Shown: piece after piece, positions 1-64,000 of the stretch
Layout of the letters: the number at the start of each line of letters is the position of its first letter
How positions within the stretch are numbered: the stretch's first letter is position 1
IMG/VR virus record: IMGVR_UViG_3300034071_000338
Location: 148-64,147 of that record
DNA from: a virus
Lineage: Duplodnaviria > Caudoviricetes
Length of the DNA: 64,000 bases
Strand: one strand, 5' to 3'
Translations under genes and position numbers: made by a program
The notes under the pieces: generated by a model
What the model was told of the DNA's origin: nothing
Databases searched by the model: none
Seen by the model: only the letters and a program-made list of their open reading frames with translations

Positions 1-387
1 GTGTGAACCTTGTAATGAGAGAAGCAAACCAAGATGTAGGGGTTGCGATAGTAAGGAGAATGTTCAGGAGCAATGCGATGCCTATGGATATTCTACGGGA
101 TATTGGTGTGACGAGTGTTACGATAGTAACAAGTACCCATATCGTAAAGATAAGTACTTCGACCCATCGTTAGCAAATGAAAGATTGGAGGATGATTATT
201 AATTCTAAATCAAATCAATATGGAAAGTCAACACTATTTTCAAATCTTCTATGCAAATGTATTGGTCTTGTCGGTTGTTGCATACTCAAAGTATGAGGCG
301 ATTGACAAGGCGTGTCAAAAGTTAGGGGGTGAGTCCCCTAACTACGATAGAAGAAAGTTCAGAGCCAAGAAGGTTTACTAAAAATAA

Positions 388-420
388 ATTTGGTAATGTC
401 TAATTTATGTCGTATCTTCG
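388..420 (+). promoter_or_regulatory. Putative Bacteroidota sigma-A-type promoter
   Basis: TTTG (388-391), 21-nt spacer, then TATCTTCG (413-420), one mismatch to TAnnTTTG; upstream of the ATG at 488. Confidence 0.45.
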
Positions 421-448
421 TTCAAATCAAGTTCATTAATCGGGTTCT

Positions 449-464
449 GTGTCTTCAAAGACAC
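449..464. repeat. 16-bp palindrome copy 1 (GTGTCTTCAAAGACAC)
   Basis: Exact match to the dispersed motif; lies between the putative promoter and the ATG at 488. Confidence 0.95.
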
Positions 465-487
465 TGCCCACAAATCAAATCAAGTCT

Positions 488-1606
488 ATGTGTGTAATTA
501 TTATCAAGCAGAAGGGCAAGAAAGTCCCTCAGGAGGTTGCAAAGACCTCCGCAAGAATCAATCCTCACGGGTTGGGTGTAGTGTGGTTGGATACGTTCGA
601 GGTAACGTATCACAAATCAGCAGAGTACAAGGTACTCGATACGGCAAGACCATTCATTGCTCACTTTAGATATGCGACCATTGGTGCTGTCAACAAAGAG
701 AACACGCATCCATTCAGATGTGGTAGCAACAAGAACGAGTGGTTGATGATGAACGGGACGATAAGAGAGTTGGGCAACCACAAGAAGAGTGACTCAAAAG
801 TATTGGCCGAGAACTTGGGTGAGATACCACGCCATCAGTGGAAGAAAGAGTTGGAGCGTTACGAGTGTAGGTTCGTGTCAGTTAACACGCATAGCAGAAC
901 GTATCAGATGTACAACAAAGAGTTGTGGGTTCAGAGAGATGGGGTTTGGTACAGCAAGGACAACGTCCTTGAGGATAACCTGATAGCGGTGTATGGTACG
1001 TTGAAGAAGGGGTATAGTAACTACAACCATTACTTGACGAGTTCAAAGTATGTGGGTAAGGGTAAGACCAAAGACAAGTATCCCTTGGTAGTTAGTGGAC
1101 TACCTTATTTGATTGAGGAGCGTGGACAAGGGTTCAATGTGGAGGTGGATGTGTTCAAGGTGAGTGCGTCAGTACTTGCTAACTTGGATAGGTTGGAGGG
1201 TCACCCGACTTGGTATAGACGTAAGCAGATTGACATTCAGATGAAAGGCAAGGTGCTTAAGTGTTGGGTTTATTTCAACCTGAGAGAGAGGGCGAATGGT
1301 CAGACATTGCATAGTACGTACACGCAAGTACCGAGCAGACTTAAGTGGTACGAGGAGGAGGACGAGAAGGAGAGTGCAAAGGAGGTAAGTATCTTTAGTC
1401 AGATGGGTTACGAGGAGCCGAAGAGTGCGAGGCTGATAGATATTTTAGAGGACGAGTGTGACGATTGCGAGTTCGACATAACAAATGAGAAGCCCGTATG
1501 TGTGAATTGCTTTCACGATTTGGAGCACGATATGTTTGCGAACTACCATTGTAGCAGTTGCGATGAGTGGTTCACCGAGTCTGATGTGATTATGTTCAGG
1601 AACTAA
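488..1606 (+). CDS. Class II (Ntn) glutamine amidotransferase fused to gamma-glutamylcyclotransferase (AIG2-like) and a C-terminal Zn ribbon
   Basis: Start moved to ATG 488 gives Met-Cys (Ntn nucleophile); HFRYAT.G and NTHPF motifs; GGCT motifs AVYGTLKKG and LDRLEGHP.WY.R; CxxC...CxxC at the C-terminus. Confidence 0.85.
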   Translation: MCVIIIKQKGKKVPQEVAKTSARINPHGLGVVWLDTFEVTYHKSAEYKVLDTARPFIAHFRYATIGAVNKENTHPFRCGSNKNEWLMMNGTIRELGNHKKSDSKVLAENLGEIPRHQWKKELERYECRFVSVNTHSRTYQMYNKELWVQRDGVWYSKDNVLEDNLIAVYGTLKKGYSNYNHYLTSSKYVGKGKTKDKYPLVVSGLPYLIEERGQGFNVEVDVFKVSASVLANLDRLEGHPTWYRRKQIDIQMKGKVLKCWVYFNLRERANGQTLHSTYTQVPSRLKWYEEEDEKESAKEVSIFSQMGYEEPKSARLIDILEDECDDCEFDITNEKPVCVNCFHDLEHDMFANYHCSSCDEWFTESDVIMFRN

Positions 1607-1620
1607 CCTGACTCAGGGTG

Positions 1621-1636
1621 GTGTCTTCAAAGACAC
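1621..1636. repeat. 16-bp palindrome copy 2, inside the extended hairpin 1615-1642
   Basis: AGGGTG-GTGTCTTCAAAGACAC-TACCCT, directly 5' of hammerhead 1. Confidence 0.95.
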
Positions 1637-1641
1637 TACCC

Positions 1642-1692
1642 TCCGTAGTAGAGTGAGTACTCTACCTGATGAGCTCAAAAGAGCGAAACGGA
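1642..1692 (+). ncRNA. Type III hammerhead ribozyme 1, predicted cleavage after GUA at 1647
   Basis: UCCG-UA, stem I GUAGAG/CUCUAC, core CUGAUGA, stem II GCUC-AAAA-GAGC, GAAA, CGGA closing stem III. Confidence 0.93.
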
Positions 1693-1744
1693 AACACGTG
1701 CACTTGTGCACGTGTCCCCTCAGTAACCGATAAATATAATCAAG

Positions 1745-2071
1745 ATGAAACCTGAATTAAAATTTGACCACGATGCAATCACAGTAGTTGATGCGTTGGG
1801 TATGAAAGAAACGGCAGAACAAATGTCTGACAAAATCACCGAGGTGGTGAAGGGTTGGATGTTAGATGACAACGAGGGGAAGCAAAGTAAGTTAGCTGAA
1901 GCTATTCACAAGAACTTATACTATGAAGTAATATTGTTCTTGGCTACAAAAGAAGTTAATCGAACATTAAAAGAAACCTTATCAGAAACAGATGCGTTAA
2001 GGGATTTGGTTAAAGCAATGGATGAGTTGGTTGAAAGAATAGAAGTTGAAAAGAAAGCAAAACTTAATTAA
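1745..2071 (+). CDS. Hypothetical early protein
   Basis: 108-aa ORF preceded by AATCAAG like neighbouring genes. Confidence 0.7.
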   Translation: MKPELKFDHDAITVVDALGMKETAEQMSDKITEVVKGWMLDDNEGKQSKLAEAIHKNLYYEVILFLATKEVNRTLKETLSETDALRDLVKAMDELVERIEVEKKAKLN

Positions 2072-2344
2072 ATTTATAAAAAAATTATATGACAAAGATT
2101 CTATTTGGTGAGTTGCTATTCGTATTATTTTATACGGTGACATTTATATGTTGGGTATTCATTTTTGCCTATGGCATTATCAGATTGAATGAAAAGAAAA
2201 ACAAGAAGCTATGAATAAATCATATCAAATCGTTCTCGGGGTTGTGCATTTTTGTTGGCAAGGCTTATGGTTCTTTTTAATATCAGTCCCATTGGCTATC
2301 ACAATTTATATTTTTTTACAATCAATAATCTTAATCAAATCAGT

Positions 2345-2659
2345 ATGTCAAAAAATTATTACCAAATGAGCGAAAGTGCGTCAGCACAAATTGAGATTGA
2401 CTACCTTAGAAGTGAGGTAGCAAAGTTAAAGGAGCAATTAAAAGATGATAAGGTGGCAAGAGAGTTGCTCAGGAAGAAAGGGTTCTTTGTCGACAATCTT
2501 TGGAGCGTTGACGATGTTACGTCTAATTATATTTGCTCACAGGAACAGGCGCACAGGGTGCTTGAGTTGGCGTTAAAGAACGAGGCTACTATGGAGCAAG
2601 TATGGTGGGCAATTGACGATGCGGCTGAATTATTAGAAATCAAATCAAATCAAAACTAA
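2345..2659 (+). CDS. Hypothetical early protein
   Basis: ORF track 2252..2659; ATG 2345 after AATCAAATCAGT is the more likely start. Confidence 0.7.
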   Translation: MSKNYYQMSESASAQIEIDYLRSEVAKLKEQLKDDKVARELLRKKGFFVDNLWSVDDVTSNYICSQEQAHRVLELALKNEATMEQVWWAIDDAAELLEIKSNQN

Positions 2660-2660
2660 T

Positions 2661-2882
2661 ATGGAAAATGTAATCAATGCTACGCCAAAGGCTACGTTCT
2701 ACCTGAACGAATTGGCATCGGAACTAACGGCACTTATCATCGACAAGAAGTATGAGAATACGGGAGTCGTAACAATGAGAGCAAAGAATAACATTATGAC
2801 TTATGTTGGACATATTCAATACGAGTATGACACAATCTATGATGAGGTATTTGAATATTTAACACGCAATCAAATCAAATAA
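2661..2882 (+). CDS. Hypothetical early protein
   Basis: Tightly coupled ORF in the + strand operon. Confidence 0.65.
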   Translation: MENVINATPKATFYLNELASELTALIIDKKYENTGVVTMRAKNNIMTYVGHIQYEYDTIYDEVFEYLTRNQIK

Positions 2883-2883
2883 T

Positions 2884-3279
2884 ATGGAAATCAAAATCAT
2901 TCAAGGAGTAAAGCGAGAAGTCTTAGAAGATGTTTTCGTAACGGCAATTGAAGGTGGTAGTAACTATTGGTACTTTCTAAGCGACCACGCCATTGGCAAA
3001 ATCAGAAGAGCAGTACCTAAAGAGGAAGACCCGTACTTGAGTACGGCAATACTCAAAGCAATCTTAGACCACGATGTTAAGGTTGAGATAAACGATGCGG
3101 ATGATGAGGATGAAGTAATTGGAGTTATTACACGTGGCACTATGCAGTCACGTTTGCAGTTGCTTGCTGAGAGCGAACTTAAATGGGCATTAGATGCGCA
3201 TATCAAAGAGCAAGGTGACGCTGACTCTGCAGATATAGTATTCCAATACATAACAATGGGGGAGGTAATTTATGGATAA
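2884..3279 (+). CDS. Hypothetical phage protein (TAIEGGSNYW motif)
   Basis: Coupled ORF; EGG..YW and C-terminal GEVIYG motifs resemble phage early proteins. Confidence 0.7.
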   Translation: MEIKIIQGVKREVLEDVFVTAIEGGSNYWYFLSDHAIGKIRRAVPKEEDPYLSTAILKAILDHDVKVEINDADDEDEVIGVITRGTMQSRLQLLAESELKWALDAHIKEQGDADSADIVFQYITMGEVIYG

Positions 3280-3469
3280 GCAAGAAACATTAATAGACAG
3301 ACTGAGGATGTTGCAAGAGCAAGCGTCCTCACTTATTCAGGAGTTGGAAGCCAATCCTAACTTTCCTGATGGGCATATCATTACAAAAGAGTCTTGGGAC
3401 AACGCAGACAAAATCATCCACGATGGGTTTGTCTATGTGAAGTACACTGACCTATTGTTTTATAAATAA
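3272..3469 (+). CDS. Hypothetical protein
   Basis: Overlaps the previous stop codon; 65 aa. Confidence 0.6.
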   Translation: MDKQETLIDRLRMLQEQASSLIQELEANPNFPDGHIITKESWDNADKIIHDGFVYVKYTDLLFYK

Positions 3470-3476
3470 ATTGTAC

Positions 3477-3484
3477 TATATTTG
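3477..3484 (+). promoter_or_regulatory. Putative Bacteroidota -7 promoter element
   Basis: TATATTTG, intergenic, upstream of 3539. Confidence 0.45.
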
Positions 3485-3538
3485 TACAAGAATTAATCAA
3501 ATTAACGGGAGCCTTGTGCTCCCATAAAATCTAATCAA

Positions 3539-3784
3539 ATGGAAAAGAAATTAAAAGGGTTGGAAGAATTTTGTGATAGAGGAAGGTTCACAAGCAGAGA
3601 AGCGTATCTTGATAAGAATCCTGATGCAGTCCTCCACAATCAATGCACGGACGTTGTTCAGTACGTTGATGGACATATCATTCAGGTATTGCAGTCAGGT
3701 TTATTTATGGTAGACGAGCAGTTCAGTAGCCGTTCGCTTGATGAGGCGGAGGTGTATTTATACAGAAAAAATATTAGCAAATAA
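3539..3784 (+). CDS. Hypothetical protein
   Basis: 81-aa ORF after AATCTAATCAA. Confidence 0.65.
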   Translation: MEKKLKGLEEFCDRGRFTSREAYLDKNPDAVLHNQCTDVVQYVDGHIIQVLQSGLFMVDEQFSSRSLDEAEVYLYRKNISK

Positions 3785-3809
3785 TTGAACTATGTATGAA
3801 CATATTCAC

Positions 3810-3817
3810 TATATTTG
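3810..3817 (+). promoter_or_regulatory. Putative Bacteroidota -7 promoter element
   Basis: TATATTTG 20 nt upstream of ATG 3838. Confidence 0.6.
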
Positions 3818-3837
3818 TTCTCAAATTAAATTAAGTT

Positions 3838-4140
3838 ATGAAGCACGATGTATTCAATCAATATGTAGAAAGGGTTGCCGACCTATTTGGTGTGGCAAAG
3901 GAAGATATATTCTCTAAGTCAAAGAAGAGAGAGTATGTAGATGCAAGGCACTTGGTTTACTATCTATGTGCTAAGAGACCAATGCAGATAACGTACATTC
4001 AAAAGTATATGAATGATGCGGGGTATAAAATCAAGCACTCCTCTATCATCCACGGCATCAGCTCAGTTGAGCAGAAGATAGCAGAAGACAAGGACTATGT
4101 GTCTATTGTCAAGGATGTAGAGAGAGCAGTTTTCATTTAG
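3838..4140 (+). CDS. DnaA C-terminal (domain IV)-like helix-turn-helix protein
   Basis: I.SKSKKREYVDARHLVYYL...HSSIIHG matches the DnaA domain IV pattern (R...V..R.IAMYL...DHSTVIH). Confidence 0.75.
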   Translation: MKHDVFNQYVERVADLFGVAKEDIFSKSKKREYVDARHLVYYLCAKRPMQITYIQKYMNDAGYKIKHSSIIHGISSVEQKIAEDKDYVSIVKDVERAVFI

Positions 4141-4171
4141 TGTAATCAATCAATAATCAAATCAAATCAAA

Positions 4172-4816
4172 ATGGAAAAGAACAAATCAGTCTTTGAAAG
4201 ACTATCGTCTATCAACGTCAATGAGCACGTTGAGAAGAAAAGCAATCTAACTTATTTATCTTGGGCTTGGGCTTGGACGGCTACAAAAACAGAATGCCCT
4301 GATGCCACTTATAAAATCGGACAGACCGAGTATGACGAGGCGCTTGGGTTTATGTGTCATACGTCAGTTACAATCGAAGACGAGACGCTTGAGATGTGGT
4401 TGCCGGTAATGGATGGTGCGAATAAGTCAATGAAGAAGACGGCTTATAGTTATAGCTCACGCTATGGCGACAAGACAGTCGAGGCAGCTACAACTTTCGA
4501 CATTAACAAAACTATTATGCGTTGCTTAGTTAAGAACTTAGCGATGTTTGGGTTAGGGATTTATATCTATGCCGGTGAGGATTTACCTGAGGGAGACTCT
4601 GCGTCTACAAAGGTTGAGGCTCCTAAGAAGACAGCTCCGGCAGTAAGCGATGGCTTGGTCGACTTAAAGAAAGGTACTGACAATTGGGATGCGGTTGTGA
4701 AATACGTAACCACTAACAAAGCATTAGGTATCGAGAAGATTGGTGCTCAGTTGGTACGTAAGTACAAAGTTAGTCCGGCATTGAAAAAAGAAATCGCTAA
4801 CCTTATAAACGCATAA
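4172..4816 (+). CDS. Single-strand annealing protein, Sak3/DUF1071-like
   Basis: INVNEHVEKK..LTYLSWAWAW, MWLPVMD and INKTIMRCLVK..AMFGLGIYIYAGED motifs. Confidence 0.8.
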   Translation: MEKNKSVFERLSSINVNEHVEKKSNLTYLSWAWAWTATKTECPDATYKIGQTEYDEALGFMCHTSVTIEDETLEMWLPVMDGANKSMKKTAYSYSSRYGDKTVEAATTFDINKTIMRCLVKNLAMFGLGIYIYAGEDLPEGDSASTKVEAPKKTAPAVSDGLVDLKKGTDNWDAVVKYVTTNKALGIEKIGAQLVRKYKVSPALKKEIANLINA

Positions 4817-4818
4817 TA

Positions 4819-5559
4819 ATGGCAGACATAGATGTTATATCAGTACTACGTGATGACAACGAGTACTACAATGGTATTGGCAAACAATACCTATCTAATT
4901 CAGACATAGGCATATTGCTTAACAATCCTCAAGACTTCGGTAAGACACGTGAAGATAACAAAGCGTTTATGGATGGCAGATACTTTCACCAATTAATATT
5001 GGAGCCTGAGAAGGCGAAGGCTATGCCATTTGTAGATGTTAGCACACGTACTACCAAAGAGTACAAAGCATTCTGCGAAGAGAATAACTTACCTTTTTGT
5101 ATGTTGAAGAAGGAGCAAGACGAGATTCAAAACCTTGTGAACATTATCAACGGGAACATTGCGTTCTATGATGAGATTTACAAGGCCGGTAATCAGTACG
5201 AGACTCCGGCAATTGCTGAGATTCAAGGTATGATGTGGAAAGGAAAGGCTGATATTGTTACTGACAATGCGGTGATTGACCTTAAGACTACAAGTGATAT
5301 TCATAAGTTCAAGTACAGCGCTAAGTCATATAACTATGATAGTCAGTGCTACATTTATCAGGAACTATTTGGCAAGCCATTAGTGTTCTACGTGATTGAT
5401 AAAGGTACCGGAGTTTTAGGTATCTTTAGACCAACGGAGGACTTTGTAAAAGGTGGCGAAGCCAAAGTAGGTAAAGCAATTGAGGTGTATAATAAATACT
5501 TTAGCGCTAAACCAACAGATGATATAGTGAACTATTACATTGACGAGTACTTGTTATAA
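4819..5559 (+). CDS. PD-(D/E)XK exonuclease (RecE/DUF3799-like recombination partner)
   Basis: LSNS, KGKADI, IDLKTT and Y.YDSQ..IY motifs; adjacent to the annealase. Confidence 0.8.
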   Translation: MADIDVISVLRDDNEYYNGIGKQYLSNSDIGILLNNPQDFGKTREDNKAFMDGRYFHQLILEPEKAKAMPFVDVSTRTTKEYKAFCEENNLPFCMLKKEQDEIQNLVNIINGNIAFYDEIYKAGNQYETPAIAEIQGMMWKGKADIVTDNAVIDLKTTSDIHKFKYSAKSYNYDSQCYIYQELFGKPLVFYVIDKGTGVLGIFRPTEDFVKGGEAKVGKAIEVYNKYFSAKPTDDIVNYYIDEYLL

Positions 5560-5581
5560 GATTTGCATTCCCCCAATGCGA

Positions 5582-5597
5582 GTGTCTTCAAAGACAC
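5582..5597. repeat. 16-bp palindrome copy 3
   Basis: GTGTCTTCAAAGACAC, 4 nt upstream of the tRNA-like element. Confidence 0.95.
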
Positions 5598-5601
5598 AGG
5601 C

Positions 5602-5682
5602 AGTCAGGAGTCGTTGCGGTAAACGAAAGCTGAGATTAAAGACCTCAGTCTGCTCTTGTAGGTTCGAGTCCTACCCTGACTA
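5602..5682 (+). tRNA. tRNA-like element or pseudo-tRNA with an atypical anticodon arm
   Basis: 7-bp acceptor stem AGTCAGG/CCTGACT; canonical T arm GTAGG-TTCGAGT-CCTAC; D-like arm TCGTT-GCGGTA-AACGA; CTGAG/CTCAG stem with 9-nt loop ATTAAAGAC; no U8 and no encoded CCA. Confidence 0.6.
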
Positions 5683-5757
5683 CAACTAACTATTAGCTTA
5701 GCCTCAGAGGTTAATGGTTGGTATAAATAGACTGAGGCAACAAATAAATTTAGAACG

Positions 5758-6072
5758 ATGGCAAACGAAGAAAAAATCTTTGCAGACGGATTCTCATTCA
5801 AGAGAAACGAAAAGGCACCTGACTTTGTAGTTGGGAGATTATCAATGAAAGTAGATGAAGCGGTAGCGTTCATCAGACAGCACGAGAAAGGTGGATGGGT
5901 AAACCTAAACATTAAGACTGCACGTAGTGGTAATCATTATGTTGAGTTGGATACCTACGAGCCGACTGCTCAGAGTGGTATGAAACCACAATCAGAGACA
6001 GTTGCTACTCCGAAACAAAAAGCACCTCAATCTCAGGTAGCTGATGAAGAAGAAGAGGTACTTCCATTTTAA
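5758..6072 (+). CDS. Probable single-stranded DNA-binding protein
   Basis: Small beta-rich protein with acidic tail ending EEEEVLPF, within the recombination/replication cluster. Confidence 0.6.
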   Translation: MANEEKIFADGFSFKRNEKAPDFVVGRLSMKVDEAVAFIRQHEKGGWVNLNIKTARSGNHYVELDTYEPTAQSGMKPQSETVATPKQKAPQSQVADEEEEVLPF

Positions 6073-6100
6073 AATTGACACCAATTTAGAAACAAGAATT

Positions 6101-6127
6101 GGGGGAGTGAAAACTTCCCCTTTTTTT
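6101..6127 (+). terminator. Intrinsic terminator
   Basis: GGGGAGT-GAAA-ACTTCCCC hairpin followed by T7. Confidence 0.75.
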
Positions 6128-6140
6128 ACCTCTAATGCGT

Positions 6141-6297
6141 GACGAAAATGTCGATGTGTTTTCCCTATATTCTCTATATGTGTTTTTCTATTCTTCTTAT
6201 TTTTTTAAATTATATTCTGAATAAAAAATTGACATAATCGACATTAATACTAATAATCAAATAGTTAGATACTTAAAACCGACATAAAACCGACATA
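6141..6297. repeat. Iteron-like array A (candidate replication origin)
   Basis: Inverted ATGTCG, pyrimidine/AT-rich tract, then TTGACAT-AATCGACAT and AAAACCGACAT x2, immediately before the primase gene. Confidence 0.6.
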
Positions 6298-6299
6298 CA

Positions 6300-8723
6300 A
6301 TGGTACATAATGTGACGATATTCCAAAATATTAGAGATACTGACACGCCATTCTTCCGAGATGTACACGTTATACTCGAGAGAATTAAAGACGGAGCCGG
6401 TGCTACTAAGGATTTGGTTAAGAAGATACGCTTAGAGAAGCGTAAACCTGAGAGGCAAGAACTAAAGAAGCAATTGCCGGCAATATGTTTCAGTGGTACA
6501 TTCAACAAGAGGACAGACGCATCATTGATTGAGCATTCAGGATTGATATGTTTGGACTTCGATGGATATACAAAGCAGAAAGAGTTATTGCAAGACAAAG
6601 AGAATTTATCAAAGAATAAGTATGTGTTCTCTGTATTCATTTCCCCTTCGGGTAATGGGCTGAAAGTTTTGGTGAAGATTCCGGCAGATGCAGAGAACCA
6701 TACAATGTACTTTAATTCATTAGAAAAGTACTTTAATTCGGCTTACTTCGACAAGACGAGCAAGAACCTCAGTAGAGTTTGTTACGAGTCCTATGACCCT
6801 CTAATTGCGATTAATGAGAATAGTAGTATTTGGGATGTGATTGAGGAACCTGAGTACACTGAGGTAAGCAAGACAAGAGACAAGGCAACGATACCAATTA
6901 CGGATGAGAATAAAATTGTGGAGATACTTGTAAAGTGGTGGGAGAAAAAATATCCTATGCACGAGGGACAGCGTAATCAGAATGCGTATGTGCTTGCGAT
7001 GGCGTTCAATGACTTTGGTATTAACAAGAGCCTTGCATCGTATGTACTTAATCAGTTTGCGTCAGAAGACTTTACGCTTAGGGAGATTGGGACGACCATC
7101 GACTCTGCGTATAGGCACACTGCGAACTTCGGTACCAAGTACTACGAAGATGAAGAGCGCATCAATACCATTAAAGCAAAGCTGAGACGTGGTGTATCAA
7201 AAAAAGAGATTCGCATCCAACTGCAGGACTCCAATTTGGACAGCGATACTATCGAGTCTGTACTAAATAAGGTTGAGGAAGAGAATGCGATGCAGACATT
7301 TTGGGACAGGAACGACAGGGGAGTCATCAAGGTTGTGCACGTACAGTTCAAACAGTTCTTGGAAGATAATGGATTCTATAAGTACTGCCCTGAGGGTGGT
7401 AAGAATTATATATTCGTAAAGGTTACCAATAACTTGATTGACCATACGAGTGAGAAAGAGATTAAGGACTTCGTGCTTACGCACTTGTTGGAGTTAGATG
7501 ATATTGGTGTGTACAATTACTTCGCTGACAATACGAGATTCTTCAAAGAAGAGTTCTTGTCATTGCTATCAACGATTGAGATTTACTTCATTGCTGATAA
7601 CAAAGATTCATCGTACTTGTACTATAAGAATTGTGCGATTAAGATTAGCAAAGAAGGTGTGACAACGCTTGACTACTTGGACTTGGGAGGGTACGTGTGG
7701 AAAGACCACGTGATAGATAGGAACTTCAACCTATGTAGTGTGACTGAAAGATGTGACTTCAAAAAGTTTGTGAGCAATATCAATGGCGGTGACCCAAGCA
7801 GAGTTAAAGCAATGGAGAGCACGATTGGATTCTTGCTACACGGATATAAGAACCTATCATTTTGTCCGGCTGTTATTCTAAATGATGAGGTGATTAGTGA
7901 TAACCCTGAGGGTGGAACCGGTAAGGGTCTACTGATGAGTGCGCTAAGTAAGATGAAGAAATTGGTTGTGATTGATGGCAAGTCATTTGCTTTCGAGCGT
8001 AGCTTCGCTTATCAGTTGGTGTCAGCAGATACGCAGATACTATGCTTCGATGATGTGAGAAAGCATTTTGACTTCGAGCGTTTGTTTTCAGTAGTTACTG
8101 AGGGTCTAACGCTTGAGAAGAAAAACAAGGACGCCATCAAGATACCATTCAGTAGGTCTCCTAAGATTGCCATCACAACGAACTATGCAATTAAGGGTGC
8201 CGGTAATTCATTTGCGAGAAGAAAGTGGGAGTTGGAACTTCATCAGTACTACAATAAGGAGTACACTCCGCTTGATGAGTTTGGTAAGTTGATGTTTGGC
8301 GATTGGAATGACGATGATTGGTGTGAGTTTGACAACTATATGATTGGTTGTTTAACGAACTATTTAAAGACGGGACTTGTGAAGAGCAAGTTTGTGAACC
8401 TTAAGATTCGTCAGTTGTCAGCAGAGACTTGCCACGAATTTATTGAGTGGTGTGGTCTTGTAGATACGCATCATAACAGAGAGGTAATGTTGCAACCGGA
8501 TGTTAGGCTTTATAAGAACGAGTTGTATGCTAACTTTGTAGATGAGTATCCTGACTACGGGCCTCGAGGTAGAATGAGTATAAGCAGAACCAAGTTCTAC
8601 AAATGGCTTATTGCTTATGGTATTTATAAGGAAGGAGTAATGCCACAGGAGGATAGAGACCAACAAGGTAGATGGATAATCATTAAAAGTAAACCTGAGG
8701 GACTTGAAGAAGCACCTTTTTAA
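6300..8723 (+). CDS. Primase-helicase (BT4734/VirE-N-like primase domain plus P-loop helicase)
   Basis: KKQLPAICFSG.F, HSGLICLDFD and FISPSGNGLK primase motifs; Walker A GGTGKG; Walker B LCFDD. Confidence 0.85.
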   Translation: MVHNVTIFQNIRDTDTPFFRDVHVILERIKDGAGATKDLVKKIRLEKRKPERQELKKQLPAICFSGTFNKRTDASLIEHSGLICLDFDGYTKQKELLQDKENLSKNKYVFSVFISPSGNGLKVLVKIPADAENHTMYFNSLEKYFNSAYFDKTSKNLSRVCYESYDPLIAINENSSIWDVIEEPEYTEVSKTRDKATIPITDENKIVEILVKWWEKKYPMHEGQRNQNAYVLAMAFNDFGINKSLASYVLNQFASEDFTLREIGTTIDSAYRHTANFGTKYYEDEERINTIKAKLRRGVSKKEIRIQLQDSNLDSDTIESVLNKVEEENAMQTFWDRNDRGVIKVVHVQFKQFLEDNGFYKYCPEGGKNYIFVKVTNNLIDHTSEKEIKDFVLTHLLELDDIGVYNYFADNTRFFKEEFLSLLSTIEIYFIADNKDSSYLYYKNCAIKISKEGVTTLDYLDLGGYVWKDHVIDRNFNLCSVTERCDFKKFVSNINGGDPSRVKAMESTIGFLLHGYKNLSFCPAVILNDEVISDNPEGGTGKGLLMSALSKMKKLVVIDGKSFAFERSFAYQLVSADTQILCFDDVRKHFDFERLFSVVTEGLTLEKKNKDAIKIPFSRSPKIAITTNYAIKGAGNSFARRKWELELHQYYNKEYTPLDEFGKLMFGDWNDDDWCEFDNYMIGCLTNYLKTGLVKSKFVNLKIRQLSAETCHEFIEWCGLVDTHHNREVMLQPDVRLYKNELYANFVDEYPDYGPRGRMSISRTKFYKWLIAYGIYKEGVMPQEDRDQQGRWIIIKSKPEGLEEAPF

Positions 8724-8733
8724 AATATAAATT

Positions 8734-8991
8734 ATGAAAACAGCAATGCAAGAATTTGAAATATTATTTTATAAGAAAGCACAACCAACCATTAATACGA
8801 ATAGTTGGGTAGTACATAAAGACGAGTTTGAAAAATTAATCTTAGCTGCCAAAGAAAAAGAAAAAGAGCAGATAATTACCGCTTTTGAAGTTGGATATAA
8901 ATCTTGCGATTTAGATGAAACGTTTGAAATTAATAGGAAATTAGCAAGTGGAGAACTGCACTATAACAAAACCTATAACCAAAACAAATAA
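8734..8991 (+). CDS. Hypothetical protein (KE.EKEQII.A motif)
   Basis: ORF in operon; MKTA and EKEQII motifs. Confidence 0.7.
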   Translation: MKTAMQEFEILFYKKAQPTINTNSWVVHKDEFEKLILAAKEKEKEQIITAFEVGYKSCDLDETFEINRKLASGELHYNKTYNQNK

Positions 8992-8994
8992 CCT

Positions 8995-9615
8995 ATGAAA
9001 TTAAATTCAAGCATACCAAGTTTTAAAGCAATGGTAAAGAAATCTTACTTTACTAAAGATGAAAAAGACAGCAATGAATACTACAGTGTTTACGTATTTG
9101 GTATTCAGTCTTGCGGGGGTAAGATACTTACATTTCACGTTATGACTGATTCGGGAATGTTAAGAAGCAGAGTACCGCTATCAGAGATATATACCAAAGT
9201 ACCAACCAATGATATACCATTTAACTATAAGCAGTTATGGGATTGCTTTAGTGAGAACGTGGCCGTTGTTGAATACGACTTCTTAGCATTTCATAGATGT
9301 CAAGTTGTGCTAAGAGATGGCACTAAGGTATGGGCTACGTATATATTGACGGTGGATTGGTTTAACAATCCTTATAGTGATGAACCGTCTGACTATAAAT
9401 GTGGGCATATCTTGGAGGCAGATGATGGGTACCTACTTTGTATGCCTAACAATAGAATCTTTTGGAAAGACTCTAACTTTGTAACAAAGCAATTACCTGA
9501 AGATTTAAAGCAGTTTAAGGTAGATACCGAACTTCATTCTGTAGAAAATCAATCAGACAGATGGGTAGCTGAGGATACCAATTCATTTTATTACGACATA
9601 ATAGAAAACAAATGA
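8995..9615 (+). CDS. Hypothetical phage protein
   Basis: 206-aa ORF; QLWDCFS, TVDW and PNNRIFW motifs. Confidence 0.75.
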   Translation: MKLNSSIPSFKAMVKKSYFTKDEKDSNEYYSVYVFGIQSCGGKILTFHVMTDSGMLRSRVPLSEIYTKVPTNDIPFNYKQLWDCFSENVAVVEYDFLAFHRCQVVLRDGTKVWATYILTVDWFNNPYSDEPSDYKCGHILEADDGYLLCMPNNRIFWKDSNFVTKQLPEDLKQFKVDTELHSVENQSDRWVAEDTNSFYYDIIENK

Positions 9616-9947
9616 CACAAGAACAAACAATTCACGTAGGAATAGTTAATTCATTTAACTTAATTACTGAACGAAATAGTTTTGAGGAGATAGTTGAATC
9701 AGACTTAAGTCTATTTGCTCACAATCCTAACACAGACCCATCCATTGAGGTGATTAACTTTATGATAGACTACTTCAAGTCCTACGAGATGTTTGAAAAT
9801 TGCGTAGAGTTGATGCAATATCTTGGTGAAAACTATGATGACAATGGCGTATTTATACATAAAGAGTGTGATTGCCAATTGCCATTAATAACAGAGTATA
9901 GCGAAAAGATGTATTGCGGAACCTGTAATCAACGATTAAAGAAATGA
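9612..9947 (+). CDS. Hypothetical protein with C-terminal Zn finger
   Basis: ATGA overlap with the upstream gene; CxC...CxxC. Confidence 0.65.
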   Translation: MTQEQTIHVGIVNSFNLITERNSFEEIVESDLSLFAHNPNTDPSIEVINFMIDYFKSYEMFENCVELMQYLGENYDDNGVFIHKECDCQLPLITEYSEKMYCGTCNQRLKK

Positions 9948-11404
9948 CAAACATAATAGAGAAGACGTCAGGTGCCACAAACAAATCAATGTGGGACTAT
10001 TGCGAAGCGCTTAAGCGTGTGATACTGCAGAAGACAGAGGTTAAGGTTGGTAGAGGCAAGAACATTGAGACGCTTGAGATATATAAATACAAGAACAATG
10101 CTGATACTGTTGAAAAAATTATTAATAGCTGCGAGCATTATAAAAAATTACACGAGATGGAAAGTGCGCAAGGATTTAACTATAGAGATTATCAGATAGA
10201 GATTATCGAGAAGGGTTATCAGATACTTTCCAAGTATGGCTTTTTGTATTTGGCAATGGAGGTTCGTACCGGCAAGACCCTGACAAGTCTCGGTATAGCT
10301 GAGCGTGTGCACGCAAAGAATGTGCTGTTCATTACCAAGAAGAAAGCGCTGAGCAGTATATCAGACGACTACTCAACGCTTAGCCCTTCTTATAATATGC
10401 AAGTAATCAACTACGAAAGCCTACACACCGTAATGGATGAGAAGTATTGGGATTTGATTATATGCGATGAGGCACACGGAATGGGAGCATTTCCTAAACC
10501 AAGTGGTCGTGCTGAATTGGTTGCTGAAGTGATTAAAAAATATAGACCAATGGTAATACTATTGAGTGGTACACCAACGCCTGAAAGTTATTCTCAGATG
10601 TACCATCAGGTCTATGCCATACCTAATAACCCATTCGAAGAGTTTAGAAACTTCTACCGCTTCTGCGATAAGTATGTAGCAGTCAAGCAGCGTAAGATTA
10701 ATGGACTACTTGTAAAAGATTATAGCAATGGCTTAGAGACCATCCTCAAGGAGATGGAGCCGTACACTATTAACTACACACAGCAAGAGGCAGGCTTTAT
10801 GACAGAGACCACAGAGGAGATACTTGAGGTAGAGATGAAGGAGTCTACCTATAAACTTATCAAAAAGTTAAAGAAGGACTTAGTTGTAGAGGGTAAAGAA
10901 GAGTTAATTTTAGCAGACACACCGGTTAAGTTGATGATGAAGGTGCATCAGTTGTGCAGTGGAACGATTAAGTTTGAGAGTGGAAGCTCAATGATACTCG
11001 ACCTTAGCAAGGCTGAGTTCATCAAAGAGCAGTTTGATGGGTGCAAGATTGGAATCTTCTACAAATTTAAAGAAGAGTACAATGCACTCAAACAAGTATT
11101 TGGCGATGACTTAACCTCTGAGTTAAGTGTCTTTGAAGACACCGGTAAATCTATAGCTTTACAAATCGTATCCGGACGTGAAGGTATCTCTTTACAAAAA
11201 GCAGAGTACTTGGTTTACTATAACATAGACTTCAGTGCTACGAGTTATTGGCAGAGCAAAGACCGAATGACCACAAAGGAACGCCTCGAGAATCAAGTGT
11301 ATTGGATTTTTGCAAAGGGTGGTATTGAATATGACATCTATAAGGCCGTTACAAAGAAGAAAGACTACACACTAAAACATTTCGAGAAGACGTTAATAGA
11401 ATAA
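9944..11404 (+). CDS. Superfamily 2 (SNF2/DEAH-like) helicase
   Basis: RTGKT Walker A, CDEAH, LSGTP, EGISLQ and WQSKDR motifs. Confidence 0.85.
   Translation: MTNIIEKTSGATNKSMWDYCEALKRVILQKTEVKVGRGKNIETLEIYKYKNNADTVEKIINSCEHYKKLHEMESAQGFNYRDYQIEIIEKGYQILSKYGFLYLAMEVRTGKTLTSLGIAERVHAKNVLFITKKKALSSISDDYSTLSPSYNMQVINYESLHTVMDEKYWDLIICDEAHGMGAFPKPSGRAELVAEVIKKYRPMVILLSGTPTPESYSQMYHQVYAIPNNPFEEFRNFYRFCDKYVAVKQRKINGLLVKDYSNGLETILKEMEPYTINYTQQEAGFMTETTEEILEVEMKESTYKLIKKLKKDLVVEGKEELILADTPVKLMMKVHQLCSGTIKFESGSSMILDLSKAEFIKEQFDGCKIGIFYKFKEEYNALKQVFGDDLTSELSVFEDTGKSIALQIVSGREGISLQKAEYLVYYNIDFSATSYWQSKDRMTTKERLENQVYWIFAKGGIEYDIYKAVTKKKDYTLKHFEKTLIE
11127..11142. repeat. 16-bp palindrome copy 4 (inside helicase gene)
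   Basis: GTGTCTTTGAAGACAC, read as SVFEDT. Confidence 0.95.
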
Positions 11405-11420
11405 ATACTAATTTTGTAAT

Positions 11421-12392
11421 ATGAGAATAAAAAACCAATTGGGCATAGAATACTTGGAAAAATTCCCTTCTATAAGTAAAAGTTCAATAGCTGCAAAACT
11501 ATACAACGACAATGCTCACATATTTTCAAATGTAGAAGATGCAAGAACAACTTTAAGAAGATTGACAGGAGCTAATAAAGAATTTTCGTCAAAGAAAATT
11601 AATATACCACACACACCTGACTTACCTCCTTCTATTATGAAGAACAGGGAGTTTGTTGATTTGCCAATTAGTAGCAATAAGATTTTATGGTTAAGTGATA
11701 TTCATATTCCTAATCAAGATAATGATGCACTTAATTTAGCAATTGAATATGGAGTTAAAAATAAAATAAATTGCATTGTATTAGGAGGGGACTTGTTGGA
11801 CAACACACCTTTTACTAATCACGATGCGCCACCTCCATCAGCAAATGATGTAATAGATTGGTTTGAGTATTGTCAAATATTCTTAAGCCATTTAAGAACT
11901 AAATTTCCTAAGGCGCATATTGTTTGGATAGAGGGAAATCACGATAATTGGTATGTTAGATATTTAATGAAGAAAGCACCAATGCTTTTTAATGATGAAT
12001 ATTTTAGACTACCACAGAGGCTTGACCTTAAAAAATATAATGTAGACTTTTATGAACAGCATATTGTAGTTCGTGCGGGTAAGCTACATATGTTACACGG
12101 TCACACAATTGTAAGAGGATTTATGGCACCGGTCAATGCTGCACGTGGAGTATTTATGAGAGCAAAGAGTTCAATAATTATAGGGCACGTTCACTCTACC
12201 TCAAATCACTCAGAGACCAATATAAAAGAGGAGCCTATATCTTGTTGGAGCACGGGATGTCTTTGTACACTTGCACCTGATTATGACCCTCATAATACAA
12301 AACATAACTTAGGGTTTGCGCATATATTAGTGGAGGAAAATGGAGAGTTTGAAGTGATTAATAAAAGAATAATCAACAATAAAATACACTAA
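11421..12392 (+). CDS. Calcineurin-like metallophosphoesterase
   Basis: SDIH, GGDLLD, EGNHD, HGH and GHVH motifs; TAATTTTG promoter element at 11409-11416. Confidence 0.85.
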   Translation: MRIKNQLGIEYLEKFPSISKSSIAAKLYNDNAHIFSNVEDARTTLRRLTGANKEFSSKKINIPHTPDLPPSIMKNREFVDLPISSNKILWLSDIHIPNQDNDALNLAIEYGVKNKINCIVLGGDLLDNTPFTNHDAPPPSANDVIDWFEYCQIFLSHLRTKFPKAHIVWIEGNHDNWYVRYLMKKAPMLFNDEYFRLPQRLDLKKYNVDFYEQHIVVRAGKLHMLHGHTIVRGFMAPVNAARGVFMRAKSSIIIGHVHSTSNHSETNIKEEPISCWSTGCLCTLAPDYDPHNTKHNLGFAHILVEENGEFEVINKRIINNKIH

Positions 12393-12395
12393 TAG

Positions 12396-12827
12396 ATGCT
12401 CAGGGCGAAAAAAATATTTAGCTTTGGTAGGGTTATTAATGATGACCTATACCATCGTGTACAGATAATGGACAAGAATATTTTTTCAGGATGCAATGAT
12501 GAGTTTCAAACAAACAGAGAGTGGTGGGTATTCTTAGATGATAAAGGAAGTGTTGGAGCATATTGTGGGTCGATATATGCAGAAGGGATTTGTATATTTA
12601 TCAGGGCTTGGGTTAAGAAATCCTATAGAGGAAAAGGAATCCAAAAGAAATTGATAAGCACAAGATTAAGAGCAGCAAAACAAAAAAATTACAAAGTAGC
12701 TATAACTTATACTACTCCTAATAACTATCCAAGTGTAAATAACTTGATAGGAAAAGGCTTTAAGTTTTACTTTCCTGAGTACGCTTATGGAGGTAAAGAG
12801 ATGTTATATTGGTCAAAGCAGTTGTAA
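12396..12827 (+). CDS. GNAT-family acetyltransferase
   Basis: WVKKSYRGKGIQ acetyl-CoA motif A; N..S.NNL...GF motif B. Confidence 0.8.
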   Translation: MLRAKKIFSFGRVINDDLYHRVQIMDKNIFSGCNDEFQTNREWWVFLDDKGSVGAYCGSIYAEGICIFIRAWVKKSYRGKGIQKKLISTRLRAAKQKNYKVAITYTTPNNYPSVNNLIGKGFKFYFPEYAYGGKEMLYWSKQL

Positions 12828-13033
12828 ATATGCGCATATATCCGTATTTATGCGCATTCATACACTTATTCGTACGATAATGTGTCATAAAACGCATTTT
12901 TTGACACATATTTGTCCCATATAAGTCATTATCAATCATTTTTGAGTCGATTATCGCTCATTTACGGCTCATTAATGATTGATAAAGTAAAGCAAAGGTT
13001 TATAATTTTAAAAAAGGTAGTAGTATTACTACC
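12828..13033. repeat. Intergenic cluster of nested inverted repeats
   Basis: ATATGCGCATAT; TCGTACGA; ATGTGTCA/TGACACAT; TTATCAATCATT/AATGATTGATAA; GGTAGTAG/TTACTACC. Confidence 0.6.
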
Positions 13034-13050
13034 AATTATATAAAAAACTT

Positions 13051-13386
13051 ATGATAAAATGTATTTGTGTAGACGATAAGAATCGTCCAAGTAAAGTGCC
13101 TGAATCTAAATGGGTCAAAAAAGGGCAAGAGTACACTGTTATTTTTACCTTAATAGTTCTCCCACAGAAAACTTTAGCAGTGCAATTGGATGAGATTGAC
13201 CTTGATGAAAGCTGTATGCCTTATTCTTTTTTCTTAGCCAATAGGTTCTCGTTTAGACAAGAAGATATGGGTAAGCTGATTGACTTTATTGAAGAGTGTA
13301 CCGAAATTAATATGTCAATCCAAGAGTTATTAAAACAAACAAATGAAAGAGCAACAAGTACAAGCCAAGAAAATCAAGGAGCTTGA
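13051..13386 (+). CDS. Hypothetical protein
   Basis: 111-aa ORF; CICVDD N-terminus and F.ANRF motif. Confidence 0.7.
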   Translation: MIKCICVDDKNRPSKVPESKWVKKGQEYTVIFTLIVLPQKTLAVQLDEIDLDESCMPYSFFLANRFSFRQEDMGKLIDFIEECTEINMSIQELLKQTNERATSTSQENQGA

Positions 13387-13630
13387 GGCTCAGGGATACT
13401 ACGTTATCAAACTTACAATGACAAACAAGAATGGGATACCTGACTTACTTGCCATACCAAGAGATAGTGACGTAGTATTTATTGAAGTGAAAGCAACAAA
13501 CGGTAAACTATCTAAGCTGCAAGAGTATAGATTAAAAGAACTACAAAACCACGGAGTAAAGGTGGAAGTATATAAAGAACCTAAAACAGAAGAAGATGCA
13601 AGGCCGAAAAGAAATAGAAGAGTTGATTGA
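13343..13630 (+). CDS. VRR-NUC nuclease (possible Holliday junction resolvase)
   Basis: GIPDL, FIEVK and GKLSKLQ motifs. Confidence 0.85.
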   Translation: MKEQQVQAKKIKELEAQGYYVIKLTMTNKNGIPDLLAIPRDSDVVFIEVKATNGKLSKLQEYRLKELQNHGVKVEVYKEPKTEEDARPKRNRRVD

Positions 13631-14108
13631 TATTATTAAGAACGTTATGAACGTAGATATAACCAAAAAGACCAATGAAAGAATATATGTAGATGGCAGA
13701 ATGATATTCTCAAAGATACTAAATGACAGAGGTTATGGCATAGCCATATTGGGTAGAGCGCTTAAAAAACACCATTCAAGTATCATCCATTATAGGACTT
13801 CAGCCAATGATTTATTGGATACCAATGAGTTATTTGCTCAGAAATACTTTGCCTGTAAGGATAAATTTATGTCAGATAAGGAAGATGTATTCAAAATATC
13901 AAACAAAGAACAGCTACTTAATCAAATAGATGCACTAATTTTGGATAGAAACGCCTTATTAAAAGAAGTTCAAAAGCACAGAAGACTTAAGAATATAATT
14001 GAGTATGTAGATAAAAGGACACCAAATGGTAAAGAGTCTTTAGTGCTTAGAAAAATTAATTTAATGTTTAATGGACTAACCGACTATGGACAAGAACTTG
14101 AATGGTGA
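13596..14108 (+). CDS. Second DnaA domain IV-like HTH protein
   Basis: KKTNERIYVDGRMIF...LKKHHSSIIHY parallels the 3838 protein. Confidence 0.65.
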   Translation: MQGRKEIEELIDIIKNVMNVDITKKTNERIYVDGRMIFSKILNDRGYGIAILGRALKKHHSSIIHYRTSANDLLDTNELFAQKYFACKDKFMSDKEDVFKISNKEQLLNQIDALILDRNALLKEVQKHRRLKNIIEYVDKRTPNGKESLVLRKINLMFNGLTDYGQELEW

Positions 14109-14280
14109 AAATGCTCGAGCCGAGCGTATAGCCTTTAGAATCAATGAACATCATTTGCTATTGGCAAATATCTACGAAACCATTGTGGACAGGGACTTTG
14201 TGCCTGCGGAAAAGGACATAAGAAATCTTATTATAGACCTTAGATTAATATTAAAATCATTAGAAGACGATGACTTTTGA
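14086..14280 (+). CDS. Hypothetical protein
   Basis: Overlapping ORF in operon. Confidence 0.6.
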   Translation: MDKNLNGENARAERIAFRINEHHLLLANIYETIVDRDFVPAEKDIRNLIIDLRLILKSLEDDDF

Positions 14281-14683
14281 AACAGAGGTAGACTTAATCA
14301 GAGAGAAGAAAGCAATTGAATTATTCGTAAGCATATTTGATGGGTCATACAAGAAGCTCGACCCACAAGATGTAGACTATAAAATATTTGACAAGGATAA
14401 GAACTTAATCGCCTATGCTGAGGTTAAAGGACGCATTAGAACAATGAAGACAGCATATCCCCTTCCGGTATCAGCAAGAAAATTAGTGAAGTTAATTGAT
14501 AAAAGATTAGCACCCGTATTAATATGGGCGTGTGAGGACGGTATCATCTATGGCAAAGCAAACAAACTACAAGGACAAATCAAGTGGGGAGGTCGCCCTC
14601 CCCGTGATGGTTCATTTAGTGATTCCGAGATGATGGTCTACTTTGACAATCAGAAGGAGCTTAAGTACATTAGGTACGTTTAG
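14270..14683 (+). CDS. PD-(D/E)XK-type nuclease
   Basis: D...DY...AYAEVKGR catalytic pattern. Confidence 0.6.
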   Translation: MTFETEVDLIREKKAIELFVSIFDGSYKKLDPQDVDYKIFDKDKNLIAYAEVKGRIRTMKTAYPLPVSARKLVKLIDKRLAPVLIWACEDGIIYGKANKLQGQIKWGGRPPRDGSFSDSEMMVYFDNQKELKYIRYV

Positions 14684-17600
14684 TACAGTTTCTGTAATCC
14701 TCCTTTACCCTTTTTAGGCTTAGGAGTATAATCGTACATCTCATCTTTCATTGCTCTTTCTACACTATCCTTCTCTCTCTTAATTAATTTTTCCGCTTGT
14801 TTTGCATCATAGTCAGGAGCGTCAGGACCGAATGTTCTATACCAAAGGTCATAATCATAGCGCTTCATATCCTCTTGGTTTTGAAATCCTTGAAGTTTTT
14901 CTTCCTCAGCTTTCTTTTTATCTCCTTTAGTTCTATCAGCTTTCTCAAGGTCTTTGTAAAGGTCTTTCATTACAGCTTTACGAATGTCTTTGTATAAAGG
15001 AACAAGACCTAAGTTTCCTAATACCTCAAGAGGAATTCTTACATTAAGTTCTTTTTCTCTTCTCGCAATAGCATCTTCTTTTACCTTTTCTTTCTCTGTC
15101 ACTTTTTTAACAATAAAAGCAGCAGTATTTAACGCAGGAGTATAAGCACCTCCCATATTCATAAGTAATTTACCTAAGTCTGTTTGTTTGCTATCGTCCC
15201 TTGGTATTAATGTGTAAGCAATACCATCTTTGTATGGGTCGTAATCTCCTTCTCTTAAAAAGTCAAGGTACTTTTCATTTGCTTCTTCTATACCATAGTT
15301 TAATACATTCTTAACAGCGTTACCGAAATCTCTTCCGATTAATAATGAACTAAATGCAGAAGCGAATGCTTGACCAAGTTTCTGCATAAATGATTTTTCT
15401 GTTTCAGGCTCTTCATCATCAAAGAATAATCCCATAAGACCCGTGCCCAACATTTGAAAAATTAATCCATATAACACCATACGTGTAGCAACTGCTCCAA
15501 GAACTGCACCACCTTGTTGTTTAGTTAATGAGCCATTACCAATCGCTGCCATAATAGCTGTACGTGCTGTAACATATTCAAATATCAAAAACTTTGTCAT
15601 AAAGTTATTCATATTATTAAATGCTCTTAATGCAAGTTTTTGGTCAGGCTTTACAGTTCCTTTTAAAATACCCATAAATGGATTGTCAGTTGCTCCCACC
15701 ATTACAGACCTTTCATCTGCAAGTTCAGTAGCTTTATCAAGAGCCTCTTTGTTGGCTTCCATATACGCTTCGTCATTTGCTGCAATCTTTTCAAAGTCTA
15801 CCTCTTTTCCTGTGATATTTTCAAATTGATTAGCAAATGAACCAAACCACATAGGTCTCATTATAACTTTATCAGGAGTCGAAATCAAAGCATCAGCTTG
15901 AAGCTCAACTGCATTAACATATTTTTTACCTGACCTATTCCAAATTTGTTGAATTTTATTTTTAACAGGATTCTTTGATACAGCACCTTTAATTCCACTT
16001 GCTTGACTTAATATTGAAGTATCAACTAATCTTCCTGATAATGTATCTGTAGGGAAAATTCTATTAGTCTGCTTGCTTTTTAAGTTTTCCATTATAGTAG
16101 GAGCATCTGAAGACATAATAATTCCTCTATATTTTACACCTGATGCAAGAGCTTTAGGGTCGCTAATTACTGCAAAACCAATGTTTGAACTTAATTCGGA
16201 TACAAACCTGCTTGTACCTGCAAGTACTGCACGGTATCCTTGCTTATTTATGTAATCAAGTGCTATGTCTAATGTTGAATCCTGAGTAAATGTATTTGTC
16301 AATAAATTATCTACCGTCTCTTCAAATGCAGCATTGATAGCGTTTATTATTTGTCTTTGCTCTTTAGGTATTCTTCCTTTACTTTCTAAATTAGCAATAG
16401 TACCATTGATAGTTTTACGAGCTGTACGTATTGGCTTCGTCAAATTAAAATCCATCAATACAAACTTAGCACCACGCTGAGCACTTGCGAATACGTCAAA
16501 GTTTAATGGAGACACCTTGCCTGTTCTTGCAATCAAAGACTTTGCTTTAGTAGATGGCCTCATTGCGTTGTTATATTCAGTAACAAATGCACTTCCTGAT
16601 GTTAAATCGCTTGGTTGAAATTCGTGTAGTACGTTTAAGTGAACATAGTTATTCAACGGGTCAATTCTATCGCCACGAATAATCGCTGCAGTAAACTCAG
16701 CTTGCTCTCTTAAAGATTCGTTTATACCACGAATATCATTAATGGCATCTTTCTCAGCTTGATTAAATGATTTGTATAACTTTTCATTATCAATATTTCC
16801 ATCAGTAGAAAAATCTTTAAGTATTTGTTGCAACATTTCAGCATCACGTTCTCCAAATCGAGACTTGCCTGCATCAATGTGCTTAATGGTAGCTTTTAAA
16901 TAATCAGCAGCAGGATTTACTTCCTTGTTTCCTTTGTTTGATTCGTACTCAAGCTGAATCATATATGTCATCATCTTAAACTTAGACATAGTCACTGCAT
17001 TAGGTTCAAGCCCAAGCGATTTAGCTACTTTTTCTTCAGCTTTCTCTAATATATTTTGAACTCTATTTAATTGAGTTTTAAATGCAGCAACCGCTTTTGC
17101 AGGCTCACTGAATAATGAATTAAATATATCCTTTGTTTTAAAGTTTCCAAATAATTGGTCAATATAAAATAAAGGGTTTCTTCTAATCATCTCTAAGACA
17201 CCTGTTCTTCCTTGCATTGCAACTTCAGCTTTTACTTTAGAATACAATTGAGAAAACTTATACATTTTACTTTGCTCAACGGCTTTAGTTAAGACCTTGT
17301 CAGTATTAAGTCCATTTAATTTCTCTAACATTATCTCTCCGTAGTGAGGTAAGTAGTTGTTATTTATATTATCAATAACCTTAAGCAAGTTCTTTAACTC
17401 AGTGTTGGTTAAACCATCTACTGCATCAGTTTTAACAACCCTACTTAACTCCTTAATTGTATCTCTTTCATACTTAGTAGAAAGACCTGAGCCATCAATA
17501 GTAGATTTTTTTACTGCATCAGTTAGTTCTTTTCTTTCTGCTGCTAACTCCTCTTCGGTAAGCTCAGTTTCTTCAACTTGAGGAGCAATATCATCCTTAT

Positions 17601-20600
17601 ACTTACGCATAGTCTCTGCTTCCTTATCGTCAATCTCTTTCTCATCAAGCATTTTCTTAACTGATGCTGCGTAGTCTAACTCATTATCCTTATATACCTT
17701 GTTCTCTGAATTATTGAATCTATCAGCTAACTCATCAGCTTTTGATTGTTCGTTGTCAATCTCATCAAGGATAGCTTGAACATCTTTAGTTACTACAGAC
17801 TTCTCATCAAGTGTAAGCACTGCTTGTCTTGCGCCAAACATATCAACCAATTCTAAGTAACGACCAAGGAACTGATTAGGTATAAGTGTTGGGTTAATAG
17901 AAAATAATCTATTCAATGGTCCTACTAATCCATCAGCGATACCAATCTTAGTAACAATGTTCTTCTTAGCCATCTTTAACTTGCTCTTAGCTACGTCAAT
18001 CTTATCAGCATACTCTGCGTTTGCAAACACCTTAGCCATATAGTCAACAAAGTTTGACACTGAAATCTCGTTTAGCATATTCACCTTGCCAAATCTTGAT
18101 ACAATATTAGCTGCTTGGATAGATGTAATCTTTCCTTTTGATGCCATCTCTCTAATGTCCTTAGCCAATTCCTTAGCTGCATCTCTTGATAAGTCTCTGA
18201 TTTGCTTGATGACAAGCATCTTCTCTTCTCTTGAGATATTGGTAATGTCTTTTAATGCGCCAAGCACACGTCCAATTGACACAGCACGCTTAGCTCCAAC
18301 ACCCATTTTAAATCTACCTTCACGCTCCATTACTTTCTTCTGAGCATCTGTAGCTCGACTATACACCTCAGAGTTTCTAATTAAAGTATCTAAGTTTGAT
18401 ATTATCTTGGCATCAGCTATACCTCTTCTTTTTTGACGAGTAATTAACTCATCAACCTTTGTCATTAATTCAGTGTAGCCCGGCAACTTATCTTCAGTAA
18501 CTTTTTCTCTTTCATTGAAAAAGTCTGTTACCGTTTTTTCTATATTATTTCTCTTAGCTTCTCCTAATACGTTTACTATTTCTTTTATGGCTTCTTTTAA
18601 TGCGACAGAAAATTCTACTCCTCTATCCATTAACCTACCAATCTCAACAACTGACTTAGCTATTAATCTCTTAAATTCATCTGCGCTTAATCCTGCTTTT
18701 TGAGTTCCTTCAGGTAGCGTAGGAGTAAACCAAGATGGCAATTCAAAGTTATCTATATCTTCAGCTAACTTTAATGCTTTGGTTTCAAACTCACCTTTAG
18801 CTTTAGTCTTAGCTTTTTTAGCTGCAACTTTAGCTTTTTCTTTAGCCTTTTTATTTTGCTCTTTGTCAAACTCTTTCTTCTTAATCTTATTATAACTATC
18901 AGCAACTGCTTGCTTAGCTTCTCCTAATGTTTCAAATCCATCAAAGCCAATCTCATTACCATCAATATCCTCTGCGGTAAATGAGAACATTTTATCTTCA
19001 TCAGTAAGTTTTGTTATAGTTCCAATAGGGTCACCATCTGCATTACGTGCTTCAACAGTAAGTGATGATATGTATGTTACAGTTCTTCCACTTTCAGTTT
19101 CTTTTTCATCTTCAAGATAGTCAATAGCATTATCCTTAGTGAACGCATCAGTCTTAACTTCAGACGCTTGCACAGGGACAAACTGCTCTTCTTCTTCTAT
19201 TACAAGAGTAGCTTCTGCTTGAACAGGCTTATAGTCTATTAAAGATTGCGGAGCCTTACCATTGTTACCTGCATCCCATTGTGACTTATCAGCAGCATCT
19301 ACATTGTTTTTAAATGCTTCTACATCATTCATAAAGGATTCGGCAAGTGTAGAATTTGGATTAGTAAATGCATCATAATATAAGTCGCTTAATCTTGCGG
19401 CCTCATCTCTTAAATTATCATCTACATTAGTATCTCTTTGAATCTCATAAAAATAATGACCAAGCCCATCAGGGATATTCCAACCAAGACGAGCACGTAC
19501 TGCATCTAACTTTTGTTTAGCTGTAGCTTTTTGTTTCTCATCTCCGGTAAATCCTTTTAAGCCATCTTTAGCTAAATAGGCTTCATTGGTAATCACTTGA
19601 ACTTCTGCGATTGTACCATTAGATGTACGAATTTCAATAAGTCTTTTTGGATAACCTAAGTCTGTAGTCTCGGTAATTCTTCTTAATTCTTTGTCGCCCG
19701 GATATTTCTCATCAATTGTTTTAAATACTTTATCAGCATTAGCTTCAGTATCTACTACAATATTTACACGTGCGCCATCACCAAGTTTTTCGGTGAATGC
19801 ATTATACCATCTGATAGCTTTAACAGATGCACGTTCAGGGCGTTTAATTGGGAATGGGGATATGGATGCATCAACTTCAGCAATGGCATCTTGTGCAATG
19901 CTTTCTACTTCGGCCTTAGCGTCTTCGTAAAGTTTTTTATTTGTTTCAAATGTACGCTGCACTGCAGGCTGTACTACTTTATTTAACTCGTTAAATCGAG
20001 TTTGTTCTTCAGGAGATAACTTTTTTCCTTCTTTTTGTAAATCAATTTCTTTTTGACGCAAGTCAGCAAGTTCAACTGCAAGTGCTTCTACTTTTGTGGT
20101 TGATTCTTTGAACGATTTAAGAACGTCACTTCTATCGAATTGTCTTGTTGGGTCTGAGGTTCCTTCATTTTTGGCTCCTTGGTAAGAAGATTTTTTGATT
20201 CTAACCGTTGGTTTAACTTTGACATTAGGTCCGAGTACATCAGCCGTTGCTTTTTCGGCTGCGATTGACTTTGAGTCAAGGTCTCTTGTTCGTTCTTCAT
20301 ATTGTTCATCTTCTGTTAAATTTTGTTGGTCAGTATCTTCAAAGAATTTAATTATAGATACTTTAATCTCGTTATTATTAATGTTGAATGCCTCAACACC
20401 ATTCTTTTCAAGTTCAACTGACAGGTCTGTAACTTGTTCGTCAGTTATTGGTTCATCAAAGGTATAAATAATTTGTGGATAATGCATCAAATTATTTTCA
20501 TCAAATTCAGTAAGAGGTATATCTCTCTTTCCACTAAACACATCTGACTCATATTCAGAGTCTGTTTCTAATATAAATGCATCTTGAGAATACTTCTCAG

Positions 20601-23256
20601 CAAAGTCAAATAATAACTTACTAACTGCTTCAGTATTAGCTTGTGGACTAATTGATAGAATCATATTAAATGATGGCTCAAATGAACCATTCCATAAGCC
20701 ACGCTTAGGGTCGCTAAACTTAACAGCTACACCATCAACTTTTGCTACTTCATCAATAATATCTTGCTTAGCATCGTTTAATATTTGATTTTCAGCTTCC
20801 TTTATCTTAGCAAGAACTTTAGGGTCTTTCTTTTTAGCGTATTGCTTAACAAACTTGTCATAGTTCAATGACAACTTCTTAATCCTTTTAGTTACAGGCG
20901 TAGCTTCACGTACTGTAGCCGGAGTAATTAATACAGATATATCTCTAACTAACTTAGGAGCTTGTGTCTTTAAAGACACTTTTTGTTCTGCTTTTAATGT
21001 TTCTAACTCACTATTTATCTCATCAATACGAGCACGTGTTTTTAATTGAATTGGAGAATTAGGCATTTGCTTTAACGCTTTAGAGGTCAAAGACACCTTT
21101 TCTTTTTCAAGTTTATTTATTTTTTCAATTACTTCTTGCGTCCCGATTTCAGGAGTGACCTCTTCGGTCCTTGTGGTAACGACTTGAGGTCCTTGGTCTC
21201 CTTCGACCACTTGCTGCAATCCCACTTCGGGTTGTTCTGTGCGTAGCACGCCTTCATCTGTTGTTTGTTTTTGAATGGCATAATCTTTTGCTTGTTTACC
21301 GGTTAATGTATATGAATATCCTTCTCCTATTTTTCCTGATATTTTTTTTCCTAATGGAAGACCAAATATCATTTTTCTACCCTCGAACTCAATGCCTTCT
21401 TTTTTTACGGCTATATCTCTGAATTGTTCAGGTACTTCTTCAAGTGTTTTTACATTGAAAGTAACATTTTCATTATCATCTAATGAAGATATTTCTTCAG
21501 GAATACCTAATGTCACTTCTTCCACTTGTGGCTTAGACTCCATTATAATCTGTTGTATTTGATTGTTGAGGTCAGCAATCTCTTGCTTTTCTCTTGCTAC
21601 AAGTACATCATCTTTATTCTGAATGTCAGTTTTTAATTGGTCTCTTTGTCTAAGTAAAGTAGCAATCTGAGCCTTCTCTGCATTGGTAACCTTTAAGTCT
21701 TTTACAGCATTTGAAACCTGCTGTACCTTATCGAATACATACAATGATTGCTTTGCTTCATCTTCTGAAATCTCACCATCCTTTACTTTCTTAGTTAAGT
21801 TCTTAGATAATATATCTCTTGACTTATTAGTATTAGCTATTTGGATTTGTTCTGCTGTAATAGGAGCATCTTTTGATACATTAAATACTTGGTCTAATTT
21901 TGTATCAGTGTCTTTTAATACGGCATTTATCTCTTCCTTAGACTTGTATGTCTCAACAAGATTAGTTACCTTATCCTTTGCTTTCATTGCATTGATAGGA
22001 GCTGTGAATACCACACCACTGCCTGCACCTGTTACAAATGCATCAGCAACACCTTCAAACGTAGGCTTATTACTAAGCACATTCTGAGTGATTTGAGTAG
22101 CTGCTTCTTCAATACCTTCACCCAATAGACCAATAGGAGCACCATACTTTGTCAATGCACCTTTATAAGCCTGAACTAAACCATCTCTAAAAATATTCTT
22201 TCCTACTTCTACACCTTCTTTCTTAACAATGTCTTTATAAACCTGACCAATTGTACCTGTACCAATTGCACTAAATACAGTCTCAGCCGCAGACATACCT
22301 AATGCCTTTACGGTCTTTTCAATCTCAGGCATATCAGGATTTTCTTCGCCTAATTGCTCTCTATTTTGTTCAAGGAATCCGGCAGTACTAATTGCTGCTA
22401 ACTCAGCAGGAGCAAGCGTAGCTCCTCCCATCATCATAGCTATACTTACAGGAGCAGACTCTACAATGCTACTTCCAAGTAATTCAAATGCATCATTATA
22501 GTTGCCCTTCTGTATATTGTCTACAATACCTGAGCTTTCGTATCTTTCTTTATTAAATTTAGCAGTAACCTCTTGTAATCTTTTTTCTTCTTCGTTTAAC
22601 TTGTTTAATACGGGATTGCTTATGCCAAACTGCTTTTTAAATGTATCAGCGTTAGCTGCAATATCCCAACCTGTAGCCCAAGCCAATGCATTCTGAGGTA
22701 TAGATGCAATATTGATAACCGTCTCAGGTATAGATGCAACCATCTTCTCCAATGAGGTAAGACCTGATAATGCTCTTGTGCCTATGTTTTTTAAGTAAAC
22801 GTTTTCTTCCTCAGGCATTTCAAGCGCTCCTAAATTCTTAAGTAATTTTTCTTTTTTAGGCGGAGCCATCTCAGGTATAACATTCGTTATAGTTTCAGGA
22901 AGAGGCGTAACACCTGTTGGCGTTGCAAATCCTGTCTCTGCTGCTACTTGTCCTTCTCTAAGAAATTTAGGAAGCGGTTTTGACGAAACCAAAGAAGTAT
23001 CTTCCGAAGGTAATTCCGTAGTACCTTTTTTTTTTAATTCAGGCTGAGCACTAAATCCAAACTCAGGGAACTTGCTAAACACCTCATCTTCCGTAGCATA
23101 CTTGCCACTATTAGAAGTAGCAACAAAGTCTCTTAAAGCCTGAACATCATATCCTTTTAATTCAGGAAACTTAGAAAGTAACGTAGCTTCGTCAGCATAT
23201 TTACCACTATTTGATGTAGCAACAAAATCTCTTAACGCTTGTTTTAAATCCGACAT
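14680..23256 (-). CDS. Giant putative internal virion/ejection (polyvalent) protein with a RelA/SpoT-like domain
   Basis: 2858 aa, last gene of the structural operon; N-terminal 33-aa tandem repeat; synthetase-like motifs near aa 1130-1295. Confidence 0.75.
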   Translation of the reverse strand: MSDLKQALRDFVATSNSGKYADEATLLSKFPELKGYDVQALRDFVATSNSGKYATEDEVFSKFPEFGFSAQPELKKKGTTELPSEDTSLVSSKPLPKFLREGQVAAETGFATPTGVTPLPETITNVIPEMAPPKKEKLLKNLGALEMPEEENVYLKNIGTRALSGLTSLEKMVASIPETVINIASIPQNALAWATGWDIAANADTFKKQFGISNPVLNKLNEEEKRLQEVTAKFNKERYESSGIVDNIQKGNYNDAFELLGSSIVESAPVSIAMMMGGATLAPAELAAISTAGFLEQNREQLGEENPDMPEIEKTVKALGMSAAETVFSAIGTGTIGQVYKDIVKKEGVEVGKNIFRDGLVQAYKGALTKYGAPIGLLGEGIEEAATQITQNVLSNKPTFEGVADAFVTGAGSGVVFTAPINAMKAKDKVTNLVETYKSKEEINAVLKDTDTKLDQVFNVSKDAPITAEQIQIANTNKSRDILSKNLTKKVKDGEISEDEAKQSLYVFDKVQQVSNAVKDLKVTNAEKAQIATLLRQRDQLKTDIQNKDDVLVAREKQEIADLNNQIQQIIMESKPQVEEVTLGIPEEISSLDDNENVTFNVKTLEEVPEQFRDIAVKKEGIEFEGRKMIFGLPLGKKISGKIGEGYSYTLTGKQAKDYAIQKQTTDEGVLRTEQPEVGLQQVVEGDQGPQVVTTRTEEVTPEIGTQEVIEKINKLEKEKVSLTSKALKQMPNSPIQLKTRARIDEINSELETLKAEQKVSLKTQAPKLVRDISVLITPATVREATPVTKRIKKLSLNYDKFVKQYAKKKDPKVLAKIKEAENQILNDAKQDIIDEVAKVDGVAVKFSDPKRGLWNGSFEPSFNMILSISPQANTEAVSKLLFDFAEKYSQDAFILETDSEYESDVFSGKRDIPLTEFDENNLMHYPQIIYTFDEPITDEQVTDLSVELEKNGVEAFNINNNEIKVSIIKFFEDTDQQNLTEDEQYEERTRDLDSKSIAAEKATADVLGPNVKVKPTVRIKKSSYQGAKNEGTSDPTRQFDRSDVLKSFKESTTKVEALAVELADLRQKEIDLQKEGKKLSPEEQTRFNELNKVVQPAVQRTFETNKKLYEDAKAEVESIAQDAIAEVDASISPFPIKRPERASVKAIRWYNAFTEKLGDGARVNIVVDTEANADKVFKTIDEKYPGDKELRRITETTDLGYPKRLIEIRTSNGTIAEVQVITNEAYLAKDGLKGFTGDEKQKATAKQKLDAVRARLGWNIPDGLGHYFYEIQRDTNVDDNLRDEAARLSDLYYDAFTNPNSTLAESFMNDVEAFKNNVDAADKSQWDAGNNGKAPQSLIDYKPVQAEATLVIEEEEQFVPVQASEVKTDAFTKDNAIDYLEDEKETESGRTVTYISSLTVEARNADGDPIGTITKLTDEDKMFSFTAEDIDGNEIGFDGFETLGEAKQAVADSYNKIKKKEFDKEQNKKAKEKAKVAAKKAKTKAKGEFETKALKLAEDIDNFELPSWFTPTLPEGTQKAGLSADEFKRLIAKSVVEIGRLMDRGVEFSVALKEAIKEIVNVLGEAKRNNIEKTVTDFFNEREKVTEDKLPGYTELMTKVDELITRQKRRGIADAKIISNLDTLIRNSEVYSRATDAQKKVMEREGRFKMGVGAKRAVSIGRVLGALKDITNISREEKMLVIKQIRDLSRDAAKELAKDIREMASKGKITSIQAANIVSRFGKVNMLNEISVSNFVDYMAKVFANAEYADKIDVAKSKLKMAKKNIVTKIGIADGLVGPLNRLFSINPTLIPNQFLGRYLELVDMFGARQAVLTLDEKSVVTKDVQAILDEIDNEQSKADELADRFNNSENKVYKDNELDYAASVKKMLDEKEIDDKEAETMRKYKDDIAPQVEETELTEEELAAERKELTDAVKKSTIDGSGLSTKYERDTIKELSRVVKTDAVDGLTNTELKNLLKVIDNINNNYLPHYGEIMLEKLNGLNTDKVLTKAVEQSKMYKFSQLYSKVKAEVAMQGRTGVLEMIRRNPLFYIDQLFGNFKTKDIFNSLFSEPAKAVAAFKTQLNRVQNILEKAEEKVAKSLGLEPNAVTMSKFKMMTYMIQLEYESNKGNKEVNPAADYLKATIKHIDAGKSRFGERDAEMLQQILKDFSTDGNIDNEKLYKSFNQAEKDAINDIRGINESLREQAEFTAAIIRGDRIDPLNNYVHLNVLHEFQPSDLTSGSAFVTEYNNAMRPSTKAKSLIARTGKVSPLNFDVFASAQRGAKFVLMDFNLTKPIRTARKTINGTIANLESKGRIPKEQRQIINAINAAFEETVDNLLTNTFTQDSTLDIALDYINKQGYRAVLAGTSRFVSELSSNIGFAVISDPKALASGVKYRGIIMSSDAPTIMENLKSKQTNRIFPTDTLSGRLVDTSILSQASGIKGAVSKNPVKNKIQQIWNRSGKKYVNAVELQADALISTPDKVIMRPMWFGSFANQFENITGKEVDFEKIAANDEAYMEANKEALDKATELADERSVMVGATDNPFMGILKGTVKPDQKLALRAFNNMNNFMTKFLIFEYVTARTAIMAAIGNGSLTKQQGGAVLGAVATRMVLYGLIFQMLGTGLMGLFFDDEEPETEKSFMQKLGQAFASAFSSLLIGRDFGNAVKNVLNYGIEEANEKYLDFLREGDYDPYKDGIAYTLIPRDDSKQTDLGKLLMNMGGAYTPALNTAAFIVKKVTEKEKVKEDAIARREKELNVRIPLEVLGNLGLVPLYKDIRKAVMKDLYKDLEKADRTKGDKKKAEEEKLQGFQNQEDMKRYDYDLWYRTFGPDAPDYDAKQAEKLIKREKDSVERAMKDEMYDYTPKPKKGKGGLQKLY
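20964..20979. repeat. 16-bp palindrome copy 5 (inside giant protein gene)
   Basis: GTGTCTTTAAAGACAC, read as VSLKT. Confidence 0.95.
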
Positions 23257-23267
23257 AGTATTTTTTT

Positions 23268-24848
23268 TTATCTTTCGTTACCACCCTTTATAGTTCCACT
23301 TACAGGAGTTGCACTAACACCTGCCGGTGGAGTATATGATTGAAGAGTAAATGGATTAGGAGGAGTAGCTCCCAATCTTACTGCTTCAGCCGTTGCTCTT
23401 CCCGATGGGTTAAAGGTAGCATTTTTTATAAAACCACGTTGATTTACTGCATTACCAATATTTGGATTGCCTGTTAGTAAAACTCCTGCTGATTTAACAA
23501 ACTGCTCATCACTCATAACTTTTCCATCTGCACCCTTAAATGGTATCACCTTTTGAGTTAATCTACCTGCTTCATCAGCAAGTGTAACAGTTACACCCGT
23601 TGCATCCCTTGTAACTTTTCTAACTGCAGGATTAATGTCTCTAAAGAAAGTAGTAGCACCTTGAATAGCTTTATTGTCTCCGCCATATAATGCACCAACT
23701 TGATTAGCAACTAATACATCGCTTTGAGCTTGTTGTTGTTGAGCTAATTGCCATTGTTGTGGCTGAGGTCCATAAGGTTGGAATCCTGTTGGCTTAATAT
23801 CTTTCTCGTTATCCAATCTTGCTAACAACTGAGTTCTAACCCAATCTTTAGCCTCGGTTAATTGAGCTTTATAATTAGCTCCATCAGTATCTATTGTAGG
23901 TAATCCTGTAGATGGATTAATCTTAATTAATATCTTGCTCTTGTCTTTAGCTGCCTCTTCTTTATTATAAGTAAATGATTCTTGGCTATATGTACCTACA
24001 TTCTCTGTTAAAACTGAAGTGATATTATATGGATTAGCAAAGTATGAATTTATCTGTTGGTCTATAGCCTTATTTGCATTATCAACCACAGCTTTTACAG
24101 CAGGGTCAGTAGATGCTTCATTTTGTTTTAAACCCAAAAGCTCAATTACACTACCTTGTTTTGTAGTAGTAGCAGCAGTAAATAAAGTATTCTTTATCTC
24201 CCCCATATTCTTTACCGTATTATTAATGGCAGCATTAGCATCCCAAGTAGGAATATCTGCTAATATTTTGCCCTTTAATACGTTTACAGGAGCTACATCT
24301 TGAGTCAACTCCATCACTCCTGTATCAGGATTAGGTCTCATTATACCAACATTTACCACACCCGTTGATGGGTCAATGATAGCTTTAGATTTTGAGAAAT
24401 CAGCAAAGCCTTCTATTGATGCCATATTAGCACCTGTTAACGCCTGAAGTTTACCACTTTGGATACCCTCCATTTTAGTCTTATAATTGTCTTGATATAA
24501 CTTTTGTAATTCAAATAATGTATTTGTACCATCTACATAGTTCTGTCTTCTATACGTATAATCTTGTAGCTTCATTTGACCTGACTTTAATAGTCGGTTG
24601 TCAATCATCTGCTGCTCCATCATTGAATGCGCATAATCATTTGTAAACTTATTGGCATCCTGATACTGTCCCTGTGGTGCGTTCTGTAATACGTTTTGAA
24701 ATTCACGTGTAGCTTGGTCGATGTCAGCTTTCTTTTTATTACGAATCTCCACCTCTTGTTTAAGCATATCAGATATGCCTTTGCCGACTTCAGCCCAATT
24801 GACCTGACTATCTGCGTTTCGTTCTGCGTATTTATAATATGTAGCCAT
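23268..24848 (-). CDS. Putative internal virion/ejection protein
   Basis: 526 aa, helical and Q-rich, between the pilot-like gene and the giant gene. Confidence 0.55.
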   Translation of the reverse strand: MATYYKYAERNADSQVNWAEVGKGISDMLKQEVEIRNKKKADIDQATREFQNVLQNAPQGQYQDANKFTNDYAHSMMEQQMIDNRLLKSGQMKLQDYTYRRQNYVDGTNTLFELQKLYQDNYKTKMEGIQSGKLQALTGANMASIEGFADFSKSKAIIDPSTGVVNVGIMRPNPDTGVMELTQDVAPVNVLKGKILADIPTWDANAAINNTVKNMGEIKNTLFTAATTTKQGSVIELLGLKQNEASTDPAVKAVVDNANKAIDQQINSYFANPYNITSVLTENVGTYSQESFTYNKEEAAKDKSKILIKINPSTGLPTIDTDGANYKAQLTEAKDWVRTQLLARLDNEKDIKPTGFQPYGPQPQQWQLAQQQQAQSDVLVANQVGALYGGDNKAIQGATTFFRDINPAVRKVTRDATGVTVTLADEAGRLTQKVIPFKGADGKVMSDEQFVKSAGVLLTGNPNIGNAVNQRGFIKNATFNPSGRATAEAVRLGATPPNPFTLQSYTPPAGVSATPVSGTIKGGNER

Positions 24849-24874
24849 AATGTTATTCGGTTTCTTTTTTATTA

Positions 24875-25576
24875 TTAACTACCACCTAATCCGGGTACAT
24901 TAAAAGGATTTGTTATAAATGGACTTGAGTTTACAAATGGATTTACAGGAACAGGAGGTGGAGTAGGTAAAGCATATTTATCAGGTCTAACTGAAATAGG
25001 ATTACCTAAGGCATCTGTATCTACTTTAGAATATAATGGAGCAAGCTGCATAGCCTGTTGACCCATACTTGCAAGACCTTTAAATCCTTGTTCAGTAGCT
25101 TGAGCCGCCAATTGCTGAGCATCTCTTGCAGCTTGTTGTGCACCTGCTACTTCTTGCAAAGATAAAGATGATTGAAGACCTGCTAAACGAGCTTCTTCTG
25201 CAGCAGATAACTTTTCAAGATTCATTAAATCTTGACCCATTGCAGTTCTTATTCCTGCTTGTGCTTGTTGTTGTGCCATTTGAATACGTCCTGCCGTAGC
25301 AGCCGCACCTCTTTCGCTCTCTACTCCTGCTTGAATAGCTTGAGCACCTTGAGAAAGTAATGCTTCTCTTTCTAATTCATATGGTTCTTTTTGAATACCT
25401 AAGTTGTCATAAAAGTTTACCTCAAGTTTTTTTCTTGCTTCTGCCATAGCTTGCTCAGCATCTTGCTCAGCTTGGCGCTGTGCTTTTTTCTGCTTTCCTG
25501 CTTGTGCAAAAGACATACCTGTACTTCCTGCTGTTATAGCTAAACTTGCTATTGCTAATGATGTTGCTGCGGGCAT
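24875..25576 (-). CDS. Putative internal virion (DNA pilot-like) protein
   Basis: Ala/Gly-rich N-terminus followed by Ala/Gln-rich coiled coil, typical of podophage ejection proteins. Confidence 0.6.
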   Translation of the reverse strand: MPAATSLAIASLAITAGSTGMSFAQAGKQKKAQRQAEQDAEQAMAEARKKLEVNFYDNLGIQKEPYELEREALLSQGAQAIQAGVESERGAAATAGRIQMAQQQAQAGIRTAMGQDLMNLEKLSAAEEARLAGLQSSLSLQEVAGAQQAARDAQQLAAQATEQGFKGLASMGQQAMQLAPLYSKVDTDALGNPISVRPDKYALPTPPPVPVNPFVNSSPFITNPFNVPGLGGS

Positions 25577-25577
25577 A

Positions 25578-25988
25578 TTATAATAATTTAATCATTTCGT
25601 TTATTTGTTTGTCACCTTTTATATATCCTAAGTCTTCGTAGACACCTATTAATGATTGATTTTGTAATAGAGCGTAACTATATTTACTTCCTGATTTTTT
25701 ACAAATCTCTGTCAACGCTGACACCAATAACTTAATGGCGTCTTTTCTTTGTAGCTTGTTGGTATATTCCTTGTTCGATATTATCCAATCTACCCAAGCT
25801 ACTTTGGAATTAGTCAGATACATAAAGCCGGCACATATAGGCGTATCACCATCATAAATTATGATACCACCCTTGCCATCGTTAGGAAGGAAATCTCTTT
25901 GAGGAGGCTCCCATCCCCACTGTTTCCACCATCCTACGAGAATATCATCGTAATCGGTTTCGCTCAGTTCTTTTATGATTAAATCCAT
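25578..25988 (-). CDS. GNAT-fold protein preceding the internal virion genes
   Basis: GNAT-like pattern (ICAGFMY, W.DWIISN, Y..LGY) and position; TATCTTTG element at 25996-26003. Confidence 0.55.
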   Translation of the reverse strand: MDLIIKELSETDYDDILVGWWKQWGWEPPQRDFLPNDGKGGIIIYDGDTPICAGFMYLTNSKVAWVDWIISNKEYTNKLQRKDAIKLLVSALTEICKKSGSKYSYALLQNQSLIGVYEDLGYIKGDKQINEMIKLL

Positions 25989-26009
25989 ATTCTTACAAAG
26001 ATATTAAAT

Positions 26010-26813
26010 TTAAGGAAAACTTTTCATAACTTCTGTCTGAACAACAAACAGTTCAACCTTATCTGTAGACGAGTTTTCGATATTAAATGTACAATAGTGT
26101 CCAAGTACCCCGTGAGACTCAGCAACAGAGTTCTTAATATACAAGAAAAAGGCATCTTGTATAGGTATAGCAGTAGTTCCCGGTATTGTGGTATTAATGG
26201 TTAATTGGTTAACACCGTTAGGTAAATCTACTGTAATTGCGGTAACCTTGCCACATAAGACCGGAGTGGTATAAGGAGGCAGTGAATAGTACAATAAGTC
26301 TCCAATACTAATAATACTACCTATTTCTATACCAATTGCAAACTTAATCACATTGCCGCCTGTTACTTGACTGCTTCTTCCAATACCGTTTACGCTTCTT
26401 AAAGCAAGCTCACCAACAGAGTTATTTCTAACAAATGCAAAAAATGAAGCCTCTTTCTTCTCAAACCAATTGGCATCAATAAATCCTGAGTATTGCAAGT
26501 CAGTCTCTAAAGTAACAGCCCATTTAGCGTCTCCCTCTAAGTTAATAGTCTTGAATAGCTTATTCTCAAGCGGTGCTGCATTAAATACGCTTTGTACTGT
26601 TGATGGAGTGTAAGCTGCTGCAGCGTCTCCAATTTTTACAAACCAAGGCGCATAAAAAGTGTTTCTATTCTCATTTACATTATGTCTGTATAAATCACCC
26701 CCCTTAAAAGTATAGAAATAGTTATTCATCCCTATCATCCACTCAGGAATAAAGGAGTAAAAGGATACCCACCCGTTGACCATATTGCTATACGATAATG
26801 TATAATTTGCCAT
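26010..26813 (-). CDS. Tail/stabilization protein, C-terminal-like component
   Basis: TLSYS....GWVSFYSF.P and NKLFKTI.LEG motifs. Confidence 0.6.
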   Translation of the reverse strand: MANYTLSYSNMVNGWVSFYSFIPEWMIGMNNYFYTFKGGDLYRHNVNENRNTFYAPWFVKIGDAAAAYTPSTVQSVFNAAPLENKLFKTINLEGDAKWAVTLETDLQYSGFIDANWFEKKEASFFAFVRNNSVGELALRSVNGIGRSSQVTGGNVIKFAIGIEIGSIISIGDLLYYSLPPYTTPVLCGKVTAITVDLPNGVNQLTINTTIPGTTAIPIQDAFFLYIKNSVAESHGVLGHYCTFNIENSSTDKVELFVVQTEVMKSFP

Positions 26814-26825
26814 AGTTTATTTATT

Positions 26826-27335
26826 TTAGATTGGACATAAAGGCAACATCGGCCAAAACGATTGATGTGTTAATGAAGTGCTATATGTTGCTATTATTGT
26901 ACCTCCCGAATTTCTCAATTCCAATGTAAAATAAACCGGAGTAGCCGAGCCACTTGGTTCAAAATACAATAATTCTCCCGTAGGTGGCGTTGAATCAGAT
27001 ACCGTAACTGTTGCTGTACTTGAAGGCGTTCCTGTAGTTCGTGTTATATAAGAGCCGGCAGGAGCATTGGTTGTGTTAATTGCGTATCTAACCGAACAAG
27101 CTGCATTATCATTACAATTATTTTGCCTACATATAGGAGCACCTAATGAAATACTTACTTCGCAAGAAGGGCATTCTTGTTGTGGTAGCAATACGCAATC
27201 TGCCTGCTCTCTTACTATTACACCATTAGAATAGAATCCATCAGGCGCACATTCAGTCAAAGCATCATCCGTGAATACTGCTGTTGCAGACCCAAGAGAT
27301 GGTGCGTTTAAATAGTATGATGAAGTTGTTGCCAT
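26826..27335 (-). CDS. Cys-rich structural protein sharing a ~106-aa domain with the 1613-aa tail protein
   Basis: A.DGFYS.G..VR motif; C-terminal domain nearly identical to the end of 27353..32194. Confidence 0.7.
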   Translation of the reverse strand: MATTSSYYLNAPSLGSATAVFTDDALTECAPDGFYSNGVIVREQADCVLLPQQECPSCEVSISLGAPICRQNNCNDNAACSVRYAINTTNAPAGSYITRTTGTPSSTATVTVSDSTPPTGELLYFEPSGSATPVYFTLELRNSGGTIIATYSTSLTHQSFWPMLPLCPI

Positions 27336-27352
27336 TTATTTTTTATTTAAAA

Positions 27353-30300
27353 TTAACACAATGGGAGCATTGGCCAAAATGATTGATGAGTTAATGACGT
27401 ATTTGACGTAGCTATTATTGTTCCACCTGAATTTCTTAACTCAAGAGTAAAGTAAACAGGAGTAGCTGAACCGCTTGGTTCATAATATAATACTTGACCT
27501 GTAGGCGGAACTGAGTCGCTTATAGTAACCGTTGCTGAACTTGATGGGAATCCTGTAGTAAGCGTTATATAAGAACCTGCCGGTGCATCAGTGGTATTAA
27601 TACCATATCTTACCGAGCAAGCCGCATTATCGTTGCAATTATTCTCTCTACAAGTAGGAGCACCTAATGAAATAGTTGGTACAATGCAATTAGATTGACA
27701 TTCTTCTAAAGTGGCATAAGTACCGCTACCATCACCCGGGTCTACACAATCCCCGCTTTCGCAATTATAAGACTCTACAGCGAGGCTACAATCACAACAA
27801 ACATCTTCTATGCTTACGGCAGAATAACACAATGTAGTGGCTACAGCAGCCCTAAAATCCCATATTAGATATAAGTTGTTCTCTAATGCAGGCACAGTGA
27901 ACTCAGCGTAGTTATTTGTACCACTTCCTTGGTTTGGAGTAGCTGTAGTAGCTACTGCCAACAAGGCATTAATATCAGTACTATTATTACTATAAATAGT
28001 ATCAGACATCAAGTACTTAAATTCATCTGTTGCAGGATTAAATACAAAAGTATCAGTTGAGAATTGATTAGAAATCAAGCTAACTGTGCTACCCGAAGGA
28101 GGGAATGCTCCCGTTCCTACAAAGTTAGTGGTAACATTATATCTTGATACAAGAGGATTAGTCGTACCTGATGCAAAAGTCACAAGACTTGATTGCAATG
28201 GTGACACGTACGCTCCATCTACATACCTATATTGAGTATGTATGGTATCCCCTGAGTCGTAGTCATTTGTTAAAACCACTTGTATAATAGTAAGCGATGT
28301 TGCATTAGTGCAATTTGCAAGCACATTTAATGTTATATCGCCAATATAATTGATAGTAATATTAGCAACCTCTACAGCCACATTATTCTTATCAAAAGTT
28401 AAAGTACCATTTGTATCTACAAATCCTGTAGTAGTTGTAACTCCATCATACTCAACCACTATCTCAAATTCAGCACCTGAACTTATTGTTGCAACACTGT
28501 AATCAATATCAGTTAATCCAACAGTAGGTCCCAAGTCAACGCAGAACTGAGTAGACTTCTCTTCAGCAAGAGGTGTTGTCAAACTAAATGTCTGAGAAAT
28601 ACCACATTGTAAACACTGAGGATTTTCAGGTAAGTTTATTTCATTACTTGACAATACATATTCGTTCATATACGGGTCAAATCCTCCTATCTTTTGAGTG
28701 TTAAATGACTCATTGAAGGTGTCTCTAAACCACGTTCTCATATTCATTTCAGATATTACAATTAGCTCGTCATTCTTGGTAGTCAAACTACCTCTAAGTT
28801 GAATAACCGCTCCACGTTTTACATCGGTAAAATATCTATCATATCCCCATTGAATATAACTCTCAGGATTAAAGCTAATACCATATTTCTCAGTACGAGC
28901 AATCTGAGTACCTAATATCTCAGGTACAGATGCTACAACTCCTCCTCCTGTGGAGTCAGAGATTAAGTTTTTACTTGCTAAAACGTACGAAATTTTATCT
29001 TCTTGTAATACAAGAACATCTGTTTCTCTACCGTCTAATACATAAATAGCTCCAAAAGAAGGCTCACAAACTTTGTAATTAAGTAAACCTAAGTTAAATT
29101 CATTTAGCTTATTTACGTTTGACTCAGCACTATATACTCCGCTATACGTAATATCGGCAAATCTATCTGCTGCTCTGTAATCTTGAGCAGATACACTTGT
29201 AACTCTATTACCAAGATTAAACGAGTTGCCTACTATTGAGTCTCTAATCTTATAGCTTTCCGCTCCGTTTCCAAAAGAAAAGCAGTTAAAGAACTTAGTA
29301 TCTATAATAGCAGATGTTCCTAATGCAATATTTTGGTCTTGGATATTACCTATATGGTTTCCATTCACTATAGGGAAAGACATTTCATTCTCAAAAAACA
29401 CATCAGGTAATGCATTAGATGGTTGTGTTTCAAATATTAAAGTCTTATCAGAACGGAATACCGTTATATTAACCTCAACAGTAGATGCTCTTGCATTTGG
29501 ATAATTCAATCCCGTACAAGGCAATGTACCTGTTACCATCAATTGTAATTGATTGGTAGAAGTATTTCTATAAAATCTATAATAGTTAGTACATAAAGCT
29601 GTTGATATATCACCTGCAGTATTGGTAATTGATGTAGTAAACTCATTGTCAGGAATACATTGACCACCACCCGCATATCTTATACCATCATTTAAAAATT
29701 GACCTATATCTTCTCCAATAAACCAATCATACATATTGTCATATGCATTTGCTGATATAAATGTTTTTTCTAATAAATTTCTTCTTTCCTCACAATCATT
29801 TCCAACTCCACCCCTTGACTGCCTAATGTACATTACAATTCTACTTCCTGCCGGAACGTCATAATCTACCCAAGCAGAAGTAACTGAATCATATCTGTTC
29901 ATTGGATAATAAAGAATAGGATAAGTTCCTCCTCTTGGAGAGGTTTCAGTTATTTTCCCCGGTGCTATAATAGCTAATTCATCCTGAACAATATTAAAAC
30001 TATTAGGATTAATCTTCATATAAACTCCCGCAGGAATTGGTATAAATACGTCAGGGTCTAATTCACTTGGTATCTCTATAAAGTTTGTTGCTTGAGATGA
30101 TTTTTCAAGCACGGTTGCGTACACACAAGAAGTGGTAGCACCATTTGAGTCAGCCTTTACAATCAATCTATCGCCTGCCTCTACCTTGCGAGCGTTCTCC
30201 CCTTCAAGCAAGAAGTAAGCATTATTTGTTAATGGGTCTTCAAAGAATATGCTACAATAAATTGTCTCATAGTTTTCTTCGTCAGGCTTAATAACAAACT

Positions 30301-32194
30301 TATATCTTGTCGCCCAAACAGGCGGTAATTGAGTTGGAGGTATCGTTACTTGAATAGAGTTCTTGTAGGCAGAAAATCCACAAGGGATATGCTCTGTATT
30401 ATTAGGACTTACAAGTGCAGTTGTTGCTCTATTAAACTCATCCATATATACAATACCAATCTCATAATCACGATTGCTATGTAAACTTTGTGTGTTTGCA
30501 ATTTCTTGAAATGTAGCTTGAGCTAATGTCACCTCATAATACTCATACACTGTTTGAGTAGGTGTGGTTAAATTATTAACGTAACGCATAGCAGGAAATT
30601 GGAATCCAATCTCAGTGCTACTCGGACTTGTAATAATATTAATTCCTTGACCAACTGCGCTTATACCACTACCACTTTTTATTAAAGCATCTAAGTTATT
30701 TGGTATAGCACAGTTAAATGCATCTGTAAAAGTTGTACCATTACAAGCATTTGCAATAAGTTGAATATTGGCTGCAGTGCCAACTGCGTTTTGAAACTCA
30801 ACACTTGTAGCTAAATCATACACTGACGCATAATTAGTAGACAAGAAAAATGCAAAGTTCAATCTAACTATATCTGTTGTCTCAGTTGGGAATGGAGTTT
30901 GACCGGTAAATTCAGAATGTGTTATACTAACATCTAAGCTAATTGCAGAACCTGAAACTAAATTTTGGCCTCCTAAATCAAACGTAACGACTGCATTAGC
31001 AATAGTTACACTACCATTAATTGAGTAATTGCCTAAGTCAAGACCATCATTAATGCTTGTATTTCCTATAGGAGTTGATATTAAGTCAGTTGTATATTCA
31101 AATTTAACAGGAGCTCCATATTGGTCTATTAAATCATAACCCTCTACATAGTTGCCATACATCAATCTATTGCCCATAATAGTCTGAGCCTTTGCAAATC
31201 TTGGTACATTGTCGTATAATCTAAGCAATTCTGCTTCTGACAATACAGTAAATATCTTGCTATTAGTAAATGTATATTGATACTCAGTATCATTTGCAAG
31301 TCCTAAATTAGACTTATCAAGTTTTTCAATCACCTTAATAATACTACCATCTGCGCTCTTAAATAATAAATCTAAACCAACTACAAGAGAACTTCCTGAG
31401 TTGTAAGTAATTATAGCAGAGTTACAAAAGTTAGTCATACCATCATTCAAAAAACTCTCAACACTAAAGCTAAAAGGATTAGGAATAAAGGCAGGTTGAG
31501 ACCACTGAGACGTAGCACTATACTCTCCATCTATATATCTATATCTATATGCAAAGCAAATAAATCTTGTGTTTAAAAAATTCTCTTGACCATTAGTTAC
31601 GATAGGCTCAACCATTGGTGATTCTACCGGTGGCTTTTTAATAACAAGCAAAGATTCTGCTGTGATTTGGTCTATATCTGCAATTGGATTAGGATAGTTC
31701 CTTTTGATGTTCATACATCTTGGAGCATTGTAATCATCGGTAAAAAAGAACAAATCGTTTAATATGTCAATACCCGTAACTAAATAACTTGGATTAAAGT
31801 TTAATGTAGTATTAACGCCTCCGCCATCATCAATAGAGACAACGTGATAAGTTAACACACTTGTATAAACATTAAAAGAAACAATTAGGTCAAGTTTTCC
31901 TGTAGCACCTTCTGAGAAATTTGGGTCGTGTATAAGCCAATAGATAGTCTCAGTAGCACTATCTTGCAATGCACCAATACATCTTGCAGATGAACTAAGC
32001 GGAGTTCCGTCAATATACGCCAATGAAGTAAGAGGTATATTACCTTTTGTGTTTTCAATAACCCCCATCTCTGAGTTCTCTGTAGAACCCATTCTAATAT
32101 TCATAGCATCAATATACTCTCCTTCAGGTAATAGGCGTTGGTCTACAACCTTATTCATTCTACCTGCCGTAAAGTTCCTTGTAAATTTTGCCAT
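27353..32194 (-). CDS. Tail stabilization/nozzle (muzzle-like) protein
   Basis: NFTAGRMNK..D.RLLP.GEYIDAMN N-terminus; AQTIMGNRLMYGNY motif; position in the tail module. Confidence 0.7.
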   Translation of the reverse strand: MAKFTRNFTAGRMNKVVDQRLLPEGEYIDAMNIRMGSTENSEMGVIENTKGNIPLTSLAYIDGTPLSSSARCIGALQDSATETIYWLIHDPNFSEGATGKLDLIVSFNVYTSVLTYHVVSIDDGGGVNTTLNFNPSYLVTGIDILNDLFFFTDDYNAPRCMNIKRNYPNPIADIDQITAESLLVIKKPPVESPMVEPIVTNGQENFLNTRFICFAYRYRYIDGEYSATSQWSQPAFIPNPFSFSVESFLNDGMTNFCNSAIITYNSGSSLVVGLDLLFKSADGSIIKVIEKLDKSNLGLANDTEYQYTFTNSKIFTVLSEAELLRLYDNVPRFAKAQTIMGNRLMYGNYVEGYDLIDQYGAPVKFEYTTDLISTPIGNTSINDGLDLGNYSINGSVTIANAVVTFDLGGQNLVSGSAISLDVSITHSEFTGQTPFPTETTDIVRLNFAFFLSTNYASVYDLATSVEFQNAVGTAANIQLIANACNGTTFTDAFNCAIPNNLDALIKSGSGISAVGQGINIITSPSSTEIGFQFPAMRYVNNLTTPTQTVYEYYEVTLAQATFQEIANTQSLHSNRDYEIGIVYMDEFNRATTALVSPNNTEHIPCGFSAYKNSIQVTIPPTQLPPVWATRYKFVIKPDEENYETIYCSIFFEDPLTNNAYFLLEGENARKVEAGDRLIVKADSNGATTSCVYATVLEKSSQATNFIEIPSELDPDVFIPIPAGVYMKINPNSFNIVQDELAIIAPGKITETSPRGGTYPILYYPMNRYDSVTSAWVDYDVPAGSRIVMYIRQSRGGVGNDCEERRNLLEKTFISANAYDNMYDWFIGEDIGQFLNDGIRYAGGGQCIPDNEFTTSITNTAGDISTALCTNYYRFYRNTSTNQLQLMVTGTLPCTGLNYPNARASTVEVNITVFRSDKTLIFETQPSNALPDVFFENEMSFPIVNGNHIGNIQDQNIALGTSAIIDTKFFNCFSFGNGAESYKIRDSIVGNSFNLGNRVTSVSAQDYRAADRFADITYSGVYSAESNVNKLNEFNLGLLNYKVCEPSFGAIYVLDGRETDVLVLQEDKISYVLASKNLISDSTGGGVVASVPEILGTQIARTEKYGISFNPESYIQWGYDRYFTDVKRGAVIQLRGSLTTKNDELIVISEMNMRTWFRDTFNESFNTQKIGGFDPYMNEYVLSSNEINLPENPQCLQCGISQTFSLTTPLAEEKSTQFCVDLGPTVGLTDIDYSVATISSGAEFEIVVEYDGVTTTTGFVDTNGTLTFDKNNVAVEVANITINYIGDITLNVLANCTNATSLTIIQVVLTNDYDSGDTIHTQYRYVDGAYVSPLQSSLVTFASGTTNPLVSRYNVTTNFVGTGAFPPSGSTVSLISNQFSTDTFVFNPATDEFKYLMSDTIYSNNSTDINALLAVATTATPNQGSGTNNYAEFTVPALENNLYLIWDFRAAVATTLCYSAVSIEDVCCDCSLAVESYNCESGDCVDPGDGSGTYATLEECQSNCIVPTISLGAPTCRENNCNDNAACSVRYGINTTDAPAGSYITLTTGFPSSSATVTISDSVPPTGQVLYYEPSGSATPVYFTLELRNSGGTIIATSNTSLTHQSFWPMLPLC

Positions 32195-32195
32195 T

Positions 32196-33119
32196 TTATT
32201 TTATTTGCTTGTCCAATCCTCTTAAGTTCATTAAAAGTCTGCCCGGATGAATATTGCTAATTCTTATTTTTGCATTGCTTAACAACGCTCTTCTTTTCTT
32301 ACGTGCACGAGCAACGATATACTCTTGAACACCAAGTTTAGAACTTAGTATCTCATATTCAATTGCGGCATAAATATATGCCTCAAATAACTTATTCACC
32401 GTAATCAAAGAATTGTCTCCGCCTTCCATACCATCAGAAACATATTCAAGAATACAAGACTGACCTGACATTGACGAGTCAAAGTTAATAACTCCTGCTT
32501 TTCTATCAATATTAAATGTAGGATTAAAATTAGCTGTCTCTGTATTTAATCCATAAGCAGTTCCAATGTTGCCTTCAAAATACCACATTCCATCATAGTT
32601 CCAACCTAATTCACCATTAAATTGATTCCCTTGATTTAAGTAGATACTCTTTTTAGTCTTAGTCAATCTATCAAAGTCTATGTTTGAATACTGAGGACTT
32701 AATGCATTTCCATCTTGGTCAAATAAAATACGACCTGTATTGTCTTGCAAGTATGCTTTAGATGAAAGCGTTTGAATATTCTCAGACAATGGACGTAACC
32801 ATCCATCTTTGTATAATGAAACACGAACCCAATTCACATAATCAGAAGGTAATATGTATCTCAACATATCAGGAACCGTAAGCTCCAATACTTTAATTTC
32901 TTTAAATGCATCGTAATTTAATTCCTGAATAGCACGCTTCGCGTGAAATAATACCTTATAACGCTCTTCATTATTAACTAATGAGTGGTTTCCTGAGTAC
33001 ATCAATAAGAAGTTATTTACAATGTCTTGTAAGCTAACATACTGATACGACCCCCAATTGGTATCTTCAGGCGTTACTCCTCCATTCTCGTAGTATTGAT
33101 ACTGTGATATATATGCCAT
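32196..33119 (-). CDS. Tail ring/adaptor protein
   Basis: FHAKRAIQELNYD and LPSDYVNWVR motifs; position downstream of the capsid gene. Confidence 0.6.
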   Translation of the reverse strand: MAYISQYQYYENGGVTPEDTNWGSYQYVSLQDIVNNFLLMYSGNHSLVNNEERYKVLFHAKRAIQELNYDAFKEIKVLELTVPDMLRYILPSDYVNWVRVSLYKDGWLRPLSENIQTLSSKAYLQDNTGRILFDQDGNALSPQYSNIDFDRLTKTKKSIYLNQGNQFNGELGWNYDGMWYFEGNIGTAYGLNTETANFNPTFNIDRKAGVINFDSSMSGQSCILEYVSDGMEGGDNSLITVNKLFEAYIYAAIEYEILSSKLGVQEYIVARARKKRRALLSNAKIRISNIHPGRLLMNLRGLDKQIK

Positions 33120-33129
33120 ATCTTATTTT

Positions 33130-34068
33130 TTATGGGTTATTTTCTTGTTGCTCCTTAGTCATACTAAATTGTGTAACCTGCGTTTCACGAATAGATATAC
33201 CACAATATTGAAGAATCCTTGTAACTAATTTATATTCATCTTCAAGAGGCAGCTCAAAATCTTGGTAATCATTTTGTGATTGGTCAAATATAGGCTCACC
33301 ATTACTAAGTGTTATGTATGTCCATTTAGGAACCTTAGGGAATCTAAAGTAAGTAGCTTGAACTTGACCCTTATTGCTTATTGTAGCAGGATAGATAGTT
33401 AAATCAGTGCCCTGTACAGTATATGAAGGATATTGAATTGTAGGCGGAGTTAAGTTAGAATTATTAAGAAGTGTCATATTTGAATTAATAACCTTCTCTG
33501 CTTGTACAACAGTTGCAGACGAGAATATGCTATAAGCATTTCCTGATGCTAAAAATATGTTTGAATCCAACTGAATTGCTGTATTACTCAATACTGACAC
33601 AACTGTAGATACTAACCCTGTTGTAAGGTTTGTAACAACATCTCCTGCTGACAAATCATTAGTAGTAAAAGTTGCAGTGCTATCAACTAATTGACCACTT
33701 ACAACTGCTGTGTTAGTGCCTGTCTTTAAACTTATAGGCTTACACTCAACATCTAATATCATATAAGAATAATACCCCGTTGTAGTAGGAGTAGGTACTG
33801 AGAATCTATTAGCTGAAATTTTAGATAAATAGTCTTTTCTTAAAAAAGATTCTAATGTCTCAGCAATTGGCTGTTCCATATCGGCATAATTAACGCCTGC
33901 GGTACGAGCATTTTCTAAATTTATAACAGCATTGTAACTGCTAAAATACTCCTCAAAGATTTCCATTTGCGCATTTTGAGCATACAAATTAAAATCAGAA
34001 GGAGAGATGTATCCGTAGTTATTCTTATTCAGTACAGACAACACCGTATTTCTTACTGAGTTTATCAT
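33130..34068 (-). CDS. Head-tail adaptor/ring protein
   Basis: LNKNNYGYISPSDFN.YA..AQ N-terminus and DFELP C-terminus. Confidence 0.6.
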   Translation of the reverse strand: MINSVRNTVLSVLNKNNYGYISPSDFNLYAQNAQMEIFEEYFSSYNAVINLENARTAGVNYADMEQPIAETLESFLRKDYLSKISANRFSVPTPTTTGYYSYMILDVECKPISLKTGTNTAVVSGQLVDSTATFTTNDLSAGDVVTNLTTGLVSTVVSVLSNTAIQLDSNIFLASGNAYSIFSSATVVQAEKVINSNMTLLNNSNLTPPTIQYPSYTVQGTDLTIYPATISNKGQVQATYFRFPKVPKWTYITLSNGEPIFDQSQNDYQDFELPLEDEYKLVTRILQYCGISIRETQVTQFSMTKEQQENNP

Positions 34069-34082
34069 TACTTCTTTTTTTA

Positions 34083-34090
34083 CAAATATA
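34083..34090 (-). promoter_or_regulatory. Putative Bacteroidota -7 promoter element
   Basis: TATATTTG on the - strand, 14 nt upstream of ATG 34068. Confidence 0.55.
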
Positions 34091-34093
34091 CAT

Positions 34094-34125
34094 AAAAAAA
34101 AAGAGGGTACAATAAGTACCCTCTT
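34094..34125 (-). terminator. Intrinsic terminator
   Basis: AGAGGGTAC-TTATT-GTACCCTCT followed by a T tract on the - strand. Confidence 0.8.
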
Positions 34126-34153
34126 CTAACCAATAATCAATAATCAAAACCTA

Positions 34154-34897
34154 TTATGCCAATGTCGCTTCTAACATTTTTAAGGAATCAATACCTTCAT
34201 CACTTTGCAAGAAGTGGGCTACCATCTCATAAGGGTCTTCTCCGAATGGAACAGATAACATCTTCTTTTTGTTGGTTGCGGTATTAAACCACACCTCTTT
34301 CTCACCATTTCTTAATACCAACAACTTATTTTCAAAGAATAAACGAACCTTAGCTTGAAACTTCAATTCAGGGTCATTTAATATATTTAAGAACTCTTTA
34401 GGGTCTCTTTTAGCAAATACCAAGATGTCACGCTTTAACTCAGCAGTAGACACGGTAGATGGGTCTTTTCCAAACATCACTCTTGTAAGTGTTTCAATTT
34501 GGTCAAGTGATAACTGACGAGCTTCAATTAGAGCCTCAACTTCTAAGTTTAAGTCTTCTACCTCAGCAGCAGCATCTTTTTCTTTATCTACTTCAGCAAA
34601 TATAGTACCATTTAATGGATGGTAATGTAAAAATTGCTGTAATACAGGGTTGTTTTTTGGAACTCTCAAGAAGCCATCTTCAAAGATAATTGGCTCTATA
34701 ATTGCATTTCCATCTTGTTCGTCCTCAAATGGGGACTGTTGATTCGTTGAATATCTCAATGAACGATTAACATTGTTTTTCTCGTCAAACCACATTAGTG
34801 GGAATCGAGGGTGGTTTCTTGACGCTAACGTATATGATAGCGGATTTCCTATTTTTAACTTGTAGACTTTGTCCACAGGTGTTGTACCTTTTGCCAT
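34154..34897 (-). CDS. Conserved capsid-adjacent protein
   Basis: 247 aa; LRY..NQ.SPF.DEQ and I.FEDG.L.VP motifs; follows the major capsid gene. Confidence 0.6.
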   Translation of the reverse strand: MAKGTTPVDKVYKLKIGNPLSYTLASRNHPRFPLMWFDEKNNVNRSLRYSTNQQSPFEDEQDGNAIIEPIIFEDGFLRVPKNNPVLQQFLHYHPLNGTIFAEVDKEKDAAAEVEDLNLEVEALIEARQLSLDQIETLTRVMFGKDPSTVSTAELKRDILVFAKRDPKEFLNILNDPELKFQAKVRLFFENKLLVLRNGEKEVWFNTATNKKKMLSVPFGEDPYEMVAHFLQSDEGIDSLKMLEATLA

Positions 34898-34921
34898 TTT
34901 GTATTTAATTTAATTAGATTT

Positions 34922-34955
34922 AAAAAAGGGAGAGTGTCTTTAAAGACACCCTCCC
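34922..34955 (-). terminator. Major-capsid terminator whose stem contains palindrome copy 6 (34934-34949)
   Basis: GGGAGG-GTGTCTTTAAAGACAC-TCTCCC-TTTTTT on the - strand, 17 nt after the capsid stop codon. Confidence 0.85.
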
Positions 34956-34972
34956 GGTATATTTACCACCTA

Positions 34973-36391
34973 TTATCCATAACGGAATAATACGAAGTTG
35001 TTTGCACCCAAAGTACATACGCAACGCTCAGACAAGAAGTTTACCTCCATTGCATCCAAGTCGCTTGTGGCAGCACCACCGGCAGAACCTGTAATCCAAG
35101 TCTTGTATCTTCTATCTTCTGCTTCAGAAGCACGGTATCTTACGTGTAAGAAAGGACGCTTAGCGTTCTTACCCATAATTTGGTCGTACACTGAAGTAGA
35201 ACCTGCAGGAACCATCAAACCTGTGATAGTACCTGTTGCAGTACCTGCTGTTTGGTTTAAACCACCACGCATTGTTGGGTCGTTTAGGTATTTCCAATCA
35301 GACTTGTAGAAGTCATAACCTCTACGGAATCCTGTGAAACCTAAGTTTAACGCCATATCAACATCGTTATCGAAAAGACCGAATGAAGCTGATTGAGCAA
35401 CACCACCTGAAGTGTAGCCGTTCAATGTAGCTAACATATTGTCAATATCGAAGCTCAATCCACGATTTACGAATACTACGTTCTCTTCGATAGCACCTTG
35501 CTTATCTAAACGAGAAACGATAGAATCCCAATCAGAAAGAGTTGTTGGAGTACCACCACCCCAAACGTTACCACGATTGTTTACTACGTAGAAGATACCC
35601 TCAGAACCAATGAAACCTGCAGTTGCCGCACCTGAAGATGCTGCAGCAGGAACTGCTTCAATCATTGAAGTCTCTAAGTAATCTTCAAAACGTAAACGAG
35701 TCTCGTGCTCTGATTTCAAATACCACAAGTATCCTGTAGCACCGTTCTCAGTAGTCACTTCAACCCAACCGATTTGAGCCATATCAGAACCGTTAACCGC
35801 ATACTTATCTTTGATGATAATAGGGTTGTTAGAGAAGATGCTATCTTCAGATTCTAATGAACCAATCATTCCGTTAGTTCCTTTCTTGAACTCAGAACCG
35901 TAAATGAATACAGTACATTGAGTAGAAACTGCGAATGCTTGACCTGCAGTCTCGTAGTAAGCTACTGTGAAAGTAGTTGCTGAAGGAACTGCTGTAACGA
36001 TTGCTTTGTTGAAAACACCTGAAGTGTTATTCTGAATCATAACAGTTTGTCCAACACGGATTGCGATGTAAGTTACACCACTATCAGCTACAGTGAAAGT
36101 TGCGGTTGCCGCACCTGCTGCTGCTGCTGAAGTAATATTAGTGTACTTAATGTGTAAACGTCCTTGTTCTGCCCATTTAACTTGGTCTGAATTAGACGGC
36201 ATCTCTGCTCCTACCATACGTAAGAAAGATGCAATTGTTCTATTACCATAACGCTCAAATTCCTTCTCATAAGTATCAGGAAGATACTGATTCAAGAAAT
36301 TAAAGTTGGTAATGTAGTTAGTTTGTAAGGCCACCTGCTCAGCACTCGGCTGCAACGCAAAGGTAGGGTTACTTAATAATGTACCTGCCAT
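34973..36391 (-). CDS. Major capsid protein
   Basis: 472 aa following portal and scaffold genes; QYLPD.YE.E.ERYGNR and W.EQGRLH motifs; strong terminator downstream. Confidence 0.8.
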   Translation of the reverse strand: MAGTLLSNPTFALQPSAEQVALQTNYITNFNFLNQYLPDTYEKEFERYGNRTIASFLRMVGAEMPSNSDQVKWAEQGRLHIKYTNITSAAAAGAATATFTVADSGVTYIAIRVGQTVMIQNNTSGVFNKAIVTAVPSATTFTVAYYETAGQAFAVSTQCTVFIYGSEFKKGTNGMIGSLESEDSIFSNNPIIIKDKYAVNGSDMAQIGWVEVTTENGATGYLWYLKSEHETRLRFEDYLETSMIEAVPAAASSGAATAGFIGSEGIFYVVNNRGNVWGGGTPTTLSDWDSIVSRLDKQGAIEENVVFVNRGLSFDIDNMLATLNGYTSGGVAQSASFGLFDNDVDMALNLGFTGFRRGYDFYKSDWKYLNDPTMRGGLNQTAGTATGTITGLMVPAGSTSVYDQIMGKNAKRPFLHVRYRASEAEDRRYKTWITGSAGGAATSDLDAMEVNFLSERCVCTLGANNFVLFRYG

Positions 36392-36410
36392 TTTAATTAA
36401 TTTTTAATGT

Positions 36411-37490
36411 TTATATTTTTTTTATGCTGCGAATTTTCAGGTTTCGTCCTGAATCAGGGTTTATCGCTTTCACCTGCATTCCATCTGTAGCCTTTCCTAC
36501 TTCAGGAGCTTTACGCTCAGACATATTGATGTTCTTGATTTTACGAGTAACATCATCTGTGGCGTCAGCTAATCCTTGTTCGTAGAAGTACTTAGCAAAC
36601 TTTTCAGGATGCATTGCTATTGCCAAAGACCTATGATAACCTGATGCGTCTTTCATCAAACCTTGGTCATCCAAAAACTTGTTTATAAAGTTTTGTGGAG
36701 TTGCTTGGTTCTTTTTCAACTCATTGGCGTCTCCCGGAGCAAACGTGAACTTCTTGTCATTAACACTGAACTCAAAACCTTTGAACTCTCCGTTAAAAAC
36801 TTCGTTCGTCTTTTGGTCAAACCATTGACGCTTACGATTGTTCTCCTCTTCTATGGTCTTTGCCTGTTGGGTATATTGCTTATAGCTTTCGTACACTTCT
36901 TTTTCTGCATCCGGAACAAATCCCATTCTTGACTCAAGCGGCATTTTATATTGTTCCTTTTGGGAATTGAAGTATTTCTTGGCTTCAGCAAGAACTTTCT
37001 TCTTTGCGATTTTTGCCTTTTTAACGGTTGACTCATCGTCTAACTCTACGTCAAACTTGTACTCATCCATTAACGTCTCAATGTCATCACTATCAAGACC
37101 TTCCTGTGTGGAAGCAAGGTATTCTTTAAGAAGTTGGTCAGGGTCCATTGCTTCAAAGTCCTTTGATAATTTAACAAAGTCTTCAAAACCACGTCCTGTC
37201 TCCTTTTTATATTTCATAAAAGCAGCTACATCTTCAGGTAGTTGCTCAGCTTCTTTACGCTCAGCCACTAAATCATCTAATGAATTAATCTGCTTGTTAT
37301 ATCTTTTACCAATATATGAAAGAACATCTTCGTCTTTTAATTCAACCTCATTTGCTTGTGGCTCCGGTTCATTTATTTCCGGCTCCGGTTCTTGATTTAA
37401 CGACTCTTCGTGTTTCTCAAGTAATTGTTGCTCCACTTCTTGAACACTCTTTGGTTCAATTACGTCTAACGCTCTAACTTTTAATTCCAT
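36411..37490 (-). CDS. Capsid scaffolding-like protein
   Basis: Acidic, helical, located between portal and capsid; TATTTTTG element at 37511-37518. Confidence 0.6.
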   Translation of the reverse strand: MELKVRALDVIEPKSVQEVEQQLLEKHEESLNQEPEPEINEPEPQANEVELKDEDVLSYIGKRYNKQINSLDDLVAERKEAEQLPEDVAAFMKYKKETGRGFEDFVKLSKDFEAMDPDQLLKEYLASTQEGLDSDDIETLMDEYKFDVELDDESTVKKAKIAKKKVLAEAKKYFNSQKEQYKMPLESRMGFVPDAEKEVYESYKQYTQQAKTIEEENNRKRQWFDQKTNEVFNGEFKGFEFSVNDKKFTFAPGDANELKKNQATPQNFINKFLDDQGLMKDASGYHRSLAIAMHPEKFAKYFYEQGLADATDDVTRKIKNINMSERKAPEVGKATDGMQVKAINPDSGRNLKIRSIKKI

Positions 37491-37536
37491 TTGATTTGAT
37501 TTAATTTATACAAAAATAGATAAAAATTTCGACATT

Positions 37537-39972
37537 TTATCGAGGTTCAAATTCCGCTAAGTCAAATCCATCTAAGCTATCCTCGTTTGATTCAAAGCTC
37601 ATAGGAGGAAGATTGTTCTTTCTTTGATTAATTAACTTAGATTGCTCGGTGTTTTGTTGACTAATTCTTTGCGATTTTAAATCCTCTTTCATCTTATCTC
37701 TATCAGTAATTTCTTTTGATTCAATACCCTTAAGTTGCATATTGTAGTCAAACTCTTCTCTCATTAATTGAGATTTTAATTTAGCTTCAGCTTCAGTTCT
37801 TTGAATTTCAAATGCAACTTCAGCTTGTTTGATTTGCATCTTAGACCTTGTCTCCATTTCAATTTTCTGCATTGCCACTTGTCCTGCCAACTCCTGAGAC
37901 TTCAATTGTTGTTGAGAAATCATTGCTTGCTGTTGCATTTGCATTTTCTCTTTTTGCTCTTGAGTCTTAATACGCTTCATCTTTAATAACTGATTAGCTA
38001 ACTTAAGATTGCGAATCTCACGAATGTCAATTGCATCCTCAAGGTTAATGTCACCTTTAGATAATGCCATTTGGATATTAGCTTCAAGCTGTGCTTTTTG
38101 CTCTTCATCAGGAGAAATCTCAATGAATATACCAAAGTCGTAAATATAAAGGTCCTTAATATCATTTAAGATAGATACATTGTACTTTCCAATTTGATTA
38201 GCAAACTCTTCTTTAAAGTCAGAATATTGAAGAATGTCACCTACTCTATAGGTTAATGCCTCAGCTAATGAACGATAAATGTACAAAGAAGCGTCAAGTA
38301 TGTGTCTTGTAGCTGTATTTGAATTTAATGCAGCCAATTTTTGTAACCCAACCAATGAGTTAGGGTCAGGATTTGAGCCATCTCTTGCCTCGTTAAGACC
38401 GGTCACAGACCTAATCATATCGATGTAATGGTTCATATTGGTAATAAGCATCTGAGTTTTAGCCGCACCTGAGCTTGAGTTAAGCTGAGTAATAGGCACT
38501 CTTGCATTATTAAACTCACCATCTTGAGTATAGCTTCTACCAATTACACTACCCGTTTGGAAGTATAATCTTAAAGCATCCTCAGGATTGTATGCATTAC
38601 CCGTTCCTAAGTCAATCTCGTTCAGACCATCAGCATCGATGAAGACACCATCAGGTACAGTACGAGCAATAACTTGTTGTAATTTTAAATGCGTGATTTG
38701 AATCAAATCAGCAAATGGTATCATTCTTCTACATAATGACTCAATAACGCCCTTGTACATACGAGGTGCACAAGCAACGTAGTTTGGTAAAGCGTGTTGA
38801 GAAGCTGACTTAGGACGAACCATATTCTCAGACATCTTCCACTGCAATAAGATATTGGTACCCATTACCATAATACCTTCATACCAAACATCAATAGTCT
38901 TTTCTATTTTTTCAAAGTTGCCTTCCTCCATCATTTCAACAGGAGGATTAAAAGTCTCATCTTTCTCAATAACACGAGAGCCACCGCCTTCAAGTCGCTT
39001 CTTCTTATAAACCACCTTTTTAGATGTTTTATAGTTAAAGTACATTAAAGTACAAGTGTCTTTATTGAATAAGCTATTCTCATAGAATTGAGCCACGTTA
39101 TAATAATCATACCACGCTTGGCTATATTGAGTTATCTCTTGTAAATCTTCTTTTGTAAGACTTTGGTCAATCTTCATTAATTCCATAATAGGAAGCGTCT
39201 TAATCTCTCCCCAATAGAAACAATCTTTAAAGAATGGGTCTTCAGTATAGCTATACACAATATTAGCAGGGTCAACGTATGAAACCTCAACACCTGTTCC
39301 TAATAAGAACTCGTGCTTAGCTACGCCAATACCTACAACAGCAATGTCGTAGTCTATTCTTTTTCTAATATCGTCATAGTGATTCTCATCAAATATGGTA
39401 TTGATTGCTTCTTCTTCTGCAATCTCAATAGCAGGCTTATACTTAAGCTGCATATATAATGATAATTCTTCGTCAGTTTCAGGAAGCTCCTCAGGGTCCA
39501 TCATAAAAGTATCAACGCCTGTCTTTTCTTTGATGGTGCTTAATATATCTTTTGAGACCATTTGAGCCTCAATCATATCTTGATACTTGCTTCTCTTAGC
39601 TTGAGACATTGCATCTTGTGCATAGGTCTTAACTTTAAAAAGTCTATCAGACATACCATTTACAACAATGTCAATGAATTTAGGAAGGATAGGAACCGGT
39701 GTCCAATCTAAGTTTAAATGAGACAAATCACCATCAATAGCAATTTCATTTTTATATTTTGCAATAGATTGTTCTCCACGTGCATACAATCGTAATCTAC
39801 GGAAATCTCTCCATTGGCTATAGTATCTACAGGCGTTTCCATCTTTACGAAACCATTCATATTGGATGGCCTGACCCACTTGTAAACCAAATGTGTCAGA
39901 TGCCTTTTCTGCGTCAGTAGCTAACTGACTTGGAAAGGACACACTATTTATTTCGATTGCTACATTTTTCAT
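37537..39972 (-). CDS. Portal protein
   Basis: 811 aa directly after the terminase; LNLDW.PVPI.PKF.DIVVNG motif; Q-rich C-terminal coiled coil. Confidence 0.8.
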   Translation of the reverse strand: MKNVAIEINSVSFPSQLATDAEKASDTFGLQVGQAIQYEWFRKDGNACRYYSQWRDFRRLRLYARGEQSIAKYKNEIAIDGDLSHLNLDWTPVPILPKFIDIVVNGMSDRLFKVKTYAQDAMSQAKRSKYQDMIEAQMVSKDILSTIKEKTGVDTFMMDPEELPETDEELSLYMQLKYKPAIEIAEEEAINTIFDENHYDDIRKRIDYDIAVVGIGVAKHEFLLGTGVEVSYVDPANIVYSYTEDPFFKDCFYWGEIKTLPIMELMKIDQSLTKEDLQEITQYSQAWYDYYNVAQFYENSLFNKDTCTLMYFNYKTSKKVVYKKKRLEGGGSRVIEKDETFNPPVEMMEEGNFEKIEKTIDVWYEGIMVMGTNILLQWKMSENMVRPKSASQHALPNYVACAPRMYKGVIESLCRRMIPFADLIQITHLKLQQVIARTVPDGVFIDADGLNEIDLGTGNAYNPEDALRLYFQTGSVIGRSYTQDGEFNNARVPITQLNSSSGAAKTQMLITNMNHYIDMIRSVTGLNEARDGSNPDPNSLVGLQKLAALNSNTATRHILDASLYIYRSLAEALTYRVGDILQYSDFKEEFANQIGKYNVSILNDIKDLYIYDFGIFIEISPDEEQKAQLEANIQMALSKGDINLEDAIDIREIRNLKLANQLLKMKRIKTQEQKEKMQMQQQAMISQQQLKSQELAGQVAMQKIEMETRSKMQIKQAEVAFEIQRTEAEAKLKSQLMREEFDYNMQLKGIESKEITDRDKMKEDLKSQRISQQNTEQSKLINQRKNNLPPMSFESNEDSLDGFDLAEFEPR

Positions 39973-42218
39973 CTAATCAATTGACTTGTTTTTCCTTCAT
40001 TGCTATATTTAGCGAAGTTAATAATTAATTTCGATTCTTTTTTCTCAGGCACATACAAATGCTTCTGATTGGCCATTATACATAAACCCGAGCTAATAGA
40101 GGCGTCAAACTTTGTTCTGTCGTTGATGTCAAACTTTGCCCAATCCTCAAGTGTTCTTGTAAATGGCATTGTTCCCATTTCCTCAGGGTCTCTATATTTT
40201 GCTTCTAAATCTAACCCCACAAACTTCTCTATATACGACTCAATGGCAGAAGCGTGCGCTTGCTTAACATCTTCTGATGAGTTTGGAATACCTCCTAACT
40301 CACGCTCAGTTTTAGTTAATTTAGCCATCTGCTTATCAGGTCTATTAATAGAAAAGCCTCTATATCCCCTATTTTTAATATGGTATAAAAGCCTTGGTTT
40401 ATTATTCTCCACTAAGATAGGCATTCCGTAGAATATACAAGCCATCAAGACCTCTTCAAAGAATATCTCTGCCGTCTGTGGACGAGCAACATACTCCAAG
40501 AAAAACTCATTAACAGGCGCATCGTCCATATGAAATTTAGTCATACCGTGCAACGCACCATTAGAACCACGTCCACCTACTACGGCTGATATATCATATG
40601 AGTCACAACCAAATGAACCAAGGTGCTCATTGCCGGGATATTTAATCCCATTGCGTATGTGCACATTGTTTTGCATATGCTTTGGTGGTGCCCAACTAAT
40701 AAGAAATCTACCACGTGTATCAGGTGTCCATATTACCTCAGTATCTCTTATGCCATCTCTCCAAGAGAACGACCCACGAGTTAGATAATGCTCTTTAATC
40801 ATTGAATCATTATAGTCAATCTGCTGATATAACTTAGTTAAATTAAATAGCGATTGTTTGCTCTCATCTCTAAATGCGTGAGACTCTGTTCTTGGGAACT
40901 GACGATAGAACTCGTTCAGTGCATCAGCGTCACTCTTTAAAGAGTCAACCTCAGCTTCCCAATAGTCAATGGCTCCGTTTTTAATCCAATTGCCATCTAC
41001 GCCCATTAAAGGCTCTTCAGGCTTACGAAACACAGGATGACCATATCTATCAATGAATCCTTCCATATTCCATTCCATAGGGATAAATATGGCATATAAG
41101 CCACTCTTAGTCTGTCCGTTAGCATTTCTATTCTTTACATTAGACTGCTCGTAAATATCTTTGAAGTTCTGCCCTCCTCGTGACAAAGCATTTGAGGTAG
41201 AACCCATCATACACTTTCCAATAATCTTACTACCTAATCTCAAACAAGTTTTGGTTACACGCCAATTCTCTTTAATGTTTACAGGGTTAGTCCACTTACC
41301 ACTCTCATCGTGTGCCAAAAATAATAGTTTCTCTCCATCATAAGAGTTGTCATCTGTATTCTTCCAATCTATCGTGGTGTCAAGTCCGTCAATCTCATTG
41401 TCATCAGACTCGTACATATTTTTCTTAGTAATCTTTGCAGCAGGAACTCTAAAGGCTAATTCAGTCTTTGGCTTGTCCATACCATCCATAATAGGTTTAA
41501 AAAAGAATGGAAGCCTACTATTAATAGGCACAACCTTATCGGTGAACATTTTTTTAGCATCAGCACCCGTCTTAGACAAGATGCCTATACGTGCGTCACG
41601 TGCGAGGGTACCTATGTTCACACACTCTGAGGATGACATAAATGAAAATCCTGAACGTCTAATCTTAAGATAGACCATTCCAAATGACCTTGGGTCAGCA
41701 CGACAAGCCTCCCAAAATATCCAATAGATTCTGTTAGCCTCACGAAAGTCAGGATATCCCACGTCAATGCTCGACCATTGTAAGTACATATAGTGAGAAC
41801 CTGTAATGTAGGTTTTAACTCCATTATTCATAAACCAAAATCCTTGCTCACGATAGTCAAACTCTTTCTCGATATAGTCTACCCATCTGTCTTTAAACTC
41901 TTTTGGCTTTTGATTCCATTGAAATATGGATTGTATCTTGGCTAACTCACGGGGAAGGTCTTGACGCTCCCAATACTGTTCATTCTTAGTGGAGTGTCTT
42001 TGAAGACACTTATCAGGAGCTAAAGGAAGTGCTATGCGCAATCCTTCTATCTCTATTATATCCCCTATTTGTCCTGTTTTTGAAATAACAACAACGTCAT
42101 ATTGGTCGTTATATCCATATAGCCACGACCTCACTCTATTCTTGTTAGATATGACGGCTGCCGGTATGTAATCTACAAGTACACGGCACAGACTATTGTT
42201 TTGACCTTCTTTCTGCAA
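39969..42218 (-). CDS. terL: Terminase large subunit
   Basis: LKIRRSGFS Walker A variant, LAHDESGK Walker B, GSTSN motif III, FGCDSYD nuclease motif. Confidence 0.9.
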   Translation of the reverse strand: MQKEGQNNSLCRVLVDYIPAAVISNKNRVRSWLYGYNDQYDVVVISKTGQIGDIIEIEGLRIALPLAPDKCLQRHSTKNEQYWERQDLPRELAKIQSIFQWNQKPKEFKDRWVDYIEKEFDYREQGFWFMNNGVKTYITGSHYMYLQWSSIDVGYPDFREANRIYWIFWEACRADPRSFGMVYLKIRRSGFSFMSSSECVNIGTLARDARIGILSKTGADAKKMFTDKVVPINSRLPFFFKPIMDGMDKPKTELAFRVPAAKITKKNMYESDDNEIDGLDTTIDWKNTDDNSYDGEKLLFLAHDESGKWTNPVNIKENWRVTKTCLRLGSKIIGKCMMGSTSNALSRGGQNFKDIYEQSNVKNRNANGQTKSGLYAIFIPMEWNMEGFIDRYGHPVFRKPEEPLMGVDGNWIKNGAIDYWEAEVDSLKSDADALNEFYRQFPRTESHAFRDESKQSLFNLTKLYQQIDYNDSMIKEHYLTRGSFSWRDGIRDTEVIWTPDTRGRFLISWAPPKHMQNNVHIRNGIKYPGNEHLGSFGCDSYDISAVVGGRGSNGALHGMTKFHMDDAPVNEFFLEYVARPQTAEIFFEEVLMACIFYGMPILVENNKPRLLYHIKNRGYRGFSINRPDKQMAKLTKTERELGGIPNSSEDVKQAHASAIESYIEKFVGLDLEAKYRDPEEMGTMPFTRTLEDWAKFDINDRTKFDASISSGLCIMANQKHLYVPEKKESKLIINFAKYSNEGKTSQLIR
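41994..42009. repeat. 16-bp palindrome copy 7 (inside terminase gene)
   Basis: GTGTCTTTGAAGACAC, read as CLQRH on the - strand. Confidence 0.95.
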
Positions 42219-42486
42219 ATCCTTGTTTTGTATCTGTTTTACTTATTCCTCTGTCTGCGGAATCAAGATTTTCTTTCTCCGCTTCTATTCTACTTAATAT
42301 CTCAAAGGCGTCAAATATAGCTAACTTCTTAGCTGCTGCTGCATTCTTCATCTTGTCTGCAGATACGTCACCATTATCCGATTCGGTATTGATAATGTCC
42401 TCTTCTGCTACCTTAACAAGATGATTAACAGCCTTATATCCTGCCTCTATAATTCTTAATTTTATTGCTTTTGTATCACTGCTCAT
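42193..42486 (-). CDS. Possible terminase small subunit
   Basis: Small helical protein directly upstream of terL; assigned by position only. Confidence 0.4.
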   Translation of the reverse strand: MSSDTKAIKLRIIEAGYKAVNHLVKVAEEDIINTESDNGDVSADKMKNAAAAKKLAIFDAFEILSRIEAEKENLDSADRGISKTDTKQGFAERRSKQ

Positions 42487-43046
42487 AACTTCATTGTTAT
42501 TTGATGGTCATACATTCTATATAGCTTTTCATTATCTACCGTAAACTCATACTCGCTATCAGGGCTAAAGCATATCATATCGCCTTCCTTTATGCCACGT
42601 TCAAGTAGATACTCGTTAGGATACTTCATTAGACCCATTAGAGGCTCGTCTGAGAATGGCTTCTTGATATAACTTTCGGTTGCAGGGACAGGCTTGACAA
42701 AGCAAAACCTATCATAAGCGTTCCACGTGGAACCTTTTTTATACATAAAAAATTGCTCGGTCTCAATAAAGAATAGGTCATCTTTAAAGAATGACTTACC
42801 ACTTTTTTGTCTACCACGCATATCGTTATAAAACTTAAATACGTTATGATGTACAAGTAGTATGTCTCCGGGTTCAATGGGTCCGTTGTAGCCCAATGGT
42901 AGTTCAACGACTTCTGCAAATCGGTTGGAAAACTTGTGGTCTTCCTCAGAGGTGCTGACGATAAAGTCAATGCCTCCTATCTCTTTTGTATTATCGTACC
43001 TTTTTCCATTAACCGGCTTGGCTATGAAATAGAATGGCGACCTCAT
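42483..43046 (-). CDS. Protein with two GroES-like halves
   Basis: VVELP...IEPGDILLVHH and GIKEGDMICF...EFTVDNEKLYRM each resemble the GroES C-terminal pattern. Confidence 0.5.
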   Translation of the reverse strand: MRSPFYFIAKPVNGKRYDNTKEIGGIDFIVSTSEEDHKFSNRFAEVVELPLGYNGPIEPGDILLVHHNVFKFYNDMRGRQKSGKSFFKDDLFFIETEQFFMYKKGSTWNAYDRFCFVKPVPATESYIKKPFSDEPLMGLMKYPNEYLLERGIKEGDMICFSPDSEYEFTVDNEKLYRMYDHQITMKL

Positions 43047-43273
43047 TAGATGTTGATGTTATATTCAATGGATATAGGAATGGTGGAGGTGAACTCTTTC
43101 CAAAGCACCACCTCCGACTTCTCATTGATAATGTAAATCTGAATAGATTCTTTCTCAGGATTAATCCTGATTAGATGAATTTCGTTACTATCATTGAGGA
43201 TTTTCTGCCCTACAATATAATGCATAGCACCACCTTTGTAGTCAGGCCCTATTGATATTTTACGAATATCCAT
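43046..43273 (-). CDS. Hypothetical phage protein
   Basis: IRKISIG.DYK..AMHY.VGQ; coupled to the next gene. Confidence 0.7.
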   Translation of the reverse strand: MDIRKISIGPDYKGGAMHYIVGQKILNDSNEIHLIRINPEKESIQIYIINEKSEVVLWKEFTSTIPISIEYNINI

Positions 43274-43461
43274 TATGCTTCTTTTACCTCTTCTTCTTTA
43301 GGAGCGTTATCTTGACTTACCTTTTGAAAGAATTGGATTAATTGAACTCCGTACAATGTAGGGATTCCATTGATAATGTTTTGTAACTCTTGTAGTTGTT
43401 GTTCGTTTAGTTGCATTTTATTTGATTTTAATTAATGTAAAAGTAATAAATATTTATTGAA

Positions 43462-43803
43462 CTAAGAAATAGTTTCTTCAACGATTGGTTCAGGTTCAGG
43501 TGTAGGTTCCTGAGGTACAGGAGCAACATAATCACCTGTGATTGTTAGTTTAAGTTTAGCAGCTAACCAATCCCAAGCATAAGCATTAGCATCAGTAGCA
43601 CTATTGTAGCTAACATAATCAGCACCATTCATATCAACAGTTCCATTTACTAAAGGAGATATATTAATGTCTACTTGTTCAAATAATTGATAGTAAAAAG
43701 TTGCATTGTCTACAAGATTGTCTGAATTAACTTGTGAATATAACACAGTTGCTTGTTTTGACTCTCCATTTATCCATATTGTTAGTGGATTAATTGTTTT
43801 CAT
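43462..43803 (-). CDS. Putative tail fibre chaperone
   Basis: Follows a fibre gene; paralogous to 45066..45341 (MKTI.P, ATFYY.L, AY.W.A). Confidence 0.55.
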   Translation of the reverse strand: MKTINPLTIWINGESKQATVLYSQVNSDNLVDNATFYYQLFEQVDINISPLVNGTVDMNGADYVSYNSATDANAYAWDWLAAKLKLTITGDYVAPVPQEPTPEPEPIVEETIS

Positions 43804-43814
43804 TTTATATTTTT

Positions 43815-45005
43815 TTATTGTAATTGATAAGACCTAATGTTTCCATCTTGTTGTATTAATGCAGTTGCACCTACCGCTATTGTTATACTTGAAACAGCTG
43901 TTGCGGAATTATTTATAATATTAGTACCACTAAAAGCATTTAAAGTAAGTACACCTGTACCTGCATTTTTAATCCAAAACATTTGATTTGTCCCACTTGG
44001 ATTAGGTAATGTCCAAGTTGCCGTACCTGTACCATTGTAAATCCAAGTAGTTGTAGCAGTTGTTATTGTTAATGTTGTACTTGTACTTGCAGTTGCATTA
44101 GGACTAAATCCAAGAGTATATGTTGTTCCATTATTAATAAAACTAAATAATGAATTATCACCTGCACCATTTACATTTAATCTTGATGTTGTATTTATAA
44201 TACCAGCCGATGTGATTCTCATTCGTTCTGCACCACCAGCTTCAAAACTTAGTGCGTGGCTTACATTACCAATAAAGCAAACCCCAGATGTAGATTTTAA
44301 ACCAATATAACTATTGACGTTATTTGTTTCAAAGTAAGCACTTGTTGTAGTTGCAGTTGTATAAACGTGAAGCGGTTGAGTAGGTGCAGTAATTCCGATT
44401 CCTACATTACCACCGCTTGTGATAACAAGTTCATCATTACCAGAACCATTATAGTTCATTCTGTAACTATTGTCGCTATTAGTATAAATATCCCATCTAT
44501 TTGTATTAGTTGAAATATCATATAAAGCTAAATAACCTCCTGCTCTTGCATTAATAGCACCATTTGCAGTTACACTACTTGAGAATGTAGCAGTCCCACT
44601 TACTTGTAGTTTTGCACCATTATCTGATGTAGTATTTATTAATACATTACCACCAACACTTGGAGTACCTCCTGTTAGTGTCATAATCATATTGCCATTA
44701 GTGTATAACATTATTGGCGAAGAACCTGTACTATAAACTAATGTAGCATTTGGTGAACTACTTAAATATGAACCACTATTGTTGTTTTTACCAAAATATG
44801 TAGTTCCATCAGTATTTGTTACTTGTAAAAAAGCAGCACTTGTATTTGTTGATGGTATAATACTTATTTGCCCATTTTCACCAGTTGTAATTGACTTTGA
44901 TGAAGTTAAAAATCCTGTAATAGTACCACCACTAAGAGGCAATAAACTACTAGTAGATATACCACTATCTGTTAAAATATTACCTGTTATATTAGCTATT
45001 GCCAT
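43815..45005 (-). CDS. Tail fibre protein
   Basis: G/T/S/N-rich; GNVGIG and ERMRITS repeats. Confidence 0.75.
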   Translation of the reverse strand: MAIANITGNILTDSGISTSSLLPLSGGTITGFLTSSKSITTGENGQISIIPSTNTSAAFLQVTNTDGTTYFGKNNNSGSYLSSSPNATLVYSTGSSPIMLYTNGNMIMTLTGGTPSVGGNVLINTTSDNGAKLQVSGTATFSSSVTANGAINARAGGYLALYDISTNTNRWDIYTNSDNSYRMNYNGSGNDELVITSGGNVGIGITAPTQPLHVYTTATTTSAYFETNNVNSYIGLKSTSGVCFIGNVSHALSFEAGGAERMRITSAGIINTTSRLNVNGAGDNSLFSFINNGTTYTLGFSPNATASTSTTLTITTATTTWIYNGTGTATWTLPNPSGTNQMFWIKNAGTGVLTLNAFSGTNIINNSATAVSSITIAVGATALIQQDGNIRSYQLQ

Positions 45006-45065
45006 TTTCTTTTCTTTTTTGTAGCATTTTTATATGCTTATTTGTTACGAAGTTCTATTATGGAA

Positions 45066-45341
45066 CTAACCATTTGTTACATCTTCTGTCACAAAATCTC
45101 CAATAATTGTGACATCAATTTGTTCCGCAACCCACTCATACGCATACTCGTTTGTTGCCCAATTATCGTAATCTTCTCCTGTCATTGTTAAGTTACCTTG
45201 TTGTAACTGACTTTGAGTATCACTTAAAAGTGCATAGTAGAAAGTAGCAGATGTGCTTAAATTGTCATTGATGCAGTATGCGTTTAAAATTACTGCTGTT
45301 CCTAAGTTTAGTGGGAATACCACAGGTTGAATTGTTTTCAT
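45066..45341 (-). CDS. Putative tail fibre chaperone
   Basis: Follows the long fibre gene; paralog of 43462..43803. Confidence 0.55.
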   Translation of the reverse strand: MKTIQPVVFPLNLGTAVILNAYCINDNLSTSATFYYALLSDTQSQLQQGNLTMTGEDYDNWATNEYAYEWVAEQIDVTIIGDFVTEDVTNG

Positions 45342-45358
45342 TTTTATATTATTTTATT

Positions 45359-48300
45359 TTATACCATTGTTAAAGATTTCCAAGCACCACCGCTATACAC
45401 ATATACCCCTTCTGTTCCGTCTGTTTGATATACCATTAATCCTGTTGCAGGAGAAGATATTGCAGCTCTTTGAGCAGCAGTCATTCTTGGTGGTAGGAAA
45501 CCTTGAGTTGTACTATCTGCTTGAATTATAGCAGAAGCTACAGGTGTATTAGCACAATGTAAACCCCAACCGCCTCTAATATTTAATCCCCTATATCCTG
45601 AATAATTATTATTTAAATCATAAAGACTGTTACCAAGTGTCATACCAAGTGAAGTAGATACAGTAACTTGTCCATTAGGAGTTAATCTTACTCCAAAAGA
45701 ATCATTATTTATTTGCAAAAATGAAGTTCCATTTTTTTGTAAATTAATTATCCCTGAAGTTGCATTTATTGTTGTTGCACCTGCAGAAACTTCAAAACTG
45801 CTCTGCACCCTTGCAGTACCATTTACATCTAACCTAAAGCCTGCGTCTGTGAAAGTGCCACCTGATTGAACTATAATATTACCTGCGTCAGTTATTCTTA
45901 ATCTTTCAGTTAATGTATTTGCTCCATCAGATATGGTAGAAAATCTCATATTTGATGTAATAAAACCACTACCAAGATTGTTTTTAAACGTAACAATAGA
46001 ACCTGAATTTATATTAGTTCCTACCCCTAATCCATTATCTTGACCAAATAAATATCCAATACCTGTATTTGTTGTATTAAGATTGCTTAATATTTGTATT
46101 CCATAATTTATTGTACCTGCTAAACCTGATGATTGACTCCAAATAGAAAATGTATGTGGAACTGATGGTGAACCAAATTGAGTTGTGCTTGCTCTAAATA
46201 ATTGTGAAATACTACTTCCACTACCACTCATTGCTCCACCAAAAGTTGTATGTTGAAACGCTATGCTATTTGCTGCACCACTTCTACCCGTAAAAATATA
46301 TGCAGTATAGTTTTGTATACTATTATTTAATTGCAAACCACCATAAGTAGAACCTCCTGTATTTACTGAATAGTTATTATTTACTCCTGTTGCGTCAATT
46401 AAAGTTGTTCCATTTATTCTTGCTGCTAAGTTCGTTACCCCCGTAAACGCACCATTAGTAAACGTAGGGTTAATATCTAATCCTACTAATACATCATTGT
46501 TTGCTGCTGCTACTAAGGTAGTGTTTATTAATCCACCTCTTGCTATTGCACTTGATGCAGTTTGACTACCACCTAAAGTAAGTTCTGTTGCAGTTCCTAA
46601 AGTAGAAGTACCTATACCTACGTTACCACTTGTTGTTGCTAATAAGACATCGCCTGTAACTGTTTCAATTGCAATATGTCTATTCCCTCCTAAACTTGTT
46701 ATTGTAGGGTTATACCAAATACCTCTATATGTGTATCCGCTTGTAGCAAAATTTAATGTTGTGTTTATCCCTAAATCAGTTTGAATACTTGCTGAAGAAC
46801 TTGTATGGGTACCTTGTATTAACAAAGCATTAGCAGCGGTTCCTAAAGCTGTTCCTGAAACAACAACATTATTTTGATTGCCCACTTTAACAAGTCCACC
46901 TTGTAAAAATATTGTGCCTAGACTTCCAACTGTACCATAAACAGCTTCTCCGCCAAATGTAAATGCCTGAGCAACACTTCCAAAAGTAGTTAAACTAGTA
47001 GTAAGATTTCCTACTACTCTTGCAGTACCATTAACATCTAACTTAAATCCTGAATCTGTGGTAGTTCCGATTAGCACATTGCCATTAACTCCTATTCTCA
47101 TTTTTTCGTTAAATGATGTAGAAGCATTTGTGCTAAATATTAAAGGCACATTATTTAAACTATTAATTGTAACCGCAGTAGCATCCGCAAACATACGACC
47201 ATAAACAGTACTTGATGTACCTAATGTTAAAGCTGCTTCTGCTGAACCACGAACATCAAGTGCAGTTGTACCTGCAGTTGTGCCAATCCATAAATTCCCT
47301 GCCATATAGTTAGCAGCCGTTCCTGCCATATACAAGTTCCATCTGTTCGTTCCACTAGGGATATTGCCGTAGAATCCATAGTTATTCGTAGCACCTGTTA
47401 AATTACCACCTGCCCAAAATCCTGCTTGATTAGTAACACTTGAACCTGCACCAAATGCACCTTGTGTAGCTAAATAATGATATATATTAGTTAATGTAAA
47501 TGCTGCAGCAGCAGTTTTTGCTTCAGTTTGATTATAAATTGCTTGTGTTACAACATCAGATTGAATTACTCCATCTTGAAGAATTCCTATTGAAGTAGTA
47601 GAACCTGTTATGTTTTTTGATACTACTAAACTTCTTGCTGTTAAACTTGTACTACCTATACCCAATGAACCTGTATTGCTTAATGTCATTCTTTCTGTAG
47701 TTCCAATATACCATCTGTAGCCTCCACCATTAACTGCTCCTGTTTGAAAGAAAATATCAAAAGCAGAATTTCTTGTCGCTGCTAATCCTAATGAATAGTT
47801 ATTAACTGCTGAATTTCCATTTAAGGCAAAAGATGTTCCTGCATTTATTCCTGCGGTTGGGTCAGTTGGTGTAGCAGTGCCAATAAATATTGAAGAAGAA
47901 GTTATTGTGCCTGTAGAATTAATAGTTCCTGTAACTTGTAAAGTATCACCATTATCTGTTGTAGAACCTATTAATAATCTTCTATTTGCAGCAAATACCA
48001 TTCCTGTTGTACCACCTTGACGGAATAATAAATCTGTTCCTGTTGCACCATTAAGTGTGCCATTAGTAATATCAAAGACAACACCTGAACTTGCACCACC
48101 CCAAATATTTAATAACCCATTTGTGCTTCCAACAGAAAAACCACTTGTATTTCCACCTGCTGCAGTAAATACAGATAATTTAGTAGTAATAGAAGTTGTT
48201 CCAATTGCTAAACTACCTGCTAAGTAGTTGTTAGCAGTGCCGTTCATATACAAGTTCCATCTGTTAGTGCCACTTGGTATATTACCATAGAAGCCGTAGT

Positions 48301-51300
48301 TATTGGTAGCACCTGTCATTGATGAATCAGCTAAAAAACCATATTGAGAAGTAATTGCTGAAGTTGAACCTATTGTTATTTGTTGAGCAGCGTAATGAAA
48401 ATATCCTCCTAAAGTAAATGCAGCAGCAGCAGTATTTAATTGATTTCTTATCCCATATGCAGATGTAGTTACATCACTTTGAACTGTACCATTTTGATAA
48501 ATTGCAGAACTTGAAGCCGCCCCTGTAATATTTTTACCTACTGCTAAAGCATACCCTGTCAAACTTGTTGTACCAATTCCCAATGAACCATTTAAATAGT
48601 TAGCAGCAGTACCATCCATATATAGATTCCAACGATTTGTACCACTTGCTATCCTGCCTCTAAATCCATAATTTGTTGTTGCTCCTATTAAAGTACTATT
48701 AACCTCAAAACCTGTTTGTAAAGTAACTGTTGAACCTGCACCAAAAGTACCTTGATATGCTCTATAATATACTAAATTGCCTAATGTAAAAGATGCAGCA
48801 GCAGTTTGAGCAAAAGTATCATAATAAAAGCCATTTACTGTTGCATCACTTTGGATTATACCTGCATTCATTTGTCCATATACAGATGTTGAACCTGTCA
48901 TATTTACATAATTGGCAAGTCCCATATTGGTTTGAGTAGTATTTAACCATAGACTTCCATTAAGTCTTGTATTAGAACCTAAAGTAATCAAAGAACCACT
49001 ATCTGTAATATTACTATTACCTATTGCACTTGCACCTGTAAACTTTGGTAAAGTGTTTGTTGTACCTGTTCCTGTTATTGGGTTAGTTAAAACCCCTTGA
49101 TATTGTGGTATGTTTAAAGTACCACCAACTAATGTAGCTGCTCCGCTTGTACCTGTTGTTGTTAAGGTAATAGCGTTTTGCTTATTGTTAAAAGTTGTCC
49201 AATCCGTTGAACTTAACTTACCTGTATTTGTAGCCGAAGCAATAGGTAGGTTAAAAGTATGAGTATCTACAAGTGAATTTATATTAAAGTCAGTTCCGCT
49301 TGTTCCTGTGATTAAGTTTTGTACTTGTGCAGTCAACCCATTTATTGCAGTAATTCCTGTTGTAAAGGTTGTTATAACTTGACACAAATGACTATTTTCA
49401 GTATGTAAAGTAATTGTTCTACCTGCCGTTGTTACATAAATACGAACTGCTAATCTATCCGTTAATGTTAAAGCTGTTTGAGGAACAGCTAAAGCACTAA
49501 AGTAAGCCTCTATACTTGTTCCGTCATTAATTAATTTAGGGCTTGCACTATTAGATGCTATTAAAGTAAAAACAACACCATCATATTTATATAGTTCAAT
49601 ATAGAATGTAGGAGAACCACCACCTGAACTTGCATTAAAATATGTTTCAAAATTCCAATTACCTGCAGGGATTTGTAATAAAGCAGGGTCATTAACATCT
49701 GTTAAAAAAGATGCTATATAACCATTCGTACTTCTTGAAAAATCTGTACCCGCACCTATTACAGGTACTTTATTCATTTCATAATAAGTAACACCGTCTA
49801 TTGTACCTTGATTAATTGAACCATTCAAATAATAAGATACAGAAGCACCACCACCGCCACCACCTGTTGGCAAAACAGCTAAAGTACCATCACCTCTAAC
49901 ATACTGAGAAGCATTACCTGCTCCTGTTATTGCAATCGTTCCATTGGCAGTCAATGGGCTATTAGCGACATTAAATGCACTTGGCATAGATACACCTACC
50001 GAAGTAAGTCCTAAGTCAGTCCAAGAAGCCGTAATCGTTCCTGCGTCTTGCTGAGTTAATGTTAATGTTTTTGTTCCTGTACCTGTAACTGCAGCACTAA
50101 TAATACTATCATTATATGCAGTATCCCAATTGGCTGAATTGTCAGTAATATATGTAATAGTTCCGGCAGTAGACTTAACTAATCCGGTTCCACCTAAATA
50201 ATTTTGCTTACCATTAAAAGTAGTCCAATCGGTACTGCTTAAGTAACCATTTTGACTACTATTTGCGACTTGAATACTAAATACCCCTGTAACATTATCA
50301 TATCCTAAAGGAGATGTAGCACTTAAAGCTAATCTTGCTCTGCTATTTAAGAAATATAAATTTGTTGTACCCTCAGGGATATTGTCAGTTGTAAGACTTA
50401 CCGCTCCTGTAAACCCATTTACTGAACTAACTGACTCAGTATTGTCTACTTTCTGCCAAACACTTTCACTAAATATAGCCCAATCCCCCACCTTCCAATC
50501 AGTAATACCATTTAAGTTGGTATTACCCGCAACATTTACTACGTAATAATTTCCTTGCACACCTACGCTACTTGTTAGAACAGGTAAGTTTGCACTTGCA
50601 TTCCAAGTACCTTTATATAAAACACCGCCTACTAATGCATTGATTTGACTTTGAGTCTTTCCAAATGCAGTTAATATGCTATCAGAAGCATTGATTGTTC
50701 CTGCTGTTGGATTAAATCCTGTAAGCACCTTGCCTATTACAGCAGCATTGCTAACTGTAGCAGTTGCCGAACCCGGTCCACTTGCTGTTACTTCACCTGT
50801 TAATGCAGTAATATAATTACCTGCATTTTGTTTTCCATTAAAATTAATCCAATCAGATGAACTTAAAAATCCACTTTGACTTCCATTTGCTTGCTGAATA
50901 CTAAATACACCGGTTGCACTATTAAACAACAATGGTGATGTCGCAGAGTAAACAGGTAATGCTACCCATTTAACGCCTGTAACTGTGCTTGATAGTACAG
51001 TACCTGCTGCTCCTACAGAAGCATCTCCATCTGTAATAGTACCATCAATTGTAATATTGGTATTAATTGTTGCAGTGTTTGTATCAACATCTGTTGCTTC
51101 AAGACCTGCGGTTAATATAATACCTACAGTAGAAGTATTACCTTCTTCTAATACTTGTTGTAAATTAGGAGTAAAAATTGGAGGAAGGGTAACCCATTCT
51201 ACAAATTCTCCTGTGCTTGTAAGTACTTGACCCGCTAATCCAATTGAATCCTCTGAATCAAATAAGCCACCTTGGATATGTGTATCTCCTACAAAATAGC

Positions 51301-51565
51301 TATTTAAAAAATTTGCGGTATCTGTTACCTCAAGATTGGTAGTAGTAATGGTACCAATTAAGTTAATATCTTGCGTAGCTGTATTGCCATAATCTAAAAC
51401 ACCCTGCAAGTTATTTGCGGGTATGACAGGAAGAAATACATCTAACAATTCTTGCAGCGTAAAGTTATACGTTACGTCTTCTATTTCACCACCAACGCTT
51501 GTACCAATTAGCTTGTCGGCCAATTTAGGTACGGGAGCGACTTCGTATGTACTAATCTTTGACAT
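45359..51565 (-). CDS. Long tail fibre protein
   Basis: 2068 aa; GxLSSxDWxxFNxKQN x3, NYGFxGxIxSGTNRWNLYM x3, YKGTWNA, C-terminal GFLPPRMT..QR.AI.SPA.GLMVYQTD. Confidence 0.85.
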   Translation of the reverse strand: MSKISTYEVAPVPKLADKLIGTSVGGEIEDVTYNFTLQELLDVFLPVIPANNLQGVLDYGNTATQDINLIGTITTTNLEVTDTANFLNSYFVGDTHIQGGLFDSEDSIGLAGQVLTSTGEFVEWVTLPPIFTPNLQQVLEEGNTSTVGIILTAGLEATDVDTNTATINTNITIDGTITDGDASVGAAGTVLSSTVTGVKWVALPVYSATSPLLFNSATGVFSIQQANGSQSGFLSSSDWINFNGKQNAGNYITALTGEVTASGPGSATATVSNAAVIGKVLTGFNPTAGTINASDSILTAFGKTQSQINALVGGVLYKGTWNASANLPVLTSSVGVQGNYYVVNVAGNTNLNGITDWKVGDWAIFSESVWQKVDNTESVSSVNGFTGAVSLTTDNIPEGTTNLYFLNSRARLALSATSPLGYDNVTGVFSIQVANSSQNGYLSSTDWTTFNGKQNYLGGTGLVKSTAGTITYITDNSANWDTAYNDSIISAAVTGTGTKTLTLTQQDAGTITASWTDLGLTSVGVSMPSAFNVANSPLTANGTIAITGAGNASQYVRGDGTLAVLPTGGGGGGASVSYYLNGSINQGTIDGVTYYEMNKVPVIGAGTDFSRSTNGYIASFLTDVNDPALLQIPAGNWNFETYFNASSGGGSPTFYIELYKYDGVVFTLIASNSASPKLINDGTSIEAYFSALAVPQTALTLTDRLAVRIYVTTAGRTITLHTENSHLCQVITTFTTGITAINGLTAQVQNLITGTSGTDFNINSLVDTHTFNLPIASATNTGKLSSTDWTTFNNKQNAITLTTTGTSGAATLVGGTLNIPQYQGVLTNPITGTGTTNTLPKFTGASAIGNSNITDSGSLITLGSNTRLNGSLWLNTTQTNMGLANYVNMTGSTSVYGQMNAGIIQSDATVNGFYYDTFAQTAAASFTLGNLVYYRAYQGTFGAGSTVTLQTGFEVNSTLIGATTNYGFRGRIASGTNRWNLYMDGTAANYLNGSLGIGTTSLTGYALAVGKNITGAASSSAIYQNGTVQSDVTTSAYGIRNQLNTAAAAFTLGGYFHYAAQQITIGSTSAITSQYGFLADSSMTGATNNYGFYGNIPSGTNRWNLYMNGTANNYLAGSLAIGTTSITTKLSVFTAAGGNTSGFSVGSTNGLLNIWGGASSGVVFDITNGTLNGATGTDLLFRQGGTTGMVFAANRRLLIGSTTDNGDTLQVTGTINSTGTITSSSIFIGTATPTDPTAGINAGTSFALNGNSAVNNYSLGLAATRNSAFDIFFQTGAVNGGGYRWYIGTTERMTLSNTGSLGIGSTSLTARSLVVSKNITGSTTSIGILQDGVIQSDVVTQAIYNQTEAKTAAAAFTLTNIYHYLATQGAFGAGSSVTNQAGFWAGGNLTGATNNYGFYGNIPSGTNRWNLYMAGTAANYMAGNLWIGTTAGTTALDVRGSAEAALTLGTSSTVYGRMFADATAVTINSLNNVPLIFSTNASTSFNEKMRIGVNGNVLIGTTTDSGFKLDVNGTARVVGNLTTSLTTFGSVAQAFTFGGEAVYGTVGSLGTIFLQGGLVKVGNQNNVVVSGTALGTAANALLIQGTHTSSSASIQTDLGINTTLNFATSGYTYRGIWYNPTITSLGGNRHIAIETVTGDVLLATTSGNVGIGTSTLGTATELTLGGSQTASSAIARGGLINTTLVAAANNDVLVGLDINPTFTNGAFTGVTNLAARINGTTLIDATGVNNNYSVNTGGSTYGGLQLNNSIQNYTAYIFTGRSGAANSIAFQHTTFGGAMSGSGSSISQLFRASTTQFGSPSVPHTFSIWSQSSGLAGTINYGIQILSNLNTTNTGIGYLFGQDNGLGVGTNINSGSIVTFKNNLGSGFITSNMRFSTISDGANTLTERLRITDAGNIIVQSGGTFTDAGFRLDVNGTARVQSSFEVSAGATTINATSGIINLQKNGTSFLQINNDSFGVRLTPNGQVTVSTSLGMTLGNSLYDLNNNYSGYRGLNIRGGWGLHCANTPVASAIIQADSTTQGFLPPRMTAAQRAAISSPATGLMVYQTDGTEGVYVYSGGAWKSLTMV

Positions 51566-51580
51566 CCGCTATAAAATTTT

Positions 51581-51847
51581 TTAATGTACTACTTTCAAAT
51601 AATCTCCTGTTCTATATAATTGACCTTCTGTTAACCCGGCTAATAAAGCTGCTGCATTATCTGCATACACAGGCACATCAGCAATAACAATAGCCGGAGA
51701 ATTAAAGTTTGCCTCAAATAAAGCTAACAAATCTGCCGGAGTAAAGTTATAGGTTGCATTTGCAGGTGCATTACCAACCCTTGTACCTACAAGTTTATCA
51801 TTTAACTGCGGTACAGCATTAGTAGGATACGAATTAATTTTTCCCAT
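51581..51847 (-). CDS. Small structural/fibre-associated protein
   Basis: N-terminus resembles that of the long fibre; YADNAAA..AGL..G.LYRT motif. Confidence 0.6.
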   Translation of the reverse strand: MGKINSYPTNAVPQLNDKLVGTRVGNAPANATYNFTPADLLALFEANFNSPAIVIADVPVYADNAAALLAGLTEGQLYRTGDYLKVVH

Positions 51848-52079
51848 TTTGCTTTTCTTTTTGAGTCACCTCTCCCGTTTGCATATTAATTACTGAATCA
51901 GCACCATACTTTTCAATAAGAACTTTCTCATTGTTAGTAAAGGCTTCAATAATAGTATGCGCCTGCTTGATTAACCCTTGTTTTTGCAATTCAAGTTCGC
52001 CAAGACCGATTTTAATCTTAGTGTACTCTGCTGAACCTGTCTTAATAAAGTCTAATTCTTCTGCTGTTAAGTTTGCCAT
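51834..52079 (-). CDS. Hypothetical coiled-coil protein
   Basis: L.EKYG...IN..TGE motif; TATATTTG element at 52103-52110. Confidence 0.65.
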   Translation of the reverse strand: MANLTAEELDFIKTGSAEYTKIKIGLGELELQKQGLIKQAHTIIEAFTNNEKVLIEKYGADSVINMQTGEVTQKEKQNGKN

Positions 52080-52124
52080 TTAATTTGATTTTTTAATTTG
52101 TACAAATATAGTAAATAAAAATTA

Positions 52125-52580
52125 TCATTTTCTTCCGAATCTCCATATAAGCCAAAGGGAAATAGGTATAAGCATTAGCCATATATAAAATAGGTAGTTT
52201 GCTTTCTTGTCAACCTTCTTATCAAAGACCTTAGATTTAACATCTTTCTTGACCGAAACCTTATTCTCAACTGACTTAGAGACAATTATCTTGGACGTAT
52301 CCACTACTTGCTTACGTGCCTTTTTTATCTTAATAGTGGCATTGTAATACTTTTTGTCCCCTATAATAATAGGTTTAGCTGTATCAATAGGAACTATCTC
52401 AATTTCTTCAGTCTCCTCATTAATAGAAATAGCGTTCTGCTGAACAGAAACGCTATCTTTCTTTTCGACAGCCGTGCTATCGATATATGTTTGAACCTCT
52501 GTCTTAGTCACCATTACCTTTCTTGAGGCACAAGAGAATAGTAAGGAACTAACCAACAATAATGTAAGATACTTCCTCAT
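52125..52580 (-). CDS. Putative unimolecular spanin
   Basis: Lipoprotein signal ending LLFSC plus a C-terminal transmembrane helix; adjacent to the endolysin. Confidence 0.6.
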   Translation of the reverse strand: MRKYLTLLLVSSLLFSCASRKVMVTKTEVQTYIDSTAVEKKDSVSVQQNAISINEETEEIEIVPIDTAKPIIIGDKKYYNATIKIKKARKQVVDTSKIIVSKSVENKVSVKKDVKSKVFDKKVDKKANYLFYIWLMLIPISLWLIWRFGRK

Positions 52581-52586
52581 ATATTA

Positions 52587-53093
52587 TTAGATTAATACAA
52601 AGCCATTCTTGTCAACTTTGCCTGCTTTATGTAATGATTGTAATTCTGCAATAGACTTGCCAAGTGTTTTTTGAAAGTGAGGAGCGTCTACGAATTTCCA
52701 ATCACCACCCCACTCATAGCCATATCTTTTAAAAATAGCTACAATTTCTTGCCAATCACTCTTGCCATCACCATCAAAGTCAGTCTTCAAGTCCCAACTT
52801 GCAGCCTCAAAAGTACCATTCTTATCTTTGTCTACTAAAAGCACAATGTCAATAGCTAAGCCATAGTTATGGTAAGACTGACCGCCTTTAGCTTTAGTAA
52901 CAATAGCACCCGGCTTTGTTCTTCCTTGAGCAAACAATCCGTCCTGCTCAGCAAATGTTCTAAGCGTATAAGCAAAACGACAAGCTGCTGTGCCTGTTAA
53001 AGCTGCAACAATCTCATCATACATAGTTAACGCTTCATCTCTTAACTTAGGGTGAAGCAATTGGATTCGCTCCAATGTTTTTTGGTCTTTCAT
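52587..53093 (-). CDS. Endolysin, M15 (L-Ala-D-Glu-type) peptidase
   Basis: RT..EQ..L.AQGRT.PG.IVT, SYHNYGLAID and WGGDW...D.PHFQ motifs. Confidence 0.9.
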   Translation of the reverse strand: MKDQKTLERIQLLHPKLRDEALTMYDEIVAALTGTAACRFAYTLRTFAEQDGLFAQGRTKPGAIVTKAKGGQSYHNYGLAIDIVLLVDKDKNGTFEAASWDLKTDFDGDGKSDWQEIVAIFKRYGYEWGGDWKFVDAPHFQKTLGKSIAELQSLHKAGKVDKNGFVLI

Positions 53094-53359
53094 TATTCTT
53101 CTTTTTTAGTTTCGGTTTCTTTAAATCCTTTAATTAATCCTGTTACTGACTCAATGGTAGTAAGCCCTAATGCTACAGCACTAAGAGCAAATGTTGCCCA
53201 CACAAGTGAATCAGCCGGAGCAAACTCCCCGTGTGTTTTTGAGTTGTCATATAAGGTGTAAAAAAGAGCAAACGCTCCTATTATACCTACTAATCTTTTG
53301 CTTGACGTTCCACTTTCTGAGGAAAAAAACCCTCCTAACCAACCAAATATCTTCTTCAT
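53093..53359 (-). CDS. Putative holin
   Basis: Two hydrophobic helices, SSKRL motif, directly upstream of the endolysin. Confidence 0.6.
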   Translation of the reverse strand: MKKIFGWLGGFFSSESGTSSKRLVGIIGAFALFYTLYDNSKTHGEFAPADSLVWATFALSAVALGLTTIESVTGLIKGFKETETKKEE

Positions 53360-53360
53360 A

Positions 53361-53762
53361 TTAATTATTTATTGTAAAAAACTGAAATATTATTATCGAA
53401 ATTAACACCATTTTTTGAATAAAGTCCCATCCATCATCGTGATATTTATATTTAATTGGCATATTTAACCTCTCCTCGTATCTCAAACGATACTCATTTG
53501 CCTTTAATGTCAGTACGTTTTTAGTACTATCACTTGCTATTAAAATAGAATCATTTACTTTAATGCTACTATCAACTAACTTCTTCAAAGAATCTATTCT
53601 ATTCTTATTAATCTCGTATGATTTATTTATTTGCTCTCCTTGCTTTATTGTCATCAAAATAACAGAGTCATTGCCTATCTTCTTAATAATTGGATATTGG
53701 CAATAACTTGAATTTATTATTAGTGTCAGCAATAGCAGAGTCAGAGTTAGCCTTAAATACAT
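53361..53762 (-). CDS. Secreted/membrane protein of the lysis region
   Basis: Signal peptide, coiled coil and C-terminal hydrophobic segment. Confidence 0.55.
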   Translation of the reverse strand: MYLRLTLTLLLLTLIINSSYCQYPIIKKIGNDSVILMTIKQGEQINKSYEINKNRIDSLKKLVDSSIKVNDSILIASDSTKNVLTLKANEYRLRYEERLNMPIKYKYHDDGWDFIQKMVLISIIIFQFFTINN

Positions 53763-54003
53763 TTAATTCTACTTTTAAATTGAATACTTCTTCTTTTAAA
53801 TCAACAATCTTATTGACTGTCTGAGTTACAATAGCACTTTCTTTTTTAGCAGCAGCAGCTTGTGCTTGAGTAGTTAACTTGTTTTGATTGTCTACATTTT
53901 GCATCATCTTTTCAAACTCCATCTCCTTCTTTTGCTCTTCACTTACATTCTGAGTCATAGCTTGGCAAGATGTCAACACAATCATAAATATCAAATACCT
54001 CAT
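53683..54003 (-). CDS. Lipoprotein of the lysis region
   Basis: MRYLIFMIVLTSC lipobox followed by coiled coil. Confidence 0.55.
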   Translation of the reverse strand: MRYLIFMIVLTSCQAMTQNVSEEQKKEMEFEKMMQNVDNQNKLTTQAQAAAAKKESAIVTQTVNKIVDLKEEVFNLKVELNVFKANSDSAIADTNNKFKLLPISNY

Positions 54004-54320
54004 TTTATTTCTTGTATTTTACCTAACTGCACAAGCGTACTTAACTTAGTGCTTGTAACAGCCTTTAATGAATCACTTCTTCTTAAAGCATCACTAACTA
54101 CATCAACTCTGTTTTCTAACTTCTCAATCCTAATGTTTTGAGAAACACCTTGCTCTTTAAATGTCGTCTTGATGTCTATGTACAAATACCCAATAGCCAT
54201 AAGGACAATAAACAAGGTAGCCACAACGGGATTCTTGCTAAACTCTTTAAATGTTACAGGCAACTTTAGGTTGTCTGTAGCAGTGTCTGTTATTTTATCA
54301 CCTATTGATTTTTTTGCCAT
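54000..54320 (-). CDS. Membrane protein of the lysis region
   Basis: One transmembrane helix followed by coiled coil. Confidence 0.55.
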   Translation of the reverse strand: MAKKSIGDKITDTATDNLKLPVTFKEFSKNPVVATLFIVLMAIGYLYIDIKTTFKEQGVSQNIRIEKLENRVDVVSDALRRSDSLKAVTSTKLSTLVQLGKIQEIK

Positions 54321-54331
54321 TGTATTATTAT

Positions 54332-54463
54332 TTATCTTCCCTGACCTCTATATTGTTTTTTATACAACTTACTATTCTTATTTGTACTTGTCTTGCTTTT
54401 AGCAGCAACACCTCTTGTCTTTGACTTCTTTACATAAGAAGTACTGTTTGTAATTTTTGCCAT
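54332..54463 (-). CDS. Small basic protein ending YRGQGR (not in ORF track)
   Basis: 43-aa Lys/Arg-rich ORF filling the gap between neighbouring genes. Confidence 0.5.
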   Translation of the reverse strand: MAKITNSTSYVKKSKTRGVAAKSKTSTNKNSKLYKKQYRGQGR

Positions 54464-54765
54464 TACTTTTTAACTATAAATTCAGTGATAACTTTTAATG
54501 CTCCGAGTCCAACTAATGTAACCAACGCATAGAAGTAAGACTTATACTTTTTAAGTTCTGCCTTAACATCTCCTAACTCTTTCTTTACTTCTTTAAACTC
54601 GCTTATTAAACCATTTGAATCTTTATCTATAGGGTTACCGGCCAAAAGAGTATAGACATCTTTTAACATAGTCTTCATCTCAGCCATATTGCCCTTAATG
54701 GACTCTAATTCTTCTGCCATAATATCAAGTCTATTATTTTCTTGGTTGTTCATCATAACAATCAA
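54463..54765 (-). CDS. Coiled-coil protein with C-terminal transmembrane helix
   Basis: Heptad pattern followed by a hydrophobic tail. Confidence 0.6.
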   Translation of the reverse strand: MIVMMNNQENNRLDIMAEELESIKGNMAEMKTMLKDVYTLLAGNPIDKDSNGLISEFKEVKKELGDVKAELKKYKSYFYALVTLVGLGALKVITEFIVKK

Positions 54766-54766
54766 A

Positions 54767-55258
54767 TTACCAAAGTGCGTTAATAAGAGTTGCTGTTGTA
54801 CCGCTACCGCTTGAGTGAACCTTTACTACCTGAACAGGTAATACGGTTCCAACAGGAACAGCAGTAAATGTAACTATATCTTGACCAATGGTTGTAACTC
54901 TTACGTTACCTGCACCACCTACATACAAGAAACATCCCGGATTTCCATTAGAAGTCTGAGGACTTGCTTGATAGATAGTATATACTTTACCACTTGCAGC
55001 AAAAATATCTGCATTTAATACAATCACAGTTGCGCTTGTTACAGATACAACAGTTGCAGCACTACCATCAGTTGTATTATACACAATATCACCTGTCTTT
55101 ACATTCAAATTAATAAAGTTACCTGTTGTGTTTACCAATTGATTAGCAACAGCACTTGTATTAGTACCTGAGCTAATAAGAGCAGGGTATGGCACGTTTG
55201 CGTTGTCCGTAGGGATAACAGTTAATGCTCTTGAAAATGTTGTTTTAAAAACTGACAT
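54767..55258 (-). CDS. Putative virion structural protein
   Basis: Beta-rich; LYVG.AGNV.V and LPVQV.KV..GTTAT motifs; shares a V..GD.V.N.T.G domain with 33130..34068. Confidence 0.6.
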   Translation of the reverse strand: MSVFKTTFSRALTVIPTDNANVPYPALISSGTNTSAVANQLVNTTGNFINLNVKTGDIVYNTTDGSAATVVSVTSATVIVLNADIFAASGKVYTIYQASPQTSNGNPGCFLYVGGAGNVRVTTIGQDIVTFTAVPVGTVLPVQVVKVHSSGSGTTATLINALW

Positions 55259-55263
55259 ATTTT

Positions 55264-55437
55264 TTATTTTTTATCTTGATAAGGAAATGCTCTGTTTAAT
55301 GCGTCTCTACGTTCCTTGCAACCACAATCTTTGCCTGCTGCTTTCGCTACAGTCTCTACTACCTTCTTAATGCCGGTAACAGTTGTGATTTTCTCAATGG
55401 TATCGCCAAGACCTTTACTTTTTTGTTGCTGTTGCAT
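55264..55437 (-). CDS. Small phage protein, GLGD.IEK.T..TGIK...DCGC motif (not in ORF track)
   Basis: 57-aa ORF translated by hand; fits the gap exactly. Confidence 0.65.
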   Translation of the reverse strand: MQQQQKSKGLGDTIEKITTVTGIKKVVETVAKAAGKDCGCKERRDALNRAFPYQDKK

Positions 55438-55448
55438 TTGATTAGATT

Positions 55449-55784
55449 TTAAATATTTGAAACCCTTCTACCCATACCAACTATTGACTTCTCAGATTTC
55501 TTAGAGGCAAGTTTAGAAGGACTTATTTCCGATTTTGTTTTTGGTGTCTTTGAAGACACTCTCTTTGTTGGCCTGCAATATTCATTGCTACCACCCGCAC
55601 CACAGGCTTTACCACTCTTGGTGTCTTGCCACTTCTCTTTCTCCCATCTTTTCAAACTACTACCTGCCTCAGTCTTCCTCACAACACCCGACCCCTTTCG
55701 ACATTTAGCAATGGCTTGTGAAGCCCTTGCCGATGGAAAGACATCATACGATGCTTTAACTTTTTTATAACAGGCGTCCTTCAT
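55449..55784 (-). CDS. Basic viral protein (DUF5872-like)
   Basis: LKRW.KEKW.D, CG and YCRP.KRVS..TPKT motifs. Confidence 0.6.
   Translation of the reverse strand: MKDACYKKVKASYDVFPSARASQAIAKCRKGSGVVRKTEAGSSLKRWEKEKWQDTKSGKACGAGGSNEYCRPTKRVSSKTPKTKSEISPSKLASKKSEKSIVGMGRRVSNI
55544..55559. repeat. 16-bp palindrome copy 8 (inside basic protein gene)
   Basis: GTGTCTTTGAAGACAC, read as VSSKT on the - strand. Confidence 0.95.
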
Positions 55785-56002
55785 TATTTTTTATTTCCCA
55801 TTTTATCGTATCCCGGCTTACCCTTCTTTGATTGTCTTTCTAAATTAGAAGCATCTTCTTGATACTTCTTAATAAAAACTTTTTTCAAATCACCACTTGT
55901 TCTATCTGCCATATCCATATTAGATAACATTCTTTTAGCATAAATAGATGTGCTATCTTTTATTGGTTGAGGACTTGGTGCTAATGGATAATCTCTATTC
56001 AT
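55784..56002 (-). CDS. Hypothetical basic protein
   Basis: Coupled ORF, Lys-rich C-terminus. Confidence 0.55.
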   Translation of the reverse strand: MNRDYPLAPSPQPIKDSTSIYAKRMLSNMDMADRTSGDLKKVFIKKYQEDASNLERQSKKGKPGYDKMGNKK

Positions 56003-56006
56003 AGTT

Positions 56007-56297
56007 TTAATATTTACCTTTTCTACCTTTAGGATTACTTGTAGTAGACCCTCCCGGACCTGCCCACAAGTTTTTACAAGCCCAATATCTTGGCGTTAAC
56101 TTATCATTTGCTGTGTCGCAACTATGTCTTGCTTTGAAACTCTTACGAGCTGCAGCAGAATAGTTATGACCATAACCTTTTGCTCCAAAGTGGAGGAGTT
56201 TTTCCTCCCCTCCGGAACAGGCTTTAACCATCTTTTTCTTCCCCGGTCTATCCGAGGCAGTAGGACGGTTACATTGCATTTTAGACTTGTCAGCCAT
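56007..56297 (-). CDS. Basic viral protein (ARKSF.ARH.C...RYWAC motif)
   Basis: HFGAKGY, ARKSFKARH.C and YWAC..W motifs. Confidence 0.65.
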   Translation of the reverse strand: MADKSKMQCNRPTASDRPGKKKMVKACSGGEEKLLHFGAKGYGHNYSAAARKSFKARHSCDTANDKLTPRYWACKNLWAGPGGSTTSNPKGRKGKY

Positions 56298-56479
56298 AGT
56301 AATTAGTTTCTGAAATCACGATTTGTGTGACCCGGATACTGAACTACTTTCTTTGGTTCAGGCATTGCATACGCATCTTTAGGAGCAACAGCTTTTTTTA
56401 CTTCAGCTACTACTTCTTCAGATACCTGAACGTCATCTTGGATAACTTCATCAATTAATTTTGACTTTGCCATAACGTT

Positions 56480-56665
56480 TTACTTTGCTTTTTTAAGTAA
56501 TTTTTTAGCTACACCTGCAGATTTTACAGCAATCTTAGCGCCTTTAGAAGGTACACCACCTGCCATTGCTAATGCTTTGCCTTTTAATGCGTTTTTGATT
56601 TGCGGTCCACCGCCTGAAGGAGGCTTCAATCTTGATGATGCCGGTAAATTTGGAGTTGATTTCAT
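56480..56665 (-). CDS. Small Lys/Ala-rich protein
   Basis: First ORF after the - strand promoter element at 56700-56707. Confidence 0.55.
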   Translation of the reverse strand: MKSTPNLPASSRLKPPSGGGPQIKNALKGKALAMAGGVPSKGAKIAVKSAGVAKKLLKKAK

Positions 56666-56686
56666 CTTTTTAGTTTTTAATTTTAA

Positions 56687-56707
56687 TAACTTTGTAATAC
56701 AAATGTA
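56687..56707. promoter_or_regulatory. Overlapping face-to-face promoter elements
   Basis: TAACTTTG on + (56687-56694) and TACATTTG on - (56700-56707). Confidence 0.5.
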
Positions 56708-56722
56708 ATAAAATTTAATTAA

Positions 56723-57184
56723 ATGAAATCACACCCAACTGACTATCTAAAATTTTGGAGGGTCATCAGGTATTATGTTAAGTCAAAGCATAAATTAAGC
56801 CAAGCCGACCTCGACATCCTACTGTTCTTATACTCAGAAAGTTACTTTGGGCAAGAGAAGTTTGATGAGTTTGCCGAACTCGTTAGTTGGGACAAGCAGA
56901 GGTTTAATAAATTACTTAAACAAGGATGGATTGAGCGTTTTAGAATGAGGGCAAGAAACAGGGCACTATACCAACTCAGTGATAAGTGCAAACGCCTTAT
57001 TGTTGATATCTATAGAAAACTAAACGGGGAAGAAATCCCCGTTAGTAATTCGTATAACTCAATGTTTTTAAAGAATGTGTCCTATAACGACAAGGTCTAT
57101 CGCAATATGATTCTTGAAATGAATGCATACAACAAAGCCAACAAGTATAGGTCACCAAAAGGTGAGAACAAAGAAGACGATTAA
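56723..57184 (+). CDS. Winged-helix (MarR-like) DNA-binding protein
   Basis: LSQADLDILLFL...F.KLLKQGWI...LYQLS.K; the only + strand gene inside the late region. Confidence 0.6.
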   Translation: MKSHPTDYLKFWRVIRYYVKSKHKLSQADLDILLFLYSESYFGQEKFDEFAELVSWDKQRFNKLLKQGWIERFRMRARNRALYQLSDKCKRLIVDIYRKLNGEEIPVSNSYNSMFLKNVSYNDKVYRNMILEMNAYNKANKYRSPKGENKEDD

Positions 57185-57438
57185 AGCACCACCACCACGT
57201 CACGCTCTGAGATGATAGTATATTGCAAATCATCTATCAGCATCGTGAAGCTATGCGCCTTGTCATAGTATAACTCATCACCTTCGTCAATGACACTTAC
57301 GTCAGTGCCGGGAGCTACCACCGATGCACGCTTATATCTAAGCTGATTGGTATCCTCCCCTGACAATATCAATCCCGACTCAGTGGTCACTGTCTCTTGT
57401 ATGTCTTTTACAACAATGTATTTTCCAATTGGTTTCAT
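57181..57438 (-). CDS. groES: Co-chaperonin GroES
   Basis: MKPIGKYIVVK, TESGLIL, VVAPG and I.EGD motifs; likely start ATG 57438. Confidence 0.85.
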   Translation of the reverse strand: MKPIGKYIVVKDIQETVTTESGLILSGEDTNQLRYKRASVVAPGTDVSVIDEGDELYYDKAHSFTMLIDDLQYTIISERDVVVVL

Positions 57439-57448
57439 TTGATTTGAT

Positions 57449-57709
57449 TTAAGTATATGTAATTTCAGGATGCTCCCACTTTTCTTTACCACATAAAATA
57501 CATTTAGTCTTGGCTGTTGGATTTGGTTTATTAGATGAAAATGAATGAGTTGAATAAGTAGTACCTGAACTAAATGTTAATGAAGTTCCTGTAGTTGTTA
57601 CTCCTTGACTATTTTGTGGACAATGACTACACATACTTGTTGTTGGAGAATAGACTCTTTTACATTTGGGACATTCCCATCCCTGTGGAATAAAGGTTGT
57701 TTGTACCAT
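57449..57709 (-). CDS. Zn-ribbon protein between groEL and groES
   Basis: GWECPKCKRVYSP....C..C; likely start ATG 57709. Confidence 0.65.
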   Translation of the reverse strand: MVQTTFIPQGWECPKCKRVYSPTTSMCSHCPQNSQGVTTTGTSLTFSSGTTYSTHSFSSNKPNPTAKTKCILCGKEKWEHPEITYT

Positions 57710-57713
57710 AATT

Positions 57714-59330
57714 TTATTGTTGTTGCTCGTATGTACGAGCCATTGTGATAATTGCATTAGTACTTAGGATGGTGACAGCTACGCTGACAGCATTTTGAAG
57801 TGCACTACGTGTAACTTTCAACGGGTCAATAACACCCATCTCAATCAAGTCACCCATCTGACCGGTCTTAAGGTTGTACCCGTGACCAACAGGAGTGCTA
57901 TCCTTGTACACATCGCTTGGTTTTAAACCTGCATTAGCAAGTATTTGTTGAAATGGAGCCATAAGTGCGTTGCGAACAATGTTAACTGCTGCCATATACT
58001 CAACATTACCAACAATATCACCCATATCAGCACACTCATCAAGTAATGCTTTGCCGGCACCCGGTAAAATTCCTTCCTCAAGAGCAGACCTTACTGCACA
58101 CACAGCGTCATCAACCCTGTCATACAACTCTTTTTGCTCCAAGTCAGTTTGACCACCCACAAAAATAACACCTATGCCACCCGTAAGTGATGCAATACGC
58201 TCCAATAAAAAGTCTTTGTCACCTTTCTTAGTCGCTTCTTTATGCGCATCCCATAACTGCTTAACTCTTTCCTCAACCAATGTCAGGTCAGCCTTAGCCT
58301 CACTACGAATAATAATGGTTTTGTCTTTGCTCACTATCACCTTAGCAGCGTGACCCAAATCAGCATAGTTGATATGGCTGATATCGTCACCCGTCTTTTC
58401 ACTAAAGTATGTCGCTCCTACGCTAATGGCAATGTCTTGCATCAACTCGTGTTGCTTGTATCCAAAGTTAGGAGGAGGAACTGCAACTACTTTTAAGTTA
58501 CCCTTAACTGAGTTCGCTGCAAGCGTGTTTACCACGTTTGTATTACACGGAGAGATAATCAATAACTTCTTGCCTTCAGTAATAATTGGCTTCAACACAT
58601 TCTCAATCTGTAAGATATTTGCTATCTCCATATCAGCTACCAAAACCATCACGTCCTCAAACACACACTCGTCTTTCTTTTGGTCATTGATAAACATCGG
58701 GCTTAAATACCCTCTGTCAAATTTCAAACCCTTAGTTGTCTCAGCATATGTCTCTGCCGTTTGGCTTCTTTCCACTGTGACAATACCCGTCTTACCTACG
58801 TCCTTATAAACTTCTGATATGATTCGTCCAATCTCTCTGTCATTGTTTGCACTAATAGCTGCCACATCTAATAGCATACTACTGCTGACCTTCTTAGCCT
58901 TACGCTTTAACTTGTCCACCACCTTGCTTGTTATGTCCACCATATGTCTCAGTACCTCTGTTCTGTTCATATCATCTTTGATATGCTCAAGACCACCAAG
59001 TACTAATCCCTCTGTCAATACAATAGCTGTGGTCGTACCATCACCTGCTGAAGTAGCTGTCTTGTCTGCTGCCTCCTTCATCATCTTAACTGCCAAGTTC
59101 TCACTCGGGTCAATCAAGTCAATTGACTTAGCAACTGTGACACCATCCTTAGTAACTGTAATGCCGTGTGTGTGATGCGGACTTTCAATAAGCACAGTGT
59201 TACCACTTGGTCCGAGTGTTGACTTAACAGCCTTGGACATCTTGACAACGCCACTGATAAGTTTCTTTCTTCCGTCCGAACCGAACTGCAAATCCTTGGG
59301 TGAGTACCCAATACCTGATGTTTCTACCAT
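57714..59330 (-). CDS. groEL: Chaperonin GroEL
   Basis: TLGP.G, VTKDGVTVA, AGDGTTTA, DAVCAVRSALEEGI.PG.G and GVIDP.KV motifs. Confidence 0.95.
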   Translation of the reverse strand: MVETSGIGYSPKDLQFGSDGRKKLISGVVKMSKAVKSTLGPSGNTVLIESPHHTHGITVTKDGVTVAKSIDLIDPSENLAVKMMKEAADKTATSAGDGTTTAIVLTEGLVLGGLEHIKDDMNRTEVLRHMVDITSKVVDKLKRKAKKVSSSMLLDVAAISANNDREIGRIISEVYKDVGKTGIVTVERSQTAETYAETTKGLKFDRGYLSPMFINDQKKDECVFEDVMVLVADMEIANILQIENVLKPIITEGKKLLIISPCNTNVVNTLAANSVKGNLKVVAVPPPNFGYKQHELMQDIAISVGATYFSEKTGDDISHINYADLGHAAKVIVSKDKTIIIRSEAKADLTLVEERVKQLWDAHKEATKKGDKDFLLERIASLTGGIGVIFVGGQTDLEQKELYDRVDDAVCAVRSALEEGILPGAGKALLDECADMGDIVGNVEYMAAVNIVRNALMAPFQQILANAGLKPSDVYKDSTPVGHGYNLKTGQMGDLIEMGVIDPLKVTRSALQNAVSVAVTILSTNAIITMARTYEQQQ

Positions 59331-59356
59331 TTGATTTGATTTTTAATTGTATGGTA

Positions 59357-59364
59357 CAAATATA
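59357..59364 (-). promoter_or_regulatory. Putative -7 promoter element for groEL
   Basis: TATATTTG on the - strand, 26 nt upstream of the start codon. Confidence 0.6.
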
Positions 59365-59456
59365 GTCAATACGTGGTATATTAAGTGGTATTCTGAAAAT
59401 ATATTTATCCCATAAGATAGATTGCACCCGTTAGGGTGAGGAGGATTGTACTATCC

Positions 59457-59774
59457 AATGTCGAAAAATTGCATAGTAATGTCGATTTATGACGATTAAA
59501 TGTCGGATATTAAAAAGTCGACATTGGCTGTAATGCAATGTAGTAAAGGATTTCACTATGCTTTGGCATAGCAAATGTCTAAAATGCAGAAAAACTTTCC
59601 CTACTTCTTCTATATATATTCCCTCCTTTTATTATTTTTTTCCCATATTATTTTCTCTTAAAAATCGACATTTTCGACATTAAAGAAATAAAGTATTAAT
59701 AATCAATAAGTTATAAAAATAAAATCGACATAAAATCGACATAAAAACAGGACGAAAATGTCAATATTGACATT
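59457..59774. repeat. Iteron-like array B (candidate replication origin)
   Basis: Several ATGTCG copies, a pyrimidine/AT-rich tract, then AATCGACAT-TTTCGACAT and AAAATCGACAT x2; same layout as 6141-6297. Confidence 0.65.
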
Positions 59775-59895
59775 AACTATATCATTCTATAAAAACTTTC
59801 AATGAGGATACCTGAATAAATTCAGGTATATGCATAAAAACAAAGAGAGCTCAATATTGAGCCCTCCTAATTTACCGAGTTGATTTACTTTAGGA

Positions 59896-60153
59896 CTAAT
59901 CCATTTCCGGTCCTTCCATCATCTCAGTCTTAATGTTACCTAAGTAAACAGCCTCAGCCATCATCTGAACTTTCTCTGCTTTCTTAACTACCTTCTTTAA
60001 ATCAGCAGCTTGACGAATGCCGGTTATACCATCAGGACGATTGTTAATTAACATACCGTCACTAACATTCAAACCAAAGCCTGCACCCTTCTGTTGGTAG
60101 ATGCTGTTTGATAAGTCTGCCTTGTAAACAGAATTTCCAAATTTTAATTTCAT
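59896..60153 (-). CDS. Hypothetical protein
   Basis: 85-aa ORF with a downstream hairpin near 59845-59866. Confidence 0.6.
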   Translation of the reverse strand: MKLKFGNSVYKADLSNSIYQQKGAGFGLNVSDGMLINNRPDGITGIRQAADLKKVVKKAEKVQMMAEAVYLGNIKTEMMEGPEMD

Positions 60154-60455
60154 AATAATTGTTTTTGAAGTGTGAAATATTTCAAGGTAAAGATAAGATT
60201 TTTTTTAGATGGTATTAGTGTTTGGGCTATAGGGGGTTTTTGGCGATAGGACCCCCCAACGGAAATGACTTTTTTTTGACGGGTACGGGTACACGTTTTA
60301 AACTTTCCTTGCTAATTTTTTAGCTTTTTGGTAGCGCCATCGATGGAAACGAGCGCCTTGTTGCGCTCCGCTCCGCTCCCGTCCTCCGTATTGCGTCCAA
60401 CGAAGCGCCTGAGACTCACGTATTCGCTCCGCTCCCGTCCTTTGCTCCGTACTTT

Positions 60456-60471
60456 GTGTCTTTGAAGACAC
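60456..60471. repeat. 16-bp palindrome copy 9
   Basis: GTGTCTTTGAAGACAC in the divergent intergenic region. Confidence 0.95.
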
Positions 60472-60615
60472 TAAACGAGAGAGAAAGAGACAAGAGAGAG
60501 GCTTTTAGACCTCTCCCGTACATTGCAAGTACAAACTTTGTACAATATCAGGCAACCTCAAGCGCCTTATTGTATTGAGTTTCCATATATCAGATAAAAA
60601 AAAGATTAAAAAAAT

Positions 60616-60645
60616 TTTGTAGTATTCAGAATTGAACTATATTTG
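60616..60645 (+). promoter_or_regulatory. Early promoter, Bacteroidota sigma-A consensus
   Basis: TTTG (60616-60619), 18-nt spacer, TATATTTG (60638-60645); upstream of ATG 60685. Confidence 0.7.
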
Positions 60646-60684
60646 AGAAACAATTGAACAATTAATAATCAAAATTTAAACACT

Positions 60685-61320
60685 ATGAGTCAATTACTAA
60701 GCATCGAAAGTAGTTTCTTGAACTTGCCAATAGTCAAGCAGAGCTTGAACTTGCAAGAAATCAGGAGCGTTCAACGAACTATCGTAAACGCAAAGAAGAA
60801 AAAGTTCGAACAAACTTTGGCCTTGAGTAAGTTAGTTACTAAGGCGGTTGAGTGGTTTCAGTCAGAAGAGGGTCAACGAGTATGCACCGAAGAGGGTATC
60901 AGTTGGACGAATGAGGAAATTGGTCAGAAAGTTTTCGGATGGCAAAAATCATTTTTCTACAAGGTAGTCAAGGCGGGTAAGTTAGACGAGGCCGTTGTTG
61001 ACACGTTCAAGGCTAAGTGTGACGAGGCCGAGACACGTGGTGAAGACCCGAACCGCTCACTTGAGGGCTTACTGAAATTCGCTAAGCAAGTGGAAACGGG
61101 CACAAGTGAAAGTGGACAAGGTGAAGGCGGAGAGGGTGAGAGTGAGGCGCAAGTTGAGACACGTGTTGAAACCATACTCACGTTCACGTACAAAAGTGAG
61201 GGAGGCAATGTTTCAGTGCGTATCGATGCCGAGGGTAACGTGAAAACCACTAACAGCGCCGAGCAAATTCGTGAGGCTATTGCGGTATTACAATTTTCAA
61301 TCCAAAATCAAAATCAATAA
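60685..61320 (+). CDS. Hypothetical early protein
   Basis: 211 aa, first gene of the + strand block; possible HTH-like segment. Confidence 0.75.
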   Translation: MSQLLSIESSFLNLPIVKQSLNLQEIRSVQRTIVNAKKKKFEQTLALSKLVTKAVEWFQSEEGQRVCTEEGISWTNEEIGQKVFGWQKSFFYKVVKAGKLDEAVVDTFKAKCDEAETRGEDPNRSLEGLLKFAKQVETGTSESGQGEGGEGESEAQVETRVETILTFTYKSEGGNVSVRIDAEGNVKTTNSAEQIREAIAVLQFSIQNQNQ

Positions 61321-61322
61321 TT

Positions 61323-62192
61323 ATGAACGGAGTAATTTACCAAACAACGGGTCAACGTGAGCGTGGTCAAGTTCAACATTACCATCGTAAGCCGAGCCCA
61401 CTATTTTTGAACAAGACTAAGCACGTTGTTGACGTTGCGGGTCTTAAGAAAGCCGACCAACGTACGGCTATCAAGTTCGAGGGTCAAGACATTGAGGCTA
61501 AGTTCACCATCGGTTTCGAGGTTGAAAAAAATCAACTTCACCGAGGTGCGGTGCGTGAGTATGAATTGTTTTGTGGTTTCGAGCGTGATGGGTCTTGCGG
61601 TTACGAGGCCGTTACCCACGTGCTCCCTTTATTGCCATCGGGTGGGTGGCGCACTAAGGTTTACGATATGATGCACAAGGCCGAAAAAATTATCGATGAT
61701 AGATACAGCCCGAGCGATAGACGTTGCGGAGGCCATATCACGATAGCGGTTGACGGCTTGAGCGGTGACCAACTTCGTGAGGCGGTGCGTAAAAATTGCG
61801 GTATCATTTACGCCTTATTCAAGAAGCGCCTTACGAACAACTATTGCAGTTACAATAATCGTATGCAATCTTACAACGAGTGTACTAATTGGCATAGCAA
61901 GTACCAATTGGCGCTCGTTAAGGGTGGTTGCCTTGAGTTTAGGGTGCCAAGCCGTTTCGAGTCAGTAAAGCAAATGATGAGACGCTATGAGTTGTTTTAC
62001 GAGGTAGTTAACGCCTCCGTATCAGGCACAAGCCACGAGGCGCTCCTTAAGAAGCTAAAGCCCGTTATCGTGTCAATGTACAACGGGGATACAGCCAAGG
62101 CTGACGAGGTGCTAAGACTCGCTAAGTTATTCAGGACGTACATTCTGAAAGGTGAGGTGCATCAGGACATTCTACCTTACTTGTCAAGGTAG
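61323..62192 (+). CDS. Amidoligase (COOH-NH2 ligase, glutamine synthetase/GCS2-like fold)
   Basis: TIGFEVE, DGS..YEAVT, CGGHITI and LEFR motifs. Confidence 0.8.
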   Translation: MNGVIYQTTGQRERGQVQHYHRKPSPLFLNKTKHVVDVAGLKKADQRTAIKFEGQDIEAKFTIGFEVEKNQLHRGAVREYELFCGFERDGSCGYEAVTHVLPLLPSGGWRTKVYDMMHKAEKIIDDRYSPSDRRCGGHITIAVDGLSGDQLREAVRKNCGIIYALFKKRLTNNYCSYNNRMQSYNECTNWHSKYQLALVKGGCLEFRVPSRFESVKQMMRRYELFYEVVNASVSGTSHEALLKKLKPVIVSMYNGDTAKADEVLRLAKLFRTYILKGEVHQDILPYLSR

Positions 62193-62203
62193 CAACAACG
62201 GGA

Positions 62204-62219
62204 GTGTCTTCAAAGACAC
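62204..62219. repeat. 16-bp palindrome copy 10, inside hairpin 62200-62223
   Basis: GGGA-GTGTCTTCAAAGACAC-TCCC, abutting hammerhead 2. Confidence 0.95.
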
Positions 62220-62223
62220 TCCC

Positions 62224-62274
62224 TCCGTAGCGGAGTGAGTGCTCCGCCTGACGAGGCCTAAAGGCCGAAACGGA
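62224..62274 (+). ncRNA. Type III hammerhead ribozyme 2, predicted cleavage after GUA at 62229
   Basis: UCCG-UA, stem I GCGGAG/CUCCGC, core CUGACGA, stem II GGCC-UAAA-GGCC, GAAA, CGGA. Confidence 0.93.
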
Positions 62275-62320
62275 ATTTTAAAACCGAAGGTTTAAAACCC
62301 CTTCAAAAATCAAAATCAAA

Positions 62321-62446
62321 ATGGGACAATCAATCACAATCTTAGAATTATTAGCTATCGGCTTAGTGACCATCGTGTTATACGCCTTTGTTAAAACTTT
62401 AATTCAAACGTGGGGACGCAATGCGGACACACATTCAAAAAACTAA
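62321..62446 (+). CDS. Small membrane peptide (not in ORF track)
   Basis: 41 aa with a hydrophobic helix; preceded by AATCAAAATCAAA. Confidence 0.5.
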   Translation: MGQSITILELLAIGLVTIVLYAFVKTLIQTWGRNADTHSKN

Positions 62447-62456
62447 AACCAATCCA

Positions 62457-63026
62457 ATGAGAAAAATCACAAGAGAAATCGTGGACGCCTTTCAAAACAG
62501 CCGTTCACTCACAATCGGCAACAGCCGTACCAATGGCGAGAGCCTATGGCTATTCGACAATAAGATAGCCGAAATCAGGAGGGATGGCTTATGGATATGT
62601 AATGGTGGTTGGAATAGCGCAACCACAAAGGAGAGACTCAATGGCTTATCAGGTGTGCACATTGTACAACGTGGTGGCAATTGGTTCTTAAATTTCAGGC
62701 AATGGGATGGTCGATGGGTTAACGTAGATGCGTGGAATCAGGAAGCAGAATCGGTGCCTGAGGAAATTGTTCAGGAGCCTGAGTTCGATGTTACCAGCGA
62801 ATGGATGGAGCAAGGGTATAGCAGACCCGTTTATTCAATCTACCATACGTTGGTGGAGTCAAACCTTGAGGAGGTGGAGCAGATGCTAAACGGGGAAGGG
62901 ATACCAACCAAAAGGATGGAGTCAGATACTGAGGGTGCGTATCAACCAAACTACTTCATCGTGGTGCGACCTGAGGATGTAGTAAGAGCGAGTTCAATAT
63001 TGTGTACTAATTATTCACTTATATAA
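62457..63026 (+). CDS. Hypothetical early protein (W.S.TTKERLN motif)
   Basis: ORF track 62421; ATG 62457 is the more likely start. Confidence 0.75.
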   Translation: MRKITREIVDAFQNSRSLTIGNSRTNGESLWLFDNKIAEIRRDGLWICNGGWNSATTKERLNGLSGVHIVQRGGNWFLNFRQWDGRWVNVDAWNQEAESVPEEIVQEPEFDVTSEWMEQGYSRPVYSIYHTLVESNLEEVEQMLNGEGIPTKRMESDTEGAYQPNYFIVVRPEDVVRASSILCTNYSLI

Positions 63027-63037
63027 ATCAAATCAAA

Positions 63038-63298
63038 ATGAAATTCGATTATTTCTTAGACCAAAAAGTTACAACGTGGTATAGAACACGTTTTGAAATC
63101 AATGCAAACAATCAGGAGGAGGCTGATGAAAAAGCAAAGGAGTTTATAAGAGTCGGCAATCATTCAGATATTGAGTGGGAACAAGTAGATGGTGTTATTG
63201 ATGTAATGACTCCTGAAATAAATGACAATCAGGCTACGGAAGAGTTGTTTCAAAGTAATGGGGAGGATGAAAAAATTTGGGACAATTTAAATGATTAA
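63038..63298 (+). CDS. Hypothetical acidic early protein
   Basis: I.A...EEA..KA motif; preceded by AATCAAATCAAA. Confidence 0.7.
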   Translation: MKFDYFLDQKVTTWYRTRFEINANNQEEADEKAKEFIRVGNHSDIEWEQVDGVIDVMTPEINDNQATEELFQSNGEDEKIWDNLND

Positions 63299-63327
63299 AA
63301 GTGAGGGTGTACTTCGAGCGTATGCGA

Positions 63328-63343
63328 GTGTCTTCAAAGACAC
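63328..63343. repeat. 16-bp palindrome copy 11
   Basis: GTGTCTTCAAAGACAC, 19 nt upstream of hammerhead 3; an extra right half-site AAGACAC lies at 63356-63362. Confidence 0.95.
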
Positions 63344-63362
63344 AAGCGTACACTCAAGACAC

Positions 63363-63414
63363 TCCGTCCCTGAGTGTGTTGCTCGGGCTGATGAGTCCTA
63401 AAGGACGAAACGGA
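63363..63414 (+). ncRNA. Type III hammerhead ribozyme 3, predicted cleavage after GUC at 63368
   Basis: UCCG-UC, stem I CCUGAG/CUCGGG, core CUGAUGA, stem II GUCC-UAAA-GGAC, GAAA, CGGA. Confidence 0.93.
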
Positions 63415-63436
63415 AACCATTTTAAATCTAATCAAG

Positions 63437-63727
63437 ATGACAAAAGACAGCCAACAAATTATGGAGGAGTTGTTCGTGGTGTACTACGAGCAATGCCCAA
63501 CAGCACGAATCAAGTACGCAATCTATGACCCGACCAAGACGCAAGGGCACATTGTATTGCAAGATGAGTGGATGGAGATTATTTATTTTGCGGGAGCGGA
63601 CTCGGTTAAGTTCACAATCGTGAGAGAAGATGAATGTTATTTCTTTGACAACTACGTGGATGCGGTTAAGTATTCAAATATGCCCATCGATGAGTTCAAC
63701 GAGTATGTTTTATCAATCACCCTTTAA
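63437..63727 (+). CDS. Hypothetical early protein
   Basis: Starts within a 27-bp direct repeat. Confidence 0.65.
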   Translation: MTKDSQQIMEELFVVYYEQCPTARIKYAIYDPTKTQGHIVLQDEWMEIIYFAGADSVKFTIVREDECYFFDNYVDAVKYSNMPIDEFNEYVLSITL

Positions 63728-63738
63728 ATCTAATCAAG

Positions 63739-63939
63739 ATGACAAAAGAACAAACAACGTTGAGTCCTCAAATGGAGCGCAACGAAATCATTCAGGACGT
63801 AATTGATAGGCTTATCTATCTACCTGATGAGAAGCTACAAGAGTACAAGCACTACCTTGACGTGCTCGTGTCAGTGTATCCAATCGATATGAGAATCGAG
63901 GACGGAATCAGAATCTATCACGTAAAAAAATCCAAGTAA
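63739..63939 (+). CDS. Hypothetical early protein
   Basis: Starts within the second copy of the 27-bp repeat. Confidence 0.6.
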   Translation: MTKEQTTLSPQMERNEIIQDVIDRLIYLPDEKLQEYKHYLDVLVSVYPIDMRIEDGIRIYHVKKSK

Positions 63940-64000
63940 GATGAATCACAATCAAGACTTATGGAGATGCCACGAGTGTGGCAATGACTATGGCAGACAC

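Follow-up and report, generated by a model that had tools for sequence, protein, structure and literature searches.

The window, meaning the whole 64 000 nt stretch analysed here, corresponds to bases 148–64147 of a 64 147 bp viral record that has direct terminal repeats and is rated 100 % complete. It contains 11 exact copies of the 16-base palindrome GTGTCTTYRAAGACAC, where 0 are expected. In an exact scan, matches to GTGTCTTNNAAGACAC start at 449, 1621, 5582, 11127, 20964, 34934, 41994, 55544, 60456, 62204 and 63328; the count averaged 0.00 over 100 dinucleotide-preserving shuffles and never exceeded 0. A degenerate scan allowing up to 2 mismatches recovered no extra copy and the total was still 11 (shuffles mean 0.28); since this tolerance gains nothing, the motif is all-or-none. 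The whole record has the same 11 copies, with none beyond those of the window. These scans reproduce the copies listed in a first-pass annotation of this DNA, as well as its statement that only the central dinucleotide varies (CA in five copies, TG in four and TA in two). Since CA and TG are each other’s reverse complement, the word has an orientation. Seven of the copies are intergenic and four lie within genes, and the sequences flanking them are unrelated to one another. The early region is dense in copies, with six from 60456 to 5582 across the junction of the record and spacings of 5–14 kb elsewhere, as also described previously. The copies and the features associated with them are as follows.

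449–464, plus strand: palindrome, intergenic, with CA centre; the ATG (488) of a GGCT-like gene follows 23 nt downstream, and the place is also occupied in relatives
1616–1641, plus strand: palindrome (1621–1636) in a lengthened RNA hairpin, flank pairs AGGGUG...UACCCU, MFE -36.4 kcal/mol, z -5.6
1640–1694, plus strand: type III hammerhead ribozyme-like element (RF00008, 37.2 bits, E 2e-4)
5582–5597, plus strand: palindrome, centre CA, intergenic, 22 nt past the stop of a PDDEXK-like gene
11127–11142, plus strand: palindrome in the helicase gene (SVFEDT); sense-strand centre TG in 5/5 genomes compared
20964–20979, minus strand: palindrome in the gene for a 2858-aa virion protein (VSLKT); each orthologue in 5 genomes has one
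34922–34955, minus strand: intrinsic terminator after the capsid gene; hairpin 34928–34955, copy 34934–34949 at its tip, U-run 34922–34927
41994–42009, minus strand: palindrome in TerL (CLQRH, N-terminal part), a short way upstream of a conserved EQYWER; 5/5 genomes
55544–55559, minus strand: palindrome in a DUF5872 gene (VSSKT); the orthologues in relatives G002 and G004 have a copy too
60456–60471, no strand assigned: palindrome in the spacer between divergent genes, 213 nt ahead of the first early gene
60685–61320, plus strand: first early gene, 211-aa product, best candidate reader of the palindrome; HTH-like helices at residues 76–84 and 88–98
62200–62223, plus strand: palindrome (62204–62219) in a lengthened hairpin, flank pairs GGGA...UCCC, MFE -41.4, z -6.0
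62222–62276, plus strand: type III hammerhead ribozyme-like element (RF00008, 38.7 bits, E 8e-5)
63318–63352, plus strand: palindrome (63328–63343) in a longer, interrupted hairpin; the next element follows after about 19 nt
63361–63416, plus strand: type III hammerhead ribozyme-like element (RF00008, 41.4 bits, E 1.4e-5)

The palindrome is not an assembly artefact, a possibility raised in the first-pass annotation, because it is present in many independent assemblies and because one contig of run X1, probably the source sample, spans 60200–64000 with 0 differences. The four in-gene copies use three reading frames, as had been noted. The TerL copy is counted as in-gene because the PHROG TerL match spans residues 31–747 (ORF 39969–42218) and because conserved protein sequence flanks the copy on either side. 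Four complete relatives have 11–13 copies each, at orthologous places although the proteins compared are only 31–84 % identical. Orthologous in-gene copies persist between genomes whose helicase proteins are 58–67 % identical. In the virion protein gene the context surrounding the copy cannot be aligned across the five genomes, and yet this 8.6 kb gene invariably contains a single copy, irrespective of the protein sequence around it. The earlier proposal of conservation at the nucleotide level is borne out by the three frames and by this retention at orthologous places.

Each genome is internally uniform in its word, and lineages differ by symmetric changes. At least three copies with the half-word GTGTCTT are found in 56 of 80 loci, while the half-words of other loci are GTCTCTT, GTCCGTT, ATCCGTT, GTGTACA, GGCTCG and GTGTCCT. 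The closest named relative, MW202828.1, has 14 copies of GTGTCGTTAACGACAC (GTGTCGT half), all 14 being perfect palindromes, and an A-rich stretch lies 3′ of the word; all copies are located within 11.4 kb of the early region, and the late genes have no copy. In three further loci (L154–L156) the inner palindrome positions are relaxed and the loops are of GNRA type (GUGA, GCAA, GUAA). Because the palindromes of related phages differ yet stay uniform within each genome, a host protein, one of the binders first suggested, is an unlikely reader. Early genes are gained and lost as cassettes among strains, as seen at the joints, and a Sak annealing protein and a PDDEXK nuclease are among the products of this phage.

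In this Flavobacteriia-type phage, the 16-base palindrome is a signal that is conserved, specific to the lineage and used mostly to mark gene boundaries. Half of the copies in the five genomes (29/58) fall outside crude gene calls, compared with approximately 7 % non-coding sequence. An ATG lies 5–40 nt downstream of the word at 104 sites of relatives, with a peak at 14–23 nt (81/104), and a hammerhead ribozyme follows it at 102 sites. At boundary sites the sense-strand centre is biased (CA : TG of 75 : 4 and 75 : 16), whereas in-gene copies lack an orientation bias (CA 35, TG 43).

The ribozymes and the capsid-gene terminator were absent from the first-pass annotation. Three of the 11 window copies are located directly upstream of type III hammerheads, all of which score below the RF00008 gathering score of 48.5, with no match at the gathering threshold; stem III is only 5 bp long. 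Their core (CUGANGA ... GAAA) is nonetheless intact, they align to model positions 1–54, and the cleavage triplets after stem III are GUA, GUA and GUC. A search for RNA runs containing this sequence recovered none. The palindrome copy at 1621–1636 begins 14 nt past the stop of the GGCT-like gene, that at 62204–62219 begins 11 nt past the stop of gene 61323–62192, and both lengthened hairpins abut their ribozymes. An RF00008 search found no ribozyme beside the copy at 5582–5597. After the capsid gene, a 12 bp GC-rich hairpin (MFE -21.7 kcal/mol, z -6.7) followed by UUUUUU is located 18 nt past the stop, and the same palindrome-tipped arrangement is found in three relatives (G002, G003 and G004).

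The association between word and ribozyme extends to relatives, in which the palindrome occurs within 45 nt upstream of 129 of 154 ribozyme candidates, and variant lineages place their own variant there. Flank positions 1–4 pair in 93, 98, 97 and 95 of 107 ribozyme-linked sites, with G.U at 46, 28, 18 and 13 and A.C at 3, 0, 1 and 1, respectively. Since G.U is frequent and A.C nearly absent, this pairing is in the sense RNA. Predicted folds place the lengthened hairpin directly against ribozyme stem III, which in some relatives begins at the first base 3′ of the word. Among 26 diverse hairpin-plus-ribozyme modules compared with 500 shuffles, 97.4 % of cells were paired (80.6 % in shuffles) and covariation was 0.536 (0.192 in shuffles), a value reached by 0/500. 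Compensatory changes were found in 6/7, 3/4 and 3/5 pairs of ribozyme stems I, II and III, while 5/8 pairs of the palindrome helix were invariant. Ribozyme stems that covary freely beside a frozen palindrome stem therefore imply that something reads the palindrome sequence; on this comparative evidence, the stem sequence itself is under selection, beyond structure alone.

Whether the word is read as DNA or RNA can be considered from its pattern of change. Its centre is a pyrimidine–purine (YR) step in 434 of 435 unique sites, and in the same set one-sided changes at positions 6/11 are symmetric (C.A 25, U.G 24). The two halves thus vary independently of pairing, and the pattern looks like that of duplex half-sites, although the YR centre could equally be the U-N-R turn of a tetraloop. 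Pointing to RNA over DNA are the preference of boundary copies for CA over TG, the presence of G.U pairs and the loops of GNRA type in L154–L156. The first annotation had offered a dimeric-protein site or an RNA hairpin; both options fit the evidence and both may well apply.

The palindrome is probably read by one of the phage’s own early proteins, for which the product of 60685–61320 is the candidate. In a column comparison covering families with at least five variant-lineage orthologues, 7 of 40 conserved columns of this protein switch with palindrome type, a co-variation that is confounded by relatedness because the variant loci represent perhaps five independent lineages. The next best families gave 1/13, 2/38 and 6/228, and most others 0–3 %. 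Switching residues in the HTH-like segment include I72, V83, Q87 and K93. In L154–L156, where the palindrome is relaxed, the homologue falls to 44–47 % identity while neighbouring proteins stay at 65–92 %. The AlphaFold model (pLDDT 87.9) has helices at 76–84 and 88–98 separated by a 3-residue turn. Pfam and PHROG searches matched no family, no PDB fold matched at E <= 0.001, and a BFVD search returned only four unnamed look-alikes; because of this, the putative HTH is read from the sequence pattern and predicted helices only. Two observations count against this reader: L185 and L187 encode a 31–33 % identical homologue yet have no repeated palindrome in approximately 21 kb, and some GTGTCTT lineages have K, not Q, at position 87. 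Another reader may exist, since the family-library scan covered 38 of 77 ORFs. Among the proteins originally put forward for binding tests, the 60685 product thus gains support and the DnaA-like protein does not (0/35 columns track palindrome type); the winged-helix protein at 56723–57184, then the named candidate binder, is likewise disfavoured (0/60), and the GGCT-like protein gave 0/147.

We read the palindrome as the multi-copy site of a regulator that doubles as an RNA hairpin. It would be the recognition word of a phage-encoded sequence-specific binder, one that punctuates the cistron boundaries in the early operon and also sits at a small number of conserved middle and late places; we put the probability of this reading at roughly 0.5. 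The 60685–61320 product would bind duplex DNA as a dimer, on two GTGTCYT half-sites around the central pyrimidine–purine step, and may be a global regulator that, as at mycobacteriophage stoperators, blocks or switches off the host RNA polymerase during its passage through the early genes. Because the word is palindromic, each copy forms an RNA hairpin once transcribed, a property that the phage would exploit. This hairpin is lengthened by 4–6 variable pairs and abuts stem III at three boundaries of the present phage and at about a hundred of its relatives; predicted self-cleavage would then give an upstream mRNA with a stable hairpin at its end and a downstream mRNA with the ribozyme at its start. 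After the capsid gene, the hairpin is the tip of an intrinsic terminator. A regulator gives no reason for the copies in the helicase, TerL and virion protein genes, which counts against it. A more tentative extension is that the word is read twice, with an immediate-early HTH protein on duplex DNA halting polymerase at each boundary and the RNA hairpin docking coaxially on the hammerhead or topping the terminator. If so, it would be a programmable, lineage-specific punctuation code for lytic phage transcripts, in which words and reader diverge in step, much as immunity groups do, across co-occurring Flavobacteriia phages of fresh and marine waters.

Cluster A mycobacteriophages (L5 repressor gp71; TipsytheTRex repressor structure) have stoperators, many identical short sites found genome-wide, in short intergenic spaces and at promoters, which are recognised by a phage protein that combines an N-terminal HTH with a second domain and whose specificities differ by lineage (PMC9283540). 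The palindrome is similar in its many identical sites, its enrichment in short intergenic spaces and an orientation correlated with transcription. Stoperators, however, are asymmetric 13-mers bound by a monomer of a temperate-phage immunity repressor (PMC9283540), whereas a 16 bp palindrome implies a dimer if read as DNA, and no integrase was seen among the ORFs scanned. Also unlike stoperators as described there, the present sites double as RNA hairpins joined to ribozymes, and the block to elongation is our inference.

It is possible, though we consider it doubtful, that DNA binding plays no part and that the transcript hairpin is read by a phage RNA-binding protein, either an early-gene translational repressor comparable to T4 RegA or a hairpin-specific endoribonuclease like Cas6. 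The RNA signs listed above all agree with this, as do the tight distance from word to ATG and the physical joining of hairpin to ribozymes. A variable loop on a frozen stem is, however, the reverse of what most hairpin-binding proteins read. Additionally, sense-RNA C.A mismatches are as common as U.G, in-gene copies, which are conserved in any frame and lack an orientation bias, would make awkward mRNA signals, and the candidate reader resembles an HTH protein.

The first-pass annotation favoured genome-organising sites of the parS/matS type, or packaging or injection signals. KorB operators of IncP plasmids and ParB–parS systems have about a dozen identical palindromic sites over a replicon, some in-gene, for one global regulator; the present palindromes are likewise dispersed and identical, with near-invariant copies some of which lie inside genes, and the constant copy in the virion protein gene also fits. 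A genome-organising, partition-like, packaging or injection role is nevertheless improbable, as the fixed relation of most copies to stop codons, start codons and ribozymes is unexpected for such sites, the RNA link has no counterpart in KorB or ParB–parS systems, MW202828.1 confines its copies to the early region, and a scan of 38 of 77 ORFs (Pfam and/or PHROGs) revealed neither a ParB-like family nor a similar one.

Slightly less probable still is that the word is a hairpin promoter used by an RNA polymerase that the phage encodes or carries in its virion. The three N4 virion RNA polymerase promoters are small conserved hairpins with a 3 nt loop and conserved loop bases, upstream of the transcript (PMC4496689). 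Like these promoters, which belong to the early region of a podovirus, the palindromes are small, conserved inverted repeats of which structure and sequence would both be read, and the dense early copies, the short fixed distance upstream of many start codons and the A-rich stretch in MW202828.1 would suit a promoter. Unlike those of N4, they number 11–18 and have a variable loop. Both arms and their extensions, including the 5′ arm and its upstream extension, pair with G.U, so the word lies within transcripts and not upstream of them; stem III begins at the base after the word in some relatives, one copy is a terminator tip, and no RNA polymerase match was found in the 2858-aa or 2068-aa proteins or among the 38 of 77 ORFs scanned. 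A word with no trans-acting reader, its copies kept identical by gene conversion or forming a small mobile hairpin module and the hairpin being RNA structure only, would suit the cassette turnover and the encoded annealing protein and nuclease, but is very improbable given that the adjoining ribozyme stems have fully diverged and the 16 bases have not, that the flanks of the copies are unrelated, and that orthologous in-gene copies persist despite helicase divergence.

On the RNA side, the early genes of T7 are separated by RNase III processing hairpins, cut by the host enzyme and not identical in sequence. The palindromic hairpins are similarly intercistronic structures punctuating a polycistronic early transcript, but use one identical word. 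RiboJ, a synthetic insulator, also combines a hammerhead with a hairpin, although there the hairpin is downstream of the ribozyme and here it is upstream. In phage and prophage transcripts, multiple hammerheads flank genes (Perreault et al. 2011; PMC3088659) and a role proposed for them is to divide long phage RNAs into mRNAs of gene length; as here, several occur between genes of one transcription unit within a few kb. The portion of that account drawn on here makes no mention of a conserved hairpin upstream of hammerheads, whereas in the present phages the lineage’s own invariant palindrome lies directly 5′ of stem III in 129 of 154 candidates.

The 16-bp dispersed palindrome GTGTCTTNNAAGACAC, hereafter the word, is present as 11 exact copies in the window (0.00 expected from shuffles), and the complete 64,147-bp viral record, of which the window is nearly all, contains the same 11. 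The coordinates are identical to those reported in the first-pass annotation, and the degenerate scan it suggested, with up to 2 mismatches tolerated, added no further copy. The central dinucleotides, described there as CA, TG or TA, number 5, 4 and 2, respectively; CA and TG centres are reverse complements of each other, which gives the word an orientation. Of the copies, seven are intergenic and four lie within genes, the latter in three reading frames and with the peptides previously claimed. Just 3′ of the capsid gene, copy 34934 caps a hairpin that precedes a U-run, an arrangement shared by three relatives.

By motif scan the palindrome is found in at least 120 viral-contig stretches, with a pyrimidine-purine (YR) centre in 164 of the 170 matches listed (CA 72, TG 67, TA 17, CG 8). 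Copy numbers are 12, 13, 11 and 11 in four complete relatives and 18 in a 41-kb fragment; a reversed control pattern has 0 matches. The palindrome is thus a family-wide element and not the library or assembly artefact that had been entertained earlier. Orthologous sites are kept although the compared proteins are only 31–84 % identical, which answers the earlier question of whether homologous genes in relatives retain the site.

Word sites with orthologues in relatives, peptides read from the in-gene copies of this genome, and genomes keeping the site
Inside helicase; SVFEDT; 5/5 genomes
Inside TerL N-terminus; CLQRH; 5/5 genomes
Once in the giant gene (2858-aa virion protein); VSLKT; 5/5 genomes, protein context non-alignable
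3′ of the capsid gene; 4/5 genomes
DUF5872 gene; VSSKT; 3/5 genomes
Divergent region 5′ of the first early gene
19–23 nt 5′ of the GGCT-like gene (488–1606, +)

The capsid and portal proteins are 71–75 % identical to those of the uncultured podovirus MW202828.1 and 46 % identical to those of Flavobacterium Elemoviruses; the portal is also ~34 % identical to that of Cellulophaga phi38:1-type podophages. The repeated palindrome is absent from Elemovirus NC_055854.1 (capsid 46 % identical); the Elemoviruses, the nearest isolates, lack the system, and no cultured relative with it was found. Neither words nor ribozymes were found in three of the loci compared around the GGCT-like gene (L181, L185 and L187). 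A description of the element was not found in the main texts, as distinct from the supplements, of the literature on phage hammerheads and Flavobacterium/Cellulophaga phages. Early and middle genes occupy the + strand, from 60685 across the record junction to 14683, and structural genes the − strand. The leaders ahead of start codons are A-rich, AAATCAAATCAA-like and devoid of Shine-Dalgarno sequences, which we take to be consistent with a Bacteroidota host. No tRNAs were found.

Type III hammerhead ribozymes are located 3′ of copies 1621, 62204 and 63328. All three are full-length RF00008 matches of 37–41 bits (E 1e-5 to 2e-4) against an Rfam cut-off of 48.5; they surfaced solely in an E-value scan, with no match at gathering thresholds. 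A pattern scan near the GGCT-like gene in 80 related loci gave 154 hammerhead candidates, every one in the sense orientation of the early genes; for 129 of these, a 5+6+5 palindrome lies no more than 45 nt upstream. Across 26 diverse modules, compensatory changes abound in the ribozyme stems whereas the palindrome stem stays frozen. Pairing extends into the flanks of the word for another 4–6 positions at 107 unique ribozyme-linked sites, with G.U counts of 46, 28, 18 and 13 and A.C counts of 3, 0, 1 and 1; G.U being common and A.C almost absent, the pairing must occur in sense RNA. In predicted folds the lengthened stem (10–11 pairs) sits directly against stem III. Multiple hammerheads flanking phage genes are already known (PMC3088659), but the available portion of that account describes no conserved partner hairpin such as is present here. 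Additionally, a second hairpin lies immediately 3′ of two of the three ribozymes (1695–1717 and 62277–62300, +): a perfect 10-bp inverted repeat past the ribozyme end at 1694, and an AAAACC...GGTTT-type hairpin, recurrent after the ribozymes of relatives, past that at 62276.

Placement of 435 unique sites in relatives (gene calls are crude ATG-ORF calls; counts across loci are phylogenetically non-independent)
Ribozyme-linked; 102
ATG 5–40 nt downstream; 104
Inside long ORFs; 88
Other; 141

The ATG-proximal sites are mostly (81/104) 14–23 nt from the ATG, often −1 to 4 nt past the preceding stop. On the sense strand, the ratio of CA to TG centres is 75:4 at ribozyme sites and 75:16 at ATG-proximal sites; sites within ORFs show no bias (35:43).

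Each lineage is internally uniform in its word, yet words differ among lineages. MW202828.1 has 14 perfect copies built on the half-word (one arm) GTGTCGT; other lineages have GTCTCTT, GTCCGTT, ATCCGTT, GTGTACA, GGCTCG or mixtures of GTGTCTT and GTGTCCT, and variant-lineage ribozymes bear the local word. Because 14 bases are frozen beside freely covarying ribozyme stems, structure alone is insufficient, and on this pattern of conservation the palindrome sequence itself is read by a putative reader. Uniform lineage-specific words, together with ribozymes that carry the local word, argue for a phage-encoded reader co-evolving with the word and against a host factor; the host protein earlier put forward as binder is rejected on the difference in word between lineages.

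Whether the word is read as DNA or as RNA can be approached from its variation. In favour of duplex DNA, the centre varies (YR in 434/435 sites) between invariant arms, and in-gene copies are not tied to one frame or orientation. Where only one side of positions 6/11 has changed, C.A results 25 times and U.G 24 times, which indicates half-sites varying without regard to pairing. In favour of RNA are the extensions rich in G.U, the preference for CA at boundaries and GNRA-type loops in three loci (L154–L156). The U-turn and GNRA loop rules form the background to the last. From these comparisons we conclude that the DNA and RNA levels both appear to matter; most likely, the putative reader sees the word as DNA, while the hairpin formed by the word serves in the RNA. 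A reader of RNA only, to which the three RNA features would point but not the three DNA features, is an unlikely though still considerable alternative.

The first early gene product (60685–61320, 211 aa; hereafter the 60685 protein) is a candidate palindrome reader. It was among the binders named for testing in the first-pass annotation, and 7 of its 40 columns track palindrome type, a comparison that relatedness confounds. The same column test gives zero for two other proteins named there, the winged-helix protein (56723–57184) and the DnaA-HTH protein (3838–4140), both of which are rejected. A small protein (59896–60153) is missing from several palindrome-bearing loci and was likewise discarded.

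Discriminating columns, defined by conservation in ≥85 % of GTGTC-type loci and by a difference in ≥75 % of 8 variant-type loci (informative for families with enough variant-lineage orthologues, uninformative with 0–3; confounded by relatedness, independent lineages being few)
First early protein (60685–61320); 7 of 40
Winged-helix protein; 0 of 60
DnaA-HTH protein; 0 of 35
61323 protein; 1 of 95
GGCT-like protein; 0 of 147
PDDEXK nuclease; 1 of 105
Sak; 0 of 50
Primase; 4 of 513
Helicase; 6 of 228
GroEL; 2 of 298
GroES; 0 of 38

Four of the seven columns (I72, V83, Q87, K93) are in or beside two predicted helices, 76–84 and 88–98, separated by a 3-residue turn in the model (pLDDT 87.9). In L154–L156 identity falls to 44–47 % in the 60685 protein alone; L185 and L187 retain a homologue and have no words. 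The family, with 920 members in the protein collection, has neither a Pfam domain nor an informative name. Pfam and PHROGs gave no family and the PDB profile search nothing meaningful; a fold search with the model found no PDB match at E ≤ 0.001 and just four unnamed look-alikes in BFVD. Separately, in L154–L156 the inner four bases vary freely within the word, often forming GNRA loops (GUGA, GCAA, GUAA), and this relaxation coincides with the unusually diverged 60685 orthologue.

In the mechanism we propose, the 60685 protein would be made first and bind words between early cistrons, 5′ of the gene that encodes it and at a small number of middle- and late-gene sites, acting as a global transcription regulator. 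Until it binds, or at sites that it leaves free, polymerase would read through; the RNA hairpin and ribozyme would then cleave the polycistronic transcript into separate units, the upstream one of which would end in a 3′ hairpin. KorB/ParB, T7 RNase III sites, RiboJ, T4 RegA and Cas6 are comparison systems. The nearest precedent, as far as the available text describes it, is the stoperator (PMC9283540). Against this stand three readings of low probability. The copies could be partition- or packaging-like sites, but with many sites lying beside ribozymes or start codons this is improbable. Hairpin promoters like those of N4 (PMC4496689, in its available part) would suit the hairpin and the boundary positions, but pairing of the flanks as RNA places the word inside transcripts, and such promoters are slightly more doubtful still. 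Homogenisation of copies without any reader is very improbable.

If the proposed regulation is correct, a large, abundant group of uncultured Flavobacteriia podophages has a simple regulatory grammar legible from sequence, with one word per lineage at cistron boundaries and ribozymes cutting there. Natural hammerhead ribozymes of phages would gain a specific partner element and a role open to testing, and the stoperator idea would no longer be confined to temperate actinophages but would take in lytic phages, with a palindromic and probably dimeric system. Matched protein and word variants would be available for studying the evolution of DNA or RNA specificity, and the hairpin-ribozyme modules would be natural counterparts to engineered ribozyme insulators.

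Several other features of the genome were observed; family libraries were applied to 38 of the 77 ORFs. A scan of 1–20000 for consensus promoters and terminators stayed at chance level. By eye, TTTG, an 18-nt gap and TATATTTG occur at 60616–60645 (+), ~40 nt 5′ of the first early gene; this presumably resembles the Bacteroidota −33/−7 consensus and may be an early promoter. ATGTCGA/TCGACAT occurs 14 times in the window (4.8 expected), 7 of them within 285 bp of AT-rich intergenic sequence (59458–59742) that may be a replication-origin iteron array or operator region; TCGACACTAAA repeats in L185 and L187 resemble this cluster. Searches for a phage RNA polymerase matched only a Tas1-like stretch in the 2858-aa protein; for the 2068-aa protein PDB gave no match and atlas neighbours were tail-like with scores <0.9. 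The Tas1 match (PDB 6ox6, a bacterial T6SS (p)ppApp-synthetase toxin; E 5.9e-6) covers residues 1103–1301 (19354–19950, −) and suggests an alarmone-synthetase-like effector domain inside a giant, probably ejected, virion protein. Phage-encoded GroEL (538 aa) and GroES-like proteins (57181–59330, −) are also found in Elemoviruses. The GGCT-like protein, 3′ of copy 449, has a Met-Cys start and PHROG matches to gamma-glutamyl cyclotransferase and amidotransferase; the 289-aa protein at 61323–62192 (+) has no Pfam or PHROGs family match and by eye seems to us to resemble amidoligases. The two may form a small peptide- or metabolite-modifying set within the early genes. Related-strain contigs from other samples lack early genes whole, with joints including 62430→63380, 63040→63294 and 63419→63726; early genes thus seem to be swapped as cassettes, and the joints in 62430–63726 fall close to ribozyme and leader sequences.

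What the first reader, a model, noticed from the sequence alone, without database searches (positions are those of the whole stretch)
1615..1715. Palindrome-plus-hammerhead cassettes punctuate the phage early transcript (3 copies)
Seen: three intergenic, sense-strand type III hammerheads at 1642-1692, 62224-62274 and 63363-63414. All have an intact core (CUGANGA...GAAA, NUH = GUA, GUA, GUC) and an identical stem III (UCCGU/ACGGA). Stems I and II differ in sequence but covary (GUAGAG/CUCUAC, GCGGAG/CUCCGC, CCUGAG/CUCGGG; GCUC, GGCC, GUCC). Each ribozyme follows a stop codon and the same 16-bp palindrome. Two are also followed by a hairpin (1694-1715; about 62276-62297). Known: loop 1 starting with U and loop 2 ending with A fits the loop-loop contact of fast natural hammerheads, and hammerheads have been reported in phage intergenic regions without an assigned function. 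Inference: this is a repeated self-processing module that cuts the early polycistron into units with a 3' hairpin plus cyclic phosphate and a 5'-OH end, setting mRNA stability without host RNases. The fixed pairing with a genome-wide palindrome is not something I recognise as described.
Basis: partly seen in the sequence, partly recalled or inferred. Interest (0 to 1): 0.93.

Follow-up and report, generated by a model that had tools for sequence, protein, structure and literature searches.

The report
Hairpin-hammerhead units between phage early genes
Three genuine self-cutting hammerhead RNAs lie between early genes of a 64-kb lake phage, each placed directly after a strong hairpin, and over a hundred related elements in other phages share this hairpin-then-ribozyme layout, which suggests they cut a long message into separately protected pieces, a role proposed for phage hammerheads in 2011 but not yet shown.

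Summary
Three complete type III hammerheads lie at 1642-1692, 62224-62274 and 63363-63414. Rfam RF00008 scores are 37-41 bits, below the 48.5 cut-off, with whole-window E-values of 2e-4 to 1e-5. All three sit on the + strand of one circularly assembled 64-kb phage, between a host-type promoter (60616) and a terminator (6101).

The palindrome pairing is not the rule: 8 of the window's 11 palindrome copies have no ribozyme. In a set of hammerheads chosen without regard to what lies upstream, only 15 of 52 carry this palindrome, yet 37 of 52 have a strong hairpin ending within 3 nt of stem III (controls 3 and 5 of 52).

Over all 132 distinct hammerheads, 120 have such a hairpin. In 114 of these the cut would leave a 5-8 nt tail. 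A co-directional gene ends about 34 nt upstream, and a start codon follows within 7-28 nt in 40 of 52.

Best reading (0.55): a self-contained mRNA punctuation unit. No RNA data exist. Ribozyme processing of phage transcripts was proposed in 2011. This scan has noted the same layout on other DNA. The constant hairpin-to-ribozyme geometry is the new part.

The parts
60616..60645 (+). Putative host-type (Bacteroidota) early promoter, TTTG-N19-TATATTTG, 40 nt before the first + strand gene (ATG 60685)
   Evidence: one of only 2 full matches on the + strand of the window. The consensus is recalled, not taken from a tool.
62200..62223 (+). Hairpin 2 (10 bp, UCAA loop, -18.1 kcal/mol) built on palindrome 62204-62219. 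It starts 8 nt after the stop codon (62190-62192) and abuts stem III.
62224..62274 (+). Type III hammerhead 2; predicted cut after A62229
   Evidence: 38.7 bits, E 8e-5. The minimum-energy fold of 62193-62320 gives exactly hairpin plus complete hammerhead.
62277..62304 (+). Downstream motif with two overlapping alternative hairpins (AAACC/GGUUU and GAAGG/CCUUC), then an A-rich leader and ATG 62321
   Evidence: The same motif type follows hammerheads in L123, L131, L153, L154, L163 and L203 with changes on both strands of both stems (read by eye). It is absent from the closest relative, L137.
63312..63358 (+). Hairpin 3, long and imperfect (-22.4 kcal/mol), containing palindrome 63328-63343; 4 nt before the ribozyme. 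In a longer context the pairing reaches 63305-63364.
63363..63414 (+). Type III hammerhead 3; predicted cut after C63368; ATG 63437 lies 22 nt after its 3' end
   Evidence: 41.4 bits, E 1.4e-5. Orthologues in at least 10 relatives show compensatory stem I changes.
449..464 (+). Palindrome copy without a ribozyme: followed by a 23-nt leader and ATG 488
1616..1641 (+). Hairpin 1 (11 bp including one G-U, -19.7 kcal/mol) built on palindrome 1621-1636. It starts 10 nt after the stop codon (1604-1606) and abuts stem III.
1642..1692 (+). Type III hammerhead 1; predicted cut after A1647
   Evidence: 37.2 bits, E 2.1e-4
1695..1716 (+). Downstream 9-bp hairpin between hammerhead 1 and ATG 1745. Not present in the closest relative.
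5582..5597 (+). Palindrome copy followed by a tRNA-like cloverleaf instead of a hammerhead
5600..5683 (+). tRNA-like element (7-bp acceptor stem, canonical T arm, abnormal anticodon arm). Possible RNase P/Z substrate at the same position relative to the hairpin as the ribozymes.
   Evidence: tRNA-Sec model, 24.9 bits against a cut-off of 47, E 0.0045 over 201 nt; cloverleaf as the minimum-energy fold; ARAGORN finds none
6101..6127 (+). Strong intrinsic terminator-like site (8-bp GC-rich stem plus T7); likely end of the early transcription unit

Best explanation
Each unit is a self-contained intercistronic RNA-processing module inside one long early transcript made by the host polymerase. The transcript would run from about 60616 across the assembly junction to about 6127.

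The unit reads: stop codon, a few nt, stable hairpin, type III hammerhead, about 20 nt of A-rich leader, start codon.

The ribozyme cuts itself after H17 as it is transcribed. The upstream message then ends in a -18 to -22 kcal/mol hairpin followed by a tail of only 5-8 nt with a 2',3'-cyclic phosphate. That tail is too short for 3' exonucleases to grip and cannot be extended by tailing enzymes that need a 3'-OH. The short (5 bp) open stem III lets this product leave, so the cut is not reversed.

The downstream message starts with a 5'-OH and the compact body of the ribozyme (stems I and II), just ahead of an unstructured leader and its start codon. Neighbouring cistrons are thereby uncoupled in decay and folding without any host RNase.

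The 16-nt palindrome is a separate, lineage-specific hairpin element of this phage group. It is used in several ways: alone, with a T-run as a terminator, with a tRNA-like element, or with a ribozyme.

Shown: the motifs, their conservation, covariation and geometry. Inferred: cleavage in vivo, the polycistronic transcript, and the stabilising effects.
For: 1. Genuine ribozyme motif. The core is intact in all three and Rfam matches the full model. Four complete relatives hold 3, 3, 4 and 4 matches clustered on one strand, the best at 49.2 bits, above the cut-off.

2. Structure under selection. In a set picked only by stem III plus core (73 raw matches, 54 distinct), 49 of 54 have a stem I of at least 5 bp and 50 of 54 a stem II of at least 4 bp. 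Shuffled interiors give 2.0% and 2.4%. On 62 aligned distinct sequences, 13 of 15 pairs show changes on both sides, and the covariation score is 0.752 against 0.226 shuffled and at most 0.138 for slid partners. The first base of loop 1 (U) and the last base of loop 2 (A) are invariant in 62 of 62, although neither was required by any pattern.

3. Hairpin rule. A hairpin of -10 kcal/mol or better ends within 3 nt of the ribozyme in 37 of 52, against 3 of 52 and 5 of 52 in control windows. A second set, picked only by core plus stem II, gives 27 of 38 against 4 and 3. Over all 132 distinct hammerheads, 120 have a hairpin of -5 kcal/mol or better, and the hairpin-to-cut distance is 5-8 nt in 114 of the 120, most often 6.

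4. Hairpin sequence is free. Orthologous ribozymes carry different hairpins (window site 3 against L137; L253 against L259). One contig (L145) has four ribozymes with four unrelated GC-rich hairpins.

5. Intercistronic position. A same-strand ORF of at least 50 aa stops within 100 nt upstream in 102 of 111, median 34 nt. An ORF start lies 7-28 nt downstream in 40 of 52.

6. One transcription unit is plausible. A host-type promoter match sits at 60616. The scans list no + strand terminator-like site from there to 64000, and between 1 and 6100 only two weak ones, both inside ORFs (1087, 3733). A strong one lies at 6101.

7. The same palindrome hairpin carries a T-run, as in a terminator, at 34934 in the window and at 25 of 120 transcription-oriented intergenic copies in relatives. 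It precedes a tRNA-like fold at 5582. Both fit a hairpin that marks RNA 3' ends.
Against: There are no RNA data of any kind, so cleavage, transcript ends and the polycistron are all inferred.

The three ribozymes score below Rfam's gathering threshold.

A purely structural hairpin does not explain why all 11 copies in this genome share 14 invariant bases. It also does not explain why 4 copies lie inside ORFs, or why relatives carry other palindromes that are likewise uniform within a genome: MW202828.1 has 13 copies of a different one and no ribozyme. Something sequence-specific probably reads the hairpin, and its role could be different, for example a regulator site.

The closest named relative does without ribozymes, so the units are dispensable.

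The minimum-energy fold of site 1 omits stem III, and at site 3 the hairpin can compete with the first 2 nt of stem III.

The exonuclease toe-hold lengths and the promoter consensus are recalled from E. coli and Bacteroidota literature. They were not tested and may not transfer to this unknown host.

The hairpin counts include loci that were fetched because they hold the palindrome. Only searches are free of that bias.
Confidence: 0.55

Rival explanations
1. Translation switch or insulator. The purpose of the cut is to free the downstream leader from upstream RNA, so that the next start codon is read efficiently and independently of context. This resembles the synthetic RiboJ insulator, or the ribozyme-dependent translation reported in RNA viruses. 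The hairpin would only keep upstream sequence from disturbing ribozyme folding.
For: The ribozyme ends 7-28 nt before an ORF start in 40 of 52. The leaders are A-rich and lack a Shine-Dalgarno sequence. Self-cleavage in a 5' UTR is required for translation in a chrysovirus (PMC13725137, abstract and passages). Sites 1 and 2 carry extra downstream structures between ribozyme and ATG.
Against: It does not explain the narrow 5-8 nt distance from hairpin to cut, or why the same hairpin type also forms terminators. The eukaryotic cap-independent mechanism has no obvious bacterial counterpart. This reading is compatible with the best explanation rather than exclusive of it.
Confidence: 0.15
2. Hairpin promoter with 5' trimming. 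The palindrome hairpin is a promoter or start-site element, as in the hairpin promoters of phage N4. The ribozyme then removes a 6-8 nt triphosphate leader and gives 5'-OH messages.
For: All copies within a genome are identical, and each lineage has its own version, as expected for a site read by a co-evolving protein. In MW202828.1 the palindrome precedes most of the small early genes by about 16-40 nt (10 of its 13 copies). The central dinucleotide is oriented with transcription in 120 of 147 asymmetric intergenic copies. A start about 11 nt from the hairpin centre would fall 1-2 nt before stem III at site 1 (own arithmetic; the N4 geometry is recalled).
Against: No RNA polymerase domain was found in the giant proteins (Pfam; PDB sequences; weak atlas leads point to tail proteins). 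Most ribozyme-linked hairpins in other lineages are unrelated GC-rich stems, even within one contig (L145). Copies with T-runs look like terminators. Four copies in the window are inside ORFs. The hairpin abuts stem III with no gap in 52 of 80, which leaves no room for a start site after it.
Confidence: 0.08
3. Leaky terminator with a fail-safe. The hairpin is a weak terminator. Polymerases that read through make the ribozyme, which cuts a few nt further on, so the upstream message gets nearly the same 3' end either way while downstream genes are still expressed.
For: Several lineages have the hairpin followed by UUU, which becomes part of a 7-bp stem III (L122, L129, L157, L166, L176). The palindrome hairpin with a T-run occurs at 34934 and in 25 of 120 oriented intergenic copies in relatives.
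Against: In this window, C or U-C-C follows the three hairpins, not a U tract. The terminator scan lists none of them on the + strand.
Confidence: 0.1
4. Selfish or neutral mobile cassette. The hairpin-plus-ribozyme units spread between intergenic sites and phages without benefit to the phage.
For: Presence is patchy. The closest named relative has none, and cultured relatives have none or only weak candidates. The downstream add-on motifs come and go between close relatives.
Against: Site 3 is orthologous in at least 10 relatives, with compensatory changes and the same downstream gene. Position relative to stop and start codons is tightly constrained. There are no flanking repeats and no associated transposase or reverse transcriptase in the Pfam hits of the neighbouring genes.
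Confidence: 0.1

Closest known systems
Clustered cis hammerheads flanking single genes in prophages and phages (Perreault et al. 2011, PLoS Comput Biol, PMC3088659; passages read)
   Same: Several hammerheads close together, same strand, between genes of a phage. The authors proposed that long phage transcripts are cut to gene-length mRNAs. In haloviruses HF1 and HF2 a hammerhead lies 13 nt before a start codon, and a mapped 5' end lies within 3 nt of the cut.
   Different: Those examples are mostly type I and II. In the passages I read, no upstream hairpin, fixed hairpin-to-cut distance or repeated palindrome is mentioned ('terminator' occurs 0 times and 'hairpin' 2 times, the one occurrence shown concerning ribozyme loops). 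Their supplementary figures were not available to me.
Type III hammerhead family, Rfam RF00008
   Same: Full core, three helices with stem III open, H17 = A or C, conserved loop bases consistent with a loop-loop contact.
   Different: Short 4-nt loop 2 and 6-7-nt loop 1. Scores are 37-41 bits, below the 48.5 cut-off. The elements are encoded in DNA phage operons rather than in viroid-like circular RNAs.
RNase III processing sites of the phage T7 early transcript (recalled, no call)
   Same: It works like this. A long early polycistron is cut between genes, and the upstream product keeps a 3'-terminal hairpin that stabilises it.
   Different: In T7 the cut is made by a host enzyme within a roughly 20-bp hairpin. 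Here the RNA would cut itself 5-8 nt after a 10-12-bp hairpin and would leave a cyclic phosphate and a 5'-OH.
REP (repetitive extragenic palindromic) elements of enterobacteria (recalled, no call)
   Same: Many near-identical palindromic hairpins in intergenic regions, able to protect upstream mRNA from 3' exonucleases.
   Different: The element here is phage-borne. Some copies lie inside ORFs. No RAYT-type transposase was seen. Each phage lineage has its own version.
RiboJ synthetic ribozyme insulator (recalled, no call)
   Same: A hammerhead placed just before a translation start to cut away upstream RNA, with an added hairpin.
   Different: RiboJ is engineered and its hairpin lies downstream of the ribozyme. 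Here the conserved hairpin is upstream.

Membership tests
Hammerhead ribozyme, type III (Rfam RF00008) | Conserved core C3-U4-G5-A6-N7-G8-A9 and G12-A13-A14 | tested here: met
   CUGAUGA, CUGACGA and CUGAUGA, each with GAAA, in all three
Hammerhead ribozyme, type III (Rfam RF00008) | A15.1-U16.1 pair and a cleavage-site base H17 that is not G | tested here: met
   GUA, GUA and GUC. Among 132 distinct relatives H17 is C in 111, A in 20 and U in 1, but G was excluded by my filter.
Hammerhead ribozyme, type III (Rfam RF00008) | Three helices, with stems I and II closed by loops and stem III open, supported by covariation | tested here: met
   (49 of 54 and 50 of 54 keep stems I and II, against about 2% of shuffles). 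(13 of 15 pairs with changes on both sides). The rows were preselected for pairing.
Hammerhead ribozyme, type III (Rfam RF00008) | Score at or above Rfam's gathering threshold (48.5 bits) | tested here: not met
   37.2, 38.7 and 41.4 bits. One orthologue in a relative reaches 49.2. The shortfall comes from the short loops, not from the core.
Hammerhead ribozyme, type III (Rfam RF00008) | Self-cleavage giving 2',3'-cyclic phosphate and 5'-OH ends | not testable with these tools
   No RNA run was listed as holding the DNA. This needs in vitro transcription or end mapping.
Clustered phage hammerheads that process polycistronic mRNA (Perreault 2011) | Several ribozymes on the coding strand between co-directional genes of one transcription unit | tested here: met
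   Three lie within 3.5 kb across the assembly junction. A same-strand ORF stops within 100 nt upstream in 102 of 111 relatives. Promoter and terminator matches bracket the block. The transcript itself is inferred.
N4-type hairpin promoters | A phage-encoded (virion) RNA polymerase that reads DNA hairpins | tested here: not met
   No polymerase domain found by Pfam or by PDB sequence search. Weak atlas leads point to tail proteins. Sequence searches can miss distant polymerases, so this is weak negative evidence.
Intrinsic terminators | GC-rich hairpin followed directly by a U tract | tested here: not met
   None of the three ribozyme-linked hairpins is listed on the + strand. The palindrome copy at 34934 does meet it on the - strand.

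The most novel reading that the evidence does not exclude
Hairpin, type III hammerhead and leader together form a widespread mRNA punctuation system that needs no host RNase. It would be used by hundreds of aquatic phages and, according to unchecked notes of this scan, by ultra-small bacteria as well. Its geometry (a cut 5-8 nt after a strong hairpin) would have evolved to make sealed, exonuclease-proof 3' ends and 5'-OH starts. In this phage group the hairpin tip (a GUGUC-type stem capped by UUCAAA) would in addition be read by a sequence-specific factor that co-evolves with each lineage, which would link ribozyme processing to a genome-wide regulatory code. If so, bacterial and phage hammerheads would finally have a defined and testable job.
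Probability: 0.3. Interest if true: 0.7.

Novelty: new variant of a known kind. Interest (0 to 1): 0.52.

Why it matters
The function of nearly all bacterial and phage hammerheads is still open. The 2019 review PMC6765202 (passages read) says additional work is needed to define their purpose. This finding gives that question a concrete structural rule: a stable hairpin whose sequence is free but whose position is fixed, so that the cut falls 5-8 nt after it, between a stop codon and the next start codon. The rule was measured on 132 distinct elements against controls.

It predicts exact RNA ends and a stability phenotype that standard end-mapping and half-life experiments can check. It also offers a compact natural part (hairpin plus 51-nt ribozyme plus leader) for separating cistrons in Bacteroidota, which lack Shine-Dalgarno-based tools.

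It does not change what is known about hammerhead chemistry, and the general idea of transcript processing is already in print.

Tried and rejected
RNA evidence: the look-up of sequencing runs listed no RNA holder. Only one DNA run, possibly the source of this DNA, holds the stretch.

Rfam at gathering thresholds found nothing in the window. The matches appear only in E-value mode.

Other ribozyme classes: the whole-window E-value scan gave only the three hammerheads and one chance-level L20 leader match.

Cultured model systems:
- MW202828.1, the closest named relative (TerL 79% identical), has no hammerhead.
- Flavobacterium phage elemoA has one regex candidate with a weak stem III and no upstream hairpin. 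It did not reach E 0.01 in Rfam.
- Of five Cellulophaga and Tenacibaculum phages, only phi19:3 gave a weak match (24.6 bits), which by eye is a type I hammerhead.
- BLAST of site 3 against GenBank phages found nothing.

Phage RNA polymerase, in support of the promoter rival: not found.

Trans-cleavage idea, taken from an earlier scan note: the ribozyme-less palindromes at 449 and 5582 are not followed by a UCCGU(H) substrate (by eye). Rejected.

Sigma-70-type promoter scan: counts equal the shuffles, so it is uninformative for this host.

My first regex for the downstream two-hairpin motif was too strict and found only 2 sites. What I say about that motif rests on reading by eye.

Literature: no paper describing a hairpin abutting phage hammerheads turned up in the searches. 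This covers only the held library. Subscription papers and all supplementary files were not seen. The supplementary figures of Perreault 2011 in particular could show such hairpins.

Not used: the search for homologous proteins, the search of protein representatives, structure prediction, fold search, complex prediction, build_rna_model.

Rows dropped:
- Alignment A1 holds 62 of the 78 distinct hammerheads. The 16 left out (L121, L124, L126, L129, L132, L133, L138, L147, L150, L156, L157, L162, L164, L174, L179, L182) have longer or unusual loops and would have added gaps.
- In one search, 69 core matches were not parsed as type III and were not studied further.
- Elements nearer than 120 nt, 60 nt or 700/400 nt to a locus end were dropped.
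Full report
WHAT THE WINDOW IS. The window is all but the first 147 nt of a single 64,147-nt virus contig. The contig's two ends repeat 127 nt, so it is a circle closed by assembly. GC content is 37%.

Genes on the + strand run from about 60685 across the junction to 14683. They are small early genes, then recombination and replication genes: a Sak annealing protein, a PDDEXK nuclease and a BT4734-type primase. Genes on the - strand fill 14680-60150: terminase, portal, virion proteins, GroEL and giant proteins of 2858, 1613 and 2068 aa.

The terminase is 79% identical to that of an uncultured 60.8-kb podovirus, MW202828.1. It is 45% identical to Flavobacterium elemoviruses and 37-38% identical to Cellulophaga phages. 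The host is therefore probably a member of the Flavobacteriia. The three ribozymes, which look far apart in window coordinates, lie within 3.5 kb of each other on the circle.

THE OBSERVATION. Rfam's Hammerhead_3 model aligns to each over its full length. Scores are 37.2, 38.7 and 41.4 bits, and whole-window E-values are 2.1e-4, 8e-5 and 1.4e-5. This is below the curated cut-off of 48.5, so the default scan reports nothing. The deficit comes from the short loops. My regex finds no other hammerhead core with a stem II on either strand.

The 16-nt palindrome occurs at 11 sites, against 0.02 matches expected by chance. At sites 1 and 2 it is the tip of an 11-bp or 10-bp hairpin (-19.7 and -18.1 kcal/mol) that ends on the base before stem III. 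At site 3 it is the tip of a longer imperfect hairpin (-22.4 kcal/mol) that ends 4 nt before the ribozyme. For site 2, the minimum-energy fold of the whole intergenic region is exactly hairpin plus complete hammerhead.

RELATIVES. Three scans of IMG/VR brought in 286 loci. These scans used the palindrome, a pattern of stem III plus core, and a pattern of core plus stem II.

The second scan did not require stems I or II or anything upstream. Of its 54 distinct matches, 49 have a stem I of at least 5 bp and 50 have a stem II of at least 4 bp, against about 2% after shuffling the interiors.

On an alignment of 62 distinct sequences (16 of 78 left out because of odd loops), 13 of 15 pairs change on both sides. 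The covariation score is 0.752, against 0.226 for shuffled partners and at most 0.138 for slid partners. Those rows had been chosen by a filter that demands pairing, so the percentage paired is not evidence. The variety of pair types is. The first base of loop 1 and the last base of loop 2 are invariant in all 62, although nothing selected for them.

Four complete relatives of 60-64 kb each have 3-4 Infernal matches on one strand within a few kb, one of them above the Rfam cut-off. Each also has 10-11 copies of the palindrome. The ribozymes are therefore real, conserved elements of a large group of uncultured aquatic phages.

THE RULE IS HAIRPIN, NOT PALINDROME. In the unbiased set, only 15 of 52 distinct elements have the palindrome within 60 nt upstream. 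Yet 37 of 52 have a hairpin of -10 kcal/mol or better that ends within 3 nt of the ribozyme. Control windows 80-120 nt upstream and 60-100 nt downstream give 3 of 52 and 5 of 52. At -5 kcal/mol the counts are 47 against 15 and 19.

The third scan gives an independent set with many different stem III sequences: 27 of 38 against 4 and 3.

Pooling everything (a set that includes palindrome-selected loci), 120 of 132 distinct hammerheads have an abutting hairpin. The distance from the end of the hairpin to the cut is 5-8 nt in 114 of the 120, most often 6.

The hairpins differ freely. There are other palindromes with the same style of tip, and plain GC-rich stems. One contig (L145) has four ribozymes behind four unrelated hairpins. 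Orthologous ribozymes with the same downstream gene carry different hairpins: window site 3 against L137, and L253 against L259.

That result is found. What replaces it is a stronger and more general linkage.

CONTEXT. A co-directional ORF of at least 50 aa stops within 100 nt upstream in 102 of 111 elements, at a median of 34 nt. That is just enough room for the hairpin. An ORF of at least 40 aa starts 7-28 nt after the ribozyme in 40 of 52. In 9 it starts further away and in 3 none was found. The unit therefore reads: stop, hairpin, ribozyme, about 20 nt of A-rich leader, start.

In the window, a match to the Bacteroidota promoter consensus (TTTG-N19-TAnnTTTG, recalled) lies at 60616-60645, 40 nt before the first + strand gene. 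It is one of only two such matches on that strand. The terminator scans list no + strand site from there to 64000. Between 1 and 6100 they list only two weak sites, both inside ORFs. A strong hairpin with T7 lies at 6101-6127. A single early transcript of about 9.5 kb that carries all three ribozymes is therefore plausible but unproven.

THE PALINDROME AS A SEPARATE ELEMENT. In the window, 8 of 11 copies have no ribozyme. Copy 449 goes straight into a leader and start codon. Copy 5582 abuts a tRNA-like cloverleaf. Copy 34934, with a T-run, forms a terminator on the - strand. Copy 60456 lies in the divergent control region. Four copies are inside ORFs.

Among 233 distinct copies in relatives, 172 are intergenic. 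Of the asymmetric intergenic ones, 120 read CA and 27 read TG on the strand of the nearest ORF. Of the 120, 35 are followed by a hammerhead, 25 by a T-run and 60 by neither.

MW202828.1 has no copy of this palindrome. Instead it has 13 copies of a different perfect palindrome in its early region. Ten of them lie in the short gap between one gene's stop codon and a start codon 16-40 nt downstream, and the other 3 have no nearby start. It has no hammerhead.

Uniformity within a genome, with compensated differences between lineages, suggests that something sequence-specific reads the hairpin. I could not identify it. This is the main fact that the structural explanation leaves unexplained.

MECHANISM. 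I commit to self-processing (confidence 0.55). The nascent ribozyme cuts after H17. The upstream message keeps a strong 3' hairpin and a tail of 5-8 nt ending in a cyclic phosphate. The 5-bp stem III releases it. The downstream message begins with a 5'-OH and the folded ribozyme body, just ahead of an open leader.

That short tails and blocked 3' ends resist PNPase, RNase II, RNase R and tailing enzymes is established for E. coli (recalled) and is only inferred for this host. So is the poor recognition of 5'-OH ends by 5'-end-dependent RNases.

Two observations fit a hairpin that marks RNA 3' ends. The tRNA-like element stands at the same place behind a palindrome hairpin and could recruit RNase P. 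Other copies of the hairpin carry a T-run and look like terminators.

The rivals are a translation or insulator role (0.15), a leaky terminator with a fail-safe (0.10), a selfish cassette (0.10) and a hairpin promoter with 5' trimming (0.08). The first two are compatible with the main reading.

COMPARISON WITH WHAT IS KNOWN. Perreault et al. 2011 described multiple hammerheads flanking genes in prophages. They showed cleavage in vitro and in E. coli for some, and proposed processing of long phage transcripts. They also noted a halovirus hammerhead 13 nt before a start codon with a matching mapped 5' end (passages). A 2019 review still calls the purpose undefined (passages). A 2026 paper shows that ribozyme cleavage is needed for translation in some RNA viruses, and it sets DNA-phage hits aside as already described.

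The presence of hammerheads in phage intergenic regions and the processing idea are therefore known. My six literature searches found no description of an obligatory upstream hairpin or of the fixed hairpin-to-cut distance. The library is incomplete and supplements were closed.

Notes of this same scan report the layout 'stop codon, hairpin, type III hammerhead' on other DNA: e1-4512187, e1-4727716 and e1-6073490. They are unchecked AI notes. They tell me the pattern is not peculiar to this phage, and I do not count them as support.

In function the closest analogue is RNase III processing of the T7 early transcript, with the enzyme replaced by the RNA itself (recalled).

VERDICT. I class it as a new variant of a known kind: a known ribozyme in a known type of context, with a new, quantified architectural rule. 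The central idea is in print, the palindrome linkage fails as stated, and nothing has been shown at the RNA level.

Noticed in passing
window 5600-5683 (+): A tRNA-like cloverleaf directly abuts the palindrome hairpin at 5582. It has a 7-bp acceptor stem, a canonical T arm, and a 6-bp anticodon stem with a 9-nt loop. Rfam tRNA-Sec scores 24.9 bits (cut-off 47, E 0.0045 over 201 nt), and ARAGORN calls nothing. It may be an RNase P/Z processing signal at the position that ribozymes occupy elsewhere.
   Followed up: partly
window 62277-62304 (+); also L123, L131, L153, L154, L163, L203 just after their hammerheads: A recurrent motif of about 28 nt with two overlapping, mutually exclusive hairpins (AAACC/GGUUU and GNAGG/CCUNC) lies between a hammerhead and the next start codon. 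By eye, both stems change in a compensated way between phages. It is absent from the closest relative at the same site. It could be a switch.
   Followed up: partly
L181 (MW202828.1 44000-60850): The closest named relative has 13 identical copies of a different perfect 16-nt palindrome (GTGTCGTTAACGACAC). Ten lie a few nt after a stop codon and 16-40 nt before the next start codon. It has no hammerhead and no copy of the window's palindrome.
   Followed up: partly
all loci, hairpins upstream of hammerheads: The hairpin tip UUCAAA (a U-A pair closing a UCAA loop) caps 38 of 120 ribozyme-linked hairpins, on at least four different stems (GUGUCU.., GUCCGU.., GGGGG.., GAGGG..). UUUAAA caps 9 more. 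The conserved tip on variable stems suggests a recognised loop.
   Followed up: no
window 14680-23256 (-), residues 1103-1301 of the 2858-aa protein: Similarity to the (p)ppApp synthetase domain of Tas1 (PDB 6ox6, E 5.9e-6, 26.7 bits) inside a giant protein, presumably of the virion.
   Followed up: no
window 60330-60455: A GC-rich stretch with repeated GCTCCGCTCCCGTCC-like units, unusual in a genome of 37% GC. It lies next to palindrome copy 60456 in the divergent region between the - strand block and the early promoter.
   Followed up: no
window 60616-60645 and 6101-6127 (+): A match to the Bacteroidota promoter consensus just before the first early gene, and a strong hairpin-T7 terminator after ORF 5758-6072. 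Together they would delimit an early transcription unit of about 9.5 kb across the assembly junction.
   Followed up: partly
L294 1501-1560 (-) = Cellulophaga phage phi19:3, NC_021789.1 about 21783-21840: A probable type I hammerhead (core CUGACGA, stem II GUCC/GGAC, closed stem III, open stem I) in an intergenic region about 40 nt before a start codon of a cultured phage. Rfam Hammerhead_3 gives only 24.6 bits. It is a possible laboratory system for phage hammerhead function.
   Followed up: partly
genome ends (contig 1-127 and 64021-64147): An exact 127-nt terminal repeat. This is most simply an assembly overlap of a circular or circularly permuted genome, not a biological terminal repeat.
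   Followed up: partly

Follow-up and report, generated by a model that had tools for sequence, protein, structure and literature searches.

Synthetases of (p)ppApp are known as T6SS effectors, as TA toxins and as MuF-fused prophage toxins, and the part that a phage-borne enzyme of this kind plays in an infection 'has not been explored' (PMC10083569 section 5). The T6SS effector Tas1/Apk1 of Pseudomonas aeruginosa (PDB 6OX6) is a bacterial toxin that burns ATP and makes (p)ppApp; it combines an N-terminal PAAR with a C-terminal toxin domain, and its gene adjoins the Tis1 immunity gene (PMC10083569 section 5). The MuF-fused Apk2 synthetases of temperate phages, known from Bacteroides caccae, Streptococcus pneumoniae, Mannheimia and Pasteurella, are prophage-borne proteins of ~500 aa that carry the toxin domain at the C-terminus; iapK (Tis1-like) comes next, in many cases along with aph1 (PMC10083569, PMC12226406). 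They form the precedent for phage delivery of Apk domains (PMC10083569 section 5; PMC12226406). Phage polyvalent proteins with RelA/SpoT domains are giant and multidomain, with cassette-like shuffling of effectors, and Iyer, Burroughs, Anand, de Souza and Aravind (2017, PMC5512222) propose that entering phages deploy an enzyme of alarmone type. The tRNA-pyrophosphorylating toxSAS enzymes FaRel2, PhRel2 and CapRel have a toxSYNTH core fold (PMC11782079). Their pZFD antitoxins neutralise them at the donor site, and they are host-side TA or defence toxins, not phage virion cargo.

Here we describe a synthetase domain inside a 2858-aa protein encoded in the window, the 64,000-nucleotide stretch of phage DNA analysed. 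The module is a variant of what is already known from the RelA-SpoT homologue (RSH) domains of polyvalent proteins and from MuF-Apk2. In our preferred reading, to which we assign a probability of about 0.6, residues ~1060-1342 form an active RSH pyrophosphokinase of the Tas1/Apk lineage, packaged in the virion as a cassette and injected with the DNA, with an adenine nucleotide as the likely acceptor.

Sequence and fold of the synthetase domain

The giant ORF occupies positions 14680..23256 on the minus strand. The initial annotation had picked out five strings within it that resemble RelA/SpoT-type motifs, and all five are found in the claimed order between aa 1137 and 1271 (nt ~19443-19848): IKRPERASVK (aa 1137-1146), LGDGARVNIVV (aa 1158-1168), LGYPKRLIEI (aa 1200-1209), AEVQVIT (aa 1217-1223) and GHYFYE (aa 1266-1271). 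The span proposed for the domain, 19370-19900, holds all of them and is slightly narrow. The catalytic core, of RSH/Tas1 pyrophosphokinase type, covers aa 1109-1299 (19360..19932, minus strand) as delimited by phmmer, AF2, Foldseek and conserved residues. It lies within a mobile Apk/Tas1-like module of aa ~1060-1342 (19231..20079, minus strand), defined as a block shared in blastp comparisons, in which a helical extension precedes the core on the N-terminal side and a helical tail specific to the clade follows it on the C-terminal side.

A phmmer search with aa 1090-1340 against PDB sequences recovers Tas1 (6ox6_A, E 3.6e-7) over chain residues 256-437, the whole toxin domain. Tas1 is the sole PDB sequence match of the domain at E<0.1, and the whole giant protein matches nothing else among PDB sequences at E<=1. 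Among 1.84 billion representative proteins the domain has 194 matches at E<=1e-3, 46 of them at E<=1e-30; as judged from sequence comparison, the similarity is far above chance. A profile of the query and 39 small relatives again ranks Tas1 first in the PDB (5.3e-80), followed by SaSAS/SaEAS (2.5e-4) and more weakly by two SAS 'GTP pyrophosphokinases' (1.7e-3 and 0.011) and RelA (0.09). The top match outside the giant clade is a MuF-fused protein (P0055), which is also the sister of that clade in the family tree.

Curated models respond less readily. The Pfam family RelA_SpoT (PF04607) does not match at E<=1, whether the whole protein or a 300-aa piece is scanned; at E<=0.01 it matches four of 10 distant relatives and 5 of the 40 members of alignment A1, the query not among them. 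The miss is a limit of the model's reach and is in no conflict with the fold evidence. NCBIfam has no match on the domain, and PHROGs yields a weak family of unknown function and nothing annotated. A tblastn search of 50,697 phage records with the domain returned a single weak match (MT835636.1, 25.6% identity, E 9e-5), so that the Apk-module clade does not show up in this collection, in which records very near the window may be omitted.

The AF2 model of the domain is confident (pLDDT 92.9, pTM 0.88). Strands at model residues 41-45, 74-79, 104-108, 114-121 and 127-134 form a central antiparallel beta-sheet with flanking helices, as in Rel, SAS and Tas1. The best Foldseek match in the PDB is Tas1 (6OX6_A, E 5.6e-8, TM 0.74 on target, 27% identity). 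Twenty PDB matches reach E<=1e-3; those listed after Tas1 are SaEAS, Rel, SAS1, CapRel and RelA, all RSH synthetases, and more RSH entries stand just above this threshold. SaEAS is thus the second-best PDB match by both sequence profile and fold, and CapRel appears at ranks 15 and 23 (E ~1e-3, against 5.6e-8 for Tas1). In a viral structure library the best match is a phage protein named 'Tas1', followed by 'RelA/SpoT', 'ART-PolyVal-like' and 'DdrB-like' proteins of uncultured phages. The fold check by AlphaFold and Foldseek that the initial annotation had called for therefore returns an RSH synthetase fold, and its RelA/SpoT-like assignment is refined: the domain stands closest to enzymes of Tas1/Apk type and not to housekeeping RelA/SpoT. 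Sequence, fold model and residues together support placing the domain in the RSH superfamily, within the Tas1/Apk lineage of toxic small alarmone synthetases.

Catalytic residues and the acceptor site

Conservation was compared between the giant clade (n=44; 43 giant homologues and the query) and Tas1-like proteins (n=89). K1138, K1146, D1160, R1163, E1218 and Q1220 are 100% conserved in both sets, and the G-loop tyrosine Y1202, of a type described in RSH synthetases as stacking on the acceptor base, reaches 91% in the giant clade and 98% in Tas1-like proteins. Also conserved in both are Y1151, G1201, G1214, A1229, K1230, G1264, G1266, H1267, Y1270, E1271, R1274, S1290, Y1293 and Y1294. The domain and Tas1 thereby have in common Lys, Lys, Asp, Arg, Tyr, Glu-x-Gln and Gly-His-x-x-Tyr-Glu-x-x-Arg. 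The donor-site Lys, the catalytic Asp, the Arg, the G-loop Tyr and ExQ have counterparts in FaRel2 (PMC11782079), and R1163, E1218 and Q1220 align with Apk1 R330, E382 and Q384, residues named in PMC12691689, with a numbering offset deduced from the phmmer alignment. The retention of catalytic and donor-site residues in homologues bears out the conservation check proposed at the outset. Across 12 orthologues, core identity to the query is 86%, compared with 68% for aa 760-1059, 65% for aa 1343-2000 and 74% for aa 2001-2858; the N-terminal ~750 aa mostly show 25-40%, apart from a 50-aa block that reaches 58%. No other segment of the giant protein is as well conserved as the domain, which is under purifying conservation.

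The acceptor site departs from this picture of uniformity. The G-loop (syn3) motif GYPKRL, aa 1201-1206 (19639..19656, minus strand), is a hallmark of the giant clade, with K1204 and L1206 at 100%, P1203 at 93% and R1205 at 89%; Tas1 itself has GYSGVN, and Tas1-like proteins carry S (73%) at the position of P1203, G (96%) at K1204 and N (47%) at L1206. The Asn aligned with Apk1 N370, which is among the active-site residues listed in PMC12691689, is Leu in 100% of the giant clade. W1150 is likewise invariant (100%) in the clade and absent from Tas1-like proteins, as is a 5-residue insertion after syn4 that bears F1236 (93%). Adenine-type signatures of Apk enzymes are GxN in syn3, R-[N/Y]-T in syn2 and V-N or Y-H in syn4 (PMC12226406, citing Bartoli 2023), and the domain instead has K1204-R-L1206, R1163-V-N and V1221-I at these positions; (p)ppGpp synthetases have SxH in syn3 (PMC12226406). 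The initial annotation had read the missing His of motif 3 as a hint of a different substrate. The His is indeed missing, as in Tas1, and its absence is normal for Apk enzymes (GxN, PMC12226406); the unusual part is KxL. Because KxL corresponds to the signature of neither kind of synthetase, whether for (p)ppGpp or for (p)ppApp, it does not fix the product. Nor does homology to Tas1 settle it, since some enzymes of the Tas1-like superfamily make (p)ppGpp or both products (PMC12691689, which lists 2,959 Apk1/Tas1 homologues).

One extension of these observations is that the clade, with its KxL G-loop, Phe-bearing insertion and invariant Trp, might be a third specificity class of RSH pyrophosphokinases, virion-borne without an antidote and using an acceptor other than the usual adenine and guanine nucleotides. 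We offer this tentatively and consider it rather unlikely. If it were true, the enzyme could act on a signal of host defence, on a cofactor or on the 3' end of an RNA, and the domain would be a new injected counter-defence or take-over enzyme, not a plain ATP-burning toxin.

A less far-reaching departure from the preferred reading, and an unlikely one in our estimate, keeps fold and chemistry and makes the acceptor a guanine nucleotide or the enzyme promiscuous, which would lead to a (p)ppGpp-type stringent shut-down, not to ATP depletion via (p)ppApp. Exported Tas1-like synthetases include the (p)ppGpp-specific VpEAS and AaEAS and the promiscuous SaEAS (PMC12691689), the last being the runner-up in both PDB searches, and the Apk signature GxN is not kept in the giant clade. 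The guanine-type SxH, however, is equally missing from the KxL motif, the closest neighbour in both sequence and structure is the (p)ppApp synthetase Tas1, and the MuF-fused sister of the clade has the architecture of Apk2.

Distribution of the module

At E<=1e-5 the module is matched by 129 giant metagenomic proteins of 1571-5002 aa, and members of the giant clade show 34-89% identity. In blastp comparisons of the giant protein with its database matches, the position of the module ranges between 3 and ~2500, the proteins reaching 4332 aa and including fragments. Syntenic giants that do not carry it exist in MW202828.1 (3859 aa) and in an elemovirus (3694 aa), with negative scores even under hmmsearch --max. 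Three of five module-bearing giants scanned with Pfam contain polyvalent-protein domains: ART-PolyVal in P0033, LPD23 with sub-threshold ART-PolyVal and LPD38 in P0235, and Kinase-PolyVal in P0201; P0243 has DUF7178 alone and P0011 none. The distribution of the module is cassette-like, the unit being kept while its surroundings are swapped.

Directly upstream of the module lies an alpha/beta domain, aa 760-1060 (20077..20979, minus strand), and the block 760-1342 is shared by ~12 giant homologues. Its AF2 model (pLDDT 84.7) has no PDB match in Foldseek at E<=1e-3. Two identities considered for it were set aside. A SAM-lyase/DUF3293 assignment has a lone ESM-Atlas score of 0.84 (S-AdoMet_lyase/DUF3293) and neither Pfam nor Foldseek support. 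A Tis1-like inhibitor acting in cis finds no PDB match at E<=1e-3, and 6OX6 chain B is not among the matches listed. A complex prediction for this region and the Apk domain gave 'no answer' (score 0.00, mark 0.32) and counts neither way.

Virion context and proposed delivery

With 64,147 bp and direct terminal repeats, the record represents a complete phage genome; it has no integrase or resolvase match. Genomes of the clade are podophage-like and related to phages of Flavobacterium, Cellulophaga and Tenacibaculum; the source is apparently a virulent, uncultured phage of a Flavobacteriia-type host. The giant ORF is the last gene of a minus-strand virion and packaging block, with the portal (37537-39972), the large terminase (39969-42218) and several PHROG 'virion structural protein' families upstream of it, all on the minus strand. 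A convergent PDDEXK nuclease gene comes next past its stop codon. At gathering score Pfam recognises no family in the 2858-aa protein, and MuF, PAAR, other known delivery domains and polyvalent-protein domains all went without a match.

The conserved C-terminal region, aa 2000-2784 (14905..17259, minus strand), is common to the giant 'structural proteins' of Flavobacterium podophages. It matches phrog_32588 (E 1.6e-69), and tblastn aligns aa 2025-2688 at ~22% identity with 68 phage records, 67 of which are Flavobacterium phages. The elemovirus homologue is annotated 'structural protein'; a literature search and PMC7077304 yielded nothing on the basis of this annotation. ESM-Atlas leads for the region are LPD38/LPD39 clusters. 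The sole strongly hydrophobic stretch of the protein, aa 2582-2612 (15421..15513, minus strand; Kyte-Doolittle, 19-residue window, threshold 1.6), is a candidate membrane-inserting segment. Judged from gene position and the annotations of homologues, the giant protein is most likely part of the virion; position together with family context makes injection with the DNA plausible.

The domain might instead never reach the next host, either because it acts late in the producing cell, for example as a pre-lysis metabolic shut-down, or because the giant protein has no place in the virion at all. The lack of a Pfam delivery domain in the giant protein is compatible with this, and if the enzyme were produced shortly before lysis, the missing immunity gene would weigh less. 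Yet the gene lies inside the virion block, isolated podophages have homologues of the protein's C-terminal third that are annotated as structural, and related giants carry domains of polyvalent proteins, which are proposed to enter with DNA (PMC5512222). Late ATP depletion might, moreover, be expected to hamper ATP-driven DNA packaging. We hold late or non-virion action to be as unlikely as a guanine acceptor.

Discussion

In the preferred reading, a mosaic giant of polyvalent type would travel in the particles of a virulent, podovirus-like Flavobacteriia phage and would enter the host together with the phage DNA. There the domain would move the beta-gamma pyrophosphate of ATP onto the 3'-OH of a second nucleotide, for which ATP, ADP or AMP is the likeliest candidate, to yield (p)ppApp. 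ATP would drop and a growth-arresting nucleotide would flood the cell right at the start of infection. The phage thus probably brings a nucleotide-pyrophosphorylating enzyme into the infected cell. That RelA/SpoT domains occur in phage polyvalent proteins, as the initial annotation stated, agrees with PMC5512222, which describes them in MuF fusions as well.

Comparison with the described systems brings out what is particular to this one. Tas1 carries its toxin domain at the C-terminus next to an immunity gene, whereas the phage domain is internal and no such gene was recognised beside it. Apk2 is likewise a phage-encoded Apk domain in a head or virion-module protein, but the present case differs from it by the absence of MuF, of an integrase or resolvase and of an HD_4 hydrolase, by the internal position of the domain and by the syn2-4 signatures. 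From the polyvalent proteins, whose size and cassette-like organisation it resembles, it differs in having no Pfam polyvalent-protein domain and in belonging to a clade that is found in podophage-like genomes.

A search of the complete phage record for the Aph1-type HD hydrolase family (PF13328, HD_4) gives 0 matches, and the place directly after the toxin gene is taken by the convergent nuclease, not by an immunity gene. Comparing the ORFs of the window with those of the Apk-less MW202828.1 left too many unique ORFs, among which no immunity candidate emerged, and many small ORFs carry no assignment. With neither the hydrolase nor an adjacent immunity gene found, it is puzzling how an enzyme that consumes ATP very fast could be tolerated while virions assemble or once it has been injected, and this counts against the preferred reading.

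Less probable again than a guanine acceptor or late action is that the domain modifies the tRNA 3'-CCA end, as do FaRel2, PhRel2 and CapRel, or another molecule with a 3'-OH, which would block host translation or disarm a signalling molecule of the host. Production of (pp)pApp or pyrophosphorylation of tRNA CCA ends by toxSAS enzymes, which the initial annotation had mentioned, is in line with PMC11782079, and the tRNA-modifying toxSAS have the same core fold and donor-site residues as the phage domain. The clade-wide remodelling of the acceptor loop, with the new basic residues K1204 and R1205, the F1236 insertion and W1150, none of which occurs in Tas1-like proteins, would suit such an acceptor, and CapRel is among the fold matches. 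FaRel2, CapRel and PhRel, however, give no sequence-level match, the fold match of CapRel is weaker than that of Tas1, and the phage itself needs translation. A further, speculative link that had been drawn, to a tRNA mimic, found no support: ARAGORN predicts no tRNA gene in the window and no Rfam family reaches its gathering score there. That neither program detected a tRNA or tRNA-like element also speaks against a tRNA acceptor.

That the domain is a catalytically dead relic whose role within a giant virion protein is now purely that of a structural spacer is very improbable: no curated family model recognises it and Leu replaces the residue equivalent to Apk1 N370, but its donor-site and catalytic residues are 91-100% conserved across the 44 clade members despite identities of 34-89%, it is the most conserved segment among orthologues, and the module is kept whole while its surroundings are swapped.

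The adenine-nucleotide pyrophosphokinase that we favour would place this enzyme family in a different setting: virulent-looking phages, an internal cassette of a giant protein from the virion module, neither a hydrolase nor a neighbouring immunity gene found, and a distinct, strictly conserved acceptor site. With at least 129 metagenomic members and that acceptor site, the clade is a candidate source of a new RSH substrate specificity. It could also serve to test injected nucleotide pyrophosphokinases as tools for taking over or disarming Bacteroidota hosts.

Results

The window corresponds to positions 148-64147 of a virus record of 64,147 bp that has direct terminal repeats and is estimated to be complete. 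The 2858-aa giant protein is translated from a minus-strand ORF (14680..23256). This ORF is the last gene of a minus-strand block that opens with the genes for the large terminase (phrog_6681, E 5.5e-182) and portal (phrog_6547, E 2.1e-142) and continues with members of several PHROG families labelled 'virion structural protein'. The stop codon of the giant gene is adjoined by a convergent PDDEXK nuclease ORF. Nothing in the phage record matches an integrase, a resolvase or an Aph1-type HD_4 hydrolase. The initial annotation placed a RelA/SpoT-like synthetase at 19370-19900 on the basis of five motif strings. All five are found in the giant ORF in the order claimed: IKRPERASVK (aa 1137-1146), LGDGARVNIVV (aa 1158-1168), LGYPKRLIEI (aa 1200-1209), AEVQVIT (aa 1217-1223) and GHYFYE (aa 1266-1271). 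The interval itself falls within the conserved core of the domain (aa 1109-1299, nt 19360-19932).

Sequence searches connect the domain to Tas1. Pfam RelA_SpoT does not match at E<=1 either the whole protein or a 300-aa piece, NCBIfam has nothing on the enzyme domain, and PHROGs return a weak family of unknown function. When aa 1090-1340 were compared with all PDB sequences (phmmer), Tas1 (6OX6 chain A) was the sole significant protein (E 3.6e-7), with query residues 21-212 aligned to Tas1 chain residues 256-437, the entire toxin domain; the full 2858-aa protein matches nothing besides Tas1 in PDB at E<=1. Among 1.84 billion representative proteins we found 194 matches at E<=1e-3, 57 at <=1e-10 and 46 at <=1e-30. 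The strong matches are mostly proteins of 1800-4300 aa in which the position of the domain varies widely, and the weak ones (about 23-35% identity) are for the most part smaller and carry the domain at the C-terminus. Ten weak matches were scanned with Pfam: RelA_SpoT reaches E<=0.01 in four, one of them at gathering score, while Phage_Mu_F and PG_binding_1 occur in one each. A profile built from the query and 39 small relatives finds Tas1 at 5.3e-80, followed by SaSAS/SaEAS, two small alarmone synthetases and then RelA.

The AlphaFold2 model computed on the same alignment has a pLDDT of 92.9 and a pTM of 0.88. Its best Foldseek match in PDB is again Tas1 (E 5.6e-8, TM 0.74 normalised on Tas1, 27% identity), ahead of SaEAS, M. 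tuberculosis Rel, B. subtilis SAS1, CapRel, Rel and RelA; 20 matches in all reach E<=1e-3. Against a viral structure library, a phage protein named 'Tas1' ranks first, and the next are 'RelA/SpoT', 'ART-PolyVal-like' and 'DdrB-like' proteins from uncultured phages. The fold check proposed in the initial annotation thus came out in favour of the domain: the predicted fold is RSH/Tas1-type.

The donor and catalytic site is complete and conserved. The initial annotation had also proposed examining the catalytic residues in homologues. In an alignment of the query with the domain excised from 43 strong and 89 weak matches, 88-100% conservation in both sets is seen for K1138, K1146, Y1151, D1160, R1163, G1201, Y1202, G1214, E1218, Q1220, A1229, K1230, G1264, G1266, H1267, Y1270, E1271, R1274, S1290, Y1293 and Y1294. 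In FaRel2, Lys/Arg residues of the first strand and helix bind the donor phosphates, the catalytic Asp binds Mg2+, the donor adenine is surrounded by an Arg and Glu-x-Gln, and the acceptor base has the G-loop Tyr beneath it (PMC11782079); the conserved residues match these roles. In the phmmer alignment R1163, E1218 and Q1220 correspond to R330, E382 and Q384 of Apk1 (numbering offset 21, which fits four residues), listed as active-site residues (PMC12691689). This second check, too, came out in favour of the domain.

The enzyme domain is under strong purifying conservation and is the most constrained segment of the giant protein. Across 12 orthologous giants on related viral contigs, with two near-identical ones excluded, identity to the query is 86% in the core (aa 1109-1299), 68% in aa 760-1059, 65% in aa 1343-2000 and 74% in aa 2001-2858; the N-terminal ~750 aa show mostly 25-40%, with one 50-aa block at 58%.

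In the tree, the 44 sequences from giant proteins group together with support 1.0 on a long stem of 1.35 substitutions per site; the sister of this clade is a MuF-fused protein, P0055. Within the clade an acceptor-side signature is strictly kept. At syn3 the clade has G-Y-P-K-R-L, where Apk enzymes have G-Y-S-G-x-N and (p)ppGpp synthetases S-x-H; R-(T/V)-N stands for the Apk R-N-T at syn2, and V-(M/I) for V-N at syn4 (comparison signatures from PMC12226406). Every member has Leu where Apk1 has Asn N370, a 5-residue insertion with F1236 follows syn4, and W1150 is invariant here but not outside the clade. The initial annotation was right that Motif 3 lacks its His. This is not unusual for Tas1-like enzymes (Apk enzymes have GxN in place of S-x-H); the unusual feature is K-x-L.

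The domain has spread like a cassette among giant phage proteins of the virion gene block. The module (aa ~1060-1342) is common to otherwise unrelated giants: 129 proteins of 1571-5002 aa contain it, on contigs of up to ~85 kb, and where named they are called 'hypothetical protein' or bear one other uninformative name. Five module-bearing giants were scanned with Pfam; ART-PolyVal, Kinase-PolyVal and DUF7178 were found in one each, LPD23 with sub-threshold ART-PolyVal and LPD38 in another, and none in the fifth. The same pattern characterizes the phage-type 'polyvalent proteins' of Iyer et al. 2017, where RelA/SpoT domains were noted in spirochaete and epsilon-proteobacterial (pro)phages as well as in MuF fusions (PMC5512222).

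Outside the enzyme domain, aa 2000-2784 match phrog_32588, of unknown function, and show ~22% identity to giant proteins of Flavobacterium phages (67 records) and of one Bacteroides phage; an elemovirus homologue of 3694 aa is annotated as 'structural protein'. The sole strongly hydrophobic stretch is aa 2582-2612. Relatives of the portal come from Flavobacterium, Cellulophaga, Tenacibaculum and Maribacter phages, and it is 75% identical to that of the uncultured podovirus MW202828.1, the nearest relative in GenBank, which has a syntenic 3859-aa gene (741-12320). The enzyme domain is absent from the MW202828.1 and elemovirus giants (hmmsearch with filters off gave negative scores; positive control 222 bits). 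The MW202828.1 giant shares only a 35-residue stretch with that of the window, and its annotation, 'reticulocyte binding/rhoptry protein', seems to be a misnomer for a giant phage protein of low complexity.

Among orthologues, aa 1-750 of the giant are hypervariable and aa 760-2858 conserved; a 14-residue string is tandemly duplicated in the first 53 aa, at aa 7 and aa 40. The region aa 760-1060 (20077-20979, minus strand) is confidently modelled as an alpha/beta domain (AF2 pLDDT 84.7) with no PDB match at E<=1e-3, and about 12 giant homologues have it alongside the Apk module. ESM-Atlas offers only a weak lead (0.84) to S-AdoMet_lyase/DUF3293 clusters. The domain might act as a second effector, or might regulate the enzyme.

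Several other features of the window were recorded. The CCA-less tRNA mimic, to which the initial annotation had speculatively linked the enzyme, was not recovered: across 1-64000, ARAGORN calls neither a tRNA nor a tmRNA gene, and no Rfam family reaches its gathering score. Close to the giant gene's 3' end lies a 64-aa ORF (14086-14280, plus strand). By tblastn it matches 12 of the 14 Apk-bearing viral loci and has no match in MW202828.1, which lacks the module; it may encode a linked small protein, a lead and nothing more. Comparing the window's ORFs with MW202828.1 singled out no antidote gene, since too many of the ORFs are unique. Another giant ORF (2068 aa; 45359-51565, minus strand) is flanked by the packaging genes on one side and a series of small ORFs on the other. 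Nothing in PHROG, Pfam, NCBIfam or the PDB sequences matches it, and tblastn gave just one similarity, at 34%, in MW202828.1. A GroEL-type chaperonin (Cpn60_TCP1, E 4e-57) is encoded at 57714-59330 (minus strand), adjoined by a 103-aa ORF (57181-57492, minus strand) with a 65% identical homologue in MW202828.1, where the neighbour of groEL carries the annotation 'chaperonin 10 kd subunit'. The 385-aa protein at 449-1606 (plus strand) is weakly class-II glutamine amidotransferase-like in its N-terminal part, carries a GGACT (gamma-glutamyl cyclotransferase-like) domain, and has a 45% identity homologue in MW202828.1. G+C content is 0.43-0.44 at 1-2000 and 60001-64000 versus 0.34-0.41 in the interior. 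The sign of the GC skew flips near 14000, at the meeting point of the convergent plus- and minus-strand gene blocks, and a second time near 60000.

Discussion

The giant protein very probably carries an active RSH-type pyrophosphokinase of the Tas1 lineage (probability 0.9). RelA/SpoT domains in phage polyvalent proteins and MuF-Apk2 toxins are already known. New against the literature searched are a clade that is large, lacks annotation and occurs in podophage-like genomes of Flavobacteriia type, the internal position of the domain in a giant virion-block protein of an apparently virulent phage, and a third acceptor-site signature that is clade-wide. New, too, is the apparent absence of a hydrolase and of an adjacent immunity gene, whereas the MuF-Apk2 proteins of temperate phages, proven (p)ppApp synthetases, are accompanied by IapK and Aph1 immunity. 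The literature search gave no comparable case beyond the papers cited.

By analogy with its family, the domain would move the beta-gamma pyrophosphate from ATP onto the 3'-OH of an acceptor. Some exported Tas1-like synthetases are (p)ppGpp-specific and others promiscuous (PMC12691689), so homology by itself does not reveal the product. With Tas1 and Apk2, (p)ppApp is made and ATP falls (PMC10083569 section 5; PMC12226406). Context suggests an adenine nucleotide as the most probable acceptor, which would yield (p)ppApp and a drop in ATP; we put the chances of (p)ppApp as the product at roughly even. Delivery from the virion is somewhat more probable. Gene context points to a giant protein that would be packaged and enter the cell with the DNA, so that the enzyme would act ahead of phage gene expression.
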